A DNA stretch of 64,000 nucleotides from Amoebophrya sp. A120 (taxonomy: Eukaryota > Protista > Dinoflagellata), in assembly GCA_905178155.1 (NCBI GenBank), contig CAJINV010000001.1, positions 13,971,265 through 14,035,264 of the forward strand, in the 5' to 3' direction. The notes under the pieces were generated by a model. It saw only the letters and a list, made by a program, of their open reading frames with translations. It made no database searches and was not told the DNA's origin. This document shows, in pieces, positions 1 to 64,000 of the stretch; the stretch's first letter is position 1; each line of letters starts with the position of its first letter. The position numbers and the translations under genes were made by a program.

Positions 1-681
1 GAGCAAAAAAAGAAAACCCAGACGCAGCCTCCTCCTGCTGCTTTTTTTTTGGGTCTGCGCGTCGTTTCCGACTTTTTTTTTCCTGCCACATACTGCCAAG
101 AGGCGATTTTTTTTTTCCAAGCCGGCGGGCAACTTTCTGCGTTTTTTTTTCATGTGGGCGACCAAGAAAGTTTGAAATTTTCAAAGTTTTTTGAAAGTCC
201 TTTAAAAGTATTGCGACGCCTGAATTCCACCCGCCGTCGCAGGGGTAAAGTAGGTCTTCTGATTACCAACCTGAGCGCTATATTTATACCTGATTGGACG
301 GCGCGGCGTATTTGGCTAGGTCTGCAATGACTTCCTCCGGGGTCGGGGCAAGAAGCGGCATGGTAACTGCAGCGAGACACGAGAGGACGAGGTGTAGCAT
401 TTTCGTTTGTTTTTGGGGTAGAGTACTAGTGTAAATGGCGCGCTGCTGCTGCTATTTGCAATCGTTGGCGCTTCGACACAGGTGCAGCGAGGTCTGGGCT
501 CGTGGATCCGATAGCGAACGTGTAACAGAGCTGCATTTTTCGAATGGCCACAACACATGATTGATTGCTGGGAACACTTGCTCACTTTGTCTTTTTACAA
601 AAAACCACAGCCAATGGTGGAGGTTGCAAACAACTGCGCTGCGCGCGAAGACGCTGGCGATTTTGTGTTCTAATGGGGTAT

Positions 682-3600
682 TTACGCCTTCACCTTGTAC
701 AGAGCAGCAATCTTTTTGGTTTCTTTATGTCGTGACTCGCATGGTCGAGAAGCTGCGACTTTGCCTTTGCCCTTGACGTGCTTAAATTTGGGTCGACATT
801 GGATCAACTGTTCGTTGCCATCCTTGGTTGTGCGTGTCAAGCCCATTTCTCTAGCTACATCGCATATGCACACGGCAGGTTGGCGCAATCGTGCTTTTGG
901 ATCTGGTCCATCAAAACTATCAGCTATTTGACAGATAACCTGATTCTCAATTTCATGAAAAGTGCTGGCTCGAGCTTCGCCTCGTTCTTTCAACGATTTC
1001 TTCTTCTCCTGGTCCGCCTTTTTCTTGGCTTGTTTCTTGGCTTTCTGCTCCCGCAGCCGCTCCGCTTTGGTTTTAGCCGTGGTGGTTGTGGTCGTAGTCG
1101 TAGCAGCTTTTGTTGTTGTAGTGGGCGCTGCTGCGGTGTTGCTCACTGATGTACCGAAGGAGAAATCCGAGGTGAAGGACGGGGGGACGCCGCCTGCGTA
1201 GCCCGTGCCGCAATGAGTGTGTAGGTGTTGCAACGACTTCACATATTGCGCCGGGGACGGCTTGCTCGATGGGTTCTCTAACAGCAAGAAGTTGATGATC
1301 TCGTGAAATGCGACCACCGGGCTGATCTTCGCCCAGGTCCCCGCCTGGGGAATTTTGCAGATTGACGCCCGCACGCGGTGGCATTGCTCGTAGTCCTGGC
1401 TCCAGAGCTTAAACACGTAAGGCGTCAGCAGTACAATCGAGGCGACACTGAAGTCTTTTAGCGTTTTCTTCAATGTCGGCTCATCTGCGACTTCTTGTCC
1501 AGTTACTTGAGACGTTGAGATAACCGTTTGCTTGCACTGCTGGAACTCCTTTTTGGCCGTGGAGAGGAGTTCATACGTGACGCCGAAGAACGATGGTTGT
1601 AGTCCAGCACCGCTGACCGCTTGTCGGAGAGACAGGGCGACGAGGATGCTGATCATCTGGTCTTTGTGCTGGGCGCCGATAATCGGGGCAGTCCACATGT
1701 CTTCTACCTTCGTTTTCGCTTGTGCGCGCGTATAGGGCACGTCGAGGGCCGGCTGATTCATCGCGATTGCCACTAGTGCTTGTTTCTGAATCCGCTCATC
1801 GTTGTCGTCTCCGGAGATGAGAGAGGAGCCTTCGTGCAATGTGTGGAATATGTTGCTCACCTTTGCATATTTTTCCGCGGTCCAAGAGCGGTGACCGTCG
1901 ACAACTTGCATGAGGTGGCAGAACAGTACTGGGTTGAGTTTCACTGTCACATTGCCCACCGTCACGTAGAAGTGCGCGGAGTCAGCTTCAAGGTGCGGGG
2001 TCTTGTTGCTGTAGTGGTCGTAGTTTATGCCGATTGCTTCTTTGTAATGTCTCCGGTTGGTGAGACGGCACCGCTCCCTTGGCGCCGAGTCTGTAGCAGA
2101 CTCTGCGCGACCAGTAAGCGCGGCGATGAGGCGGTTGATCGGATCCTGATCATCCTGCTCATTGTTCCGTCGTTGGCGGCTGCGATCGTCACGCCGGCGC
2201 TGACTGGGGGACTGGGCTGGTGACTGCGATGCCGACGATATGCTTATTGGTGAGCGTTGTCGCTGTCTTGGTCGCCGATCCCTGGTGAATGAGAATGGAT
2301 CGCCTCCTCCTTTTCCAGCTCCTTTGGAACTCGTTTGCTGGAGCAAGGTCGTGTTTTGTACTGGCGAGAAGGAGGATCTCCTGTACCGATCGACCGGGTC
2401 GCCGGGCGACACAGATCGGCTGCAGGTGCGATGAGACGGGAGGATGTTGGTGGTTAGTTGGACTGGCCTGCTGTGTGGAGCCGCTGCTCTGCTTCCGCGT
2501 CCTCTGCTGTCTCTTCTGCGTTGTCGTCTTCCGCGACTGTCGCCTCTGCTGTCGCGTCGTCGCCGGTTGGGCGCCGTACCCGTGGTTTGTTCTAACGCGG
2601 TGGGTACTGCTGGCGCCGCGGTCGAGGAGGCCTGCGGGGGGTCCGTTTTCTTGCGCCGTGTGGTAGCAGCGGCGGTTTTTCGAGGCTGGGATGTGGATCG
2701 CGCGGCTGTTGATGTACGCTTCTTAGCCGGTTTCTTCGCCGATGGCTCCTCTTTTTCGGATTGGGCAGTAGATTCTGCTGCGCTGGTGGCATTGGTTTCT
2801 TCTGCTTCGATGTAGTCGCCCGAGAGTTCCTCGTCGTCATCCTCTTCGTCCTCGTCCTCGGACGTTGTTGCTTCGACCTGATCAAAGGGGACTTCTTTGC
2901 GCTGGTCCAGATGGATGGGATGGAGATCGTCGTAGTGCTGCATGGCCTGCGTCTCGTTCTCCACCAGAAGTTTCCGGAGCAGGTCATTTTGTTTGGTGAA
3001 CTCAGCGCCTGCTGGCTTGCAATGCTTCGGCTGGTAATACCTTTTTCGGTTGGTCTGCCCCAGGTGCACGGCCGCCCTGTGGAAGTGCCTCGCGTGCTCC
3101 CTCATCGTCCGGCTGTTGAGATCCTTGTGTAGCGGCCATATGATGCGGCAGAATTCCAGCCAGTCGAGGTACATCAGGTACAAAGTTGGTTCCAACTGCA
3201 TGGGGCTTTCCGGGAATTGGTGGAGCTCATCAATGACGGCGCCTTGCATCGGCACTTGCGCATATCGCGCTAAGCGTCCCTCTATGTGTTCTGCTAGCCA
3301 GTTCGGGACACATCCTGCTCGTTTTGCATGATACCAGGCGCATCGTACTGAGTGGGCTGGGAGTTTGAGGTCTTTCGGTATCACCGTCATTAGCGTTAGT
3401 GACGTCTGGTCTCTCGCCGGGGCGGATAAGCAAACTGCGTCGCTCAGTATGTCGCCGCGTGCCACGCTGTAATTAGTGCGTGATGGTTGATATTGCAATA
3501 ATTTGCGCTCAGAGGTCTGCTCTCATTAGTGGCATTCGCATGACACGGATCTGCATGACAGACAAAGAGTAGAGAGAGGGGAGGGGGGGGATGTACCTTT

Positions 3601-6400
3601 TCCAGTATCGGTCACTGCAATGCTTGCTCGTGAACGCGTGCTCAAGTGCGTCATCACCTGGGTGCTGTGGGTAGGTGAAGTCGGGTCTTAGTGTCGCTCC
3701 TGTCAAAAGTGCTAATCCCGCATTCTTCGGATAGCATCTTACTCCCCAGTCCCCAGCGTCAAGGGACGCTGGGCACCTGTCTTTGTGGACGTTGATGAAC
3801 AATTTGGATTGCAGGTCTCGGAGAGCCGACGCCGATGGTGCCCGGTCAAGTTGCACTTGTACTAATTCGAGTCGACGCGTTATTTCTTGGAACGGGAGTC
3901 CACTGCTAAATGTGATGCTATAGCCATCAGCTCCTTTTGGTGCTCGTTCTTGCAGTCGGCCCCAGTAGTCCACGCGGTGGCTGTCGACGTAGACGTGCTG
4001 TGACCAGCTGAAGCCTGTTGAGCTTCGATCGCCGACTGGGTCAATTTTCAACGGCGGGACCTTGAAGGGTTGCGTCGTCGGTTTGTCGGCTGCAATGGCG
4101 TTCCTCAGGATGCTTCGCGGGAGTACTTCCGCTGTTGTGCGCTCCTCCGCTTTCGGCACCGGTGGGAGTGCTGCCTCGGGTTGTGCGAAGACAGAGGATG
4201 TTGCTGGCTGTTTGTCCGCTGGGGGAGCCGCATGCTTCTTCGGCCGTCCTCTGGACTTTTTGGCCGCGTCTTCTTGGTCCGAGCTTTTGCTGCGTGATCG
4301 CTTGTTGCCTGTGCTGGCTTTTTCTCCTGTGTCCGCCTTTTTGCTGCGGGCAGTTGTTTTCTTTTCGGTATTGGCCTTGCTTGTCGCTGGCTTAGCCTCC
4401 TCATCCTTGCCTTTTTGCTGGGAGGTACTGCTGGTCGCTGTGTTCTTTGCTGTGTGGTCGCTTTTGTTGCTGCTTTGTCTACCGAACAGGTCGAGCTCGT
4501 CGTCCTGCGGCGCCAACGGGGAGCATCGATTGCAAGTTGTTCCTTGGCTGCTCCGGGTTTGTTTTCCCAGATCGAATATGCTCGGTCGTGATGAGTCGAA
4601 CTTGTAGTCGGCGAGTGTCGAGGTGACTCGGCGCGGCGAGGAAGATTTCTTGATTGGGGACGGGCCGAGGAAGAGCGCCGTAGCTGTTTTTTCCCTGTTG
4701 ATGAAGTTTCCTAGTGCCGGGGGATGCGACTGATCAAATGGCACCGACGAGCTCTTGATACCGAAGAGAGAGGAGGAAGCAGCTTGTTGCTGTTTGGCTC
4801 TCTCCCGCGCACGCTCCTCCTGCTGTGCTTTGATTTTCTTCACTATGCTGCCCATCCTTTCTCGATCATGCGGTCCGATGGTCGTGGTTTGTTTCGGCGC
4901 CTCTGGTTCTGTCGGGGCGGGAAGCTTGTTCTTGGTGTCGCCTGAAGGCGGTAATGGGGGCACGCCAGCCTCGGTCTCTTGCGTTTCGGCTGGCGGCTGC
5001 TCATCTATGATGCCTGCAAAAACAAGTGCTTGGCATTATCACACCATCATGTGGCAGGGTGCCACGTGGGCCCACCATGGGAGGGGGGGGATTGCATGAC
5101 AGGCAAGGCGGGTTTCATTCCATGCGATACATCCTTGCTCGCATGCAAAAGTCGACTTTGATTAAAACAGAGTCGATTTTTTATACCGGCTGTAGAGGGC
5201 GAAGTGAGATTTGCGCGGAGTCTCACTGTCTTCTTATCCTCGGTCTCCTTACCTATGGCGTCCTCGCTGTCGATCGCTTCCCGTAGCATCGCATGGCCCA
5301 TTGGATCAAATTGAACGCTGTGGCTAAGTTCGGACTCGGTGATTCTGAACTCAGACGGCGGGTCTGGGCTCAGATCCTTGGGGGGCACGAGGGCGACGCT
5401 CGTTCGCGGAGGGGTGCCCGGAACAGTGCGTCTTGGCAGGAGTGGGAGGTCAAATACGGGTGGTGGGCGTACGAGATGGAGAAGGCTGGTCGCCTTCGGT
5501 GACGAAGGTGTAGGTGCGTCTCGGGCGAGAAGCGGGGTACCTGTCAACTAATTTTCCGTTGCAAGCGCTCTGTGGACCGACAACGAGATTTGTTGCTTGA
5601 CACTGTTTCTCACATCAGCTGTTGTTCGTCGACAACAGTTGGTAGCTGGCGGACGCGACACGCCGTGATGTAGTGGACAAGACTAAGTCGAGACAGCACA
5701 AACACAGGGCGGACAAGACACGCCAAAAACAAAAACAGCTCTCACTCACAAATCACTGCACTACGTCCCTATTTGTAGATGTTGCCTGTCGCTGGGGCGT
5801 GGAGTTGCGGGTGGTGTTGGCACAGGAATTCCTGGGCTCTCCTTAATGGCGGCAAGGCGTCCTTGTCGTTGGGTTGGGGGTCGGTGCGAAGGGGGGCCAG
5901 GTGCACGGCTGTGTCGACCACGGTGCGCACGGCTGCTTCCTTCTCGACGATCGCAGGCTGGCTTGTAGCAGCGGCATCGGTGTGCACGGCTGTTTCCTGA
6001 GATTTGTCGCTGTCCACGGCTTTTTCCTGAATTTTGGCGCTGTACGCGGCTGCTTCGTCCGATACGGCCATGTGCTCGGCAGAGGGGGTTGTGGCAGGGG
6101 GGTCGTGCGCGGCCTTCTGGTCCGCTGGTGCTGGCTCGTCTGCTCGGATCTCCTCTTGTAGCTGCAGCTTATCTTCTTTACCTGAAGGAAAGAGATTGAT
6201 AATTTTTTCTGACGCAAGTGGCTTGATCGTAAGGGCGAATCAATATTCCAGGACAGATTGCTTACAACAGTTTTTTCTTTCTACAAGCACGCGCTGATCA
6301 GCATGCAACAACAAATTGCTATAGAAAAAGCCATACCGTTTTTTCGTCTGCCGGCGGCGCCGGCTTTGGGTGTCGCGGTCTTGTTCTTGTTTTTGGCCAT
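682..6400 (-). CDS. Orphan 5-exon gene, ~1649 aa, low-complexity with Cys/His-containing C-terminus; function unknown
   Basis: Four ORF-track entries plus a short first exon join in frame. Exons 6400-6337 (MAKNKNKTATPK), 6181-5786, 5540-5253, 5013-3597, 3466-682. Introns: GT-AG 6336-6182, GC-AG 5785-5541, GT-AG 5252-5014, GT-AG 3596-3467 (CACTAATTACAG branch/acceptor). Total 4950 nt, divisible by 3. Confidence 0.7.
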
Positions 6401-6807
6401 CTTTGTTGACAATTTAACTTTGAGTTTGTGAGTAATAGTTTGTCTCCCGTCAGAAACAGCCTAATTGGTGGGCGAATTGCGTGTAATTCGGGCCTGCACG
6501 CAATAACGCAAGCAACAAAGAAAGAACCGACTCAATCCTGCTGCTTGATCCTGCTGTTTGGTCCTGCCGAATCGCTGAGACATTGATCCTGCTGCTCGAT
6601 CGTCGCGGAACTTGTTTTTTGCGAGCTGCTGCGTCGCGATGAGATCTATTTCTTGCTGGGTGCGTGGCTGCGTGGCAAGCTGCTGTGTTGCCGCATGGCC
6701 CATGGTTGATCAATGTGGGACTGCGGGTGAACAGGGTGCGAGAGCAGTGGATCACAAAAAAAGGGGCAGCAGTGACGTACTGCACAACTGCAAAGTCTTA
6801 TAATTAC

Positions 6808-8135
6808 TTAGTCCTCAGTGATCGCCGGGCGGAATCTGTATTCGCCTCGGTCGTACCGCACTGCAAAGCGATACTGACCAAAGTAATCCAATTCGATGTT
6901 GCAAGAACGGGGCCTGTGTCCTGCCTTATGCATCAGAGCAGCACGCTTCTCGATGCCTTCGCTCAGCTGCTCTAGCGGCACACTTGCTAGCTCTAAGGAA
7001 TTTCTCGCTGCGAGCTCATTAAGTCGATCGCTCCAAGCATTCACTTTCTCATCAAAATCGAGCTGGTTATAAAAACCAGAACCGCCAGCGCCAGAGACGC
7101 AATTCTGTAAGTCGCACTCCTGCTCGCTGGTTAGCTCGGGGGCGGCAGCGTGTGGCTCGTCGGAGGGTCCTCTCACCACGACGGAATTTCTGTGCAAGAT
7201 CTGTTTTTCGCCCGTATTTTGTTGCTCGAGTCGTCGCAAATTTTGGCTGCACAGGGCCAACGGTGGAGAGCGCGCCGGCGACTTCTTGTTGCGCTTCGCT
7301 TGGCGACTCGCAGTGTACCTGTAGCAAGAAATAAATTGCAATTTGCTTGTTAAAAATTTCCTGGCATGCCGAGCACAGCATCAACATGGCTTCACAGAGA
7401 GGGCTAAAGAAACACACGAATGAGGGACTTTCCGCACAAATGCGCCGTATTCTTTTGCGGCTAGGGCAGTAAGATTACCTTTCTGGCATGCTCCCGAACT
7501 CTCGGCCCAGGGCAGCTTCTGCGGCGGCGTCAGCGAAGTCCTCGATAGACTCGGCGTCGAGCAAGTCGCTCATGAACCGGTCGTACTTCTCCTTGGTGTC
7601 GGTTCTGGTGTGGTGCTCCACTATGTACTGCCGCTGGGCCATATTGTGCAAGTCCATCTTGAGTTGATGAGAGGGCATTACACAAATTCTCCTATGTTTT
7701 TGATGATTGTTCATTGTGCCGAGCGAGCGAGAAAAGGACAAGATCACAGCGCGGCGGCCGGCATTGCCTTTTTGAGCGTGTCTATCAAGGCCCGGGCCGT
7801 CTCGGAGAGACGATTTTGCGCCGAACCGCCCTGGAACAGCAGCGCTCCTGTAGTTCGGTAGTGCGTGATCGTGACACGCTGGCCTGCGACCACGTGCGCG
7901 GTCCGTAGCGCATCACTTTCGATTCTTTCCCAGCATAGAGTCGACTGGCATGCGAGTTCCACGATCCTTACAGCGTTGTGCTCACTGTGCACCTTAGTCG
8001 GCATTTTCTGATGCTAAAACAAGATGATCCTGCTCAAAATGTGGGAAAAAAGCGGACAGGGTGATCGCTATCCGCGCACGCTGCGCTGCAAGATCCAGAA
8101 CAACGGGCACACGACGTGCATTTTGGCGATGGCAT
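6808..8135 (-). CDS. Orphan 4-exon gene, ~353 aa, N-terminal Cys cluster and a TITHYRTTGALLFQG motif
   Basis: Exons 8135-8058, 8007-7748, 7691-7479, 7318-6808 joined by GT-AG introns of 50, 56 and 160 nt in matching phases; total 1062 nt. Confidence 0.6.
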
Positions 8136-8380
8136 GGAACAGATCGTAACCTTGCTGGTGCGTAAAGCAAACAAAAGGGGCAGAAAGATGATCATGATCT
8201 CAGTGTGGAAAAAGGAGGAGCGAACATCAAGTTTTTTGCTTTCACAGGATCCAACGCGAGCATCGAGCTGCATGAGTAACCGAAGCTCTTTCGTGCTGCT
8301 ATTCGCTGCCTTGGATGCGTATTGTAGTGTGTTGACAAGCGGACCCTGGGAGTGCTAGTCTCACTGTGCTCGGACAATAC

Positions 8381-9156
8381 TCACCCGGACAGATCCCGGG
8401 CGGGGCTTTCGTTGTCTGCGTGTTATGATTTTGAAAATTTTTGAAGTTGGAAACCCCGAAGCCAATTTTTTTGCGGAAAGTTTTTCCCGGCAATTTTTGC
8501 GCCCATTTGGCAAGACGAAAACATCGGGACATGGCTGCTATGAGGGCTGTTATGGGAGGTGTTATGGGGGGCGTTATGGGGGGTGTTATGGGGGGTGTTA
8601 TGGAGGGTGTTATAGGACGCGTTATAGAACGCGTTATAGAACGCGTTGTAGATCGCGTTATAGGACGCGTTATGGGGGCGTTGAGAAACCGTGGCAAACA
8701 CCCCGGCCCGGGGTGTTATAGGATTCGTTGTGGGGCGCGTTATAAAGCGACCCCAGCAAAATCCCACACAAATTTCGCATCGCTGCCCATAGCGCGTCCT
8801 ATAACGCGCTCTATAACAAATGCCCCAGCCGTCCAAACGGGGTGGCACAACACCCAACCCCGAAGAACCACACACGCCCCCCCCACGAGAATCGAGAGCG
8901 TATCGAGGGCCCCGGCGCCCTCCGGCGCGCGGCGGCGTGCGCCCGCAGTTTGCTACAACAACACGGGCCCCGCCGCGGGGACGCCGCCGAGCTACCGCGC
9001 AAAGGCCGCCCCTTCTGCTCATGCGACGGACCTATCACGCCCCCCCTGGTGCGAACCCCTGGCCGGAGCCGCCGGCGCCCTTCCCGGGAATTTCAAAAAT
9101 TTTTTTTTTGATAACGATTTCAAAACGCCAAATCCGCCCGGGATCTGTCCGGGTGA
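8381..9156. mobile_element. Non-autonomous TIR element (MITE), 776 bp, 6-bp TSD CAATAC
   Basis: TCACCCGGACAGATCCCGGGCGG at 8381-8403 and its perfect reverse complement ending at 9156; CAATAC at 8375-8380 and 9157-9162. Confidence 0.9.
8548..8682. repeat. 12-bp tandem repeat (GTTATGGGGGGY / GTTATAGRACGC) inside the MITE
   Basis: About 11 consecutive GTTAT-anchored units; inverted copies of the unit near 8790-8818. Confidence 0.9.
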
Positions 9157-9162
9157 CAATAC

Positions 9163-10700
9163 AAACATGTAGCTGTGGTCGCTTCACGCAGTAGCGGTGT
9201 CCATGCCTGTGGTGTCTGTGTTCGGGCTGTGGTGCTGCATGTCACCTGATAGTCGATTGGTGTGGATCGTGAGGGAGTTAGCATTTTGATCACATGACGG
9301 CGTGTAAAAATGCATGGCAAACATATTGCGCTATACCTGTGCTTGTTCCGGCGCGGACGGGTGCAGGTCGTTCGCAGTGTTCTTCAGCGCGTGATGCGAC
9401 GATGCCAGGTGTGTGCATGGTGGTGCCGCAGGTCTGCATATGCAGCAGGATGCAACACCACCTGCTGTCACCGTGTGTGGTGCCAGCAGGTTGATTACTA
9501 GCTGCTCAGGTCGGCAGCCTGTAGCAGCTGGTGGCCCGCAGCGGGCTGCGCTGCGCCACGACGTCGGGCGATCAAGCATCGTGTTGCAACGTGAGTGACA
9601 ACACATAGCGTCGGGGACGACACCTACGTGCTGCGCACGGGGGTTGTGCTCCATGACTTGTGCTTGTTTGCGCCACATGGGACAGCGTGCACACACGTGC
9701 ACGCGCATGTGCGAGCGTGCTGGCCGATGCACGCGGTCATGCGGGTGGGGACCCGTACGTGCCGCTGCACGCACACTTGCAGCGTGCTGACACACACGGT
9801 TGAATGCGTACACACGCTGCGCTGGCGCCGGCGGGTGAAACCACCGTCGGCCGCAGCATGCTTGCCGGCAGGCGCGCATGCACAAACATGCGCATGCGCG
9901 CCGGCGGGCGCGTGCGTGCGCGTCGATGCGCACGCACATGTGGGTCGAGCACGTGTGCACACGGCTGTGCTACCACGTGAGCACGCCTGCGTGACGCGCG
10001 GGTCACGCAGGGCAGGACGGACGGGTCGTGCGAGTGCAACAAGACGTTGCCGCCGCAACCCGGCCGTGCAGTGCAAGGGAAAGAGCGGCGCGTCACACCA
10101 CATCGCGGTGGAGGGACACGCCGGTGCCACGGGTGGCGTGAGAAGTAGACAGGGAGCGCTACGCGCGCTCCCCGGGAGGACGTCAGGATCGCAGGCGCAC
10201 GAGCGGTGCACTGGAACCACGACGCCACCCACGCCGCACTTGGATGTGCGGGCGGGAGGTCCATGCGCCCGACCTTCACCTACGAGGTCGCACGACGCAC
10301 GGGCCTATGCACTTACACAACCCTATCTGGACCAGACGGGGAGGTGCAAGGCGGCGGGGGCGCGGCAGCTGCCAAAGCAGCGCCCCCTAGGCATGAAGTG
10401 TGAGTGCCGACACCGACGCGTGCACAGGTCTTCTAGCCTGCACACCGGTGGAGCATAACACACACGCCTTGCGGTGTCCAGCCGCACGCTGCACGGTCCC
10501 CCTCGGGGGAGCTGGCAGCGTAAGAACGCGTGCTGCAGAGGCAGCACTGGGTGCGAAGGGGTGCTCGCGCACCACAGACGCGTGTCGTGAGGGACACAAA
10601 GTCGCATCGACGCGACGGTGCTGCGTGAGGTGCAGCGCTGCGTGAGGTGCAGCGTGGCGCGAAGACGCAGCCACAGTGCCGACGGGCACAGATTCATCAC
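9163..10700. repeat. GC-rich low-complexity tract of alternating purine/pyrimidine (GCAC/GTGC/GCGC)
   Basis: Dense cacgc/gtgcg/catgc words; ORFs in all frames translate to C/A/R/V/H/T low-complexity strings. Confidence 0.65.
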
Positions 10701-11035
10701 AGATGAACCGATGGTGTACCAAGAGGTGGTAACTTTGTCATCCAGGACAAGAGAAGTTGACCTCTCCCCCGAGGTGGGACGGTCGTTTTGTACCCGAGAC
10801 CCACCCCCAGTCGCACAGCGAAAGGAGGCAGGGTCGAGCACAAACGACCGGTGGCGAAGGCCACGAAGAGGCGGTGACAGGTTGCCAGACAGGCAGCTGT
10901 CGCCGCGTGAGGGTCGAAACCGACACGACAACGAGTGCGGCTGAGCCACACAGTATGTCCAACCAATTCGTCGAGACCGCTTACGCGCGTAAACATCCAT
11001 CAGACCAAACAGCATGGGCGGCACCTCAGTCTAGT

Positions 11036-11298
11036 TACCAAGTCCTAAAAATGTCTGGGTCTGGAAGAATCCGAAATTTGTTATGGTGTTTTTGCATGAC
11101 ACAGAATGTCTGTCATGGAAGCCCTAGCATCACAGATTTTTAGAGGCCTTCCTGATGCCTATTCCGCATGACAAATGCCCTCCACGCGTAGCACAAACCG
11201 GACTCCTCTTGCTGGTCATGCAATACAGAATTTTTTAGAGTCCAAAGTTAGCATCACAAGTTCCAACCTTCCAGACCCAGACACTTTTGCAATCCATA
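11036..11298. mobile_element. Degenerate family-A TIR element; eroded termini, no TSD
   Basis: AAAAATGTCTGGGTCTGGAAG at 11047 and CTTCCAGACCCAGACACTTTT at 11268-11288; internal GATGCCTATTCCGCATGACAAATGCC matches the reverse complement of the copy at 19432-19760. Confidence 0.85.
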
Positions 11299-11340
11299 GC
11301 ACTTGTGCGCCCTTTATCGTATGAAAAATGACAATCAGCA

Positions 11341-12647
11341 TCAATGCAGCACAGCACTACTTAGACTTAGAGGGAGGTTGTGCAGCTGCATACTTACGTG
11401 CGTACTGTGCCAGATAGGCTTAAAAGTACCCAGCTTGTTACGCATCCCTACGGCGCTGATGCTGACGGTGTGAAAACTATTCATGGGACGATACTTCTGG
11501 GACGGACTCCACACACCCGCGACCTCCAGCTTGAGGGGCGCTTCACGATTGTAGGGAAAGAAGCTGAGCTGTGCAGTCCCACCCTCCGCGGAACGCGGAT
11601 CGTCGGTTGCGGCGACCGAGGCGGCAACGTCCACATAGATCCGAATGCGCGCCGCACTGTTCTCTACTAGCTCGTCGGCGACGGCCTCGCCCAGAGGCAC
11701 AACTCGTTCTGACGACTGAGGAACATCTCGTCTAAGGACCTCGACACTTAGGAGGGTAATTGGCAAGCTCAACGCATCCTCATAGGGCAGCTCGTGAATT
11801 TCCCCGACCGAAACTTCTACCTCGGTGTTTTGCATGAAGGCCGGCGTCATGAACGTAGCGCGCAGGAGCAGTTGAGGACCAGCGGTGATGCCTGCTGCAC
11901 CTCCAGCACCGCCTCCACTAGCATCATGTTGCAGTCGTTTCTGCTGCTCCTGGTTGTCATCTTCTTGATTCGGAGCTTGAGTCCCGGGAAGAGCGAACTC
12001 GTAAACCGTTGTGGTCGCGTTTACTGCTACCTTCGTTTGTTGCAATACGCTGGAACAAGAGCTTGTCTCGTTTATGTTTTCCGGTGTTTCATCAACGAAA
12101 AGTCGATCTTCGCCGGACTTCGTCGAATCTGAGGAAAGTCGGCTGCTGGAGCTGCCGAGAAAACGATAGCAGTGATCGCCAACGGTAACCAGCCCCGTTA
12201 GAGGAACGGCGTCCCCATTCCAATGTGAAGTTTGTCGATCGGTTACTGTATCGCTTGCAAGTGCATGTTTCTAGGTCTGGAGCTCAATGTGATGCACGTC
12301 TACATGCAAATGGCAGAAACGCGGGTCACCGCGCAAGATTTCAATATTCGAGAAGTGAAGATTTAGCATTCAACACACACGGCGAGCTGCTCACCGATCG
12401 AAGTACTTAATTGAGGAGACGACCTAGTAAGTAGCAGCATGCTTGTTCCGCTCCTGTCATATGCCTCCAGAAACAGAAGCAGACATAGTTGCACTGGATA
12501 CAGTCGGTCTGCGGCTGACCAAAGCGAGACGTAGGGGTCCTGCACAACGAGTGGGACCGCAGGTGGGCGGAAGGGCACATCTTGTATGCTGGCACCGCAC
12601 GCTGGGAGGGGGAGGAGAAGACGTAAAAACAAGTTGAGGAAAAACAT
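11341..12647 (-). CDS. Glutaminase A (GtaA)-like protein, N-terminal DUF4964/DUF5127 region with signal peptide; apparently 3' truncated
   Basis: Hydrophobic leader then RPPAVPLVVQDPYVSLWS. After the intron at ~12500-12249: TSHWNG..LTGLVTVGDHCYRFLG, QTKVAVNATTTVYEF, LRATFMTP, LSLPITLLSVEV, as in the GtaA N-terminal family. No C-terminal catalytic domain found downstream. Confidence 0.75.
12249..12500. mobile_element. Eroded family-A introner forming the first intron of the GtaA-like gene
   Basis: 252 bp with TATC...GATA ends; left arm tatcgcttgcaa..tctaggtctgga..tgtgatgc aligns to the family-A arm; interrupts ADRL / TDRQTSHW. Confidence 0.65.
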
Positions 12648-13501
12648 CGCCTTGGTGTTGGCGCAAACATGTCCCATAGCTTCCACTTTGGAACAGCCTC
12701 TAGCTGCCCTAATTCAACGGCTTTTCTGATGAAAAGTTATGGAGTTGTAGATGAAGATAAAGGAATTCAATGAAAAATACAACGACTACTCCGAATTGTT
12801 GACTTTGTTTGACCGAAAGCTACGAGACTGCATCTACTTCTGCATGTCATTATCTTATTCTGTATGACCATGACGCATAGCATGGCATATGCGCATGTAT
12901 AATGATCTTGCATTTTTTGCTTTTACAGCAACAGCCACAATACGCAAACAAGACAAGAAAGGCAGCACACTTAGTCCGTGCGCTTCCACCGCATATGCAT
13001 CAAATGTACGAAAACGGGACACGTTGACCACCACTCAAAGAAACAGATGCACGTCAACCGAGTGCAGCACGTCAACCGAGCGGCGCACCTGCACCGAAGA
13101 ATGGAGGCGACTATCTCGGGTGTCCATTCCCGCCTTGCCAGCAAACGCCAAGCTGCGAACACAAGCAGTAGCCATGGTATGATATGCTCCTGACGCTGTG
13201 CTTCTGCTTCCGCCTACAGCCACCGTCTCTTAACTTGGAGCACCTAGTAGCTCGACAAATAATCGTAGGTGTTATTTGTAGTTCTTTCGCGGCTGGCGGA
13301 GATGCTTCCATGATTGGTAGTTTTTATTTCAAAACAAAAGGGTGAACTGATACTGAAAGAAGACCACACTGAGGCTTGATGTGCATTTATCGGAGGTGAG
13401 AAATCAAAGATGTAGATGAGTGCTATTAATTTCTTTATTTGTGCGTCTCCCATCGCTTCTTGCTTCATGTTCAATTCCGTGGCCGTAGTTCGTCGCTAAA
13501 G

Positions 13502-16500
13502 CTAGTTTTCTGAAGCGGAGAAATCGACGGCGTGACGAGAATACCAACTGGAGAGCAAATCAGCGGAAATCCACTCCTTTGCGCCGCGATTCGCGAAGAG
13601 GTTGAGATCTTTGTCCGCCTCGGCGAGGGTCATGACGACCAACTTCAGCGGCTCAGACTCCTGCTGTGACAGTTCATCCCTCCACTCCGATTCAGTAGAG
13701 AATTTTTGGTTTTCATCATGCGCGGGCGAGGAGTCATGATCTTCGGAAGCGGCCCGTGCTGACGGAACAGCAGTGCTCTTGGAGGTCTTGCCTGGTTTTA
13801 TACTGCTGGGTTTTCTACTGTCGGAAACCAACCGAGCCGCAGCCTTGACGGCGTTTCGAATCTGCTCTAGGTCTCCTTCTTCGACGGCCAAGATGGCTCG
13901 AATATTCACCCGGTCCGCCCACTTCTCACATCGGCTCATGATGTACATCTCCCTTTGCCAAAAGCGCCGCATCCAACCCCTCGCTTGGGACGCGAACGAG
14001 GTAAACCACGAGGCAATCCACGGCGACGATTCACGAAGCCAGGAAAACTTTTCCATGAAGCCGTCCGACTGAATTTCGCTGTGAGGGCTCACGTCGACCA
14101 GGTATCAAACAAAAAAGCGTTAACCTTTTTAACGGCTTAGGAGTTTTCTTTGCAGGGATTGTAGCCATGCATGACATATTTTCTCTATTATGCATGCGGG
14201 GATGAAACACATGATCAAATTTTGATATTTCACTTCAGTTTCGATTTTTCACTTCATGCCGGATTTCGTTAGCGTTAACATTTTTTCACCCAATACTACA
14301 TCGCCCAATACTACAACCGGCAACGCGCCCGGGCCGAGCTGTCGGTGCAGATTCTTGGTGACATCGTCGCTGGCCGCTTTTGTCCACCACGCAAACGGCG
14401 AAGAGTAGCCATGGCTCCGCAGGCCCGCGCTTTTGTATGCGTACTCCTTCGCGACGTCCCACATGTGTGCGTTTTCTTCTCCCTGGCACTGGTGACGCCG
14501 AAAGGAGAGGGGGGAAGATACTGTTTGTCTATGGCGTTTGTAGTCGTTGAACTTTTGTTTATGGCTGTTTTGAACCTTTTCGTTGCCCTCCTGGTCATTC
14601 TTGTGTTTTTGTTTTTTCGTTTCCTGCATCACGTTCTCTTCCCCACCGGCAAATTGTATACCCTTGCGGGTCAAAAACTCCATCCCTGCCCGCTGCGCGT
14701 TGGTGAATAGGATCGCGGATATGACGTGGTAAATGGCCATGCCAGCGGCCGACCAGGGTCTCGGAAAAGCCAGGTCTCGGCTACGTGGCCTGACCAGCTC
14801 CAGTGCGCGGGCCGCAACCACGGGGGAATTGCACAAATACGTTTCAGCCAGAAACGAAAAGTATAGGTTCATCCATCTGATAAACGGCCTGTCCGCCGGC
14901 AAAACGCCACTGTGTGGGTCTGGTTGCAGGCTTCTAGGGAGTTTGTTGCTATAACATTAACAGGAACTGTGCAATGTTTGCGCGATAGCTGATGCGTTGT
15001 GGTTGAAGTATGCCTCAAGAGCAGGAGTTTGATGCGAATAGTACTTCTCGTCGTTGTGTGGCGGATCACATTGAAGAAGATCGCGATGCGACCCGGTCAA
15101 GCGTTGCACCAGTCCAGAAATTCCGTCGCTATATATCCTAGAACCTGGCGGTGTGTTGGAAAATGGAGAGTGCTTGATGAGTTCCAAGTACTTGCTTGCC
15201 AGCTTCTTCGCCTCGACTTCATCTACTGCGATGAAAAACCGCTCCCCCTTTTCGGTTCTGTTCAAAATAGCCTCCGTGTCGTAATCGTAGAAACCCGCTC
15301 CCACGCAACGCGGTCGCAGTCGAGGCTGGTCGGCATGCAGCACCACACGCGCGGCAACATCGGCATCCGAATAAACGCGCTCGGCTTCCAGAGACGGCAG
15401 CCACATTACCTGGCAAAAGTCTGAGTGTCGCTCCGCCTCCGCATGCGTCGAGTTTTGACTCCTGCCCGCAGTTGCGCCACCTTTGGACGCTACTTCGTTG
15501 TCTACCGAAGTCGAAGATCCCGACAGGGCTGCTGCGTTTTCGCACGGGCAGTCTGGGTACCACCGTAACAGCTGCAGACTGATTTGCGCTTCGCAGTTGC
15601 TCCGCGACGGGGTTCGCGCCAATCACAAAATCGCAGATTTCGTTTCCGCACAAGGATGCTGAGGTAGGCGACGTCGTTGCTTGTTTTCCTGTTTCAACAT
15701 CCTCGCGAGTTCCGGCCTGCACTTCGCTCAAAGATGAAAACCCAGACGGCCGACCGTACGTCCTCCCAATGGAAGAGTCTTTTGCTCCTTGCTCTGCTTC
15801 GTCATTATCTTCACTGTTACCACCTGGCGGGACGAGTAGCCGCAGCACTGGGCGCCCGCTTTTAGTATCTACTTTGTCGACCTCGACGTCCTCTACTCCT
15901 GAATCGTCCTGGAACAAGAAAGTAGACGGAGCTGTCTTTGCTATCGCTCCATCACGAGTTGTACTAAGTGGTGTGCGAATGGAACTGCCGCTGGAACCGC
16001 GATCGTCGTCAGATACAATTCGCGGCTCGGCCTCCGCGGAGAAGTACAGCGAGTGGTGGTCTAGGTCTTGAGCGTCGTCAGTTTCGCTTTGAACACTTCG
16101 CACGAAGGCTCGACGCCCGGCAATAAATGAGGAGGGAGATGAGGACCGCAATGCTTCTGATGAATCGGCTTGCTTGGAAGCACCGTCTGCAATGCCATCT
16201 ACGTCCTCTGATGGCGATGGGTGGTGATATAATTGCTCTTCCTCTTGTTCGTCGTGTTTCGCTGCTCCGGACGAGGAATAAAGCGATGGCTGCTGCCTGT
16301 TTGCTCTCACAGCTTCGTGATTTAAAACAGAATGGAAGGGAAGCACGACTTGGCAGGCACGTTGGAGGTAAGTCATGTGGTGAACGAGCGGGGCGAAGCG
16401 AGACATGATCCAGACGGAGTGCGCCAAAACCCTTACCCACTGGACGAAGATGCTTGTTTTCAACATCGTCGTTTTGAATTCGCGCCGGGCACTACAAATC

Positions 16501-16547
16501 TCCTCATGGTTGTGTGACTTTTTGAGGTGCGTACGCCCGCTTCGCAT
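13502..16547 (-). pseudogene. Unresolved or disrupted gene of unknown function
   Basis: Protein-like ORFs 16547-15219, 15622-14957, 14902-14249 and 14092-13502. The first two overlap out of frame; the middle two share a frame but are split by a single TAA at 14957-14959. Confidence 0.35.
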
Positions 16548-17240
16548 GGTGTTCTGTTCTACGTTCTTTGAAGCAAAGAAAGAACGAGAACGAATTCAAA
16601 CTTTTGACACATTTTCTCATTGCCACTATTTTGTTTTTGCAGAAACGCAATGGCAATGTTTACGAGGCAGATTGATACTCGTATACGACGTCTTTTATCC
16701 TTCGATTGCATCTCTTTGCGCACTTATCCTTTACCTTTGCCAGCGAAAGACGACGACACCACTCGTACGAGAATGCACGCGACGTTGTTAATATGACGCA
16801 AGATGAATATATGCAGAAGCAAGGAAGAGGGCCGACGAATGCGTTTTATCGTTAGTCCATCTCAATACTGGCAACGACCACAAGTCGTTGGTTCCCAATC
16901 TCATATCTACGTCATCATCCCTCATGATATCGTCTCGGTTTCTTCACGCAATTCGTAGTTCTTGTGCTAGCCCTACCGATTACGGCGTAAGAAGATTCGA
17001 AAATAACTTATTTGAACACCGTTCGCCAGAAAAGTGCGACCCTCCTTGTCGAAAATAGGATACGACACGCGGCAACTTTAGCGGTTTTTTTTTTATGGAA
17101 AAAAAGAGCCATCTATATGAACCTTTGCAAAAGTAAGCGCAATCAACATCCGGACGAGTTCAGCAGTCTCGATTACCGGTACAACGGACTAAATCATAAT
17201 GAAAAATTCCAGTGCGCGATTACCGTTTTCTTCCCTATGC

Positions 17241-18282
17241 TCACAGCCGTTCCTGCACCCGTTTTGTGACGGTTCGCAGGTGCTGGTAGACCTTGCTGGG
17301 TGCCTGACCAAGAATGAGGCTGCAGATAGCGTCGCGCGCGAACTTGATGTTCGAAAAGCTGCCCAAGATGTGTATGTGCGAGTCCGCGACCACCACTCGG
17401 GTGCGCGTGGCGTTCTCGATAGCATACTTGGTCTGCCCGTTCTTGCCCGCGATGCGGCCGATACACCGGCTCAAATGGTCGCCCTGCAAGCGCTTCACGT
17501 CCTTCACTTCGAAGGAAGAAATGAACAAATCGTCCAACCGGAGAAGTGCGATGGCATCCTGCACGTCGAAACCCATCATGAAGGCCTGGTCGTGGGGTGA
17601 TTTTCATTCAAAACTATTCCGAAATGACTCATCCAAGGATCCAGCAATCGAGGAAGCAGTTCGAATTTGTTCTGTTTCCGCACACGAAAAAATCGAAAAG
17701 GAACGGTGCACCCACGAAGAGTGCACTATTTCTGTTGTGGTAACATAAGTCAGAGTTCATCTACAACATCATCATTGCCAATACATATGATTTCAAGAAT
17801 ATTCATACCTTGACGAAATCCGTAGCTTTCTGGAGCGCTCCGATGTCGCTGGTTGCTTTGGACATGCGGATCTCCACCGCGCGCTTTTTGGTGTTCATCC
17901 TAACCTGCAGCTTCATGTGTTCCACCAACGGCTTCAGAATGTCTTCCCAGTGGTTCCTCAGCGGGGAAAATCGGTGTTGCGGCACGATGATTCGCCTGAT
18001 TTGCTTGAGCAGGTTCGTCTGCTGGGTCTTCTTGGACGACAGCGCTTGTTCCGCCGAGAGGGGGGCAAACTTTTGCTTCGCGTCTCCATTTTCGTTGTCC
18101 ACCTCCCCGTCCATCTCGACCTCCTCCGTCACCAGACTTGCACCCATATCGACATCTTCGAACACCAGCCCCGTTTCCAGCTTGCTGCTTTCCTGCTTGC
18201 TGGCATTTTTCAACTTGGCATTGTCTTTCCGCACACCACTTGTGGTGGCGGTGGTACTGCTACTCGCGGCCGTCGCGCTCAT
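17241..18282 (-). CDS. PNO1: RNA-binding protein PNO1/Dim2 (KH domain, 40S biogenesis), 2 exons
   Basis: [44 protein letters not shown] | [48 protein letters not shown]; GT-AG intron 17808-17586. Confidence 0.96.
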
Positions 18283-18637
18283 GGTTTTGGTCTCGTGGTT
18301 GGAGTCGCTCGATTGATCGCCTTTTGCACTAGCGCTGAATATCAAATTTTATGGCAAATGATGCTTATGTAGCAGGAGCTTCTATAGCAACTACATCTAC
18401 ACTCTTATGTGGCACGGCTTCTCCTGCGAGTCATGAGTTGCAATCGTGGTCGATATCTTTTTTAGGATGAATGCGCACGGCAATATCAATATCTTCGTCA
18501 TTCCTTTTTCGTGAAGTATCCATTTTGCGAGCTGAATACAGCAACGACAGATACCTACCTTGTTCCTAGTATTGACTTGGAGTTCAAAAGATCGTGCTCT
18601 TTCCGGATCCAATCGCGTTTTTTACACGATGTTTTTG

Positions 18638-18669
18638 ATGATCTAGTACAGTCATGATCTAGTACAGTC
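18638..18669. repeat. Perfect 16-bp tandem duplication ATGATCTAGTACAGTC x2
   Basis: Seen directly between SPB1 and PNO1. Confidence 0.9.
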
Positions 18670-19184
18670 ATGGGCGGAATTTCTTTGTATGCAAATGCAC
18701 GATCGGAATTCGAATTTTCAAAACGACCTCGAGTGTCGTTATTCTGCAGCGCAACTGGAACTTGGATGATCTTCCGTATCTTTATTTCAGGATATCATGA
18801 CTGCGACATCATCCTGAGTCACTTCACGATCGCGTTGCTGATCTTCATCAATTATTTGCACCACGACAGCATTTCGGTTCCGGCAACAACAATAGAGGAC
18901 GATCAAATAAAGCTCAAGACGTCAAGAGCCTTTATGAACCGCGACCAGATTGCAAGCCCTGGCGTCGTTGTTTCACGGACTCTCACACATGTTGGTGACT
19001 TTTTGGGAAATGATAATTTGCAAAAGTTCTTGTGCGTACAAATGCTGAATAAAGCGCGTTCGTCTTCGCGTAGACACATCACACAAACGAAAGACGACTC
19101 TTCACACATTTTTTCGTAAAGTTAGTTACTTATTTTTGTACTATCCTCGAAGTTACCGCTACCGACGGGAGCAGGTACAACGTC

Positions 19185-22100
19185 CTACTTCTTTTTGCCT
19201 CCCTTCTTTTTTGCGCCGCCCTTTTGCTTCGGTGCGCGTCCGCGGTTGCCCTTGTGCTTTCCTTTCTTTGCCTTCTTCTCTGCCTTTTTCTGACCGCGCT
19301 TGTCAGTTTTCATCCTCTTATCGACCACCTTGGATTTCGCGCCCTTGGTCGGCTTGCCCTGCGTGACATTCCTGCTGCCTCCGGCCTTTCGAATGGCCAT
19401 GTAGGCCTGCTTCTTGCTACCCTCCTTCTGCTATCAAATGTAAAAGTGTCTGGGTCTGGAAGAATGCAATTTGTGATGCTGCATTTGGATTCCAAAAAAA
19501 TCTGTATTGCATGAGTACCAAAGGGAATGCAATTTTTGCTACGCTAGTAGTAGTAGTAACCATTTAACTCCTGGCGGGTTGGCGTTAGAACAGATTTAGC
19601 CTTTGTTACGCTGAGAAGGCATTTGTCATGCGGAATAGGCATCAAGAAGCCTTCAAAAAATCTGTATTGCTAGGGTATGCATCACAGACATCATGGCTCA
19701 TGCATAACGTGCATGACAAATCTCGCATTCTTCCAGACCCAGACATTTTTACATTTGATATCTGCGCTTTTCGGAGCATCTTCTCCATGTTTCTCGCTTT
19801 CGCTCCGGCGCTCATTTCCGTGTCCGCAGCCAGCTGCTTGGCCTGCTTCCGCACCTTGTCCATTCTCTGCTGCAGCCGCTTTTTGTTGCGCGCGTTGGCC
19901 TCGGCGACCTTCCGGATGGGCCGCTGGTTGATTTCCTTCAGCTTGGCCCGGTACTGGTCCATCAGTTCCTTGGTCACCGGGAGCTCTGGCTTGTTGTACT
20001 TCTCTTCGTCCTCCACAAACCACTCGGGCAGATCCAATCCCTCGTCGTCCCACGCGTACCGGTTGTACGCACTATCGAGGAGTGCCATGCGCGACTTTTT
20101 CCGGATCATCATCGACCCCAGGGCCTGCACGGCAGCCAGCTCCTTCTTGTCGGTGGGGGCCTGGTGGAGAAGTGGATTTTTGAAATGCAAATCACATAAA
20201 TATGGATCAATTTCAATTTCAATCAGTAGAAACAATCCAACGCCTCTGGTCACGGCGGCTCGACTAGCCTACAAGCGAACAGACTTAGAATTCAGTGAGA
20301 TGTAGTTGTCGACAAAAAGATGATCGGAATGAACGCACCACTTTTGAGCTATTTCATAAAAATACCTTCAGATGGTCCGGCACGTCTGCTGCTTTTCCGC
20401 GCAGAGATTCCTGCCCCGGCAGTAGGATGTTATCCATCTCTTCGTCCAGCCGTCGCTCCACAACGTCGAACTGCGTTTTGTCGTCGAGACTGCTTGCTGC
20501 AACAGCACTTTCGTCCTCGTCGACCACCTCCTCGCCGTCCGGACCGACAATGCCCGACTTTCTCTTTCCCTTGCCTGTCAGACTGCCACCGATGTTTTGC
20601 GCCGCCTTCCGCGCCTCGCGCTCCTTTTCTTTCCTCTTTTTCAGTTGCCGCTTTTTCTTGTCGCAAAGCGGGATGTGCGGGAGCTCGTCGTCGGACAGTG
20701 CCTTGATCGACTGCTCGTCTCCGCTGTTGTCCGCATCAGAATCGGATTCATTTCTGGAAGTAAGAATGGCTTTGCTCTGATTTTGATTCTCCCGTCCAGC
20801 AGTACTTTTTGAGGAAGAAGAAGCTGCGGACTGCTTTGCTTTCTTCCCCGCGGCTGCAGCTACGGAGGCCGACGCGGTGGTCCCCGCCGTCGCCAGGCGC
20901 TTCTGCAAACTGCTGAACAAGTCCTGGGAGAACCACCTCTCCGCCCGAACTTTGTCCTTCGTGCTCATAGTACCCCTTTCCTCGTCTGCTGCATCTGCTG
21001 TTGACATCGCTTCGTCGTCGCTCAAGTCCATAGCATCATCTTCGGCCGCGGTGGAGATCATCGCTTCTTCCTCCTCGCCGTCGCTGTCTAGCTCGTCAGT
21101 CAACTTCGGCTTCTGGTTTGCCGCCGCAGCGTCGCCAGCTGCGTCCTCCTCGTCGTCCTCAGAGTCGTCGTCGTCATCAGAGTCGAACTGCTCCCGTTCC
21201 TGGTGCTGTTTCGCAGCTTCCTCGTCGATTTCGTGGTTGAAGTGGTTCATCTCCCCCGCCCATTCGCGGTACTTCTGCTGCCGCCGGGTTTCCTTCTTCT
21301 GCTTCAGCTCGCGGCCCTTGGCGGCTTGCGACAGTTTGCTCTTCTTCTCGCGCATGGCGAGAATCTGCTCCGCCTCCATGTCGGCTAAGCGGTTCAACTC
21401 GGCGATCTCCGGGTCGTCGGAATCCTCTTCGTCGCTGTCGGAATCATTTGTATTTTTCGATGTTGCTGTGGTCTCTTTTCGGTCCTCCGCCGTTTCGAGT
21501 TCTTGTGCAGCTGCTTCCGCCTCGTTCATCTTCTCCTCGTCATCGCTGTCCATTTGCCCACCTGCGCCGTTTTCGAAGTCTCCAAAGTTTTTCGGCGCTT
21601 GTTGGAACAACTCCGCGTCGTGGGTGATTCCGGAGTACCGCATACCCATCGACATCTTCTTGCGCCACTCGAACTTCTTCTTCAACTCCCGGGCCTTCTT
21701 CGCCTCGCGCTTCTCCTCCTGCTTCACCTGCTTGATCATCGCCTCCAGCTCCTCATCCGCGTTTTCGAATTTCACCTTTTTCGTGCTGCCGGTTGCTGGC
21801 TCGGCCTGCGAGTGAATACGGGTGAAAGTTCCAACATTGTGATAAACATGAAGCAATTTTTGCGCTTGCGACAGAGGCATAGTAAGAGTGAATGCTCGCG
21901 ACCGCGAGGAAGTCGCGAGACATCAAATAAAAACACAACCACAAAGCGACAGAAAAGAACAAAAAGAGAGGAAAAGCCGAAGATATCATGGGTCGTCTTT
22001 ACCTGCTTTTCTTCCGCATCAGCCTCCTTTTCCGATCCAGATTCATCATCGCTCTTCTCTTCCTTGTCCACTTTGTCAATCGAGGTCTTCTTTTCCTTTT

Positions 22101-24033
22101 CGTAGTTTCTTCTGGTCAGCATGCGCCACTTGAGTAGCATGGACAATTCCCGTTTCCCCAACACTTTCAAATCGTCACAATACTCGCGAAGCTCGTCGCT
22201 TATCGTCAAACTTTCGTCGTCGCGGTACAACAGTTTGTGATGCGTAGTGAGGATCAGGGCTGGGCTTTGGTTTTTCACAAAATCCATCAGGCTGCACGTT
22301 CGCATGTCGTCTCCAGGCTCGTAACCACCTGCAGTTATATTGATATGAGGTTATTCGTGTTGTAATTTTTACTGCAGCTACAGCTACTAGACACGATGTA
22401 TTGTGACACGAGCACGACAGCGCTTGCAAAATGAATATGCGGTGTGGGTTTACAACTTTTTAGAGAGTCAAATGTTTATGCGGTCTCCGCGTTGCAGTGA
22501 TTTCGATCTTCTGCGACCACCATTCACATAGTAGATCTCTGTACCTCGGTGTTTCTTTGCTTGGTACTTCAGGAGGTCCATCAAGCTGGCCTGGGATTTC
22601 TTTTCCTTCGCCTCGCTGTCGACCGCCTCCATAAAGACCCATCGGGGATCGAAAAATTTCGGGTCCGTCTTGACGGCCTTGTAGTTTTGACACAACACGA
22701 AAATTTCCGCGGACACGTTTCGACTGGCCTGCGGCTTCGTTGCTTCCACCTTGCCGAACAACTGCTCGAACACCCACAAAAGCGAGGTGTAGTCCTGGGA
22801 GCGGAACACCTTCGTGACAAAGGTTCCCCCCGGACGCAGAATTTCGGCCGCCAATTTTGTCGCGTGCAAAACCAGCTCATTCTGCACGTATGCGTCGTGG
22901 GACCATGAACTACCCACGTTCGGAGCACCATCGTTCAGGACAACGTCGGCAGACCTGAGGGAACAAGATAGTGAATGAGAAATGGGGCAGGCATCAACTA
23001 TTCCAAAAATCTGACTGGATGAATCTGAATATGAAAGTCCCGTGAAAACATAAGGGTTCGCTTCTTCTAAATTTTGCAGATGAAGATGCAGATGCTTGCG
23101 CGCGATCTCATCTTGATCGCCCATGATGTATTCCATGAACAGGACCAATGAATTGATGTCGTACCTGCCCTCCAGTTCCTTTTTTATCAATTGTCGGCAC
23201 TTTGGCGTGGTGATGTCACACTGGATGCTATCCTGAGTAAAAACGTCCCCACACCAGAGTTGTAATGCAGATTTGCAAAGACAGGAAGACTTGTAATGCG
23301 CATCCCCATGAGAGCCATTCCCAATCGTGTTTTGGAATTTGTGATGCTGTGAACAGGATGAGCAGACGAATCTGTGATGCGGCTGCACTTGCTAACCTGC
23401 ACTACACTGCGGAGTGCAACTTGTCATGCGTGACTCACAAAACTCCTCGATTTGTGTTGCAAAATCCCCATCCTGACTCTGGTGTGGGTACGTTTTTACT
23501 CAGGATAGATGCCGGTGACACCGGGAATCGGTTTGATCGGACACATATCAAATGTAAAAGTGTCTGGGTCTGGAAGAATGCAACTTGTAATGCGCATTTC
23601 AGAACACAGAAAGATCTCTCATGCATAGGTAGCAAAAGCTGCCCACTTTCTGTCACCAGAATGCGGGATTTGTCACGCGGATTCGGCACGACGGAAGCTT
23701 CTCGGAACCTGTGATGCTAGAGCTTCTATGCCAGACCTTCTGTGTCATGCAAAAACAGCATGACTCTTCCAGACCCAGACATTTTTACATTTGATAACAC
23801 AGATCCAAGCAGAGAATCTTTGAGTTCCGGGGCATGTTCTTGGCAGCCACCTGACTCCACCCACCGGGGGCACCGCACAAATCCACACATACCCGCGCGT
23901 CGGAAAGGAAGTCCACCTTTTTTGCCAGCTGCACCAATTTGAACGCGGAACGCGCACGGTAACCCTGGTCCTTCGCGAGCTGGTAGTACTTATCCAACCG
24001 CTCCTTCCCGACTTTCTTCTTGGAGCCGCCCAT
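19185..24033 (-). CDS. SPB1: rRNA 2'-O-methyltransferase SPB1/FTSJ3, 8 exons, ~1048 aa
   Basis: [99 protein letters not shown]. Four GT-AG introns (23164-22955, 22544-22329, 22002-21806, 20365-20161) plus three TIR introns; spliced length 3147 nt. Confidence 0.97.
19432..19760. mobile_element. Family-A TIR introner in SPB1, 329 bp, TSD TCTGC
   Basis: TIR TATCAAATGTAAAARTGTCTGGGTCTGGAAGAATGC; TCTGC at 19427-19431 and 19761-19765; removal gives [20 protein letters not shown]. Confidence 0.95.
23229..23507. mobile_element. Family-B TIR introner in SPB1, 279 bp, TSD GATGC
   Basis: 32-bp TIR TATCCTGAGTAAAAACGTMCCCACACCAGAGT (one mismatch); GATGC at 23224-23228 and 23508-23512; removal gives [17 protein letters not shown]. 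Confidence 0.95.
23546..23796. mobile_element. Family-A TIR introner in SPB1, 251 bp, TSD ACACA
   Basis: Family-A TIRs at both ends; ACACA at 23541-23545 and 23797-23801; removal gives [15 protein letters not shown]. Confidence 0.95.
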
Positions 24034-25606
24034 GGTGTTCGTGTTGCGGATACGATTACGTGCGTGTGCTTTAAAATTGACTGAAAGAAACGGCAACAGA
24101 TTGTCGTGTCAGCGTATCTCTACATCAATGACAATGCGTAGATGAAAATGAAAATGGCGTTACTTCTTAATAAACTGCCAGTACTGGTGCCACACCCAAG
24201 AGACTCGGCGCTATCAAGTGAAAGTACACTACTTTGTGTGCCAGGTGACCTTATTCTTCGCAGATGTTTTCCACTGTACGAAGACACCTGCTTTTTTGAA
24301 ATTGATTCGCGAAGAGCTCTTGAATATGTCGTAACAAGATTTTCATCTTCACATACATGGTCGCGTCGGATCGGGATCGGCTGCAGGCATGATGGTGATC
24401 ATTACAGGGCATAAATGACTCCGACATCGACCATGATGAGCTCTGCATGATGTAGTTGTGTAGAGAAGCTCTTTGTGTTGATCTTGACCTACTGGCGTCC
24501 GCCTTTTTGTCTGATCCGATAGATTGTATGTAGCTGTAGGTTTTGAACAAGGTCGATCTCTGGTTCAATGAGATCGATTCTCTTTTTCTTTTTGATCATT
24601 ATGTGCCCGAATTTGCGAGGTGGTTCTCCATTCACACATTTCTAGATCGCTTCGGATCGGGATCTTCATCATCATCGCCATGCAATACGCTTTGCACACG
24701 TACTCGTACAAAGTAGAAGTGTATTTACTTGTCGATGTGCGTAAACATCAACTTGCCGCGGAGCAGAAATGAAATCCGCAGAACGTTTCATCTGGTGAAA
24801 TTTCAACGTTTCAAAGCTGAATAAATACCAAGGAAGTTGTGAACAAATGCATCATCATGAGTCCAGCGACGATTTCGCTGCCATCTTGCTCTGCACATCT
24901 GGCTGCGTTTTTTTTTTTTGGTACACCAATCGTACATCATCTCCGTCAATTATGCAAGGAAAAATGCTTTCCATCTCAGTGTTTCTTTTTTTTCTTCATT
25001 GCATCACCTCCACTGTGAGTGTTTCTTTTTTCCTGGGACCCAGGATTGAGAAAACAGTGACTATTTTCTAGAGAGACAAGAGTAAGCACAACTTCTATCA
25101 CCTTGTCATAAAATTGCAGCGATCTAGATTTTTGTCTTCTCATCATGCATACCATGGAGTGCATGCGCATACTGTTAAAAAAATCCGGACCGTTCAACGT
25201 CTGTCGCTTTCCAAATATTCACCGCGATAATGGCGGCATCGTAGAAAAAGCTAACTGACACAGCTATTGCATGCTGTGGATTTGTGTCTATGTAGTCGTG
25301 AAATCGTGGCAATTCCCTTGAAAGGCTTGCTTTCTCTTCACACTTCTAGAGTTACTGGAAAGCGAAGTGCAAGAAAAACCAAAAGGCCAAAGCCAAAAGC
25401 CTCAAGCTCCTAGGTCTCTCAAGAGGGTAGAACTGTACAAGTGCTTTCACACTTCGCGCCTTAACTCGAAAGCTTGCTTTTCGTACTGACAGTTCAACAC
25501 TGAATGGTACAACGAGAACGAACTCAGACTCAGAGGCACAAATGAACTTGGAAAGTGACCACTTTGATTAAACTCAATCCATGAGCCGGTCCATCACATG
25601 ATAGCG

Positions 25607-26563
25607 CTAGACTATGTCTATGTTGTCTTGCTGTCCTCGTGGTTCCTTCACCTTTGGCCGACCAGGACGACCAGGACGAGATGCTGCAGTAGATGACGGC
25701 CGACCAGGACGAGATGATGCACGTCGCCTCCGCGTCGGCGTCGCACCCTGCGACAGGCCCACTTCACTGACGCGTTGTAAAAACGGCTCCGCACCACTGG
25801 TCATGGTCCCTGAGGTATTTTGGGCCATTCCCATTGCACGCCCCGGCATCCGCAACTTTGGTTCTGGGGCTATACCGTTTCTTTCTCGCCCACACCCTGT
25901 AGCGCCGACATCAGGGTCCGTCGGCAAATTACTGAAAACCTCGTAGGCGGCATACACCGCCGCGCTGCCAACGACAGTACAGCAACAAAACAGGCCTGGC
26001 GTACACTTGCGGACCGGACGATTCCTCAAATAAGGATTAGGAGACGTGCAAATAAATTTTGCACCTGCATGGAAAGGGTCATTATTGTAGCTATCGCTAC
26101 TGGAGTTGGAACTGGAGCTCGAACTGCTACGGGGACTTCTTCCTGCCCCTGCGCGTGCTGCTGGTGTGCCTGCAGTAGTACCAAGTCCAGCGGCGTTCAG
26201 TGTTGCAGCCGTTAGCGCAGGCACAGCACCCGTGTGTGCGCGGCTGGAGCGAGCAGTAGCAGAGGAGTCAGCAGGGCAGGCGCATTCATGACCATGAGAA
26301 CAAGGAGCAGCAGCAGGAGCTCCATTATCTTGAGTTGCGGCACCAGAAGCATCATGTTGTTGGTGTTCGTCTTCGTGGTGCCGATGACCTGCCGGCTCCA
26401 TAGAATTTTCAGGTCCACGTCTTTCTCCATTCGTACTAGCTCCACCTCCTGCCCGAGCAACAGAAGCTTCAGCTTCCACGCCACCAAATGTAGCACCAGC
26501 AAAGCACTCCCCAGTGCTGCGAAGCAGACCCAACAAGAAGAAGTTTCTGACAGGAAGTACCAT
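25607..26563 (-). CDS. Hypothetical secreted/membrane protein, 318 aa
   Basis: ATG-initiated intronless ORF with hydrophobic N-terminus, an internal hydrophobic stretch (GLFCCCTVVGSAAVYAAYEVF) and SRPGRP repeats; no family recognised. Confidence 0.6.
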   Translation of the reverse strand: MVLPVRNFFLLGLLRSTGECFAGATFGGVEAEASVARAGGGASTNGERRGPENSMEPAGHRHHEDEHQQHDASGAATQDNGAPAAAPCSHGHECACPADSSATARSSRAHTGAVPALTAATLNAAGLGTTAGTPAARAGAGRSPRSSSSSSSNSSSDSYNNDPFHAGAKFICTSPNPYLRNRPVRKCTPGLFCCCTVVGSAAVYAAYEVFSNLPTDPDVGATGCGRERNGIAPEPKLRMPGRAMGMAQNTSGTMTSGAEPFLQRVSEVGLSQGATPTRRRRASSRPGRPSSTAASRPGRPGRPKVKEPRGQQDNIDIV

Positions 26564-28004
26564 GATTGATGATGATCAAATACACCCGCTATGATGCTAC
26601 TCAAGAAAGTCAAGGAAGAAGTATACAACGGACTAGAAAAATCATACAAATCCGACTTAATTTAAGCGAAGATAAACGGCTATGTTACTCGTAGGTGGCA
26701 CTTCACTTGAAGTTGAAAATAGAAGAGCTGTTACAGTCAGTTTGGATTCTCTATCTTGCTTTACTTGCTTCCGCTTCGTGTTTGTGTTGAAATTAAAGAG
26801 GATGTTCGTGTCTGTTAGCTGTTTTTAGTGATGCTTGTTCTTCCTTGATATCAATCGTTAGCCTCCTACAACTTTGTCGGAGAAGCTGAAACCTGTGAAA
26901 TCGATTGGGTTTGGGATTGCTGGTTTACGATGTGTTACGCATGATACCGCGGCTCCCGCTTACCCAAAAGGACAAACCGAAACATTGTCATCTGGGATCT
27001 CTAGTAGAACATACTGCGAGAATTGTGAACCAACTACACATTTCGGTTTGTTTCAGTTTCTTGTTGATCGCTGTTGAACGTAGTCAGATCTGTACTTTGA
27101 TGTCCTCGGACTAATCTGTCACACCGATTCAAGGGCCGCAAACCACACGCAAAGCGCGTGTGCACGTTTTTTGTTTCTGCCAGACCGAAAGTGTAACCCT
27201 ATTTCGGATGATCGCAGGACAGCATTTGTCTTGTCAATAAATTGTGAGTGTCTACTGGTATTGATCATGTGCATTCGCGTTTTTCACGATGTAGTTCTCC
27301 ATCTTCGTGTTCGAATCGATTTTCTTTGATGTTTTGCGGACAAAATTTTCCCTAATTGACCGCTCAACCAGAACCACGAGTATAAGCATAACAACGACTC
27401 GGACCACCGCTACATCGTCTGATCTTGGTTATTTTTCTGACAATCGAGTTGTCCTGAGTTGATTTTCGTATGTGCTTGCCGATTCTCCATCCCATCACAG
27501 CATGAGGATAGACACACGAGGAAGACAAAGAAACCTCTTTCGTTTTTTCCATAATTGTGTACTTATACATAATGTCATCATCTTCGTCTGACACACTCAG
27601 AGAAGTCAGCGCGAAGAACACGGGTTAAGTTTAGCAAGCTTCTGCCACTGCTCAAAGTTTATGCGACTCCGCGTCTGCAGATGCGCATGCGGCTTTACTT
27701 ACTTGCTGTCGTGATTCCTGTAATCGGTACCGGGCGTACGCGTAGTTCTGTCCCTGAGTCTGTCGTGTGACAAGTTCAAACACATTAATTTTCCTGAGGC
27801 GCCGCAAAGGCGGCCGCCTCATGAATCCTTCATGATCCCCGCAGCCTTTGTCACCAGCGAAAAGTATGGCCTTCTGTCGTGCGCCGGTGTCCATCAGTTA
27901 AGTTATGATGTGCAGGTGGTGCGTAAAAGTTTTACCTCCTAGCCCTAGCCCCTAGTAGGCCGCGCCACTTGCCGGTATTGCTTTTCCCGAGGGCCGCACC
28001 AGGA

Positions 28005-28499
28005 TCACTTCCCTGTCGGACCAGAAGCTGCTTTATTCGGTGGTGTCGTGGGTGCTCTGTTTCCTCCGCGCGGTGTGAGAACGACGTTTTGCGTCATCTG
28101 GGCGTTTTTTCGCTTGTTTTCCTCCAGGACTCGCTGGCGCTCGATCTCGCCCTCCGACATGTCTTCGTCGTCGTCACTCTCCTCCTCGTCCTGCATCATA
28201 CCCCGGGCCATCATCTCCTTGATTTTCATCCCTTCATTGTAGTGCTTTTTTCTCGCGTCCAAAAAATCTTGCTTCTTTTTCTCCTCCTCCGTTTGCTCCA
28301 GGCTCAACGCGTTCAGCTTCGCCGCCAGCTGGTCAGTCTGTAGCGGAGCGTGCGACGTCGTCATGCTGGAGGACGAGGAGCTCCTGCCCTGGGGGGGCGC
28401 GTGGTACGGGGTTTTCGGTTCGTCAATTTTCATTCGGGTGCCGCGATCCTTGTCGTGCTCCGCGATGGTGTGCTCGTCCCATTTCACGCGGTCCGTCAT
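28005..28499 (-). CDS. PPP1R2: Protein phosphatase 1 inhibitor-2 (IPP-2 family)
   Basis: RVKWDE, MKIDEPKTPY and FLDARKKHYNEG motifs. Confidence 0.92.
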   Translation of the reverse strand: MTDRVKWDEHTIAEHDKDRGTRMKIDEPKTPYHAPPQGRSSSSSSMTTSHAPLQTDQLAAKLNALSLEQTEEEKKKQDFLDARKKHYNEGMKIKEMMARGMMQDEEESDDDEDMSEGEIERQRVLEENKRKNAQMTQNVVLTPRGGNRAPTTPPNKAASGPTGK

Positions 28500-29358
28500 G
28501 TTATAGTGTCGTGAAAAATTATAGCCCCAGAAGGTAAATCTAAATCTAAACCAAGAAAGGGCCCATAGGGCGGCAGCAGAGACAAAAAGGACAGAACTAC
28601 AACATCAAAAAAATAGGTCTTTATGGGCGGGAAGGGGATTTAAGTATGATATGAAGCTGATGGTGTGGTGTCCTCGTAATTCTAAAAAAATGAATTTCGT
28701 TACTACTTGCTGACATTGGAGGGAGGTTCCTGCGAGAAAAGGTTCAAGTGTACGACAGTATTGTTTTGTTGCACGTGAGAGAGCATCTCTTTGCTGATCT
28801 TTGCAAAACGGATCCAAATTTTTTCCCTTCTGTTGAATGGACACCATTTATTCCATCTCGGTGCGAAAGCGAATGCGATAGCGATTCTACGATCGTTTAG
28901 GATATCGCCGGTGTTACGACCAGACGACATCCATCTTGTAGATCACAACACGCTCATCCGCAACCACAACCAGGAGAACGACGCCAAAATTAGCTGGGTT
29001 CGTCCGCTCGACGCTCGTATGGTCATGGTCTTCCATGTTGCAGTAAAATCACAAGCGAACGCCTTGCAACATGTTCAGTTCATGTATCTAGGAAGTGCAT
29101 GTGCATCCATCACTATCTCATGACATAGTTGGTGGCGTGGCCAGCAGATCTTTGTTCATAGTCAAGCTCCCGCTGAGATCCTTTTCTTGGAAAGCAACCA
29201 GGAGAACAAGGGAGGCGAAGAGGATCGCGGCCCTTCTGTGCCATGCATGTTCGTACTGTCCCTGTGTCATAGTGGACGTGGAGGTCTGAGAGAAGATCTA
29301 CAACAGTGTCCTCACCAGCTACGACCCCCGCGCCCGCGGCTGGGTCTCTCACATACTC

Positions 29359-31496
29359 TCATCCCGCATCAGGTTTGCGCTTTGCTTTTGCTGCCTTCAA
29401 CCGTTCCAGCTTCTCCTTGACAGTTTCTCCGTCTCTCGAAGCACTTCTGCCGGCTGGTGGCGGCCCCCCTGAAGGTGCCCGTGGATTGCTCGCGGTGCGT
29501 GACGCCCCGTTGGTTGTTCCCGCGGCGTTGCTCCCGCTTGCGCGCCCGCGCGCTGGCGCAGCGGAAGACGCGGCGGAGGCTTGCTCCGCTGCGCCTGCGG
29601 CGCTCTGTCCAGGAACACCCACAGAAGTCCCAGACGCAGGCCTTTCGGCCAGATTGCGAAAGAAATCAGCACGGGAATCACGAGAATTTGCTCGGACTTG
29701 TGACGAAGAACTACCTCCTTGGTTGTTCGAAGAGCCACCTGCTCCCCGATTCGCGCCCGTTGCGGAGCTGCTGCTTGCAGGCATTGCGGCGGAGGACGTC
29801 GTCCCGTAACTCGTGGCCTCTAGCTGACTTCCGTCTTTCCGCGAGGCCATGTCTCGCATCGTTCGCGCCAGGAACGCGTTGGCCGGCTCGGCGCGTAAGA
29901 CCGGCGGCAGCTGTTTGTCCGCCTGCGGAAAAAGAGCTGGCAACCGCTGCACCAACTCGCTGAACGGCCGTGCAAACTGGGCCGCGACGGTGTCGGCGGC
30001 ATCGTCCAGAAGACGCTGCTCGTCATCATAGCCGGCGGGGACAAGAATTTCATCGACTGATGTCGCGTCTACGGCCCCTTCGAACCTGGATCATAGTTGT
30101 AGTTTTCGAACTGCTGGAAACATCGAAAAAGGCAGAGTGCGTCATTGTTTTAGAGAAGAATCTTTCGCGAAAAAGAAGGATCTTGAGCACCTTGCCTTTA
30201 TATAGTCTTAGCATCTGAAGGAAATGCTGTTGCTGGCACTATCTGTGCAGAGGACGTTTCAGAAAAAAAATTGAGTGTAATCATTACTTCGTGTCGAAGA
30301 GGCGGTGGCCGATGTAGTCGTACAGCAGTGACGTGTTCTTTCGCTTTGCGACTTGGTGAAAGAAAAGCGACCCCCCGCACGCCAACATCGTTTTCCGTAA
30401 GTACAATGGCACAGCGTCCATCCAGCCGACGCACGATTTTTCCTTTGCAATGCCGGCCGCTAGGTCCGCTCGGCACACGACAAAAATCACGGGTATGCCG
30501 AGGTTGCGCGTCAGCGTCTCCAGCGCAGCTTTGCCTGTGTCTCGCCCGTTCGAGTTCTCGGCACCATTCTTGTCCTGCCTCTCGTTGCCGCTGCTTTCGC
30601 CGGTTACCTGGGCTTTTGCTCGCATGGCGCTTGTCGCGTCTGTGTCGCGAGCGTCCGCTGCAGTATCCGCAGACGAAGGACCAGTGCGGTATTTTGCGTA
30701 GGCTTTTTGAAGAAAGGTCTCCACGTTGCGCATGCCTTCCTCGGCAGAATCGGTTGACGCTACGCTTTGCAATACACCTTTGAGGACTGCAAGCTGCGAC
30801 TCGACCTGAGAAGAGCATTCAAGGGGTAGGTTACGCGCATGTTGCGAAACCCAAAAACTACTCCTGTTTCGCGTAGTTGCACTTCTTACTTTGCATGTAG
30901 AGGACATCAGCGAGGAGGATACAATTTGCTAAATTCATTGTGCGAGGACATCCCGTAAAACAAACGCCCAGAAGAACCTGTTCCATTAGCCCCCAGGGCT
31001 CCTCCAAATTTAGGCAAATCACAGCACAGAGTTTGCGCAGGTCCGAGACGTTTCGCCTGCGAAGCTGGGCCAGAAGGACTTCCTTGCGGGTCGGATCCGC
31101 CAAGAGCCAAACCGCGGCGTGGCCCCCTGCGTTTTTCCATTGCAAGTACGCGTAGTCGACGACCGAAGTTGCATCCAGGCGGTCCTCGGGAGGAAAGTCC
31201 GCAAGTTGATCCACTAAGTCCGCTGCGACTGCGGCCTCCCCGAGAATCAGCAGATCCGCATCTTGTCGGCGCAGTCTCTGGGCATTTTGCGCCTCGGCTA
31301 AGATGCTGCCCCACAAGGACGCGGATGCTGCCGTGGTGGAATTACTGTCCCCGGCGGCAACGGCTTTTGATGTGTCCCCAGCGGAATCGGGCATAGACTT
31401 CGATGACGTGCCTCTTGTCGTTGTGGCTGCTGCAATCTGTGGCGGTCGCCCCCGCGTGTTCGCAGTACGAGAAGAACTTCCGGAACGCGTAGCCAT
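29359..31496 (-). CDS. Cytoplasmic dynein light intermediate chain (DLIC family), 3 exons
   Basis: LWGSILAE, AVICLNLEEPW, NLGIPVIFVVCRAD, YLRKTMLACGGSLFF, NTSLLYDYIGHRLF, EILVPAGYD; GT-AG introns at ~30977-30807 and ~30287-30087. Confidence 0.88.
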
Positions 31497-32579
31497 GTTT
31501 GTATGCCATCAGCTTTCAGTGTTGCGCTTGGACAATAAACTGAAACTCAAATAAACATGAGCATTGTTCTTCACATCTGCACCGGCTTCTTCAGAACAGC
31601 TTACCGTGACGTCACTTCGGGTGTATCTATCGTTACATCAGTGCAAAAGATATTTTCAAGGGACTTCGCACACAAGTTGACAGGTCATTCGAGACCGTGT
31701 CGACGGGGATTTTTTTTCAGGAACAAATCAATGACGAGGATGATTATTACAGCAGCAACACGAACACCAGACCGAACCTGGGACGGATAATCAATCTCAA
31801 TGAGTTAACGGATCCGGATCGCATGTTGTAATAAATACGAGAGCTGCGCGTGCACTGAAGACGAAGTGGCTGGCCCTGGAACACTCGCGAGTGGCGTTGA
31901 AACGACACCGATATGCGACGACGCGAGGCACCCGAGGCGCTCCACCAGTAGAAGCTCTGGCGCATCGTTGTGGTGAGATGTTTTGTATTTTTTGCATGCG
32001 GAAAAAGGGAAAATCACAATCAGCGCTTCGAAAAAAAAAACAGCTCGTCATAACTCGAAGTCCTCGACCTCCAAGAACAAGTAAACCGCAAATAATACAT
32101 AGCATATCAAGTTGACGTCTCAGCTGACGAGCTAGTTTTCGTTTCCTCAGAAACATAAGTAAGTTGGATATGGATACATAGAAAAAAAGCTCTCCTACGT
32201 GGAATGCAGCCTTTCGGCGCGTTATTTGTTCTTGTTCATCTGACAACTAGAACTACCGAGAAAGAACATTTTGAAAAAAGACAACGACTAGTCTGAGCAT
32301 TTCCTCCGTGTCTGGGGCTTCAACTCGGGCACTAGCTTGCTTGTGACAAGAGGGAAGGGAAAGCTACTCAGTGCCAGAAGTATTTTCGTGAGATCGGCTG
32401 CGGAATGGAGACTTCTGACCGCGGTCGTGTAATATCGCTGCAAATGCCGACGTCAGGCGATCCGTTGCCGTTGTCTTGTCGTTTTACATTTCCGTCGATA
32501 GGCCGTGCGAGGCGTCGCGACGCGAAAAGATGTACTGCTGCAGCTCCTTGATGTCGTCCGGAAGCTCCGGGAATTTCGT

Positions 32580-33404
32580 CTATGCATAGAGAGTCGCTCC
32601 GTCGCCAGCAAACGCAAGACAGGACTTTGTAGTAGCGCCCTTTACTTGTGGTATTGGGCGCTGTTCTTGATCATGTTCATTTTGCGATACTTGCATGCAT
32701 GCGCCATACTTTACATTTACACATGCAGGCTTGGTCAGAGAGCAGCTCGCTCCCAGCATTAACGAAAAGCGCAAATTGGAAAACTGGGAAAAGAGCGGCA
32801 ACGACAAGCGTGACACGAAGCGCCACGCCTCGTAGTAATCTATTACCTTGCTCAATGAAGGCGGGGACTTCTACAATCATGGTCATAGGTTCACGAGGAA
32901 CACCGCAAACATGTAGCACCGGTCCGCCGCCACGGTTTCCTCCGGCAACTCGGACCACCACGGGAGATTCTTCGCGGCCGCCTCCAGATCCTCACCGTAC
33001 CACTTGAGGGAGATGAATGCTTGGACAACCGCTTCTTGTTGCGGCATCGGGTGACGGAGGACATTGTCGATCATCCGGATAAAGTCAGCGGGATCACCGC
33101 CGAAACAGGCCAGCTCATCTTCTGTTTTCGTGCCGGGGTCTTTTCCGTTTCTTCGGAGTCTATTGGTTTCGTGCCGCGTGTTGTTGTCTCGGATGATGAG
33201 CGCCACCTTTTCCCAGGTGGCAGCCGGTGCCAAATCTTTCGGATTGGCGAGCATATCGGGCCTGTATTCGGCTAAGTCGCTGCTCGGTCGTCGTTGTCGT
33301 AAGGAAGAGGATGCGGTTGCAGATGTGCTGCTATCTTCTTCTCGCGGCAAGCTCCCGTTTCTGAAAGGCGGCTTCGTTAGATTGCTGTACTTCGTAAATT
33401 TCAT
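32580..33404 (-). CDS. Hypothetical protein, possibly disrupted
   Basis: ATG ORF 33404-32883 looks protein-like; the same frame resumes (32855-32580) after three close stops. Confidence 0.35.
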
Positions 33405-34755
33405 GTCTATCCAATTTTGGAGCTCGCTGTAAAAGGGAGAAGGAGCTGCTCGCTATCGCTTCTTGTTTCTTCTCAGCTATCGTTTTGCATTCTAAAAAAT
33501 CGCATTTTGTGTACTGTGATGTGGTGACAAACTAGCACTGCAATAAACTTCAAGAACTTACTGTGTTTCTGAAGCAAAAGTGACCTCCTCCTCCTTCATC
33601 TCATATTTCTTAGTATGTCTTTGTCCGAAACTGAAGTAAAAGATGAAGCATGGTTTTCACGACGGAAGGATGACCACTTTTGTAAGCACGCCTGCAAGAA
33701 GATGAAGGTGACACTGATGACAAAGATTGCAGCTGTGCTAGATTTTGAAAATTAAGCGAGCACTCCATCACAGGATATTTTTCGTCCTTCCAGTTCTTCC
33801 CGTCTTCGTTTAGCCACTGCACCAAATTCATGAGCGACGCTCCGACGGCGTGTTGCCTTGATTGCTGCAATAATTCGATCCTTCGACTCTTCGTCGGCGT
33901 ATCCTCCATCTCCGCATAATTCAACGAAGACAACATCTTTTTTTGGCTGCGGCGAATACGCGAAGCGAATTTTCTATCAAGTGCAATAACAAACCAAGAC
34001 GAAATAAAAAAAGTAAGCAGACCGACGACACAACGCGTTTTTTCAAAACAAGCTTTATCTCTTGTACTCAAGCTCGTTGGGTGCTCAGTAGGCTAGGGAC
34101 GGACATTGAAGTACCAGAAGACATTCTCATACTCTCTCGGAAAAGTACTACATTCAAGAAACCTATGCAGATGCACATCGGCAGAGAGAGAAAGAGTCTC
34201 ACTGCGGATCCGGAACTCACAGACAGAGTGTGGGCACATCTTCGAGGGCGGAACATTATCAGAAGCAAGACGCAGTCGTCGCGCGCGTCGCACCTTTCAT
34301 CCAGGTGCGTCCGCATTTTCGCCGCCCGCGCAGCAAAAAGAAACGAGCTCAGTGTTCAAACAAGAGGGTGTTTATTCAAGTACAAGTAGCGCACCCTACA
34401 AAGCATACTTAAATGTGCAGAATCAGAACGAAAGCAGTTGCCAGCAGACAACAGGCAAAGTGTCTGCAAAAACTGCGACAAGAGTGCAACGATTGGGCGG
34501 CTACGTCGGTCGCGACTGAAATGCCGCGCGCCGTGCTCCGTCACTTCATGATGCACTCGACAATTCTCCGGCGCTTCGCGGAATCCGGTCCGTCTTAAGT
34601 TGATCATTCACGTCAGTGTCTGTCCTTGTTCAATCCCGCCCTCGAGGATTGCATGCGCGAGTGACGGACACAGTAGACAAAGCAGAGCAAGTAAACTCCC
34701 CCTGAGAGGGTACTTATAGATACTTCCCGACGCTCGCGCTCCTGCTAGTAACCGC

Positions 34756-36783
34756 TCATGCTCTCCGCATGCGTTGGAAATCACCCGAGGAGGATCCCTC
34801 CTCCTGCCGTCCGGATGACCTGGAAGGTCCTTGAAGCAGGTACGAAACATCCTCGATAAACTGTGGGAAATGGTGCTCGAGGGCGCAGTAGAACAGCACG
34901 GCCTTGCGGTCGGGGTACGATTTGACGATCCAGAAAAGAAAACTCCTTTCGAGGTGCTCGAAGTAGTCATCCAGCGTTTCTTCTGGCACATCCGGAATGT
35001 CGGACCCCACAAGCAACATGCCGAGGACATCAGCCACGAACATCAGCAGCCCGAAGACGTTCTCTTCGTAAGCTGCAGAGAAAAAAGGCCGAGGGAGGTA
35101 CTCACACCCTTTCCAATTTTGATACAGGCTGTATCGCTGTGGGTGCATCTGCACGATGGGGCGAAGACGGGTAGGAGCATGCGCAGCTTGGTCTCGAGCC
35201 GTGTCGTCCTGAACACCACCTCCCTGTCCGCCCAGACGACTGGGCGATCGTGCAATTTCAGCTGGCGGAAAGCGAGGGTCCGCTAGCTCTTCGGAAGCGC
35301 TGAGGCGGTCATAAATTTTGTGCCGAAGCGTCAGAATCCGAATTGAAGCAAAGAAGCGCGATTGAACAGGACCGTCTCTCTTTCCCTCTTGCGCTGCTGA
35401 TCGCAAAACCTGAAACGCGCGGCGAGCGTCGATGCTGGGCGTGTGTCCGCGTTGGCACAATTCGCCTAGCTTGAAACGAAACAAATCATGCGGCGTCCAC
35501 CCATCGCGGTTCATCCAATCAATAGACTCAGGTTCGCGCTGGAGGTGTGCCCGGACGCTTTCTGTGATAGGTTCGGAAAGATGTTGCAGCGTATTCGTAT
35601 CTGACGGTATGAACGTATTCGTGGACTCAACATTCTGCATATCACTTTGAGATGAAGCTGTCAGCTGCTCCGGGTTCAGAGAATCCACATATGCATGCAG
35701 AGCTGTGTAGCCGGTGCCGGGAGCAACATGAAAGCGAGGTTCTTGCCAACGGTGCAGAAGGATTTGCTGCAGGCGGCGAAGAGACTCTGTGTTGCTAAAG
35801 CGGCGCGCGTGTCCGGACCCTGGCGCTGGGGTCACGCGTTCTTTCGCGTTCTCCAAGACGAGTCGCGCAGCGCATTCCGCCAGGTCTTCGCCACCTTGCA
35901 AAGCACAATGAAGGCTGTGATGTGAAAGTTTACACACGAAAACTCGCTCTGATTGCAGCCAATATAAAAAGCGCAGCAAACCGGCCGGGCTCATTGGGTG
36001 AGGTCGGTTCGGAGGTGCATCGTGAATTAGCCACGTGTCCAACACTTTTTCGCGCAGTGCTTGTGGCATGTCAGAAGACCACTGATTCCAGTGCGCCGCA
36101 ACACGGTTAACGAAGCATTGCCAAGCGGTCGAGTAGGCAGTTCGCGTGCCTAGCGGCTCTGCGAGGTCTCGCAGCACCGACGCAATAGGCAGGACCATAC
36201 TGCCGCTGCCATCCGGGTCCGGCAACATATTCGCTAACTGGCCGTCTTCGCGAACCACCGCTAGCCCTGGAGGCCCTGGGCCAGCGGCTTGAAAATTTTC
36301 AGGATGCGAGCCTTCATCTGCTCCAGTGGGCGGCGGCGGACGAGGACCCTCACTCAAAATGCCCGGGAACCGGATGGCCTCACCAGATTGTAAGTGGGCA
36401 ACGTCAACATCTGCGATGACGTGCGGCTCTGGCGAGTTCACAATGTCCATCGGCTGGGAGTCCTGGACGGGGGAAAAAGCACCAGACTGCGACGACTGGA
36501 ATTCCTGCTGTGACTGTGAGCAAGGGGCTTGAGTGCTGACTTGACTTTCGTGAAAAACACTTTCCCCACAGCTGAGTCTACTAGTTGTACCTGCTGTTGC
36601 AGCAGCGTCGTCTGGCCCTGGGGCACTATTCCAAGGAGGATTCATGGCGCCGTCTGGCCCTGGGGCACTATTCCAAAGAGGAAATGCAGGAAACGACGAG
36701 CCTCGGTTCGCGTTCGGTCCAGCTGTTTGCCCCGAACCTCCAGACTGACAATCACTGTCCATGTTGTTTTTGGTAAGTGCCAC
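34756..36783 (-). CDS. Hypothetical protein, ~670 aa, intronless
   Basis: Long ORF with a low-complexity N-terminus and helical-looking C-terminal half; no family recognised. Confidence 0.65.
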   Translation of the reverse strand: MALTKNNMDSDCQSGGSGQTAGPNANRGSSFPAFPLWNSAPGPDGAMNPPWNSAPGPDDAAATAGTTSRLSCGESVFHESQVSTQAPCSQSQQEFQSSQSGAFSPVQDSQPMDIVNSPEPHVIADVDVAHLQSGEAIRFPGILSEGPRPPPPTGADEGSHPENFQAAGPGPPGLAVVREDGQLANMLPDPDGSGSMVLPIASVLRDLAEPLGTRTAYSTAWQCFVNRVAAHWNQWSSDMPQALREKVLDTWLIHDAPPNRPHPMSPAGLLRFLYWLQSERVFVCKLSHHSLHCALQGGEDLAECAARLVLENAKERVTPAPGSGHARRFSNTESLRRLQQILLHRWQEPRFHVAPGTGYTALHAYVDSLNPEQLTASSQSDMQNVESTNTFIPSDTNTLQHLSEPITESVRAHLQREPESIDWMNRDGWTPHDLFRFKLGELCQRGHTPSIDARRAFQVLRSAAQEGKRDGPVQSRFFASIRILTLRHKIYDRLSASEELADPRFPPAEIARSPSRLGGQGGGVQDDTARDQAAHAPTRLRPIVQMHPQRYSLYQNWKGCEYLPRPFFSAAYEENVFGLLMFVADVLGMLLVGSDIPDVPEETLDDYFEHLERSFLFWIVKSYPDRKAVLFYCALEHHFPQFIEDVSYLLQGPSRSSGRQEEGSSSGDFQRMRRA
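36609..36677. repeat. Two copies of CGTCTGGCCCTGGGGCACTATTCCAA, 42-bp period (WNSAPGPD x2)
   Basis: Seen directly; in frame within the 34756-36783 ORF. Confidence 0.9.
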
Positions 36784-37330
36784 AGCTGTTCACAGAGATC
36801 TACTTCGATCGCTGCGGACTTTACTTAAGTACTATGCTAGTACGACCATCCGCGTCAGTTTTACGTCTTGATGCGGAAAAACATGGTGGATGTATAAAGC
36901 AGCACACTGCAACAAGACCGACTACAACGTGTCGAGCCAGCTTGCAGCGTCCGGGAACATCACCATAAGGCCTCATCTTCTGCCCGCTAATTCTATGCGG
37001 CAGCTATTAGCCTTCGCCTTGACGTTCTGATCTGTTCTTGTCTGACTGTTGATATAATATCTTCCATGTGCAAAAAAAAGACTGCTTGGCGCTTTTCAGG
37101 CCAGATCTGTTCATTTGTCATCGGTCATGCGATGAGTCTGATTTTTGCGTAGATTATTCCATCCATCCTTTCCTTTCTATGAAACTAGCCTTTGCGCTTC
37201 TTAGGAAAGTGTAAGCTTTTGCGTATTTGCGTATACTAAAATCGAAGAAGATCTTCACGAAGACCTAGCCTCGTCAGTTTTTAGTCTAGAAAAAGAACTC
37301 GTCGAGAAATCTTCAGCGAACTACCGTTAC

Positions 37331-40300
37331 TTAGAGTTCGAAGAAGTTCCAGACACACACGCTCGCGTCAGCGCCGGTCGTGACGATTTGTCGCATGTCG
37401 GGTGACCAGACAACGGACGTAACCGGCCCGGAGTGCCCCTCGAGCTGCGAAATCTTTTCGCTGGTTTCTAGATCGAAAACGAAGAGAAACCCGTCCTCAC
37501 TTCCGGCGGCGACATACTGCCCGCTCGGCGAGACTTCCACGCAGAGGTATTTGCAATTTCGCTCGTGGAAGCAGCCCACCGGATCTGCCACGTCAATGTC
37601 CCAGAAAAGAAGGCGTCCGTCGAGACCTGCCGAAAGGAGAGCATTTGTTTCTTTTCAAAGACATTTACCAAGAGCAAGGAGGACCACGCACACATATTAG
37701 CATAAGCAGAGGCAGTCGCTGCACTGTACTAAACTTCTGCTATCAACAACATCATGGGATTAGTTTCCTTCTACCGCAGCTGACGACTTCGCGTTCACAG
37801 TCTTTCCTCTGCGACAGTCCGGTCACGTTGCTGTTGGGCGTTGTTCGCTGCACGATAGACTTGTTGAGTTTGACGTCGTACGTGACCTGAGTATGTTGTA
37901 GATATAATTTCTTGATGCCGTGCCACTGGAACATCCCCGAAGTGGTAGGTGGAAACATGAAACTCGGGCAAAACCGAAGACAAAACCACAGGTACAAAAC
38001 TAGCTGTACGATGAATCTGTCCTCGCTGCCGGAGTGGAAGAGGTGTGGTCTCTCGATGTCGAGTTGCAAATCCGTAATGGGTTTCCTGTGCACGTTATCA
38101 AATGTAAAAATGTCTGGGTCTGGAAGAATGCGCGATGTGTCATGCAGCTTTTCTATGACCCATGCGGTCTGGAATGCAGGACCTAGCATGACAGATTCTG
38201 TGCGATCTTTCTCATGCCTATCCTGCATGAGAAACTGCCTCCCGACTTTGTCAGAACTGGACGACTTTTGGTAATCATGCAACACAGATTTTTGCATGCT
38301 TCAGATTTAGCATGACAAGTTCGCATTCTTCCAGACCCAGACATTTTTGCATTTGATACACGTGGTACTGCGCCAGTAGTTCTCTGGTTCTTCGGTGCCA
38401 CATATCCAGGAAAAAACACCCATCCCCATCCAATTTGTCATGCAAAACGTGCATAATTTCCACTATTTGTCATGCAAAAAATGGACAATAGACAATAGAC
38501 ACCCAAAATAGCTCGTAGAACCCTGTCAACTTCCACCAAGTGAAACATCACTGGTGAGGTGAGCCCAGGGCCCCTGGAGGTGAGAAACGAGGGTGGCACC
38601 TATAGTCGACCATACCAACTGGTCAACCAGGAAATGAGGAAGTGGGTAAGGAACACAAATGTCCCGGGATAACAAAAACTGAATATCCCGCACAACCTCT
38701 GCCAACCACTGCCCTCGAATTCACAAATGAAAAGGCTGAAAGCCAATTCAACTCCGGCTACTCTTCCCGAAGCAAGCTCAACCACCTCCCACCAAGAGCG
38801 AGCAACGGGGCAATGCCCTGAGGGACCGTTGAGAATCTCCCCAACGCAAACGTCATATAGCTTCAGCTCTAAGAGGCTGGCTGACGAATGAAAACGCACA
38901 CCTCCGGCTGCAGCGGCACAGACCAGAGGGGCAGGGGCATAGGAAGAATCGAACCGCACAACCAACTCGACCCAGGTAACCCAGAGAACCAAGGCCCTGG
39001 AACTCTGGGGACCAAGCACAACAGGAGGAGCAAAGCAAGGAAGGAGGAAAACCACCAGTCAAGAAGCACAACGGGCAGCAAGGTGAAGATCCGCAGCAGT
39101 CCGAAGACCACCCGATCTCAGGGCAACACACCTTGAAGCGCGAGGCCGCGAGACCTGCCGAACGCCTTGAAGGAAACCCCAGGGTCCAAGCGAACGACGA
39201 TGGCAAACCACCAACCCGACCTACTACCCGAGTGTGCCGGGGACGTGGAATCAGACAGGGCAGGATTATCACGCAACGGGAGTCACCCACCAAATCCTAT
39301 CCACGACCTCACTGAGATGGAGGCGAGAACGGTCTTGCTGGAGGGGAAACTGGCGAAGTATGTTGACCACACCACCGAACACTCACACCCGCTAGTCCGG
39401 AAACCGCCTCCCTGCAACAGATCGCAGCCGCACGACGACGAGCACCCGCGAAGGTCTGGAGCGCAGGCATATAAGTACCGACCACATAGCGGGCATCTTT
39501 ATATCAAGGCTGACCTCTCGCATTTGGGAGGCCGCGCCGCACACATTTGGGGGCGATCGGACCAGGGCTCATTTGGCCCTGCCTCAGCCTTGATATAAAG
39601 GAATAGCATAGCGAAAGATTCCAGCCGTCTGCGACGTGGAGTTGATGGCCACGACCGGCGAATCCCCTTGGACATCCTGCGGCCGGCACTTGTCGCACAC
39701 TGTAGATCACTGCAACCACAACAGATCTCGAGGAACCACCGCGCCGTAGGCAGGAGAAGCTGTGTCCAGGCCCGATTTGATCACACCGACAAGCCGCTGC
39801 AACACGAAGCACCCTCTGCAGGCAAAGGCGTCACAAACGTAAAACGAGGCCGGAGCCAGCGCAGACGGTCCGAGTACGATGATGAGCCTGAGATCAGTAT
39901 TTGAGTATTGGGCACTTAGAATGAGAGGAGATCGCAAAATATGTTGCGGACACCGCTATCCACAACCAGAACAGCTAGAAGCGAAGCAAGCAGGTTCAGA
40001 GACATGCAAATGAAAATACGAATTTTTAAATTTAATTTTAATGCATGAAAAACAGGAAGCAAAGAAGGAAAATATGGTAAGAGTCCCTGATCTCCCAAGC
40101 AACAGGGCGCTCCGCTAGTGTGCGCGGCATCCTCGTGGACCGGAGATGGAAACGCGCCGGCAATCCGCGACGAGTGCTCCGACCCCAACGCAACGCGCCA
40201 GTTTGCGGATTGTATCTGCCGATCGAAAGGCTAGAGCGCATCGCCACTGATGCGGAGCTGTCCCCTTTGCTTCGTTACGCTACGTGTGACCGAGGAGAGA

Positions 40301-42764
40301 AAACGCGTCGCGTAGCTTGAACGGCATTTCCAAGCGAAGGAAGCGCGTGTTGATTTTACAGGTCACTCCAAGAGGAGGAGCTCGCGCAGAGCCGACCCGT
40401 ACTCCGAGATGAAGAAGTCGCGCAAGTTACTCTGAGAGGAGAAGCTCGTGCTAGGTAAGCCCGCATTTACTCCGAGAGGAAAAGCTCGCGCACGTTACTC
40501 CGAGAAGGAGAAGGCTCTCGCAAGTCAAAATGCTCGCCGCCGCTGGTGACAGAAGAAGAACCGGGCGAAACACCCGCCGGCACCACCGAAGCATTTTGCG
40601 CACGTGCGCGCTTCAGGTGGAGGGCAGATGATTCCTCATTTTTGTTTTGTTTTGATTTACTAGGAAATTGGATGGGTGTTTTTTCCTGGATACCACACGC
40701 GACAATAGCAGTCTTCACCGCCAGTCACGATGAACTGGGCCCATTCCTTAATTGCCGTGATCTTCCCCCGGTGGGCATTGGCGATTTCCCAACTCGGCGC
40801 GATGTTCTGCGCGCGTCTAGACAACCGGAAAGCGCGCATAAAGCTGTCCTCGCACCCGACCAGAATCTCGTCCTCCACCTCGCTGACACAGGCGCAGAGA
40901 ATCGGGCTCTGTAGTAGAGTAGTAGAGTTGGTATGTTCATACTCATAGCCTCGCCCGGGGCTGTCAAAGCAATCGTAGGTAAAAACGATGCTCGACATGA
41001 TCAAATAAACTACCCGACAAAGCAGTTGCACTACGTACACGTAGCGTATTAAAGTGCGCTCATACCTTTATTCTGACGCTCTGCAAATGCGAGTAGTCGG
41101 AAAGGTCCCAAAGAAACATCTCCCCGGCGGTGCTGACGGTGACCATAGCTTCGCTGTCCTTTGCCCCAAAGCATGCCATTGCTGCGTCAAACTGTGATAT
41201 TCAAACGATTTTTGTTGTGGAGGTTCGAAGACATTAGATAGAGGCTGCAGTTGTGAGAGTCATGCTCATGCAAAACTACGAGGCATGCGCAAATCCAAAT
41301 CCTGATGCTGAGGCGAAGAAAAAAATCATACTGTGTGCGCTGCGGAGTGAAGCGTTGTGGTCAAATCCTTCGTCAGACACCTCCAGAGTTTGCCGTTCTT
41401 GGTGCTAACCAAAACCTCTTTCGCGTCCGCACTCAGAGTGACGCTCACGCAGGGGGCTTCTAGTATATTCTCGACGGTCATGTCCCAATGAGTCTGGTTT
41501 CAAATTTATTTTTTCTCTGTGTATCATCTTCGACAAAGAGGACATTGGCATGGAAATTGATTATACGGCTCGATTGACCTTCACCTTCGCACTCTCTCTC
41601 TCAAAAGCGATGGTTTTTGTTTTGCAGAAGTGAAAAACATAGTAAAGCAGGTGCTACTTCAAAACTTACATCTGAGCCCTTGACTCGCTTGACTTTTCCG
41701 TCTCCTCCAGTGAGAATGATTGTCGTCTCGTCCAGCATGGTCATTCCAGTTACGCCACCGTTGACGATCGGCAAGGAGCAGCGGAATACCCTAGGTTTTG
41801 TTTGGTTGGAGTCCTGGTCGCTAATTAGTGGACCGAAGAAAAACTGCACGAAAAGAATGCATCATTATCGATCGAAAAGTAAAACGCACTTGTTGGTCAA
41901 GTTGAAGACGCAGAGGTCGCCTGCCGCAGTGCCGGTGATTAACTGGTCCCCCTGGATGAGGCCGCACGTGTGTTTTCGATGAAGCCCCGAGGGTGGGAGC
42001 TGGAACTTCGCCGTTTCCAGCAAGTAGCTCATTGATCGGATGTCGAAGATCAAATCGTGCATCAGGACCTCGGACTCGTACGTGGTGCACAGAAGGTAGC
42101 TTGGGTATCGATTATTGGCATTTGGGGGAACCACTTCGCCCCAACATACCATGTGGCAAACCGTCTCGGTTTGGCGGTCGTATCTGGGAAGGTGAAAGTT
42201 GTAGGAATCGATGGTTCAGCTTCACTCCCGCGCATTATAGCAGTCGAGCTGGACCTTTTTGAAAACACAACCCCATACTCATCAACGAGTACATCATTGC
42301 GCAACAAGCACCATATACACGACTTCCCCCGTTGTGACGTCCCAGATTAAGATCCGCGCATTTGCGCCGGTGCCGCAGAGGAACCGTCCGTCGGGTGAGA
42401 AGGCTAAGCAGATCACGGATCCGGTGAAGCCACCAAAATCCTTGTAGATGGTTCTCTGTTCCTCGTCCCACACAATGACGGGGGCGATTTGCCCTTTTCT
42501 TCTCTCCGACCCCCGCTGCCCAGAGGCGATCATTTTTCCGTTGCGCGACGTGGTGATGGCGGAGACCTCCGCGTCGTGGGCACGGAGGAAGTCCTGGTTG
42601 TGAGGGTTCCGCAGATCCTCCATAACCACGCAACAACCCACCGGGTAGATGTAGACATCGCGTCTGGCTGGATGCAACACCACGGTGTTCGGAAACCGGT
42701 TCGTCAGCCCGCATAGGTGTTCGAGCTCCACGGCCGCCGCCGGCTTTTTCGTTTCCTCCGCCAT
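37331..42764 (-). CDS. WD40-repeat protein, CFAP52/WDR16-like, 10 exons
   Basis: ELEHLCG..VVLHP..IYPVGCCVV..QDFLRAHDAEVSAI..IASGQ N-terminus resembles CFAP52; multiple WD repeats to GHSGPVTSVVWSPD..VWNF. Seven GT-AG introns and two TIR introns all join in frame. Confidence 0.88.
38096..38358. mobile_element. Family-A TIR introner in the WD40 gene, 263 bp, TSD CACGT
   Basis: Family-A TIRs; CACGT at 38091-38095 and 38359-38363; removal gives ELLAQYHVHRKPITDL. Confidence 0.95.
38403..40692. mobile_element. Family-D long TIR introner in the WD40 gene, 2290 bp, TSD CCACA
   Basis: 23-bp perfect TIR TATCCAGGAAAAAACACCCATCC; CCACA at 38398-38402 and 40693-40697; removal gives TGGEDCYCRVWHRRTRELL. 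Confidence 0.93.
40370..40525. repeat. Imperfect ~28-bp subterminal repeat TTACTCCGAGAGGAGAAGCTCGCGCAAG (4-5 copies) in element D
   Basis: Copies near 40400, 40427, 40467 and 40495. Confidence 0.8.
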
Positions 42765-43436
42765 GGGGGGCGGCGATTTCACTGATTCTTCGAGAGAACA
42801 AAGCAGTAATGCAGAAGCAAAGCTCCGGGGCCCCTCATGAGGAGCTTGGCATCGTTTCTCGGTCGGTCTGCGCGGCGTCGAGGCCGCTATTGAAGCTGCC
42901 TCTGTGCCGCCTACCGCAAGAGTGTTGCTTTGGCTTTGTGAATTATATTGATTTCATTTACTGCGATGAGTGTGCTTTTTACTTTTAGGTCGTATTTATC
43001 GATCGATCTACTTTCAGTACACCACACACTTGAAAATTTTTGCAACTCTCGTCCGCGTGCGTCGTTTACTGAAGTTCCTTTTCCACTCGTCACCTCTTGA
43101 TTGCAGGGTCCTGCTTCCATCCCTTGATTGCATTGCGGTACAACGCTCCTTACGGTTGATTGCGACTCAACATTGGCGAGAAACCAAAAAAGAAAAACTC
43201 AACATCACGGAAAAATAATTCCGAGAAAAGAGCAGCTCAGAATCAGAAAACAGACGATGAACCTGTCATGCAGGAGGAGAACCCCAGCTCCAGGTACTGC
43301 CACTTATGCTACGTTGATACGCTCTTTCGTCTTTTTTCTTCTTGCGCGTCAACGAAAAAGTCAAATCCAACAGGTGTCGCTCGACAACCCCTATTGAATC
43401 CTTCTCACGCAAGAAGTTGTGAGAGAACAACCAACA

Positions 43437-46400
43437 TCAGCCCAACGAGGAAGTCCCAACATCAGCCACGTTGCACCTACCGCTCAGGGCCTGATCTAGT
43501 GCCTCGATTTCTCGGGACAGGCGTATCTCCTCGTCCACTTCGTACTGGCTTTGGTACAGCTGCGCGCGCTGGATTTGCTGCTTCACTCCCTGCCACCAGT
43601 AGCTCGGTTCTATCCAGTCGGACGATGACGAACCCGCACTTTGTAGTATGTGTGAAGTCCCTGCCCCGACGCCACGTGATGCCAGAGACCCAGTGGGCGA
43701 GCTACGCCGGGCCCCTCCATCCGTTTCGAGCGGCGGTGGCGTGGCGCGAGCCGCAGAACGACGGCCGCTCAAGTGGTCACGTCGCCGCTCCCAGGCGCCT
43801 CTTGTCGGACGGCCAGCAGAGGAAGATACCGTGTCGTGGCTCGAGGAAGCTTTCAGCCCGGATCCAGACTGGGTGCTCGGAGCGATCCGCATGGCCGACG
43901 AGGAGGAGACGAGCATTTGCAAGTCCTCGGGAAAGAATTCTCCGAGCTCGGTGCCACCTGGTTGTGCTTCGGCGGTTCCGTGAATATCCACCGTTGCTGT
44001 CGTTGACTGCCGTCGAATTCGGCGGACGCTCGGCGCGGTCTCGTGGGTAATGTCAACCGTGACGGAGGGCAGCTGCGAATCCGCGTCGTCGCGCACCGGG
44101 GCAAAGTTGTCTGTGTACACTTCCTTCCCGCCATGGATGTACGAACACCGTCCGTAGCGCGGTAACCGCACCGACCCTCCGCCTTTATTTGTTGCCGCTG
44201 CAGCGCCCGGTGCTCGAGGACTGCCAGGGCTGCCAAAAGGCTCGACTCCCGTCGTGGTGCGCTCTTTTATTGCGCTGAGCCGCGGGGGCGAGTGGTTGGC
44301 TCCTGTGACAAACGCGCACCCGTCGTGCGCGTAGGACTTTCGTATTGGCGGACCACCTGCAAGAACATCCGGGCTGCGGCTCGACCTCTGCATGTGCCGT
44401 CGCGCAGCCTCCTCGGTGGTACTTCCGGCGAAGGGCTGGTTGCGGTTGTGTGCCAGGTACCAGTTGTGGGATTTGCGCTTACTGCGCAATCCGTCGAACA
44501 GAAACCGCACCTCGACCAGTTCCTCATCCGCCTGCTTGGTGTACGGTTGCAGCAAGTCCCAGTTCTTTGTCGTCCTTGCTTCAGAAAGCGCTTGGGCGAA
44601 CTCGGGGTCCAGTTCCACGGGTGCCTGATTGAGCGCCCTCTCGCTTTGTTTCAGGCGGGGCTTCTGACCCGCCGCGCCAAAGGCCGGAGACTCGACAACG
44701 TTGTCGAGTCTGCAAGCCACCAGGGGGTGCTGCGGTCTCGTCCCCCGCCCACCTGCTCTCGTACCCCGCGTAGTAGTACCTGCTCCTGCGGCATTATAGG
44801 GGCGCGGCGGGCGGCCACGCCGACCGGGCTTGGGCACCGAAGCCAAGGTCCCGTAGGCCGGATCCATTTGGTATGCTGGTCCTCTGGCTCCAGCCGTACG
44901 ACTGCCCCGGGCCGTTCCTGTGCTGTCCTGGGCTGGGAGCAGTTGTCCTGCGGCCGGCGCGCCTTGCCGCGAGGACGCGGTCGAACTGGAGGAAGCGAGG
45001 GCCCCGCTCACCAGCCGCGGACTGGCCTGTCCGGCGCTCCGGCTGCGACGCACACTGGCCGCGCCCCGAATCTGCGCCAGGAGCTCTCCGGGCGTTTTTG
45101 GTCGGGCCAGCGCCACGTCCCCGACCGCGGCGGATTTGCTGGTGGGCGAGACCGAGACCGTTTCTCCGTAGGTCAGCGTAGTCGGGCTGCCAAGGTGCAT
45201 CTCGCCGGCGCCGTCCCAGTGGTCGGCCACGCGGAAAACGCCTCCGTCCGCAGGCACGACGCTAGCCCCACCTGGCGGAATGGTTGTGTTATAGTCCGCG
45301 GCACGAAACGGGGCGGGCTTGTTCGCCACATCGATAAAGGTCGCATCAATCACTTCGAGTTTCGCTTGCTCCAAGTAGTGGCGGCAAAGCTCCGCGATCG
45401 TGAAGACGCGCGCAACTCCGTCGGACTGAATGAAATGAAAACCCGCAATTTTTGAAGGATCGCGCTCGAGGTTGCGACGTTTGATTTTTGTTTTGAGCAG
45501 TTTAGAGAGAAAAGACCGACTCGTCTCGTCCTTCATGAAGAATTAGCACAATGCATCAATCACACGAAAGATGGGCGTGAAACTTCCTCGTCCTTGTTCC
45601 TCGAACAAAACAGAAACAAACATCAATACCCCCAGCGCCTCGATTTTCAAACTGAAGTAGAGGTGCAAAACCCAGTACAAGTCTGGCGCGGTCAGCTTCA
45701 GTGTGTCTGAGCGCAATTGTGCCAGGTCCTCGTCCTCCAGTCGTGCCAAGACCTGGCGGAAACTGCGGTAGACGAAGACACGGCGGCCCTTCGGGGAGCT
45801 TGGCACCGCGTTTTGTGGCACCTTCGAGGCCTCTGGGCTCAGTGTGAACGTCGGCGTGATCGTTTTCCCCCGTGCGAAAATCGTCAGCGGCTCCTGCGCG
45901 GGCGCCAGGGGTGCGCGTGCCGCTTCGCGCAAGACTTCCCAGAAAGGCAGCTCCCCAACTTCGGAGATCCCCGAGAGGCAACTGTACACTCGGAAGCGGC
46001 AATCCTCGTCAAGTTTTGGATCTGTGACGGAAGTGGCAGCTCCTGCTCGTGTCGTGGTTCGCCGGTTGGTGCGGGGTGATTTTGCGGAGGCCGCGCTGTC
46101 CTCGTCCTTGGTACTCAAATCCCCGGTCGTCATACTGCCGCGTGTACGGCGCCCAGTTGAGCCGCGCGGAGTCGTGGAGCTTTGTGACTTTCGCGGAGAC
46201 GTGGACGTTGCGGGACCGGTGCCTGCCATCGCAGGTCCGGGCTGGGCGATGGGCCGCGGGTCCTCACAGAGGACCTGCATCACGCGCTGAAATAGGGACA
46301 GTTTGCCGACGGCGAGCCGCTTCTTCTGGAAGTACGCCCTGGAGGGAGACAGTTGTAGAATGATCTTTATTGCGATGATCTTAGCGATCCACTTTTCAGA

Positions 46401-49221
46401 ATAGCATCTTCATCGACCCCAACTTCCAAACTCTTACAAAACAACAACAAGAAAAGTCAAAAGTTACTTCATCGAGTCGCAGAAGAGTTCCGCCGCACTG
46501 GTGGGGAGTTTGTGAGTCGCCGCCACATCGTGAAAATCCCGAGTATAACTTTCCCGGTCAGGGGGTGCTTCCAGTAAAGCGACGGCGCTGCTGAGAACGG
46601 TCGCGGGCTCGCCCGACGATTGCCGTGTCCCGGTGAGGTTCAAATGCAGGAAGGCGTGGCACGAGCTCCGAATTGACAGGAAGCTGTCTGAGGGCAACAC
46701 ACAGGCGAGCTGCGAGGTCAGGGGCGTTACCGTTCGTGTTGATGTCACTGCGTTGTTTTCAGCGGCGCCTCGCGGCGAGTTTACATCCTTGCTGTCCGGA
46801 GGAGTGAGATGCTTTGATGAATTTCCAGTACCACCAGTAATGGCCGCAGCGATGTTGTCGTCGTGTACAAAGGCCGGCTTCGCGGCCAGTATGGTGTGCT
46901 GCGGTTCGTGCATGGCCTCGATCCAGCCGCGCAACGAATCGGAGAGCCGGGAGCTCGAGCTTCCACTCTGCGCGTCGTAGTCCGCCTGTCGCTCGCGATA
47001 ACGCTCACACAAATCGTGCAGTATTCGCGACCGCGTGCTCGTCCCTACGACCGCCTCAGTGAGAAAGTGCTCCCATGCGTTGGATTCCAGAAACGACGCG
47101 ATCAGAACGCGGAGCTGCTGCGCATCGTCGGTGGAACTGACCAGGTGTGGGGGCCGAAGTTTCTCCAGAAATTTCTCGTCATCGAACGAGAAGCGGACCG
47201 TTTGGTTAGCCGCGGAACTCGGGCGCTTACCGGAGGAGGTGGTTTCCACACTTTTCACCAGGTAATCGCTGTAGTTCCAAAACAAACGCAGGGTGGCCTC
47301 CAAAAACGTCGCAATTAGCTTCGACCGGACACGCGTCTCGTCCTGGCTGCTGTTGCCGCGAAAGGAGCCGTCCGTGCGATCCGTCTGCGCTGCGGACGAC
47401 GGCTGAGAGGATTGAATTCAATTCATTCAAATTATACGTCAAAGGTTTATCGTGTGGGGGGCATAGTTACAGAATCAAGCTTTCATTTAAGTTGAAAAAA
47501 TTCTCCTACTTCTTGGTGACATGAAAAACACAAAAATAACGCATCAGAAGTTAATACTTGCTTCTAACCTCAGCGGGCGAGAGCGCCGGAGCGTTGGTGG
47601 TCGCTGCGTGGTTCAACAAGTGGCAGTGATTCCATTGGTTCTGCGCTGCGGTGCCGCCCGCCCCACTCCGTTCGTGCAACGCTGCGTTCCGGAGCTGCGC
47701 TTGAAAGAAGCGCAGGAAGCTCTCCGGGACGATAATTGGCATGCAGTCTTGGTACACACACGGCATGTTTTTGCTCGACGCGAACTCGTGCTGCTGCTCC
47801 CCCGCTTGCTGGTCTGCGGGCTGTTCTGGGTCCTGCTTGTTCATCGCGCTATTGCTCATAGCGTACGGAGCGTTAAAGGCCACCTCGTCGTTGTCCAAGT
47901 CGAACACCACGACGTCACTGGGACACGCCCGCACGATTGCCGTGATGCTGTCATGGTGCACGCCTACGAGGAAGGGGGTGGGGCATTCTAAAATGATCCA
48001 CATGTGCCGCGGCAGGGTCGGGATGTAGACGTGGTGCCACTGAAAGGGAAAGAGCAACGCCTTGACCGCTTCGGAGATCAGCGTGAGCAAGGAGAGCGAG
48101 CGCTTGGACGCGGCAAGCACGATCTTCTTCTCGGTGAGGAGCAGGAAGAACAGGTACACCAGGTTCTTCACGTTCAAACAGCCGAGTAGCGGCCGGAAGG
48201 TGAAGTCGCGGGCCAGCGACGCGGGGTCTAAGACGCTGTAATTCCGGAGGTGGTAGCCGAGCGAGAAGAGCGTCTGCGTGGACTTTGTGAAGGACAGCAG
48301 GTTGTTGTGCACGGTTGGGAGAGGGATCTCGTAGAGCAGATAGGCGAGGTTGTATGTGAGCAGGAAATCCCGTTGCTTGCCACCATCCTGCTGAAACAAC
48401 TGCTCCAGTTCCTGCATCACTGCAACTTGTTCACTATTCGTAGTACCAGTTGTACTTCTACCCGCGTGGTCCGAGGAACTGCGCTGATCCCGCTCCCCAG
48501 CCGATAGTGCGACTGCACTCGTGCTGGTGCTTCGCTTACTCGCACCCCCACCAGAAGCGGACGGCGTCGTGGCGAGACGCAGGAGTTCGGAGAGGAAATC
48601 CCGGCAGCCTTGCAGATACGGATATTTCGTGACCAGACAAATCGCTTTCGGCACGAACAGCGCGTCCGGGCTATCGGCCTGGTTCTCCGCCGTTTGCAGA
48701 CTCTGGTCGTTCTGTTCGTCTTCCGGTTGTAGCTCAATGAGGCTTCCATCGGCATCCCCACCGGTTCCGCCCCCACTGGTCGACGAGGACGCCCATCGCT
48801 TCAGGGATTGCCGGCGCCGCGAGGTGTACGGCAGCTTTTCGCTTTCGAAAGCCACCAAGCAGGTCACGTAGTAGTTGTCGTAGGTGGGCGTGGTCAGCAC
48901 GAAGCTGAACACGTAGGGCTCCAGGTCGGGTTTGCGCTTTGCCGAGGAGGCCGGAACGCCGCTGGGAAAGACGAAGTCAGGTATGTCCGGCAGCATCGGC
49001 GCAATGGGTCGGTCCGTGTAGTCTTTGCCGGGGAACCGGGCTTGCACCACAGGCTTGTACAACAAGCTCTGCTGTGCGTTTGAGCCGCCCCGCCGGCCCG
49101 CGGCTTTGGTCACCAAGGTTCCCTGGCCATCTCGTTGCAAACCGACAACCAGCAAGTAGTCGACCAGACGTTCTTCCACCGGTGATGGCGCGGCACTGGC
49201 GGACGAGGCGCCGCTCGCCAT
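43437..49221 (-). CDS. DENN-domain protein (Rab GEF-like) with long low-complexity C-terminus, 4 exons
   Basis: uDENN RLVDYLLVVG..RFP..FVFPSG..FSFVLT; DENN PKAICLVTKYPY, LLTEKKIVL, LLFPFQWHHVYIPTLP, LECPTPFLVG; dDENN-like ATFLEATLRLF. GT-AG introns join the four large ORFs in frame (~47568-47403, ~46467-46339, ~45629-45531). Confidence 0.88.
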
Positions 49222-49722
49222 TTTGTTTTTGAGGGAAGCTTGCTCCAACTGAAAAGTATAAAGTGGTTAACTTCACATAATTCACTTATTCTGTACTTTC
49301 ATATATGTGATTTCATTTCGAAAGAAACATCTTCTACGCCTACAAGTGAGCGAGGTCATACTACGACTCATGACGACTGCTGCAACTGCGGTAGTACATG
49401 CACTCCATCTTCTCCAACGCTTGTCCTGGTAGAGATAGTGAGCACAGTCAGCACAAAACTACTATCTCGGATAATGCGGCGCGGCTACTGCAAAGAAAAG
49501 AACACTAGATGCAGCTGCAGGTGCAAGCTCAATTTCTCCAGTGGTTGCCAGTGAAGACTGCGCAGCTGCTTCTCTTCCGCTTTTTCTTTTGACTGACATC
49601 ACAATATCGTGATTTTTTTTGGTCTTTTCGAGCGGTCAGCTCAAGAAAAGCTGTTGCTGTCTGCTGGTTCGACACAAGTGACAAACATCGGGGCAACAGC
49701 GGCCGGCGTAGCCAACACCACA

Positions 49723-52700
49723 TCAATCTTTCAGTTTGTAGTACTTCAGGGTTGCTGGGTCGTAGTAAACTCCAAGGAGAGGGTCGTACATTACCTCGAT
49801 GTAAGCGCCAGGATTTTGCTCCACCGCTCGGTCCGGCGAGGTTATCGGCACTACAGGCGGCGTAAAGGGACGCTTCATCTGATGGTACGGAATGTTATCC
49901 GGGTGGGAGTAGGACGAGGATGGTTCACTACCCGTTGACGCGGAAGCGCGGGGTTGGCTCCGCTGCTGTTCAAAAGCAAGTGAGCTGCGCGACTGCTGGT
50001 GTTGGAAAGCGCGAGAAGCAGTTGCTACTCCATCGGTTCCCTGCCCAGACTCCCGTTTGGGCGAGAAGGAGCGGGTACTTTCTGGTTCTTGCATAGACGG
50101 TGGGTCGCGTTTCATTTGCAGCTGCGGATGAACCAGCGGTTGACCAAAAGCAGCGCTGGCTGGCGCTTCACGCGCGGTTATTCTTGGGTCGGGTGGATCT
50201 ACTCCCGGCCTGTAGTTGTTCATATTGAGTTTGCTGAAAAACGAATGAAACTGCAAGCTCATGCAGACCCTGAGTAATGCTAATGCATATGCAAAACTCA
50301 GTACCAGTAGCAGTTCGTGCATCAGCATCACAACACGTTGAAAGATCAAATGATAATGAAGAGAATCGCGATTTTCCTTTAGTTGCTCAGTCGTACTAGT
50401 AACTTACCTGCCGCGTCCGCCGGCTGAGATGCTTGCGTGATTCGGCAAACCGGGACTCAGGTAGGTGTCCGCCGCATTTCGGGAGGCATGAATCGAAGAT
50501 GCTTCTTGCTCCGTTGTAAGTCCCTTCGTTGGAGAGGAGCGTGTCCAGTTGATGCCGGTGTCACGCTTGTCTTTTGGGTCCAGCTGCGTTGATTTTTTCA
50601 GATTTTCCATGCTGTAGCGAAACACCTCCTCGCTGGGCCCAAGCACAAAGTCGTCCTCTCCCGTAGTCCCGCACAAAACATTGGGTGTATCGGGAAGAAG
50701 CTCGTTCGGGGTGCTGGGTAAGAACCCGCCCTCTTGCGAGTACCGGGTGTTGGTTGCCGTGGGCACCAGCTTCGTGTTGCGATACAAACGAAACCCCTCG
50801 TCCTCCGGAGATAGCTCATTCGAGGGCGCAGACGCAGACGGCGACCGTTGCACCGCTTGTTGACCTCGTTTTCGCCGCTCTGGCGAATTCGTTGCCATGC
50901 TCGTTGTCGTTGCTGCTGGATTTGTACTGCTGGTAATATCGTGTCCTGATAGTGATATCTTGTTTGCGTGGTTTGCTGTGTCGGCAACCTTTGACGATGA
51001 CTCTCGCTGTTGCAAAAAACTCGTCGCTTCAAACTCGTTCCGCTCCGCTGCTTGCAACGGGTTGCCGTATTCTTGCACGTGCCTGTCCGGAGGTAGTTGG
51101 TGGTTTAGTTGTGTATGACTGCCAATTCCCCGCCCGACACGCTCTCCCTGCTTATTCTGACCCTGCTGTTGCTGCATTTCTTTGCTAGGTGGGGCGGAAG
51201 CTCTATTGCTTTGCCGAAGTGTGGTCTGTTCCTCTTTTCGAGCTACTGCAGCTACAGCACCATCTTCGTACGACTTTCGACCTTGCAAATTCCCCTGCGC
51301 GGCAGCCTGTTTGCGCGCTTGCATCTCTGCTCGCTTCGCGTAGAAATTCGTCGAGTGCTTTATCGAAGAGAGCATGGACGACGAGCTGACGCTACCACCC
51401 ACTTCCGCGTTCGGCGCATAAGAAAATCGCATGCGATCGACAGACGATTTCATGGGCGATGCGCTCTTTATCGGGGAAGCGGTCTTTTTCAGCGGCGAGA
51501 TGAAACCCGAGGAAGCTGAGGCGGATGGCACATGATTAGACCCCTTCAGATCCACCACGGGCCGGGTAGAAGTAGAGGAAGGCGCGGGCGCGACGTGCTC
51601 GGTAGACCGATGCGGATTGTGCAAGCTCGTTGCTGTCGTAGTGCTCGTGCTTGGGCCCATGTACGAGTATCGCATGTCCGCGCCGGGATGCGGATCCGTT
51701 GACGAAACAATTTCCGTCATGCTCGTCGAGATATGGCCGCGCGGCCGGCGTGTCGGCGAAACGCCGGAAGCGTGTCGCCGCTGTGTCAGCACTGTAGTCG
51801 TTCGAGCCCCCTGCTGCGAAGCTACTGCACTCGAGGTGGTCTTGTTGCCTGTAGTGGTCGGATTCCCAGTGCGTCGTTGCCCAGTAGCAGCTGCAGCCGT
51901 TGCCGTCTGTACTGTTGCCGGAGAGGGCGCAAGTTTTTCCACAATTGGTTCTATCATGAGCTCGTCAAAACCGTCATGCACAGTTGCTTTTTGCGGCGCA
52001 GAGACAGAGGTCGCTGCAGATGATACCAAGACTTCGCGATTGAGGTCGGGAGATGGGTCCGTTGCCCCCCGGTGTGACGATTGAGTAGTCATCTGCTCCG
52101 GCTGGTGGTCCTCATCCTCTAGCACTGGCGCGAGGATCGGTGCGAGGGATTCTTTGCTTGTCTTGTCCTGGTGGCTCGGCACTTCGTCAGCGAAACTGTC
52201 ACGAGACGCAGTTAATGAGGAGGAAAATGGAGGAACATTTGTTGCAGCGCCAACCTGTTGATCTGTTACGCCACTACTTCCGAACGTCGGACTAGATTGC
52301 GCATACAGCATCGGCATCCCGGTCGTCCGAAGCACACCAGCATTCGATGTGGTCGTCGCTGCAGGAGGGGCAACAGCATCGCTGCTCGCACCACTCATTC
52401 CGATTGCACTCATTGACGATATGGTGGCAGCGTTCGGCGGTACATTGAAGCTGTACCGCATAGACGACTGCGGTAGGGCTTCCAACGTCACATTCGAGTT
52501 CCGCCGTTTGTGCGGACTCATTTTTGATGCACCTTGGCCTGCATTGTTTCCTCCACCGCTCGTCCCTGCACCTGGATTCGGACCGTTTGTGGCGGACAGG
52601 CCCACAGTGACCGGAGAGATCGACTTTACGGGCGAGTTGGTGGAAGAATTGTGTGACGGAGGGGCTTTCATGTCTAGATCGCCGTAGTCTTCGTCCTTAT

Positions 52701-55700
52701 GGATAGTCGCCATCGCTGCAAGTGACGAGGAAGAGGAAGACGATGCAGCGCTGTTCCCAGACAGTACCGGCTGCTGCAGGTCTTGCAATGCTCCTCCTTC
52801 TCGGTCTGATGGAGGTTGTACAACTGTCGCAGGCGGCTGGTGGTGCCAGGGGTTCGAGGTCTGCACTCCACCTGCTGCGGTAGCACCGCGCGAAACCGCA
52901 GACGTTGTCCCCATTGGGTGCTTTCTCGCCGGCCCGCTGGAAGACCGACTCCCAGAACTACCCGCCACGACGCCACCGCTGACACTTGCCAAGTTCTTCG
53001 AAGTGAACGGCTGCTGCCCTGGCTGGTGGCCAAAGCTAGCTCCACCCGGCTGCCCCCAACCGCTCTTGGGGGTGGTGGTCGTTGACGACGGGTGGTCGAG
53101 TTGGGCGAGCTTTTTCTTGTGCGCCGGCACGAAGTTTTTCGTTCCCCGGGAGGAGGAGGACAGAAACGAGCTGTTGTTCGGCGTCGTTCCACCGCCACAA
53201 ACCCCATTACCGCCATCCGACAGGTCGAGGCTGCTGTCGTGCGTGCTGCCGTCGATGAACGAGCGCTCGATCGGGGCGTTCTCGTGGATAAAACTCGCCT
53301 CGTGGCTCGCCCCGCCCGGCGTCCCCGAGGAGTCGCTCGCGTAAAGCGAGGCCGAGTAGAACCCCGGCTGGTTCCCGCGGGGGCCGCCGCTGCCGGCGCC
53401 GGGCGTCGGCCCGGACGTATTCAAAGCAGCACTCGTGTTCGCCGCGGTGGGCGTGACGCGCTCTATGGACGCAGACCGGTCGCGCTGCTGGCCGGCGCGA
53501 GCAGGGTTCTGCTGCTGGTCCGCTGTTGTCTGCTGCTCCATCGATCCGCGATGCCGCGCCCAGGTCTGCTGGTCTGTGTCCAAGGGTTGCAGCCGGTGGC
53601 GCGTACTGCGTGGCCCCGACCACGTGTTCTCCAGCACGTCGGTAGGCGCGTCGCCGCGCTCCTTGTTTTCGTTCTTGGCATTGAGAACAAAGTCTCCCCT
53701 CGCTGTCGGCACCCGCAGACCAGACCTGATGAAGCTTATATTCTTCTTTTGCTACGTATCATGGAAAACATATTATTTTTTCGTCTTCTCATCAGGATCA
53801 GCAAAACAAAAACATGATCGTGATCGAAGTTATTTCAGACTGTTTACGATTTCGTGGATCGGTTCTTGCTTAGCATGAGTCCTGAGGTGGTGTGGTGCAG
53901 CTTGTGTTTGCTCCCCTGCAGCTGTTCCTTGTCCGCCGCTGCGGAGCCGGAATCGGCCCACGCGTTCGTTTGTCGCAACATCATGTGTGGGGCGCCGGAA
54001 CCACGGTCGCTCGACAGAGATCGTTTGTTCTTCATGCGCTGCGTCGAGTGGTGGTCCGCCGCACTGGCGGTACTTGTCTCCAGCAAGATTAGCGAATCCT
54101 CTTCACTTCCACGCCGGCTGCGCCGTGTCGCGGTGGTCGAGCTTCCCTCTTTATCGACATCCTGGGCCGGAAGCTGAGTTTGCGAATTTAAGTTGAGGAG
54201 CATGCCGCAGGAATCTTTACAAACACGAATGCGCTCTTCTACAACTAGATTGCAGGAGGAAGATCAAGATCAACGGAGAATCGAAAGAAGTTTGAAAACT
54301 GTAGAAAATGAGCAAGAGGTTGCTGGAGCTGCAAACAAGTAGCAGCAGCCAGGCCATTGGAGATAGAAGTACGCGATTCTGCAGCGAATTCCTGGATGCG
54401 TGCCGGCGTTTTTGTTTCGCGGCATAACTGGTCGAAGGCGCAGCTGAAGCGGTGGGCTCCACCCCGGGAGCACCTCCGCCCCGGACCAACATCTCCTCGT
54501 AAGAGAATTCGTCTGCAGCTGGGACGTTGGTGAGGGACATCTGCGAGATGTCCAGCAGCTGACTCGAAGCGGCATGCTGGTCCCCAGCCGCGTGCTGCGC
54601 TTGCTGCAACGGGAATGCAGCGCTGGAGGAACTGCTTCCCCCTGCTGTAAGAGTTCCTGTTAGGTGTAACGCAAGCGGCTGTTGCGCGTGGCCGAGCGTC
54701 GCTCCACCGGAGGCGGATGCAGGCCCCCCGCCGCGACCCCTCGTGCGGAGCTGCTGCGTCTGCGTTAGTGTTCCGGTGTTGTTCAGCAGCGATGGCACAG
54801 AAGATTGCGACTCCTTACTCGATGAGGTAGAGGTTGTTGGCGGAAATTTGTTTCCTGCCCCCTGGCCGCCGTTTTGGTCGGCTGCAAAGGACGTATTTTG
54901 GAGCTCGTGCAATTGTCCCTGCTGGAAAAACAACCCGTTGACCAGAACTGTCGCCGATGTCACGCTTTGCGCCGGAAAGTCCAGGCTTTTTGGTATTTTT
55001 TCCGCGAAGGAGCGCAGGGTGATATCCTGTGCAAAAGTATCGTACTCGTATAAATGCTACCGCTTTTTTTTGCATGAAGTCACTTCGAAGTTGGTGGGAG
55101 GTTGTTGGGAAGTCGGTGGAGAAGTTCGTGAGAAGTCGGCGCCGAAGTTGGTGCGGAGGCCCGTGAGAAGTGGCGGGACGTGTTGGCGTCGTCATCGCCC
55201 CGGCCGAGTGCCGCGGCACGGCACTCCGCCGTGGCGAGTTCTGTCCCCCTCGCTGCTTGCAGCTGCAGCTGCAAGGGCTGGAAAGAACTGCGCTACAGGT
55301 AAATAGAAAGACGGCAACTGCCACGCTTTTTATTTATTTGCAGCGCTGCTCGACCAGGTTGCGCGACGGCTCCACGCACGAAAACGTATAGAAGATGCGG
55401 CAAAAGTTGCGTCTTTGATGGCTGCACGCACAGACGCCTCTCTGATGGTTGCGCGCGCGCGACGATGTGGCGCTGCACGTCGCAGAGGCGCGGAAGTTGT
55501 TCACGTAGTCTCAATTGCAGCACTACGTATAAATCAGCAAAGTCGATTGATTTCGTAACTAATAATAAGAAGGCTTTGTTTTCTTTTGCCAAAAAACGCA
55601 GTTGTGCGTGACGCCTACACGTTATATGACATTTTTTCCTACGATACTTCTCAACAACCTCTCAACAACTTCCAAACAACTTCCTCCCCAACATCGCTAC

Positions 55701-56832
55701 GAACATCCGACCAGCTTCGTAATTTTTTAAAGGCTTCATGCAATTAATTTTTATAGGAAGGTCTGCTCTCCCAAATTAATTGCGTGACGCCTCCAAAAGA
55801 TCACTTGCAGGAGCCCGCAAGCTTTTAGCAGCAAGAGGCGTCCGAGCCTCCACACGCGGAGGCGCGGCCGAAGTATGCACAGCCAAACTAATTCGCGACT
55901 GCGCACGCGGTGGCGGCCACGAATCGAGCATAAAGAAATTGGCGCTCCTACAATTCAAATCCGCACCAATGCCCAGAAAAAACCCAGCCGCCGACTTCCG
56001 CCAACTTCTCAACAACAGCTGGGAAGTTGGTGAAAAGGTTGGGGAGAAGTTGGTGGGAAGTTGGTTAGAAGTACGCGAGAAGCTGGCGAGAAGTTGGTGA
56101 GATGTTTGATGCAGAAAAAAGCGGGATCTATACGAGTACGATACTTTTGCACAGGATAGGTGAAGATTTTGCGCAATTTGCACTCCTGACTGATGGAAAT
56201 CAGATCGAGCGATTTGAACTGCACACTCGGACCCCAGGCGTTCCTCAAAACGCTCGGCAGGTCGATGCACAGGTTGATCCACTGACCGCGCGGAACAGGC
56301 TCCGTGCAGCCCTGGACGGGAAAGCGGGCGTGTAGGGGATTCACACTCTTGTCCTTTACCGCATGGGAGAACGCAACGCGACGACGTGTCTTGCTTCCGT
56401 CCGTCACACCAAGCTCCAGGGTGAAGGTCCGATCCTTTTGGACGTCCTGATAGTAGGTGGGTTGGGTCTTGTTCTTGTTTCGCATCACTCAGATAATTTC
56501 TCGGTTGCGTGTATGTCTCGTTCGAACGAAGATTTATCGTTTACATTCATACACTTACCAGCAAAGAACGCCTGTGATACTACTCGTACCTCGCAAAGTA
56601 GCAACTGGAAGACCAAAATCGGCTGAAAAAGCTGCAAGCTTCTGTTCGCGTCTTTGGGTAGCTGAAGGCTCGGTGACGTGGCACTCTGCGAGGAGTGGTA
56701 GATGTAGCCACGAATGGCCTTATCGTAGACTCGCTGGACCGTCGGCGCGACCTTCCACGATACCGTCGGATTCGAACCCTGGGTCGTCAAAACCTCAAAG
56801 GATGGTCCTCCTTGATAAGCTTTGTCAAACAT
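49723..56832 (-). CDS. CFAP20DC: CFAP20 domain-containing protein (C3orf67-like), multi-exon
   Basis: N-terminus MFDKAYQGGPSFEV..QPILVFQL..FTLELGVTD..RRRVAFS..WINLCIDL..CKLRKIFTL and C-terminal YDPLLGVYYDPATLKYYKL motif; low-complexity middle (53712-50404). The internal junctions of the 3' exons are only approximately resolved. Confidence 0.87.
55023..56158. mobile_element. Family-C TIR introner in CFAP20DC, 1136 bp, TSD GGTGA
   Basis: 30-bp perfect TIR TATCCTGTGCAAAAGTATCGTACTCGTATA; GGTGA at 55018-55022 and 56159-56163; removal gives CKLRKIFTLRSFAEKIPKSLDFP. Confidence 0.95.
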
Positions 56833-58123
56833 CGTGAGTGCTGCTTATTGGCAACTTCGTCTTTTGAATATAAGTTTAAGTGTCGCTGAAATCAATAGCC
56901 CCTTGTTTGTGTGTCTCTCCTACTTGGTTTATACGTGTAGCGTGTGAAAAATTTGAATTTATTCCCATTGGAGTTTTTCTACTTCAGAATCCACACGTAC
57001 ACATAGTACTTCGTTGTGACACTACTAGTGCCACCAGTCTTGATTTGCTATTTAAATACTTTTTTTTTTCGCATGTGCTTTTGAATTTTCAACAGCATCT
57101 TCTCTGTGCCAAGCACTAGCTGCGCCCGCCCAACTGCTTCAGCCCCAATGAAGCAAAGTGCGCATCATCATATTGCTCGGAAACCAGCACGGTGGAACAG
57201 GCTGCCCAATTTATGTGAGTGTCAGTATCGCCGATTTGCGTCATCCATCGCTATCGGGGCAACCAATGACACAGTTTTTGATCATCGTTCTTCTTTCATG
57301 CTGCTGCTGATTCATCGCATGTTCACGATGAAAAAATCCTACATTGCCTACCAAAAAAACCATCACAATGCTGCAACTGCAGCCGGCACTGCAATTGCAA
57401 TCCCAGGCAGTTTGCGTGAATAGCCAAAGCCATGTATATTTGAAACGTAATCTACCACTTTGCTTGATACGGAAATTGCCTATCTTTCCAAACCTCATAT
57501 CTTGTTCTTGGAAAAAAGTAAATTTGTGTTGGGCCAGCAGGCGGGGAAGCACGTCAAAAAATACGTACGGCAAAAACGTTGCCCCTCTGCACCTAGCTAA
57601 AGAGTTAAAGTGTTTTTCGCTAATTTTTGTTCGAGCGGTAGCGTCATGCTCGACCCCAGTACTTTTGGATTTACTTGTATACTTGAAACGAGTTGTACTT
57701 AACTTAATGGACCCACGCGTTAACGGAACAGATTGTGGAAAAGTCAGTGTAAAACGATTGATAATGAGTAAAAATCTGTATCTGGTAGCCTTCAGACAAC
57801 TTTCACTTGGTAGCTGGGTGCTATCAAGTTTAGTTTTCTTCGAAAAGCTTAAACCCAAATTTGATGTCCGACAAAAACCTTCTACAACTGATCTTCTACA
57901 TCTAGCACAGCAATCTCGCCATAGTCTCCGGGGTCGCCTTGCGATCACGCACGTCGCCCTCCGAGGATTGCCTTCTGTCTACATCTCAGTCACAACTACA
58001 TCTACAACGTAACAATGGCACTTTTACAGCTAATTCTGTTTATCGTGTCAAACTTGCTTGAACTATCTACGTACTTACAGATACCCTAGTCTACGTAAAA
58101 CAGTCACGATATGACCTAACTTC

Positions 58124-61100
58124 TCAGCACTCTGCCCCAGGGTCCACACCACACACACGACCATAAGGGTCATGTGTTTGCTTTTTCGCCGTTGCAGCAG
58201 CTCCCCTTGTTTGGACTATTGCTGGTCTCTGCTTCCCTGTAGAAGATGAAGATCCTCTTCTACTACTTCTCGACCTGGTCACGTGCTCTAGCCTCAAGCG
58301 ATGCGCCAGTGCTGGAGATAGCACGTCGCCGTGCAAAAGGTCCCGCCTAATGCGGTACAAAAGCTTCACCGCACTCAGCTCCCTTGTTGACGTGCTGCAT
58401 TCTTTTCTCCAGCGCGACTGTTTGATTGCGGCAGTCGCTAGATCTGCATGCGAGGAGCCACGGGCCACCGAGAATGGGTTGCTTGCCTTGATTTTACCCG
58501 CCTTTCTTCCCCTACCTGAAGTTGCCGTCCCAGCGATTTGCTTGCGGGAGAGCCACAGTTGGAGGCCGTTTCTATGTTTTGATTGTTCCTGCCCGTTTAG
58601 GTTAGCGTTCTCATCCTCTACAGCTGCCACGGCTTGCCACCTGCCCGTCTCTACGAGACAGAGTCTTCGCTGATCGCGTGCGTCTCCCGCAATGGTATGT
58701 CTGATGAGAGAAGTCCGCGTAGAAATAGAACGAGCGAGAACAGACGTCGTCTGTGATGCTGCTGACTCACCTTCTGAAGCGCGATTTTGCTTCTGCTCTC
58801 CGAAAAACAAGCATTTCGCCGCGTCATCAGAACTGCCGCCGTTTTTTTGAACCAGCATCCCGAGGTCGAATGCGACACAGTCCGGATCAGTGGCACAAAT
58901 GCGCGCGCAGTTTCCTATTCTTTCATCGAGTGACTTTTTGAGATCGGTTTCCCCTTCTGTTAAATGCTGCAACTGGAAATCCGTGATGGGGAGGAAGCCG
59001 TGGCCGTCGTCTCTTTTTCGCCCGCAATTCCCGACGGAGTGGCGGAAGCTAGTCGTGCCTGGTGTTGCAGGGATTGGTTTTGTTCTTGATTCTCTTTCCT
59101 CACTAGCTTCTATCCATGTAGCGACCGCGTCGTTCCGTCGAGCTATTACGTCTTTTCTCTTTACCTTTATCTTGGTGCACCCGTGCAGCTCTTGCCCTGC
59201 GTGGTGACTTCGCGGCGGTATTGTCGAGCACAAGGACCACACCGGTTCCCGTGCGAGGGACGAGGATCTTTCCTCCTGCACACAGCCCGCATCGTGCAGC
59301 ATGACGCAGTTGGACTCTCCGTCGCTGCAGGCTCTCTCTGCTTCGCCGAGCGTCATTCTCACATTTGCGTCGCAGTATGCGTCGAAATTCTCCGGGTTGC
59401 CGACGCTTGGGCCGTCGATGTAAACGTCACTCGATGCGTCTGTGGAGCCCGATTCTGTATCCTCGGCACTGCTTTGACTTTGTCTCCAGCCTGCACCAGC
59501 AACCACTGTATCCGAGATACAAGAAGTCACCGCAGCTACTATTACATCCTGCACGCTTGGGTTGTGCGTGATGTCTTTCAGGGTTTCTCTTGCTTCGCGG
59601 TTTCTTCTCGTCGCGTTTTCCAACTCCGCCTGTCCTAAATCCTCACTGCTGAGTCGCATTTCAAGAGCAAGGCTTTCCAAAGTCACGACTTCCGAAGCTT
59701 TGTTTTCCAGCGCTGTTTTCTCCGTCGGGTTACTTCTAGCGCAGGCGAACCCTCTGCGTTGCGTTTCCCACTTCGCTGCTGCCTCCCCGACGGACAAGAG
59801 GATCTTCTCTTCTGCAGGAGTCGCCAAAACGGCGTCGTACTCTTCCCTGCAGATGCGGTCCGCGCGGCGTTGGTCGACAGGGAACAAACTCTTTACAACT
59901 CGTGCACACGTACTTCTACCTCTCGAAGGTGTCGTGCCTATCCCAACCCAGTCGGGAGAAGTTCCGCAGTCTACTGAAGAACTTGAGAGATGAGACAGAG
60001 ACTCTCGTGCTACCACATCTTCACTCGGTGATGCGGAAGTAGGCTCCGGCTTTGCGAGAGCAGCTGGTCTTTTCGGTGAAACGCAGACGCCAACGTAGGC
60101 CCGGTCTACTGCTGCAACGTCACCGCTCGCGCTTTCCGATTCGCAGTAGCCCTCGGAACCGCAGTCCATCTGTTCGCACGGATCTACGCACACGTCCGTT
60201 TCTTCCCCCTCGACGCTACTGAGGTGGAGCGCCACCCGATTGAAGCCGGACTTACAGGCCCGACAATCTCCCGGGAGTCCTTGGCGACGCGGGTCGTGGC
60301 ACTCGCACTGCGGCTCGCTTTTCGTTCCGCCAACACAGGTACCTCGATCGCCGCATTCGTCTCCGCAGACCGATAAACTGCAGGCTGGAGATTGTAGGGC
60401 CAAATCTACCTGTCCCGTCCAACCCGGGGCGCAGTCGTTCTTCCCCTGCGCGCAAGTGTACAACTCGGGTTGCGTCGGCAAAAAGGCGTGCGTCTCCTGG
60501 CGCGCAGCGCAGACACAGACGTGCTCCGTGGCGTCGACCACTTCACACACACCCTCCGTCAATTGCCCCATGTTGTCAGTTAGGGAGCAGTCCACGTTGA
60601 GACAGGGATCGTCTACAAATGGAACTTGGCATTCGTAAGTGAATCCGCCTGCGGAGAAAAGCGGTCGGCAAATCTCGTCTTCCTGGCAACTTCCTGGTGG
60701 GCAAGTGTCCGGCACACATTGTCTTGTCTGCACATCACGACGGAAGCCGACGAAGCACTCCTCGCATTTCTCTTCGTTCGGGACTGTACAATGCTTGTCG
60801 GTTGACGGAAGCCCTGCGGGTATACCTTCGTAAGTGCACTGACATGAAGACGCCGCGGGGTCTACTTCTGCAGTTGAGGGTGGAAGTCGTGTTGGAACAC
60901 AAGAGCCGCCGGCCGTTCTTTTGTTCTCTTCACCTTTTTGCTTCCTCTTCTCTACTTCTTCAGGGTCGTCTGAGATGAGTATGAGACTCGCGTCTTCGCT
61001 GTACGTCGTGCCTTCGTCGTCCACGTATTCGTAGCCCTCAGCACAGAATTCGCTGACTTTCCCTGCGGTAAGACCTCGTCGACAGCTGTGGCCCCCGTGC

Positions 61101-64000
61101 GCGACACACACGTGTTCGGCTGAAGTGAGCCACTCTTCCGGTTTGCCGTGAGGGCAAAGACAGCGATTGGGAAGGCATTCTGGTGTTTCATCATGCCCTT
61201 CCTCGGATTCTGGACTAGTTGCAACATCCTGCGGAGAGTGAAACCCGGCCAAGCAGTGGTTGTGGTGTCGCGAAATTTCCTCCTGAAAGAAACTTAGTGC
61301 CGGCTTGAGGAACGATCCCATGGCAGATATTCCAGGTCTAGCAATCTTGCTTTTCGCTTGGTTCGAGCCCACAGCAATGGGCGACCCACCTGCCGCAGCG
61401 GCTATTGCTGAAGCCGCATCCTTTTCTTCTATGTGGTACTTCTTGACGAAATCTTCCATGTATTTTTTTGAAAATTGTTTCTCTTTCACGGATCGCGACC
61501 GAGGACCGTGATGTCGCGAACTGCGCTCCTCAACGCCATGGAGCAACGCTCGGTGAGTTTCAGACAACGATATTCCATCAGACACGGGTGACGCTGCAGA
61601 AGTTCTTGCGCCGGTGGATTCATGTTTCGGCTCTTCGTCTTGACACTGCTTACTGAAGTGTGTATGGCAAAGTCTGCTCGTCGCACTCTCCGTTCGCCAG
61701 TACATGTTCTTTGTCTCGCAGAAACACGTGTTCGGCTCCCAGTCCCCGTCGACTTGGTGGTATCCCCACTTGTTGGTCACATCAGGAGGAACCATGTGGT
61801 AGTACTCTTGATTTTCATTTTCAGCCTGGTCCTCCGGCGCAGGATTTTTGCTCGTCTCTTGTTTCTGATTCACCAAAATTGGCATCTGCTGCTCTTGTTG
61901 CACGACCTCCCCTGATGTTCCTGCCTGCTTCTTAGTGACGAGGAAGGGATTTGCACCCGCGGCGGCAACCGCCTGGTCGTAGGTCATGCTGGTCGTGGTG
62001 TGGGTGTTGTCCATGGGTTGCGGTGCCTCCGCACAGAGTTTCGACACGACGTCATATGTGTACCCCGGTTTGCAGTCGTTCATCTTGCAACAGGTCATGC
62101 CGTTGTGCGGGCAGATGTCGTCTCCGGCCGACTGCCACTGCGTCGTGTTGCCATTCGCGCAGAAACACTGGTTCGCCTGGCACACGAAGGCTTTTCGCTG
62201 CTGACCGGTCGTGCTTGCGACGACCGGGACGTTCTTTTCCACCAACGAGTACCCCCGGTCGCAGAAGCGACAGGAAATCCCGCCGGACGCCTTGCAGCCG
62301 ATAGCCGGTTCCCCGTTCGGGCACTCGCAGGTCTTCTCCACACAGGTGTTCGTGTCCGGATCCAGCTCGTGGGTCGGCAGGCACTTCTCGCAGCTGTGCA
62401 TGCCGTAGGACTCGCACTTCGCACTGGGCACCGCGGTCCCGGAGCTGCAGATGCAGTCGTTGGGGATACACTGCCCCTTGGAAACGGACTTCCCCGGGCC
62501 GCAACTTGCGCACCTCTCCGCCCCTGCGAGAGGGCACTGTGCCCCCGTCGCTGGCGTTCCCCCCGGGTCGCTGCAGACACACACCCGGATCTCGCACACC
62601 TGCCGCTGGGTGCTGTAGTCGTAGCCGGTCAAACAGAAGTCTCTTTCCTCGTCTGGCGTGGTCGGGAGCGGGCAGCGGTACTTCTTCCACTGTTCGCACG
62701 CGCCGTGCGGGTCGCCGCTCGTCCACGACTGAAACTCCGAGGCGCTGTTCGCGCAGCTGCACTTCTGGGGTTTGCACGTGCCCATGTTTTTCACGCCCTC
62801 AACCGGCACGTAGTAGAAGCCGGCGGCGCACCGCTTGATCTGCGCCGTGCCGTCCGCGTTCAGCACGATCGGTTTGTCGCTGTAGCAGTAATTCCGGGTG
62901 GCGTTCGTGCAGATCTTCGGCGAGTCCTTCTCCACGATCAGCCGCATCACGCGCATCAACTCCAAGTCGGACACGATGCCCTTGTCCAGGTCGTCGAAGG
63001 GGAAGCGGGTCAGGTTGTACGTTGTCGTCCAGTTCCCCGGATCGGTCCCGTTGCCCGCCGCATTCTCGCAGCCGCACTCCTCCGGCTCACAGCGGCCTGA
63101 TTTCCGACTGAACACGAAGCCGCGCCGGCATTCCTCGCAGATCGTGTACGGCATTTCCGCGCTGCACTCGGACTGCGCAAAGCCCCACTTCTTGCACCTG
63201 ACAACATCCTTCTTGCACGGCATGCACATGTCCTCCTTGGTGGCCTGGTTTTTCGTCATGAAGTTGCCCGTCCTGCACTTCAAAACCACTTCCGTCTTCA
63301 GCACGTCCGGCGGGGTACTGTACCGCATGACCGGGGCCTGGCCGCCCGAGTGCCGGTAGGCGGAGTCGAAGGTCCGGTCTAATAGGCCACGAAAGCTCTC
63401 CACGTTTTCCTCGCGGTTCATGCCAATTCGCGCGAACACGTCCTCGATGAACTCGGTGTTTGCGTACCCTGGCTTGTGCATCGCTTGGATCTCCACCGTG
63501 ACGTCGACCAACCACGCGGCGTGCCCGTCCGGAAGCCCCTCGGCGGACGGGTCCTGCGCGGTCGTGGGGTCACTGCTGACGACCAAGCTGCGGATGCGTA
63601 CCATGTCCATCGTCCACAGGGAAAAAAAGCGCATGAAGGACTTTTTCAGCGTGTCCGCGTAGTGCGAGTCGACACTGCCCGCGTTCTGGGGGATGTTGAT
63701 GGTCGGGATTTTCGGCGTCTCGCCCAAGTCGTACACGGCGTAAGAATGCAAATCCGGCTGCTGGAAGGGCTTGTCGTTTGCGCCGAAATAATCCAGCCTC
63801 GCACCAGAATCCGTGCGTGCGCCGACCATCATGTTTGCGGTGGGGAAATTGCAGTCCGGGTCGGCGCTGGTCAGCATGCTGCTCTTCGCCTGGTCCATGT
63901 CCTTCGCAAAAGCGACCGAGTACGTCTGCATGTCGTTCGGCCCGCTTTCCAAGCTGATCGCCACGTACCGTGCGTCGGTCGCGATAAAGCTCCCAAAGCA
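58124..64000 (-). CDS. Large Cys-rich surface protein (>1946 aa) with ~40-aa Cys repeats, EGF-like and PAN/apple-like modules; 5' end outside window
   Basis: Repeated CxC.NG....C...G...C..C..GY units; EGF-like DPCLNVDC and DPCEQMDCGSEGYC; PAN-like CARICATDPDCVAF..C. The frame stays open to the window edge. Confidence 0.85.
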   Translation of the reverse strand, partial: CFGSFIATDARYVAISLESGPNDMQTYSVAFAKDMDQAKSSMLTSADPDCNFPTANMMVGARTDSGARLDYFGANDKPFQQPDLHSYAVYDLGETPKIPTINIPQNAGSVDSHYADTLKKSFMRFFSLWTMDMVRIRSLVVSSDPTTAQDPSAEGLPDGHAAWLVDVTVEIQAMHKPGYANTEFIEDVFARIGMNREENVESFRGLLDRTFDSAYRHSGGQAPVMRYSTPPDVLKTEVVLKCRTGNFMTKNQATKEDMCMPCKKDVVRCKKWGFAQSECSAEMPYTICEECRRGFVFSRKSGRCEPEECGCENAAGNGTDPGNWTTTYNLTRFPFDDLDKGIVSDLELMRVMRLIVEKDSPKICTNATRNYCYSDKPIVLNADGTAQIKRCAAGFYYVPVEGVKNMGTCKPQKCSCANSASEFQSWTSGDPHGACEQWKKYRCPLPTTPDEERDFCLTGYDYSTQRQVCEIRVCVCSDPGGTPATGAQCPLAGAERCASCGPGKSVSKGQCIPNDCICSSGTAVPSAKCESYGMHSCEKCLPTHELDPDTNTCVEKTCECPNGEPAIGCKASGGISCRFCDRGYSLVEKNVPVVASTTGQQRKAFVCQANQCFCANGNTTQWQSAGDDICPHNGMTCCKMNDCKPGYTYDVVSKLCAEAPQPMDNTHTTTSMTYDQAVAAAGANPFLVTKKQAGTSGEVVQQEQQMPILVNQKQETSKNPAPEDQAENENQEYYHMVPPDVTNKWGYHQVDGDWEPNTCFCETKNMYWRTESATSRLCHTHFSKQCQDEEPKHESTGARTSAASPVSDGISLSETHRALLHGVEERSSRHHGPRSRSVKEKQFSKKYMEDFVKKYHIEEKDAASAIAAAAGGSPIAVGSNQAKSKIARPGISAMGSFLKPALSFFQEEISRHHNHCLAGFHSPQDVATSPESEEGHDETPECLPNRCLCPHGKPEEWLTSAEHVCVAHGGHSCRRGLTAGKVSEFCAEGYEYVDDEGTTYSEDASLILISDDPEEVEKRKQKGEENKRTAGGSCVPTRLPPSTAEVDPAASSCQCTYEGIPAGLPSTDKHCTVPNEEKCEECFVGFRRDVQTRQCVPDTCPPGSCQEDEICRPLFSAGGFTYECQVPFVDDPCLNVDCSLTDNMGQLTEGVCEVVDATEHVCVCAARQETHAFLPTQPELYTCAQGKNDCAPGWTGQVDLALQSPACSLSVCGDECGDRGTCVGGTKSEPQCECHDPRRQGLPGDCRACKSGFNRVALHLSSVEGEETDVCVDPCEQMDCGSEGYCESESASGDVAAVDRAYVGVCVSPKRPAALAKPEPTSASPSEDVVARESLSHLSSSSVDCGTSPDWVGIGTTPSRGRSTCARVVKSLFPVDQRRADRICREEYDAVLATPAEEKILLSVGEAAAKWETQRRGFACARSNPTEKTALENKASEVVTLESLALEMRLSSEDLGQAELENATRRNREARETLKDITHNPSVQDVIVAAVTSCISDTVVAGAGWRQSQSSAEDTESGSTDASSDVYIDGPSVGNPENFDAYCDANVRMTLGEAERACSDGESNCVMLHDAGCVQEERSSSLAREPVWSLCSTIPPRSHHAGQELHGCTKIKVKRKDVIARRNDAVATWIEASEERESRTKPIPATPGTTSFRHSVGNCGRKRDDGHGFLPITDFQLQHLTEGETDLKKSLDERIGNCARICATDPDCVAFDLGMLVQKNGGSSDDAAKCLFFGEQKQNRASEGESAASQTTSVLARSISTRTSLIRHTIAGDARDQRRLCLVETGRWQAVAAVEDENANLNGQEQSKHRNGLQLWLSRKQIAGTATSGRGRKAGKIKASNPFSVARGSSHADLATAAIKQSRWRKECSTSTRELSAVKLLYRIRRDLLHGDVLSPALAHRLRLEHVTRSRSSRRGSSSSTGKQRPAIVQTRGAAATAKKQTHDPYGRVCGVDPGAEC

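What the first reader, a model, noticed from the sequence alone, without database searches (positions are those of the whole stretch)
19427..56163. Four TIR families share one end code (TATC-N6-AAAA...GATA, 5-bp TSD) and behave as GT-AG-independent introns
Seen: six intact elements (19432-19760, 23229-23507, 23546-23796, 38096-38358, 38403-40692, 55023-56158). Their TIRs begin TATCAAATGTAAAA, TATCCTGAGTAAAA, TATCCAGGAAAAAA and TATCCTGTGCAAAA, and their six TSDs all differ (TCTGC, GATGC, ACACA, CACGT, CCACA, GGTGA). Deleting the element plus exactly 5 nt restores conserved protein each time, and no register within the TSD gives GT-AG, GC-AG or AT-AC. Knowledge: non-canonical introners with inverted and direct repeats are reported for Amoebophrya, and their removal mechanism is, to my knowledge, unresolved. 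Inference: one transposase lineage makes 5-nt staggered insertions, and a matching machinery recognises the paired UAUC/GAUA stem and removes one TSD equivalent. This could be structure-guided RNA splicing or precise DNA excision.
Basis: partly seen in the sequence, partly recalled or inferred. Interest (0 to 1): 0.92.

Follow-up and report, generated by a model that had tools for sequence, protein, structure and literature searches.

The report
Amoebophrya transposon introns, one fixed cut
These are the already published transposon-derived introns of the plankton parasite Amoebophrya A120. Transcript-like contigs lack them exactly although most offer no normal splice signals, and three aged copies together point to one cut position (1 base before, 4 bases after the element), likely set by an altered splicing machine.

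Summary
In detail: six elements with terminal inverted repeats (TIRs) and distinct perfect 5-nt target duplications (TSDs), none with a GT-AG, GC-AG or AT-AC register. The DNA is Amoebophrya sp. A120. Farhat 2021 already reports these introner elements, including the TAT-N7-AAA end motif and 3-5-nt direct repeats. A spliced contig lacks E1-E3 plus 5 nt each, while a DNA-like run keeps them. The public A120 protein matches +5/+5 removal of E4/E5. E6 is untested in RNA. Two of them skip a GT-AG pair one base away. In a second assembly 210 of 262 elements have a 5-nt TSD, both orientations occur in genes, and base 4 is not always C. Best reading: RNA splicing by a relaxed U2-type spliceosome (about 0.6); rival, Euglena-like non-spliceosomal removal (0.27). 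DNA excision is unlikely. This scan noted the same rule on other A120 windows. I did not find the register in print.

The parts
19432..19760 (-). E1, family-1 TIR element in SPB1-like gene; TSD TCTGC; intron under -1/+4 would be 19428-19761 (AT..AG)
   Evidence: X1 contig 3 joins 19761 to 19426 (334 nt = element+5)
23229..23507 (-). E2, family-2 TIR element in SPB1-like gene; TSD GATGC; CT..AT under -1/+4
   Evidence: removal inferred from contig arithmetic (94 nt = 33 + 61)
23546..23796 (-). E3, family-1 TIR element in SPB1-like gene; TSD ACACA; TT..TG under -1/+4
   Evidence: contig piece ends at 23797 and the same arithmetic
38096..38358 (-). E4, family-1 element in WD40 gene, inverted relative to E1/E3; TSD CACGT; GT..GT under -1/+4
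38403..40692 (-). E5, 2290-nt element; first ~83 nt match 109-112-nt family members; TSD CCACA; GT..TG under -1/+4
55023..56158 (-). E6, 1136-nt element at the end of a CFA20 domain; TIR shared with 135-154-nt copies; TSD GGTGA; CT..AC under -1/+4
   Evidence: frame restoration only, no RNA or protein-model check
14103..14295 (-). E7, old element with diverged TSD (2 of 5); allows cut offsets -1, 0, +1
   Evidence: X3 contig 22 joint 14096->14295, skip 198 = 193+5
11315..11493 (-). E10, old element with decayed TIRs; allows offsets -1 or 0; GT-AG pair at -1/+3 not used
   Evidence: 30-letter loose end of X3 contig 21 before 11494
12249..12500 (-). E11, old element with decayed TIRs; allows offsets -1 or -2 only; GT-AG pair at -1/+3 not used
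   Evidence: X3 contig 21 joint 12244->12502, skip 257 = 252+5
11036..11298 (-). E8, family-1 copy whose left (plus-strand) end is not a proper TIR end; the transcript leaves the window after an 11-nt exon at 11299-11309
18976..24293 (-). SPB1-like host transcript (3616-nt contig) lacking E1-E3 and its canonical introns
37331..42764 (-). WD40 host gene (public A120 protein P0001, 630 aa); 39-nt exon between E5 and E4
56159..56488 (-). CFA20-domain exon upstream of E6
   Evidence: PF05018, E 3.6e-13

Best explanation
These are Amoebophrya A120 introner elements: short TIR elements flanked by a 5-nt duplication that transcript-like contigs lack together with exactly 5 nt, likely cut 1 base before the first TAT and 4 bases after the last ATA by a likely relaxed U2-type spliceosome that no longer needs GT-AG. 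Shown: anatomy, exact removal (E1, E7, E11 as joints; E2, E3 by arithmetic; E10 by a loose end), retention in a DNA-like run, near-random 5-nt targets, both orientations in coding sequence. Inferred: that one register (-1/+4) holds for all copies. Under it the intron starts N-U-A-U, sharing +2 U and +3 A with the window's canonical donors, and ends U-tract-N7-A-U-A-NNNN, the acceptor being measured from the terminal ATA, possibly a branch A. Because the box is the same at both ends and 1+4 = 5, any insertion in either orientation would restore the pre-insertion mRNA. Inferred and untested: that a spliceosome does this, where it branches, and that one DDE transposase family mobilises all families in trans.
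For: Exact removal alongside canonical introns in contigs with 0 other letters. Allowed offsets E7 {-1,0,+1}, E10 {-1,0}, E11 {-2,-1} intersect only at -1. Canonical donors in the window begin GTAT/GTAC (3 of 3 RNA-backed introns checked), and all three old copies read GTAT at -1. Only 7 of 165 perfect-TSD copies in the second assembly could use GT-AG (19 of 165 any canonical pair), and family-1 copies lie 38 vs 26 in the two orientations, 18 unclear (strand inferred from codon usage). Arm positions 4-7 often mismatch while TAT and AAA stay, which fits sequence boxes better than a perfect helix. Farhat 2021 found 83 of 89 spliceosome proteins plus U2/U4/U5/U6 in A120, but no U1 and no minor spliceosome. 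Fritillaria gives a precedent for a spliceosome adapted to TIR-derived introns (review passage).
Against: The register rests on three copies from two contigs of one run (X3) of one sample; E10 rests on a 30-letter loose end; different copies could use different registers. A GT-AG pair one base short of the cut is ignored in E10 and E11, which is odd for a spliceosome. A 23-37-bp TIR helix would bury both splice sites in young copies. Drift to G at -1 is not reproduced in the second assembly (3 of 10 with TSD match of 3 or less, 2 of 17 with 4, 28 of 96 perfect). No lariat, branch point or snRNA evidence was obtained. No transposase was found.
Confidence: 0.6

Rival explanations
1. Non-spliceosomal, structure-guided RNA removal as proposed for euglenid nonconventional introns: the paired ends bring the exons together and a nuclease/ligase cuts at fixed distances (1 nt and 4 nt) outside the TAT/ATA pair.
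For: All young copies fold into a long terminal helix. No terminal dinucleotide is needed and an available GT-AG is ignored. Euglena's rule is also a paired motif with asymmetric spacers, N3CDG...CHGN5-6|R (abstract). In E7, 7 of 8 transition mismatches are G.U on the sense strand. U1 was not found in A120.
Against: The G.U bias is not general (118 G.U vs 136 A.C in 203 copies). E10 and E11 pair for only 6 and 4 bases at the stem base yet are removed. The -1 cut recreates the U-A of canonical donors.
Confidence: 0.27
2. No single rule: each copy is spliced at whatever weak non-canonical sites are nearby, and the common -1/+4 is a coincidence of three copies.
For: [quoted passage not shown] Each old copy alone allows 2-3 registers.
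Against: All six RNA-checked copies lose element+5 exactly. An aligner cannot place a cut inside an identical TSD, which would by itself produce the published variability. Unchecked notes on other windows give the same register (leads only).
Confidence: 0.08
3. Precise DNA excision (transposase plus microhomology repair, or programmed elimination) creates empty alleles that are transcribed.
For: TIR+TSD anatomy of DNA transposons. Contigs drop rare variants, so rare empty sites cannot be excluded.
Against: The DNA-like run X5 has unbranched contigs running from flanks into E1, E2, E3 (11275-19455, 19737-23255, from 23773) and across E7, E10, E11. Old copies with decayed TIRs and 2 of 5 TSD matches are still removed with exactly 5 nt, cut outside the TIR edges. 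The same contigs lack ordinary GT-AG introns.
Confidence: 0.03
4. The loci are disrupted or silent and intact paralogues supply the protein.
For: None found.
Against: Spliced contigs match the window's exons with 0 other letters, and the public A120 protein is read across E4/E5.
Confidence: 0.02

Closest known systems
Introner elements / non-canonical introns of Amoebophrya sp. A120 (Farhat et al. 2021, PMC7789003; read abstract, passages, end of section 10 to 12, sections 16 and 25, supplement legends; figures not seen)
   Same: Same organism; IR motif 'TAT, seven less-conserved nucleotides, at least three As'; direct repeats of 3-5 nt with a 5-bp example; 29,850 repeated introns in 1954 families; RNA-supported; hairpin; mechanism open.
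   Different: The paper leaves the cut position relative to the hairpin variable or unknown and calls its most abundant A120 repeats 4 nt. Here the repeat is 5 nt in 210 of 262 copies and the cut fits -1/+4.
A120 introner families in Gozashti et al. 2025 (PMC12130899; passages, SI legends, 21 of 58 A120 rows of dataset file 8; files 13-14 not searched)
   Same: Most of the rows seen are classed TIR DNA, with many non-canonical splice sites and TSD calls of 2-5 nt (5 on manual inspection).
   Different: No fixed register in what I saw. The four TIR starts were not found as text in the 12 files searched, so families could not be matched.
Euglenid nonconventional introns (Nomura et al. 2025, PMC12501133, abstract; review PMC11282704, passages)
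   Same: Non-GT-AG introns with paired ends, TSD-like repeats and cuts at fixed asymmetric distances from a paired motif; machinery unknown.
   Different: Different motif (CDG/CHG, spacers 3 and 5-6, purine after the 3' cut) and lineage; here TAT/ATA with spacers 1 and 4 and no base requirement seen at the cuts.
Fritillaria borealis non-canonical introns (review PMC11282704, passages; primary paper not seen)
   Same: TIR/TSD-derived introns removed by an adapted spliceosome.
   Different: Fritillaria keeps preferred ends (AG-AC, AG-AT); here all 4 first bases and all 16 terminal dinucleotides occur.
IS3EU/GingerRoot DNA transposons (Kojima, PMC10045372, passages; author name recalled)
   Same: TA..TA termini and short TIRs.
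   Different: Their TSD is usually 6 bp; here 0 of 262 copies have a perfect 6-nt repeat. No transposase was found to compare.

Membership tests
Amoebophrya A120 introner elements (Farhat 2021) | Lies in the A120 genome | tested here: met
   Exon 42310-42764 is 100% identical to an NCBI protein named Amoebophrya sp. A120
Amoebophrya A120 introner elements (Farhat 2021) | Terminal inverted repeat starting TAT, N7, at least three As | tested here: met
   12 of 12 ends of E1-E6
Amoebophrya A120 introner elements (Farhat 2021) | Direct repeat of 3-5 nt at the exon/intron boundary | tested here: met
   6 of 6 perfect 5-nt repeats
Amoebophrya A120 introner elements (Farhat 2021) | Removed from transcripts with non-canonical ends | tested here: met
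   E1-E3 by an RNA-like contig; E4-E5 by gene model only; E6 not tested; no canonical register
Amoebophrya A120 introner elements (Farhat 2021) | Repeated in the genome | tested here: met
   4 family-1 copies in the window; summed contig depth 9e4-2e5 on bins holding an element vs 24-46 elsewhere in X5, not a copy number; E1-E6 each hit 4-153 of 262 elements in a second assembly
Non-autonomous TIR DNA transposons (MITE-like) | TIRs, fixed-length TSD, no coding capacity | tested here: met
   210 of 262 perfect 5-nt TSDs, 187 distinct; no Pfam hit in the 11 frames of 90 aa or more inside E5/E6
Non-autonomous TIR DNA transposons (MITE-like) | Cognate autonomous transposase | tested here: inconclusive
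   None in the 32 frames from long TIR pairs of the second assembly; no whole genome held
IS3EU/GingerRoot | TA..TA termini | tested here: met
IS3EU/GingerRoot | 6-bp TSD | tested here: not met
   0 of 262 with a perfect 6-nt repeat
IS3EU/GingerRoot | IS3/IS481-like DDE transposase | tested here: inconclusive
   No transposase domain found
U2-type spliceosomal introns | GT/GC-AG ends | tested here: not met
   0 of 9 window copies under -1/+4; 7 of 165 could use GT-AG in any register
U2-type spliceosomal introns | Lariat with 2'-5' branch; dependence on U2/U5/U6 | not testable with these tools
   No raw reads of this strain were available; contigs cannot show lariats
Euglenid nonconventional introns | N3CDG...CHGN5-6|R signature | tested here: not met
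   Ends under -1/+4 are N-TAT...ATA-NNNN versus the abstract's signature
Euglenid nonconventional introns | Release as circular RNA | not testable with these tools
   Needs RNase R / intron sequencing

The most novel reading that the evidence does not exclude
A120 runs a second splicing code, N|TAT...ATA-NNNN|, with no fixed base at either cut. It is read by a U1-less or non-spliceosomal machine that measures from the transposon's own symmetric end box and overrides a GT-AG pair one base away. Any insertion of this transposon lineage, in either orientation and at any target, becomes a scarless intron, possibly even when nested inserts make it many kilobases long.
Probability: 0.55. Interest if true: 0.8.

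Novelty: already known. Interest (0 to 1): 0.52.

Why it matters
The elements and their end motif are published, so the finding as written is not new. The open part is how they are removed. A fixed -1/+4 register would turn the published 'variable' splice sites into one rule, explain why TSD length (5) and cut offsets (1+4) make insertions protein-neutral in both orientations, and say exactly where to look for a branch point (the A at -7 or -5 of the intron) and for a partner snRNA or protein. That makes a stated open question directly testable with existing RNA-seq plus lariat sequencing.

Tried and rejected
No whole genome was held, so no genome-wide scan of A120. No listed holder is on record as RNA; X1-X4 are treated as RNA because their contigs lack canonical introns, and they are one sample. 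X2 and X4 gave no exon cover in 10400-16700. G.U-on-sense selection, suggested by E7 (7 G.U vs 1 A.C), was rejected as a general rule: 118 vs 136 in 203 of 271 copies with a strand call. Drift to a GT donor in old copies (3 of 3 in the window) was not reproduced. At TSD position 5 the upstream base was a purine in 9 of 9 mismatches: too few to use. My first preferred register 0/+5 was rejected by E11. My first idea that E8 sits in a canonical intron 11031-11398 was rejected by contig 21. Transposase search: no relevant Pfam hit in 11 frames in E5/E6 or 32 frames in long TIR pairs, of which 6 of 8 lack a perfect TSD and are probably mis-paired ends. No TIR match in viral contigs. No Rfam match in the window. 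No Atlas hit for ORF 685-3522. The second assembly's loci share only element sequence with the window, so no orthologous empty sites could be compared. Literature searches gave no paper stating a register; Roy 2023 and Henriet 2019 were not seen, and Farhat's Figs 3 and S19-S25 are images I could not see and may bear on this.
Full report
1. Observation. The six elements lie at the stated coordinates. Their arms are identical at 19-20 of 20 bases and their six perfect 5-nt flanking repeats are all different. The window has 6 TIR pairs with a perfect 5-nt repeat; 100 simulated windows had none. Removing element plus 5 nt leaves an open frame at each junction, and none of the product-equivalent registers within the TSD gives GT-AG, GC-AG or AT-AC. 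The hosts, all on the minus strand, are an SPB1-like gene (FtsJ and Spb1_C domains), a WD40 gene and a CFA20-domain gene.

2. Organism and prior art. The first exon of the WD40 gene is 100% identical to an NCBI protein of Amoebophrya sp. A120. Farhat et al. 2021 (PMC7789003) report for A120 that the inverted-repeat motifs start with TAT, followed by seven less-conserved bases and at least three As. They also report direct repeats of 3-5 nt, 29,850 repeated introns in 1954 families, 83 of 89 spliceosome proteins, and no U1 or minor spliceosome. A supplementary legend shows a 5-bp example. [quoted passage not shown] Gozashti et al. 2025 (PMC12130899) list 58 A120 introner families; most of the 21 rows I saw are classed TIR DNA with many non-canonical sites.

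3. Removal from transcripts. Run X1 holds a 3616-nt contig that matches the SPB1 exons with 0 other letters. It joins 19761 to 19426, i.e. E1 plus exactly 5 nt. Its unlisted middle stretch is 94 nt, equal to 33 + 61, which is what removal of E3 and E2 with 5 nt each predicts. The contig also lacks ordinary GT-AG introns, which is why I treat X1-X4 as RNA although the tool only guesses so; they are one sample. In the DNA-like run X5, unbranched contigs run from the flanks into E1, E2 and E3; contigs can drop rare variants. For E4 and E5 I have no RNA lay. The public A120 protein matches the junctions only for +5/+5 of 81 combinations, 8 orthologues are ungapped there, and the gene models were transcript-guided. 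E6 has frame restoration only. Raw RNA runs X8 and X9 covered only element sequence and are uninformative.

4. The cut register. E7 (14103-14295) is skipped as 198 nt = 193+5 in X3 contig 22 and allows offsets -1, 0 or +1 from the first TAT. E11 (12249-12500) is skipped as 257 nt = 252+5 in contig 21 and allows only -1 or -2. E10 (11315-11493), read from a 30-letter loose end of contig 21, allows -1 or 0. The only common register is 1 base before the element and 4 bases after it. E10 and E11 each offer GT..AG at -1/+3, one base short and frame-shifting, and the contig does not use it. Under -1/+4 the nine window introns have the ends AT-AG, CT-AT, TT-TG, GT-GT, GT-TG, CT-AC, GT-TG, GT-GG and GT-GT. 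Limits: three copies, two contigs, one run; a single register is the parsimonious inference, not a demonstration. I first favoured 0/+5. Unchecked notes of this scan on other A120 windows give -1/+4 and made me re-examine the 12244-12502 joint, which excludes 0/+5.

5. A second assembly. A pattern scan returned 149 loci (486 kb) of another assembly that carries the same families; they share only element sequence with the window. Of 262 unique TAT-N7-AAA pairs, 210 have a perfect 5-nt repeat, 243 match at 4 or more of 5, 1 has a perfect 4-nt repeat and 0 a perfect 6-nt repeat; 187 of the 210 TSDs are distinct. Base 4 is C 386, G 121, T 15, A 2. A scan that did not demand TAT still gave TAT/AAA at both ends in 205 of 280 pairs. 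With strand inferred from codon usage (203 of 271 copies), only 7 of 165 perfect copies could use GT-AG and 19 of 165 any canonical pair. Family-1 copies lie 38 vs 26 in the two orientations, with 18 unclear. In the window, E4 is inverted relative to E1 and E3. Results against my leads: no G.U-over-A.C bias (118 vs 136), although E7 alone shows 7 vs 1; no excess of G at -1 in diverged copies (3 of 10, 2 of 17, 28 of 96), although all three old window copies have it. Arm positions 4 and 7 are unpaired in 92 and 114 of 203 copies.

6. Mechanism. Insertion: TIRs and a sequence-independent 5-nt TSD indicate a DDE-type transposase acting in trans (established knowledge plus inference). No transposase domain was found in 11 frames of E5/E6 or in 32 frames of long pairs. 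TA..TA ends recall IS3EU/GingerRoot, but their TSD is usually 6 bp, so membership is not met. Removal: RNA-level, because the DNA-like run keeps the elements and copies with decayed TIRs and 2 of 5 TSD matches are still cut precisely, outside the TIR edges. I favour a relaxed U2-type spliceosome (0.6). The -1 cut gives N-U-A-U, sharing +2 and +3 with the window's canonical donors (3 of 3 checked). The 3' end reads U-tract-N7-AUA followed by a measured 4 nt. The spliceosome is present without U1, and Fritillaria is a precedent. The main rival is Euglena-like non-spliceosomal removal (0.27): the same logic of a paired motif with asymmetric spacers, favoured by the ignored GT-AG pairs and the long helices, disfavoured by the weak pairing of E10 and E11. 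No lariat or snRNA evidence was obtainable. E10 and E11 keep TAT and ATA but have lost the AAA box in one or both arms, hinting that TAT/ATA matters for splicing and AAA for transposition; two copies only.

7. Verdict. What I did not find in print (searches; Farhat's figures, Roy 2023 and Henriet 2019 not seen) is the fixed -1/+4 cut and the bypass of adjacent GT-AG pairs. These make the open mechanism testable. Interest 0.52.

Noticed in passing
window 11036-11309: After an 11-nt exon (11299-11309) the transcript contig continues into sequence absent from the whole window, so E8's partner end lies outside: an intron of more than 11 kb with nested inserts, or an assembly misjoin at the repeat.
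   Followed up: partly
window 8381-9156: A different TIR element (23-nt perfect arms, not TAT-type) with a 6-nt direct repeat and internal 12-nt tandem repeats; no hit among the 262 elements of the second assembly.
   Followed up: partly
window 682-5035 (-): Long frames (946 and 508 aa) with only a sub-threshold or no Pfam hit and no Atlas hit for the first; may belong to a large insert next to E8.
   Followed up: partly
window 23508-23540, 38359-38397, 11299-11309: Micro-exons of 33, 39 and 11 nt between neighbouring elements; each element still has to be paired with its own end, even between same-family copies.
   Followed up: partly
window 14103-14295: E7's arms differ at six consecutive positions (4-9), all G.U-compatible on the transcribed strand; not a general pattern.
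   Followed up: yes
window 38403-40692 and 55023-56158: E5 and E6 share only their ends with 109-154-nt family members: long parents or short elements carrying 1-2-kb inserts.
   Followed up: partly
loci L001-L149: 21 of 280 TIR pairs with 5-nt repeats start TAT but have TCA or CAC at positions 11-13 instead of AAA: further end types. L063 4790-5761 and L041 3862-4492 look like nested elements with perfect TSDs.
   Followed up: no
window 17170-18427 (-): KH-domain gene (PNO1-like; name recalled) with an RNA-backed canonical GT-AG intron at 17586-17808.
   Followed up: partly
window 47554-49221 (-): DENN/uDENN-domain gene; 43-54 kb holds long exons without TAT-type elements.
   Followed up: no
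run X8 on window 19729-19762: About 100 RNA reads of a family-1 copy from another locus in a sample that does not cover this window's exons: the family is present, and retained in RNA, in what is probably another strain.
   Followed up: no
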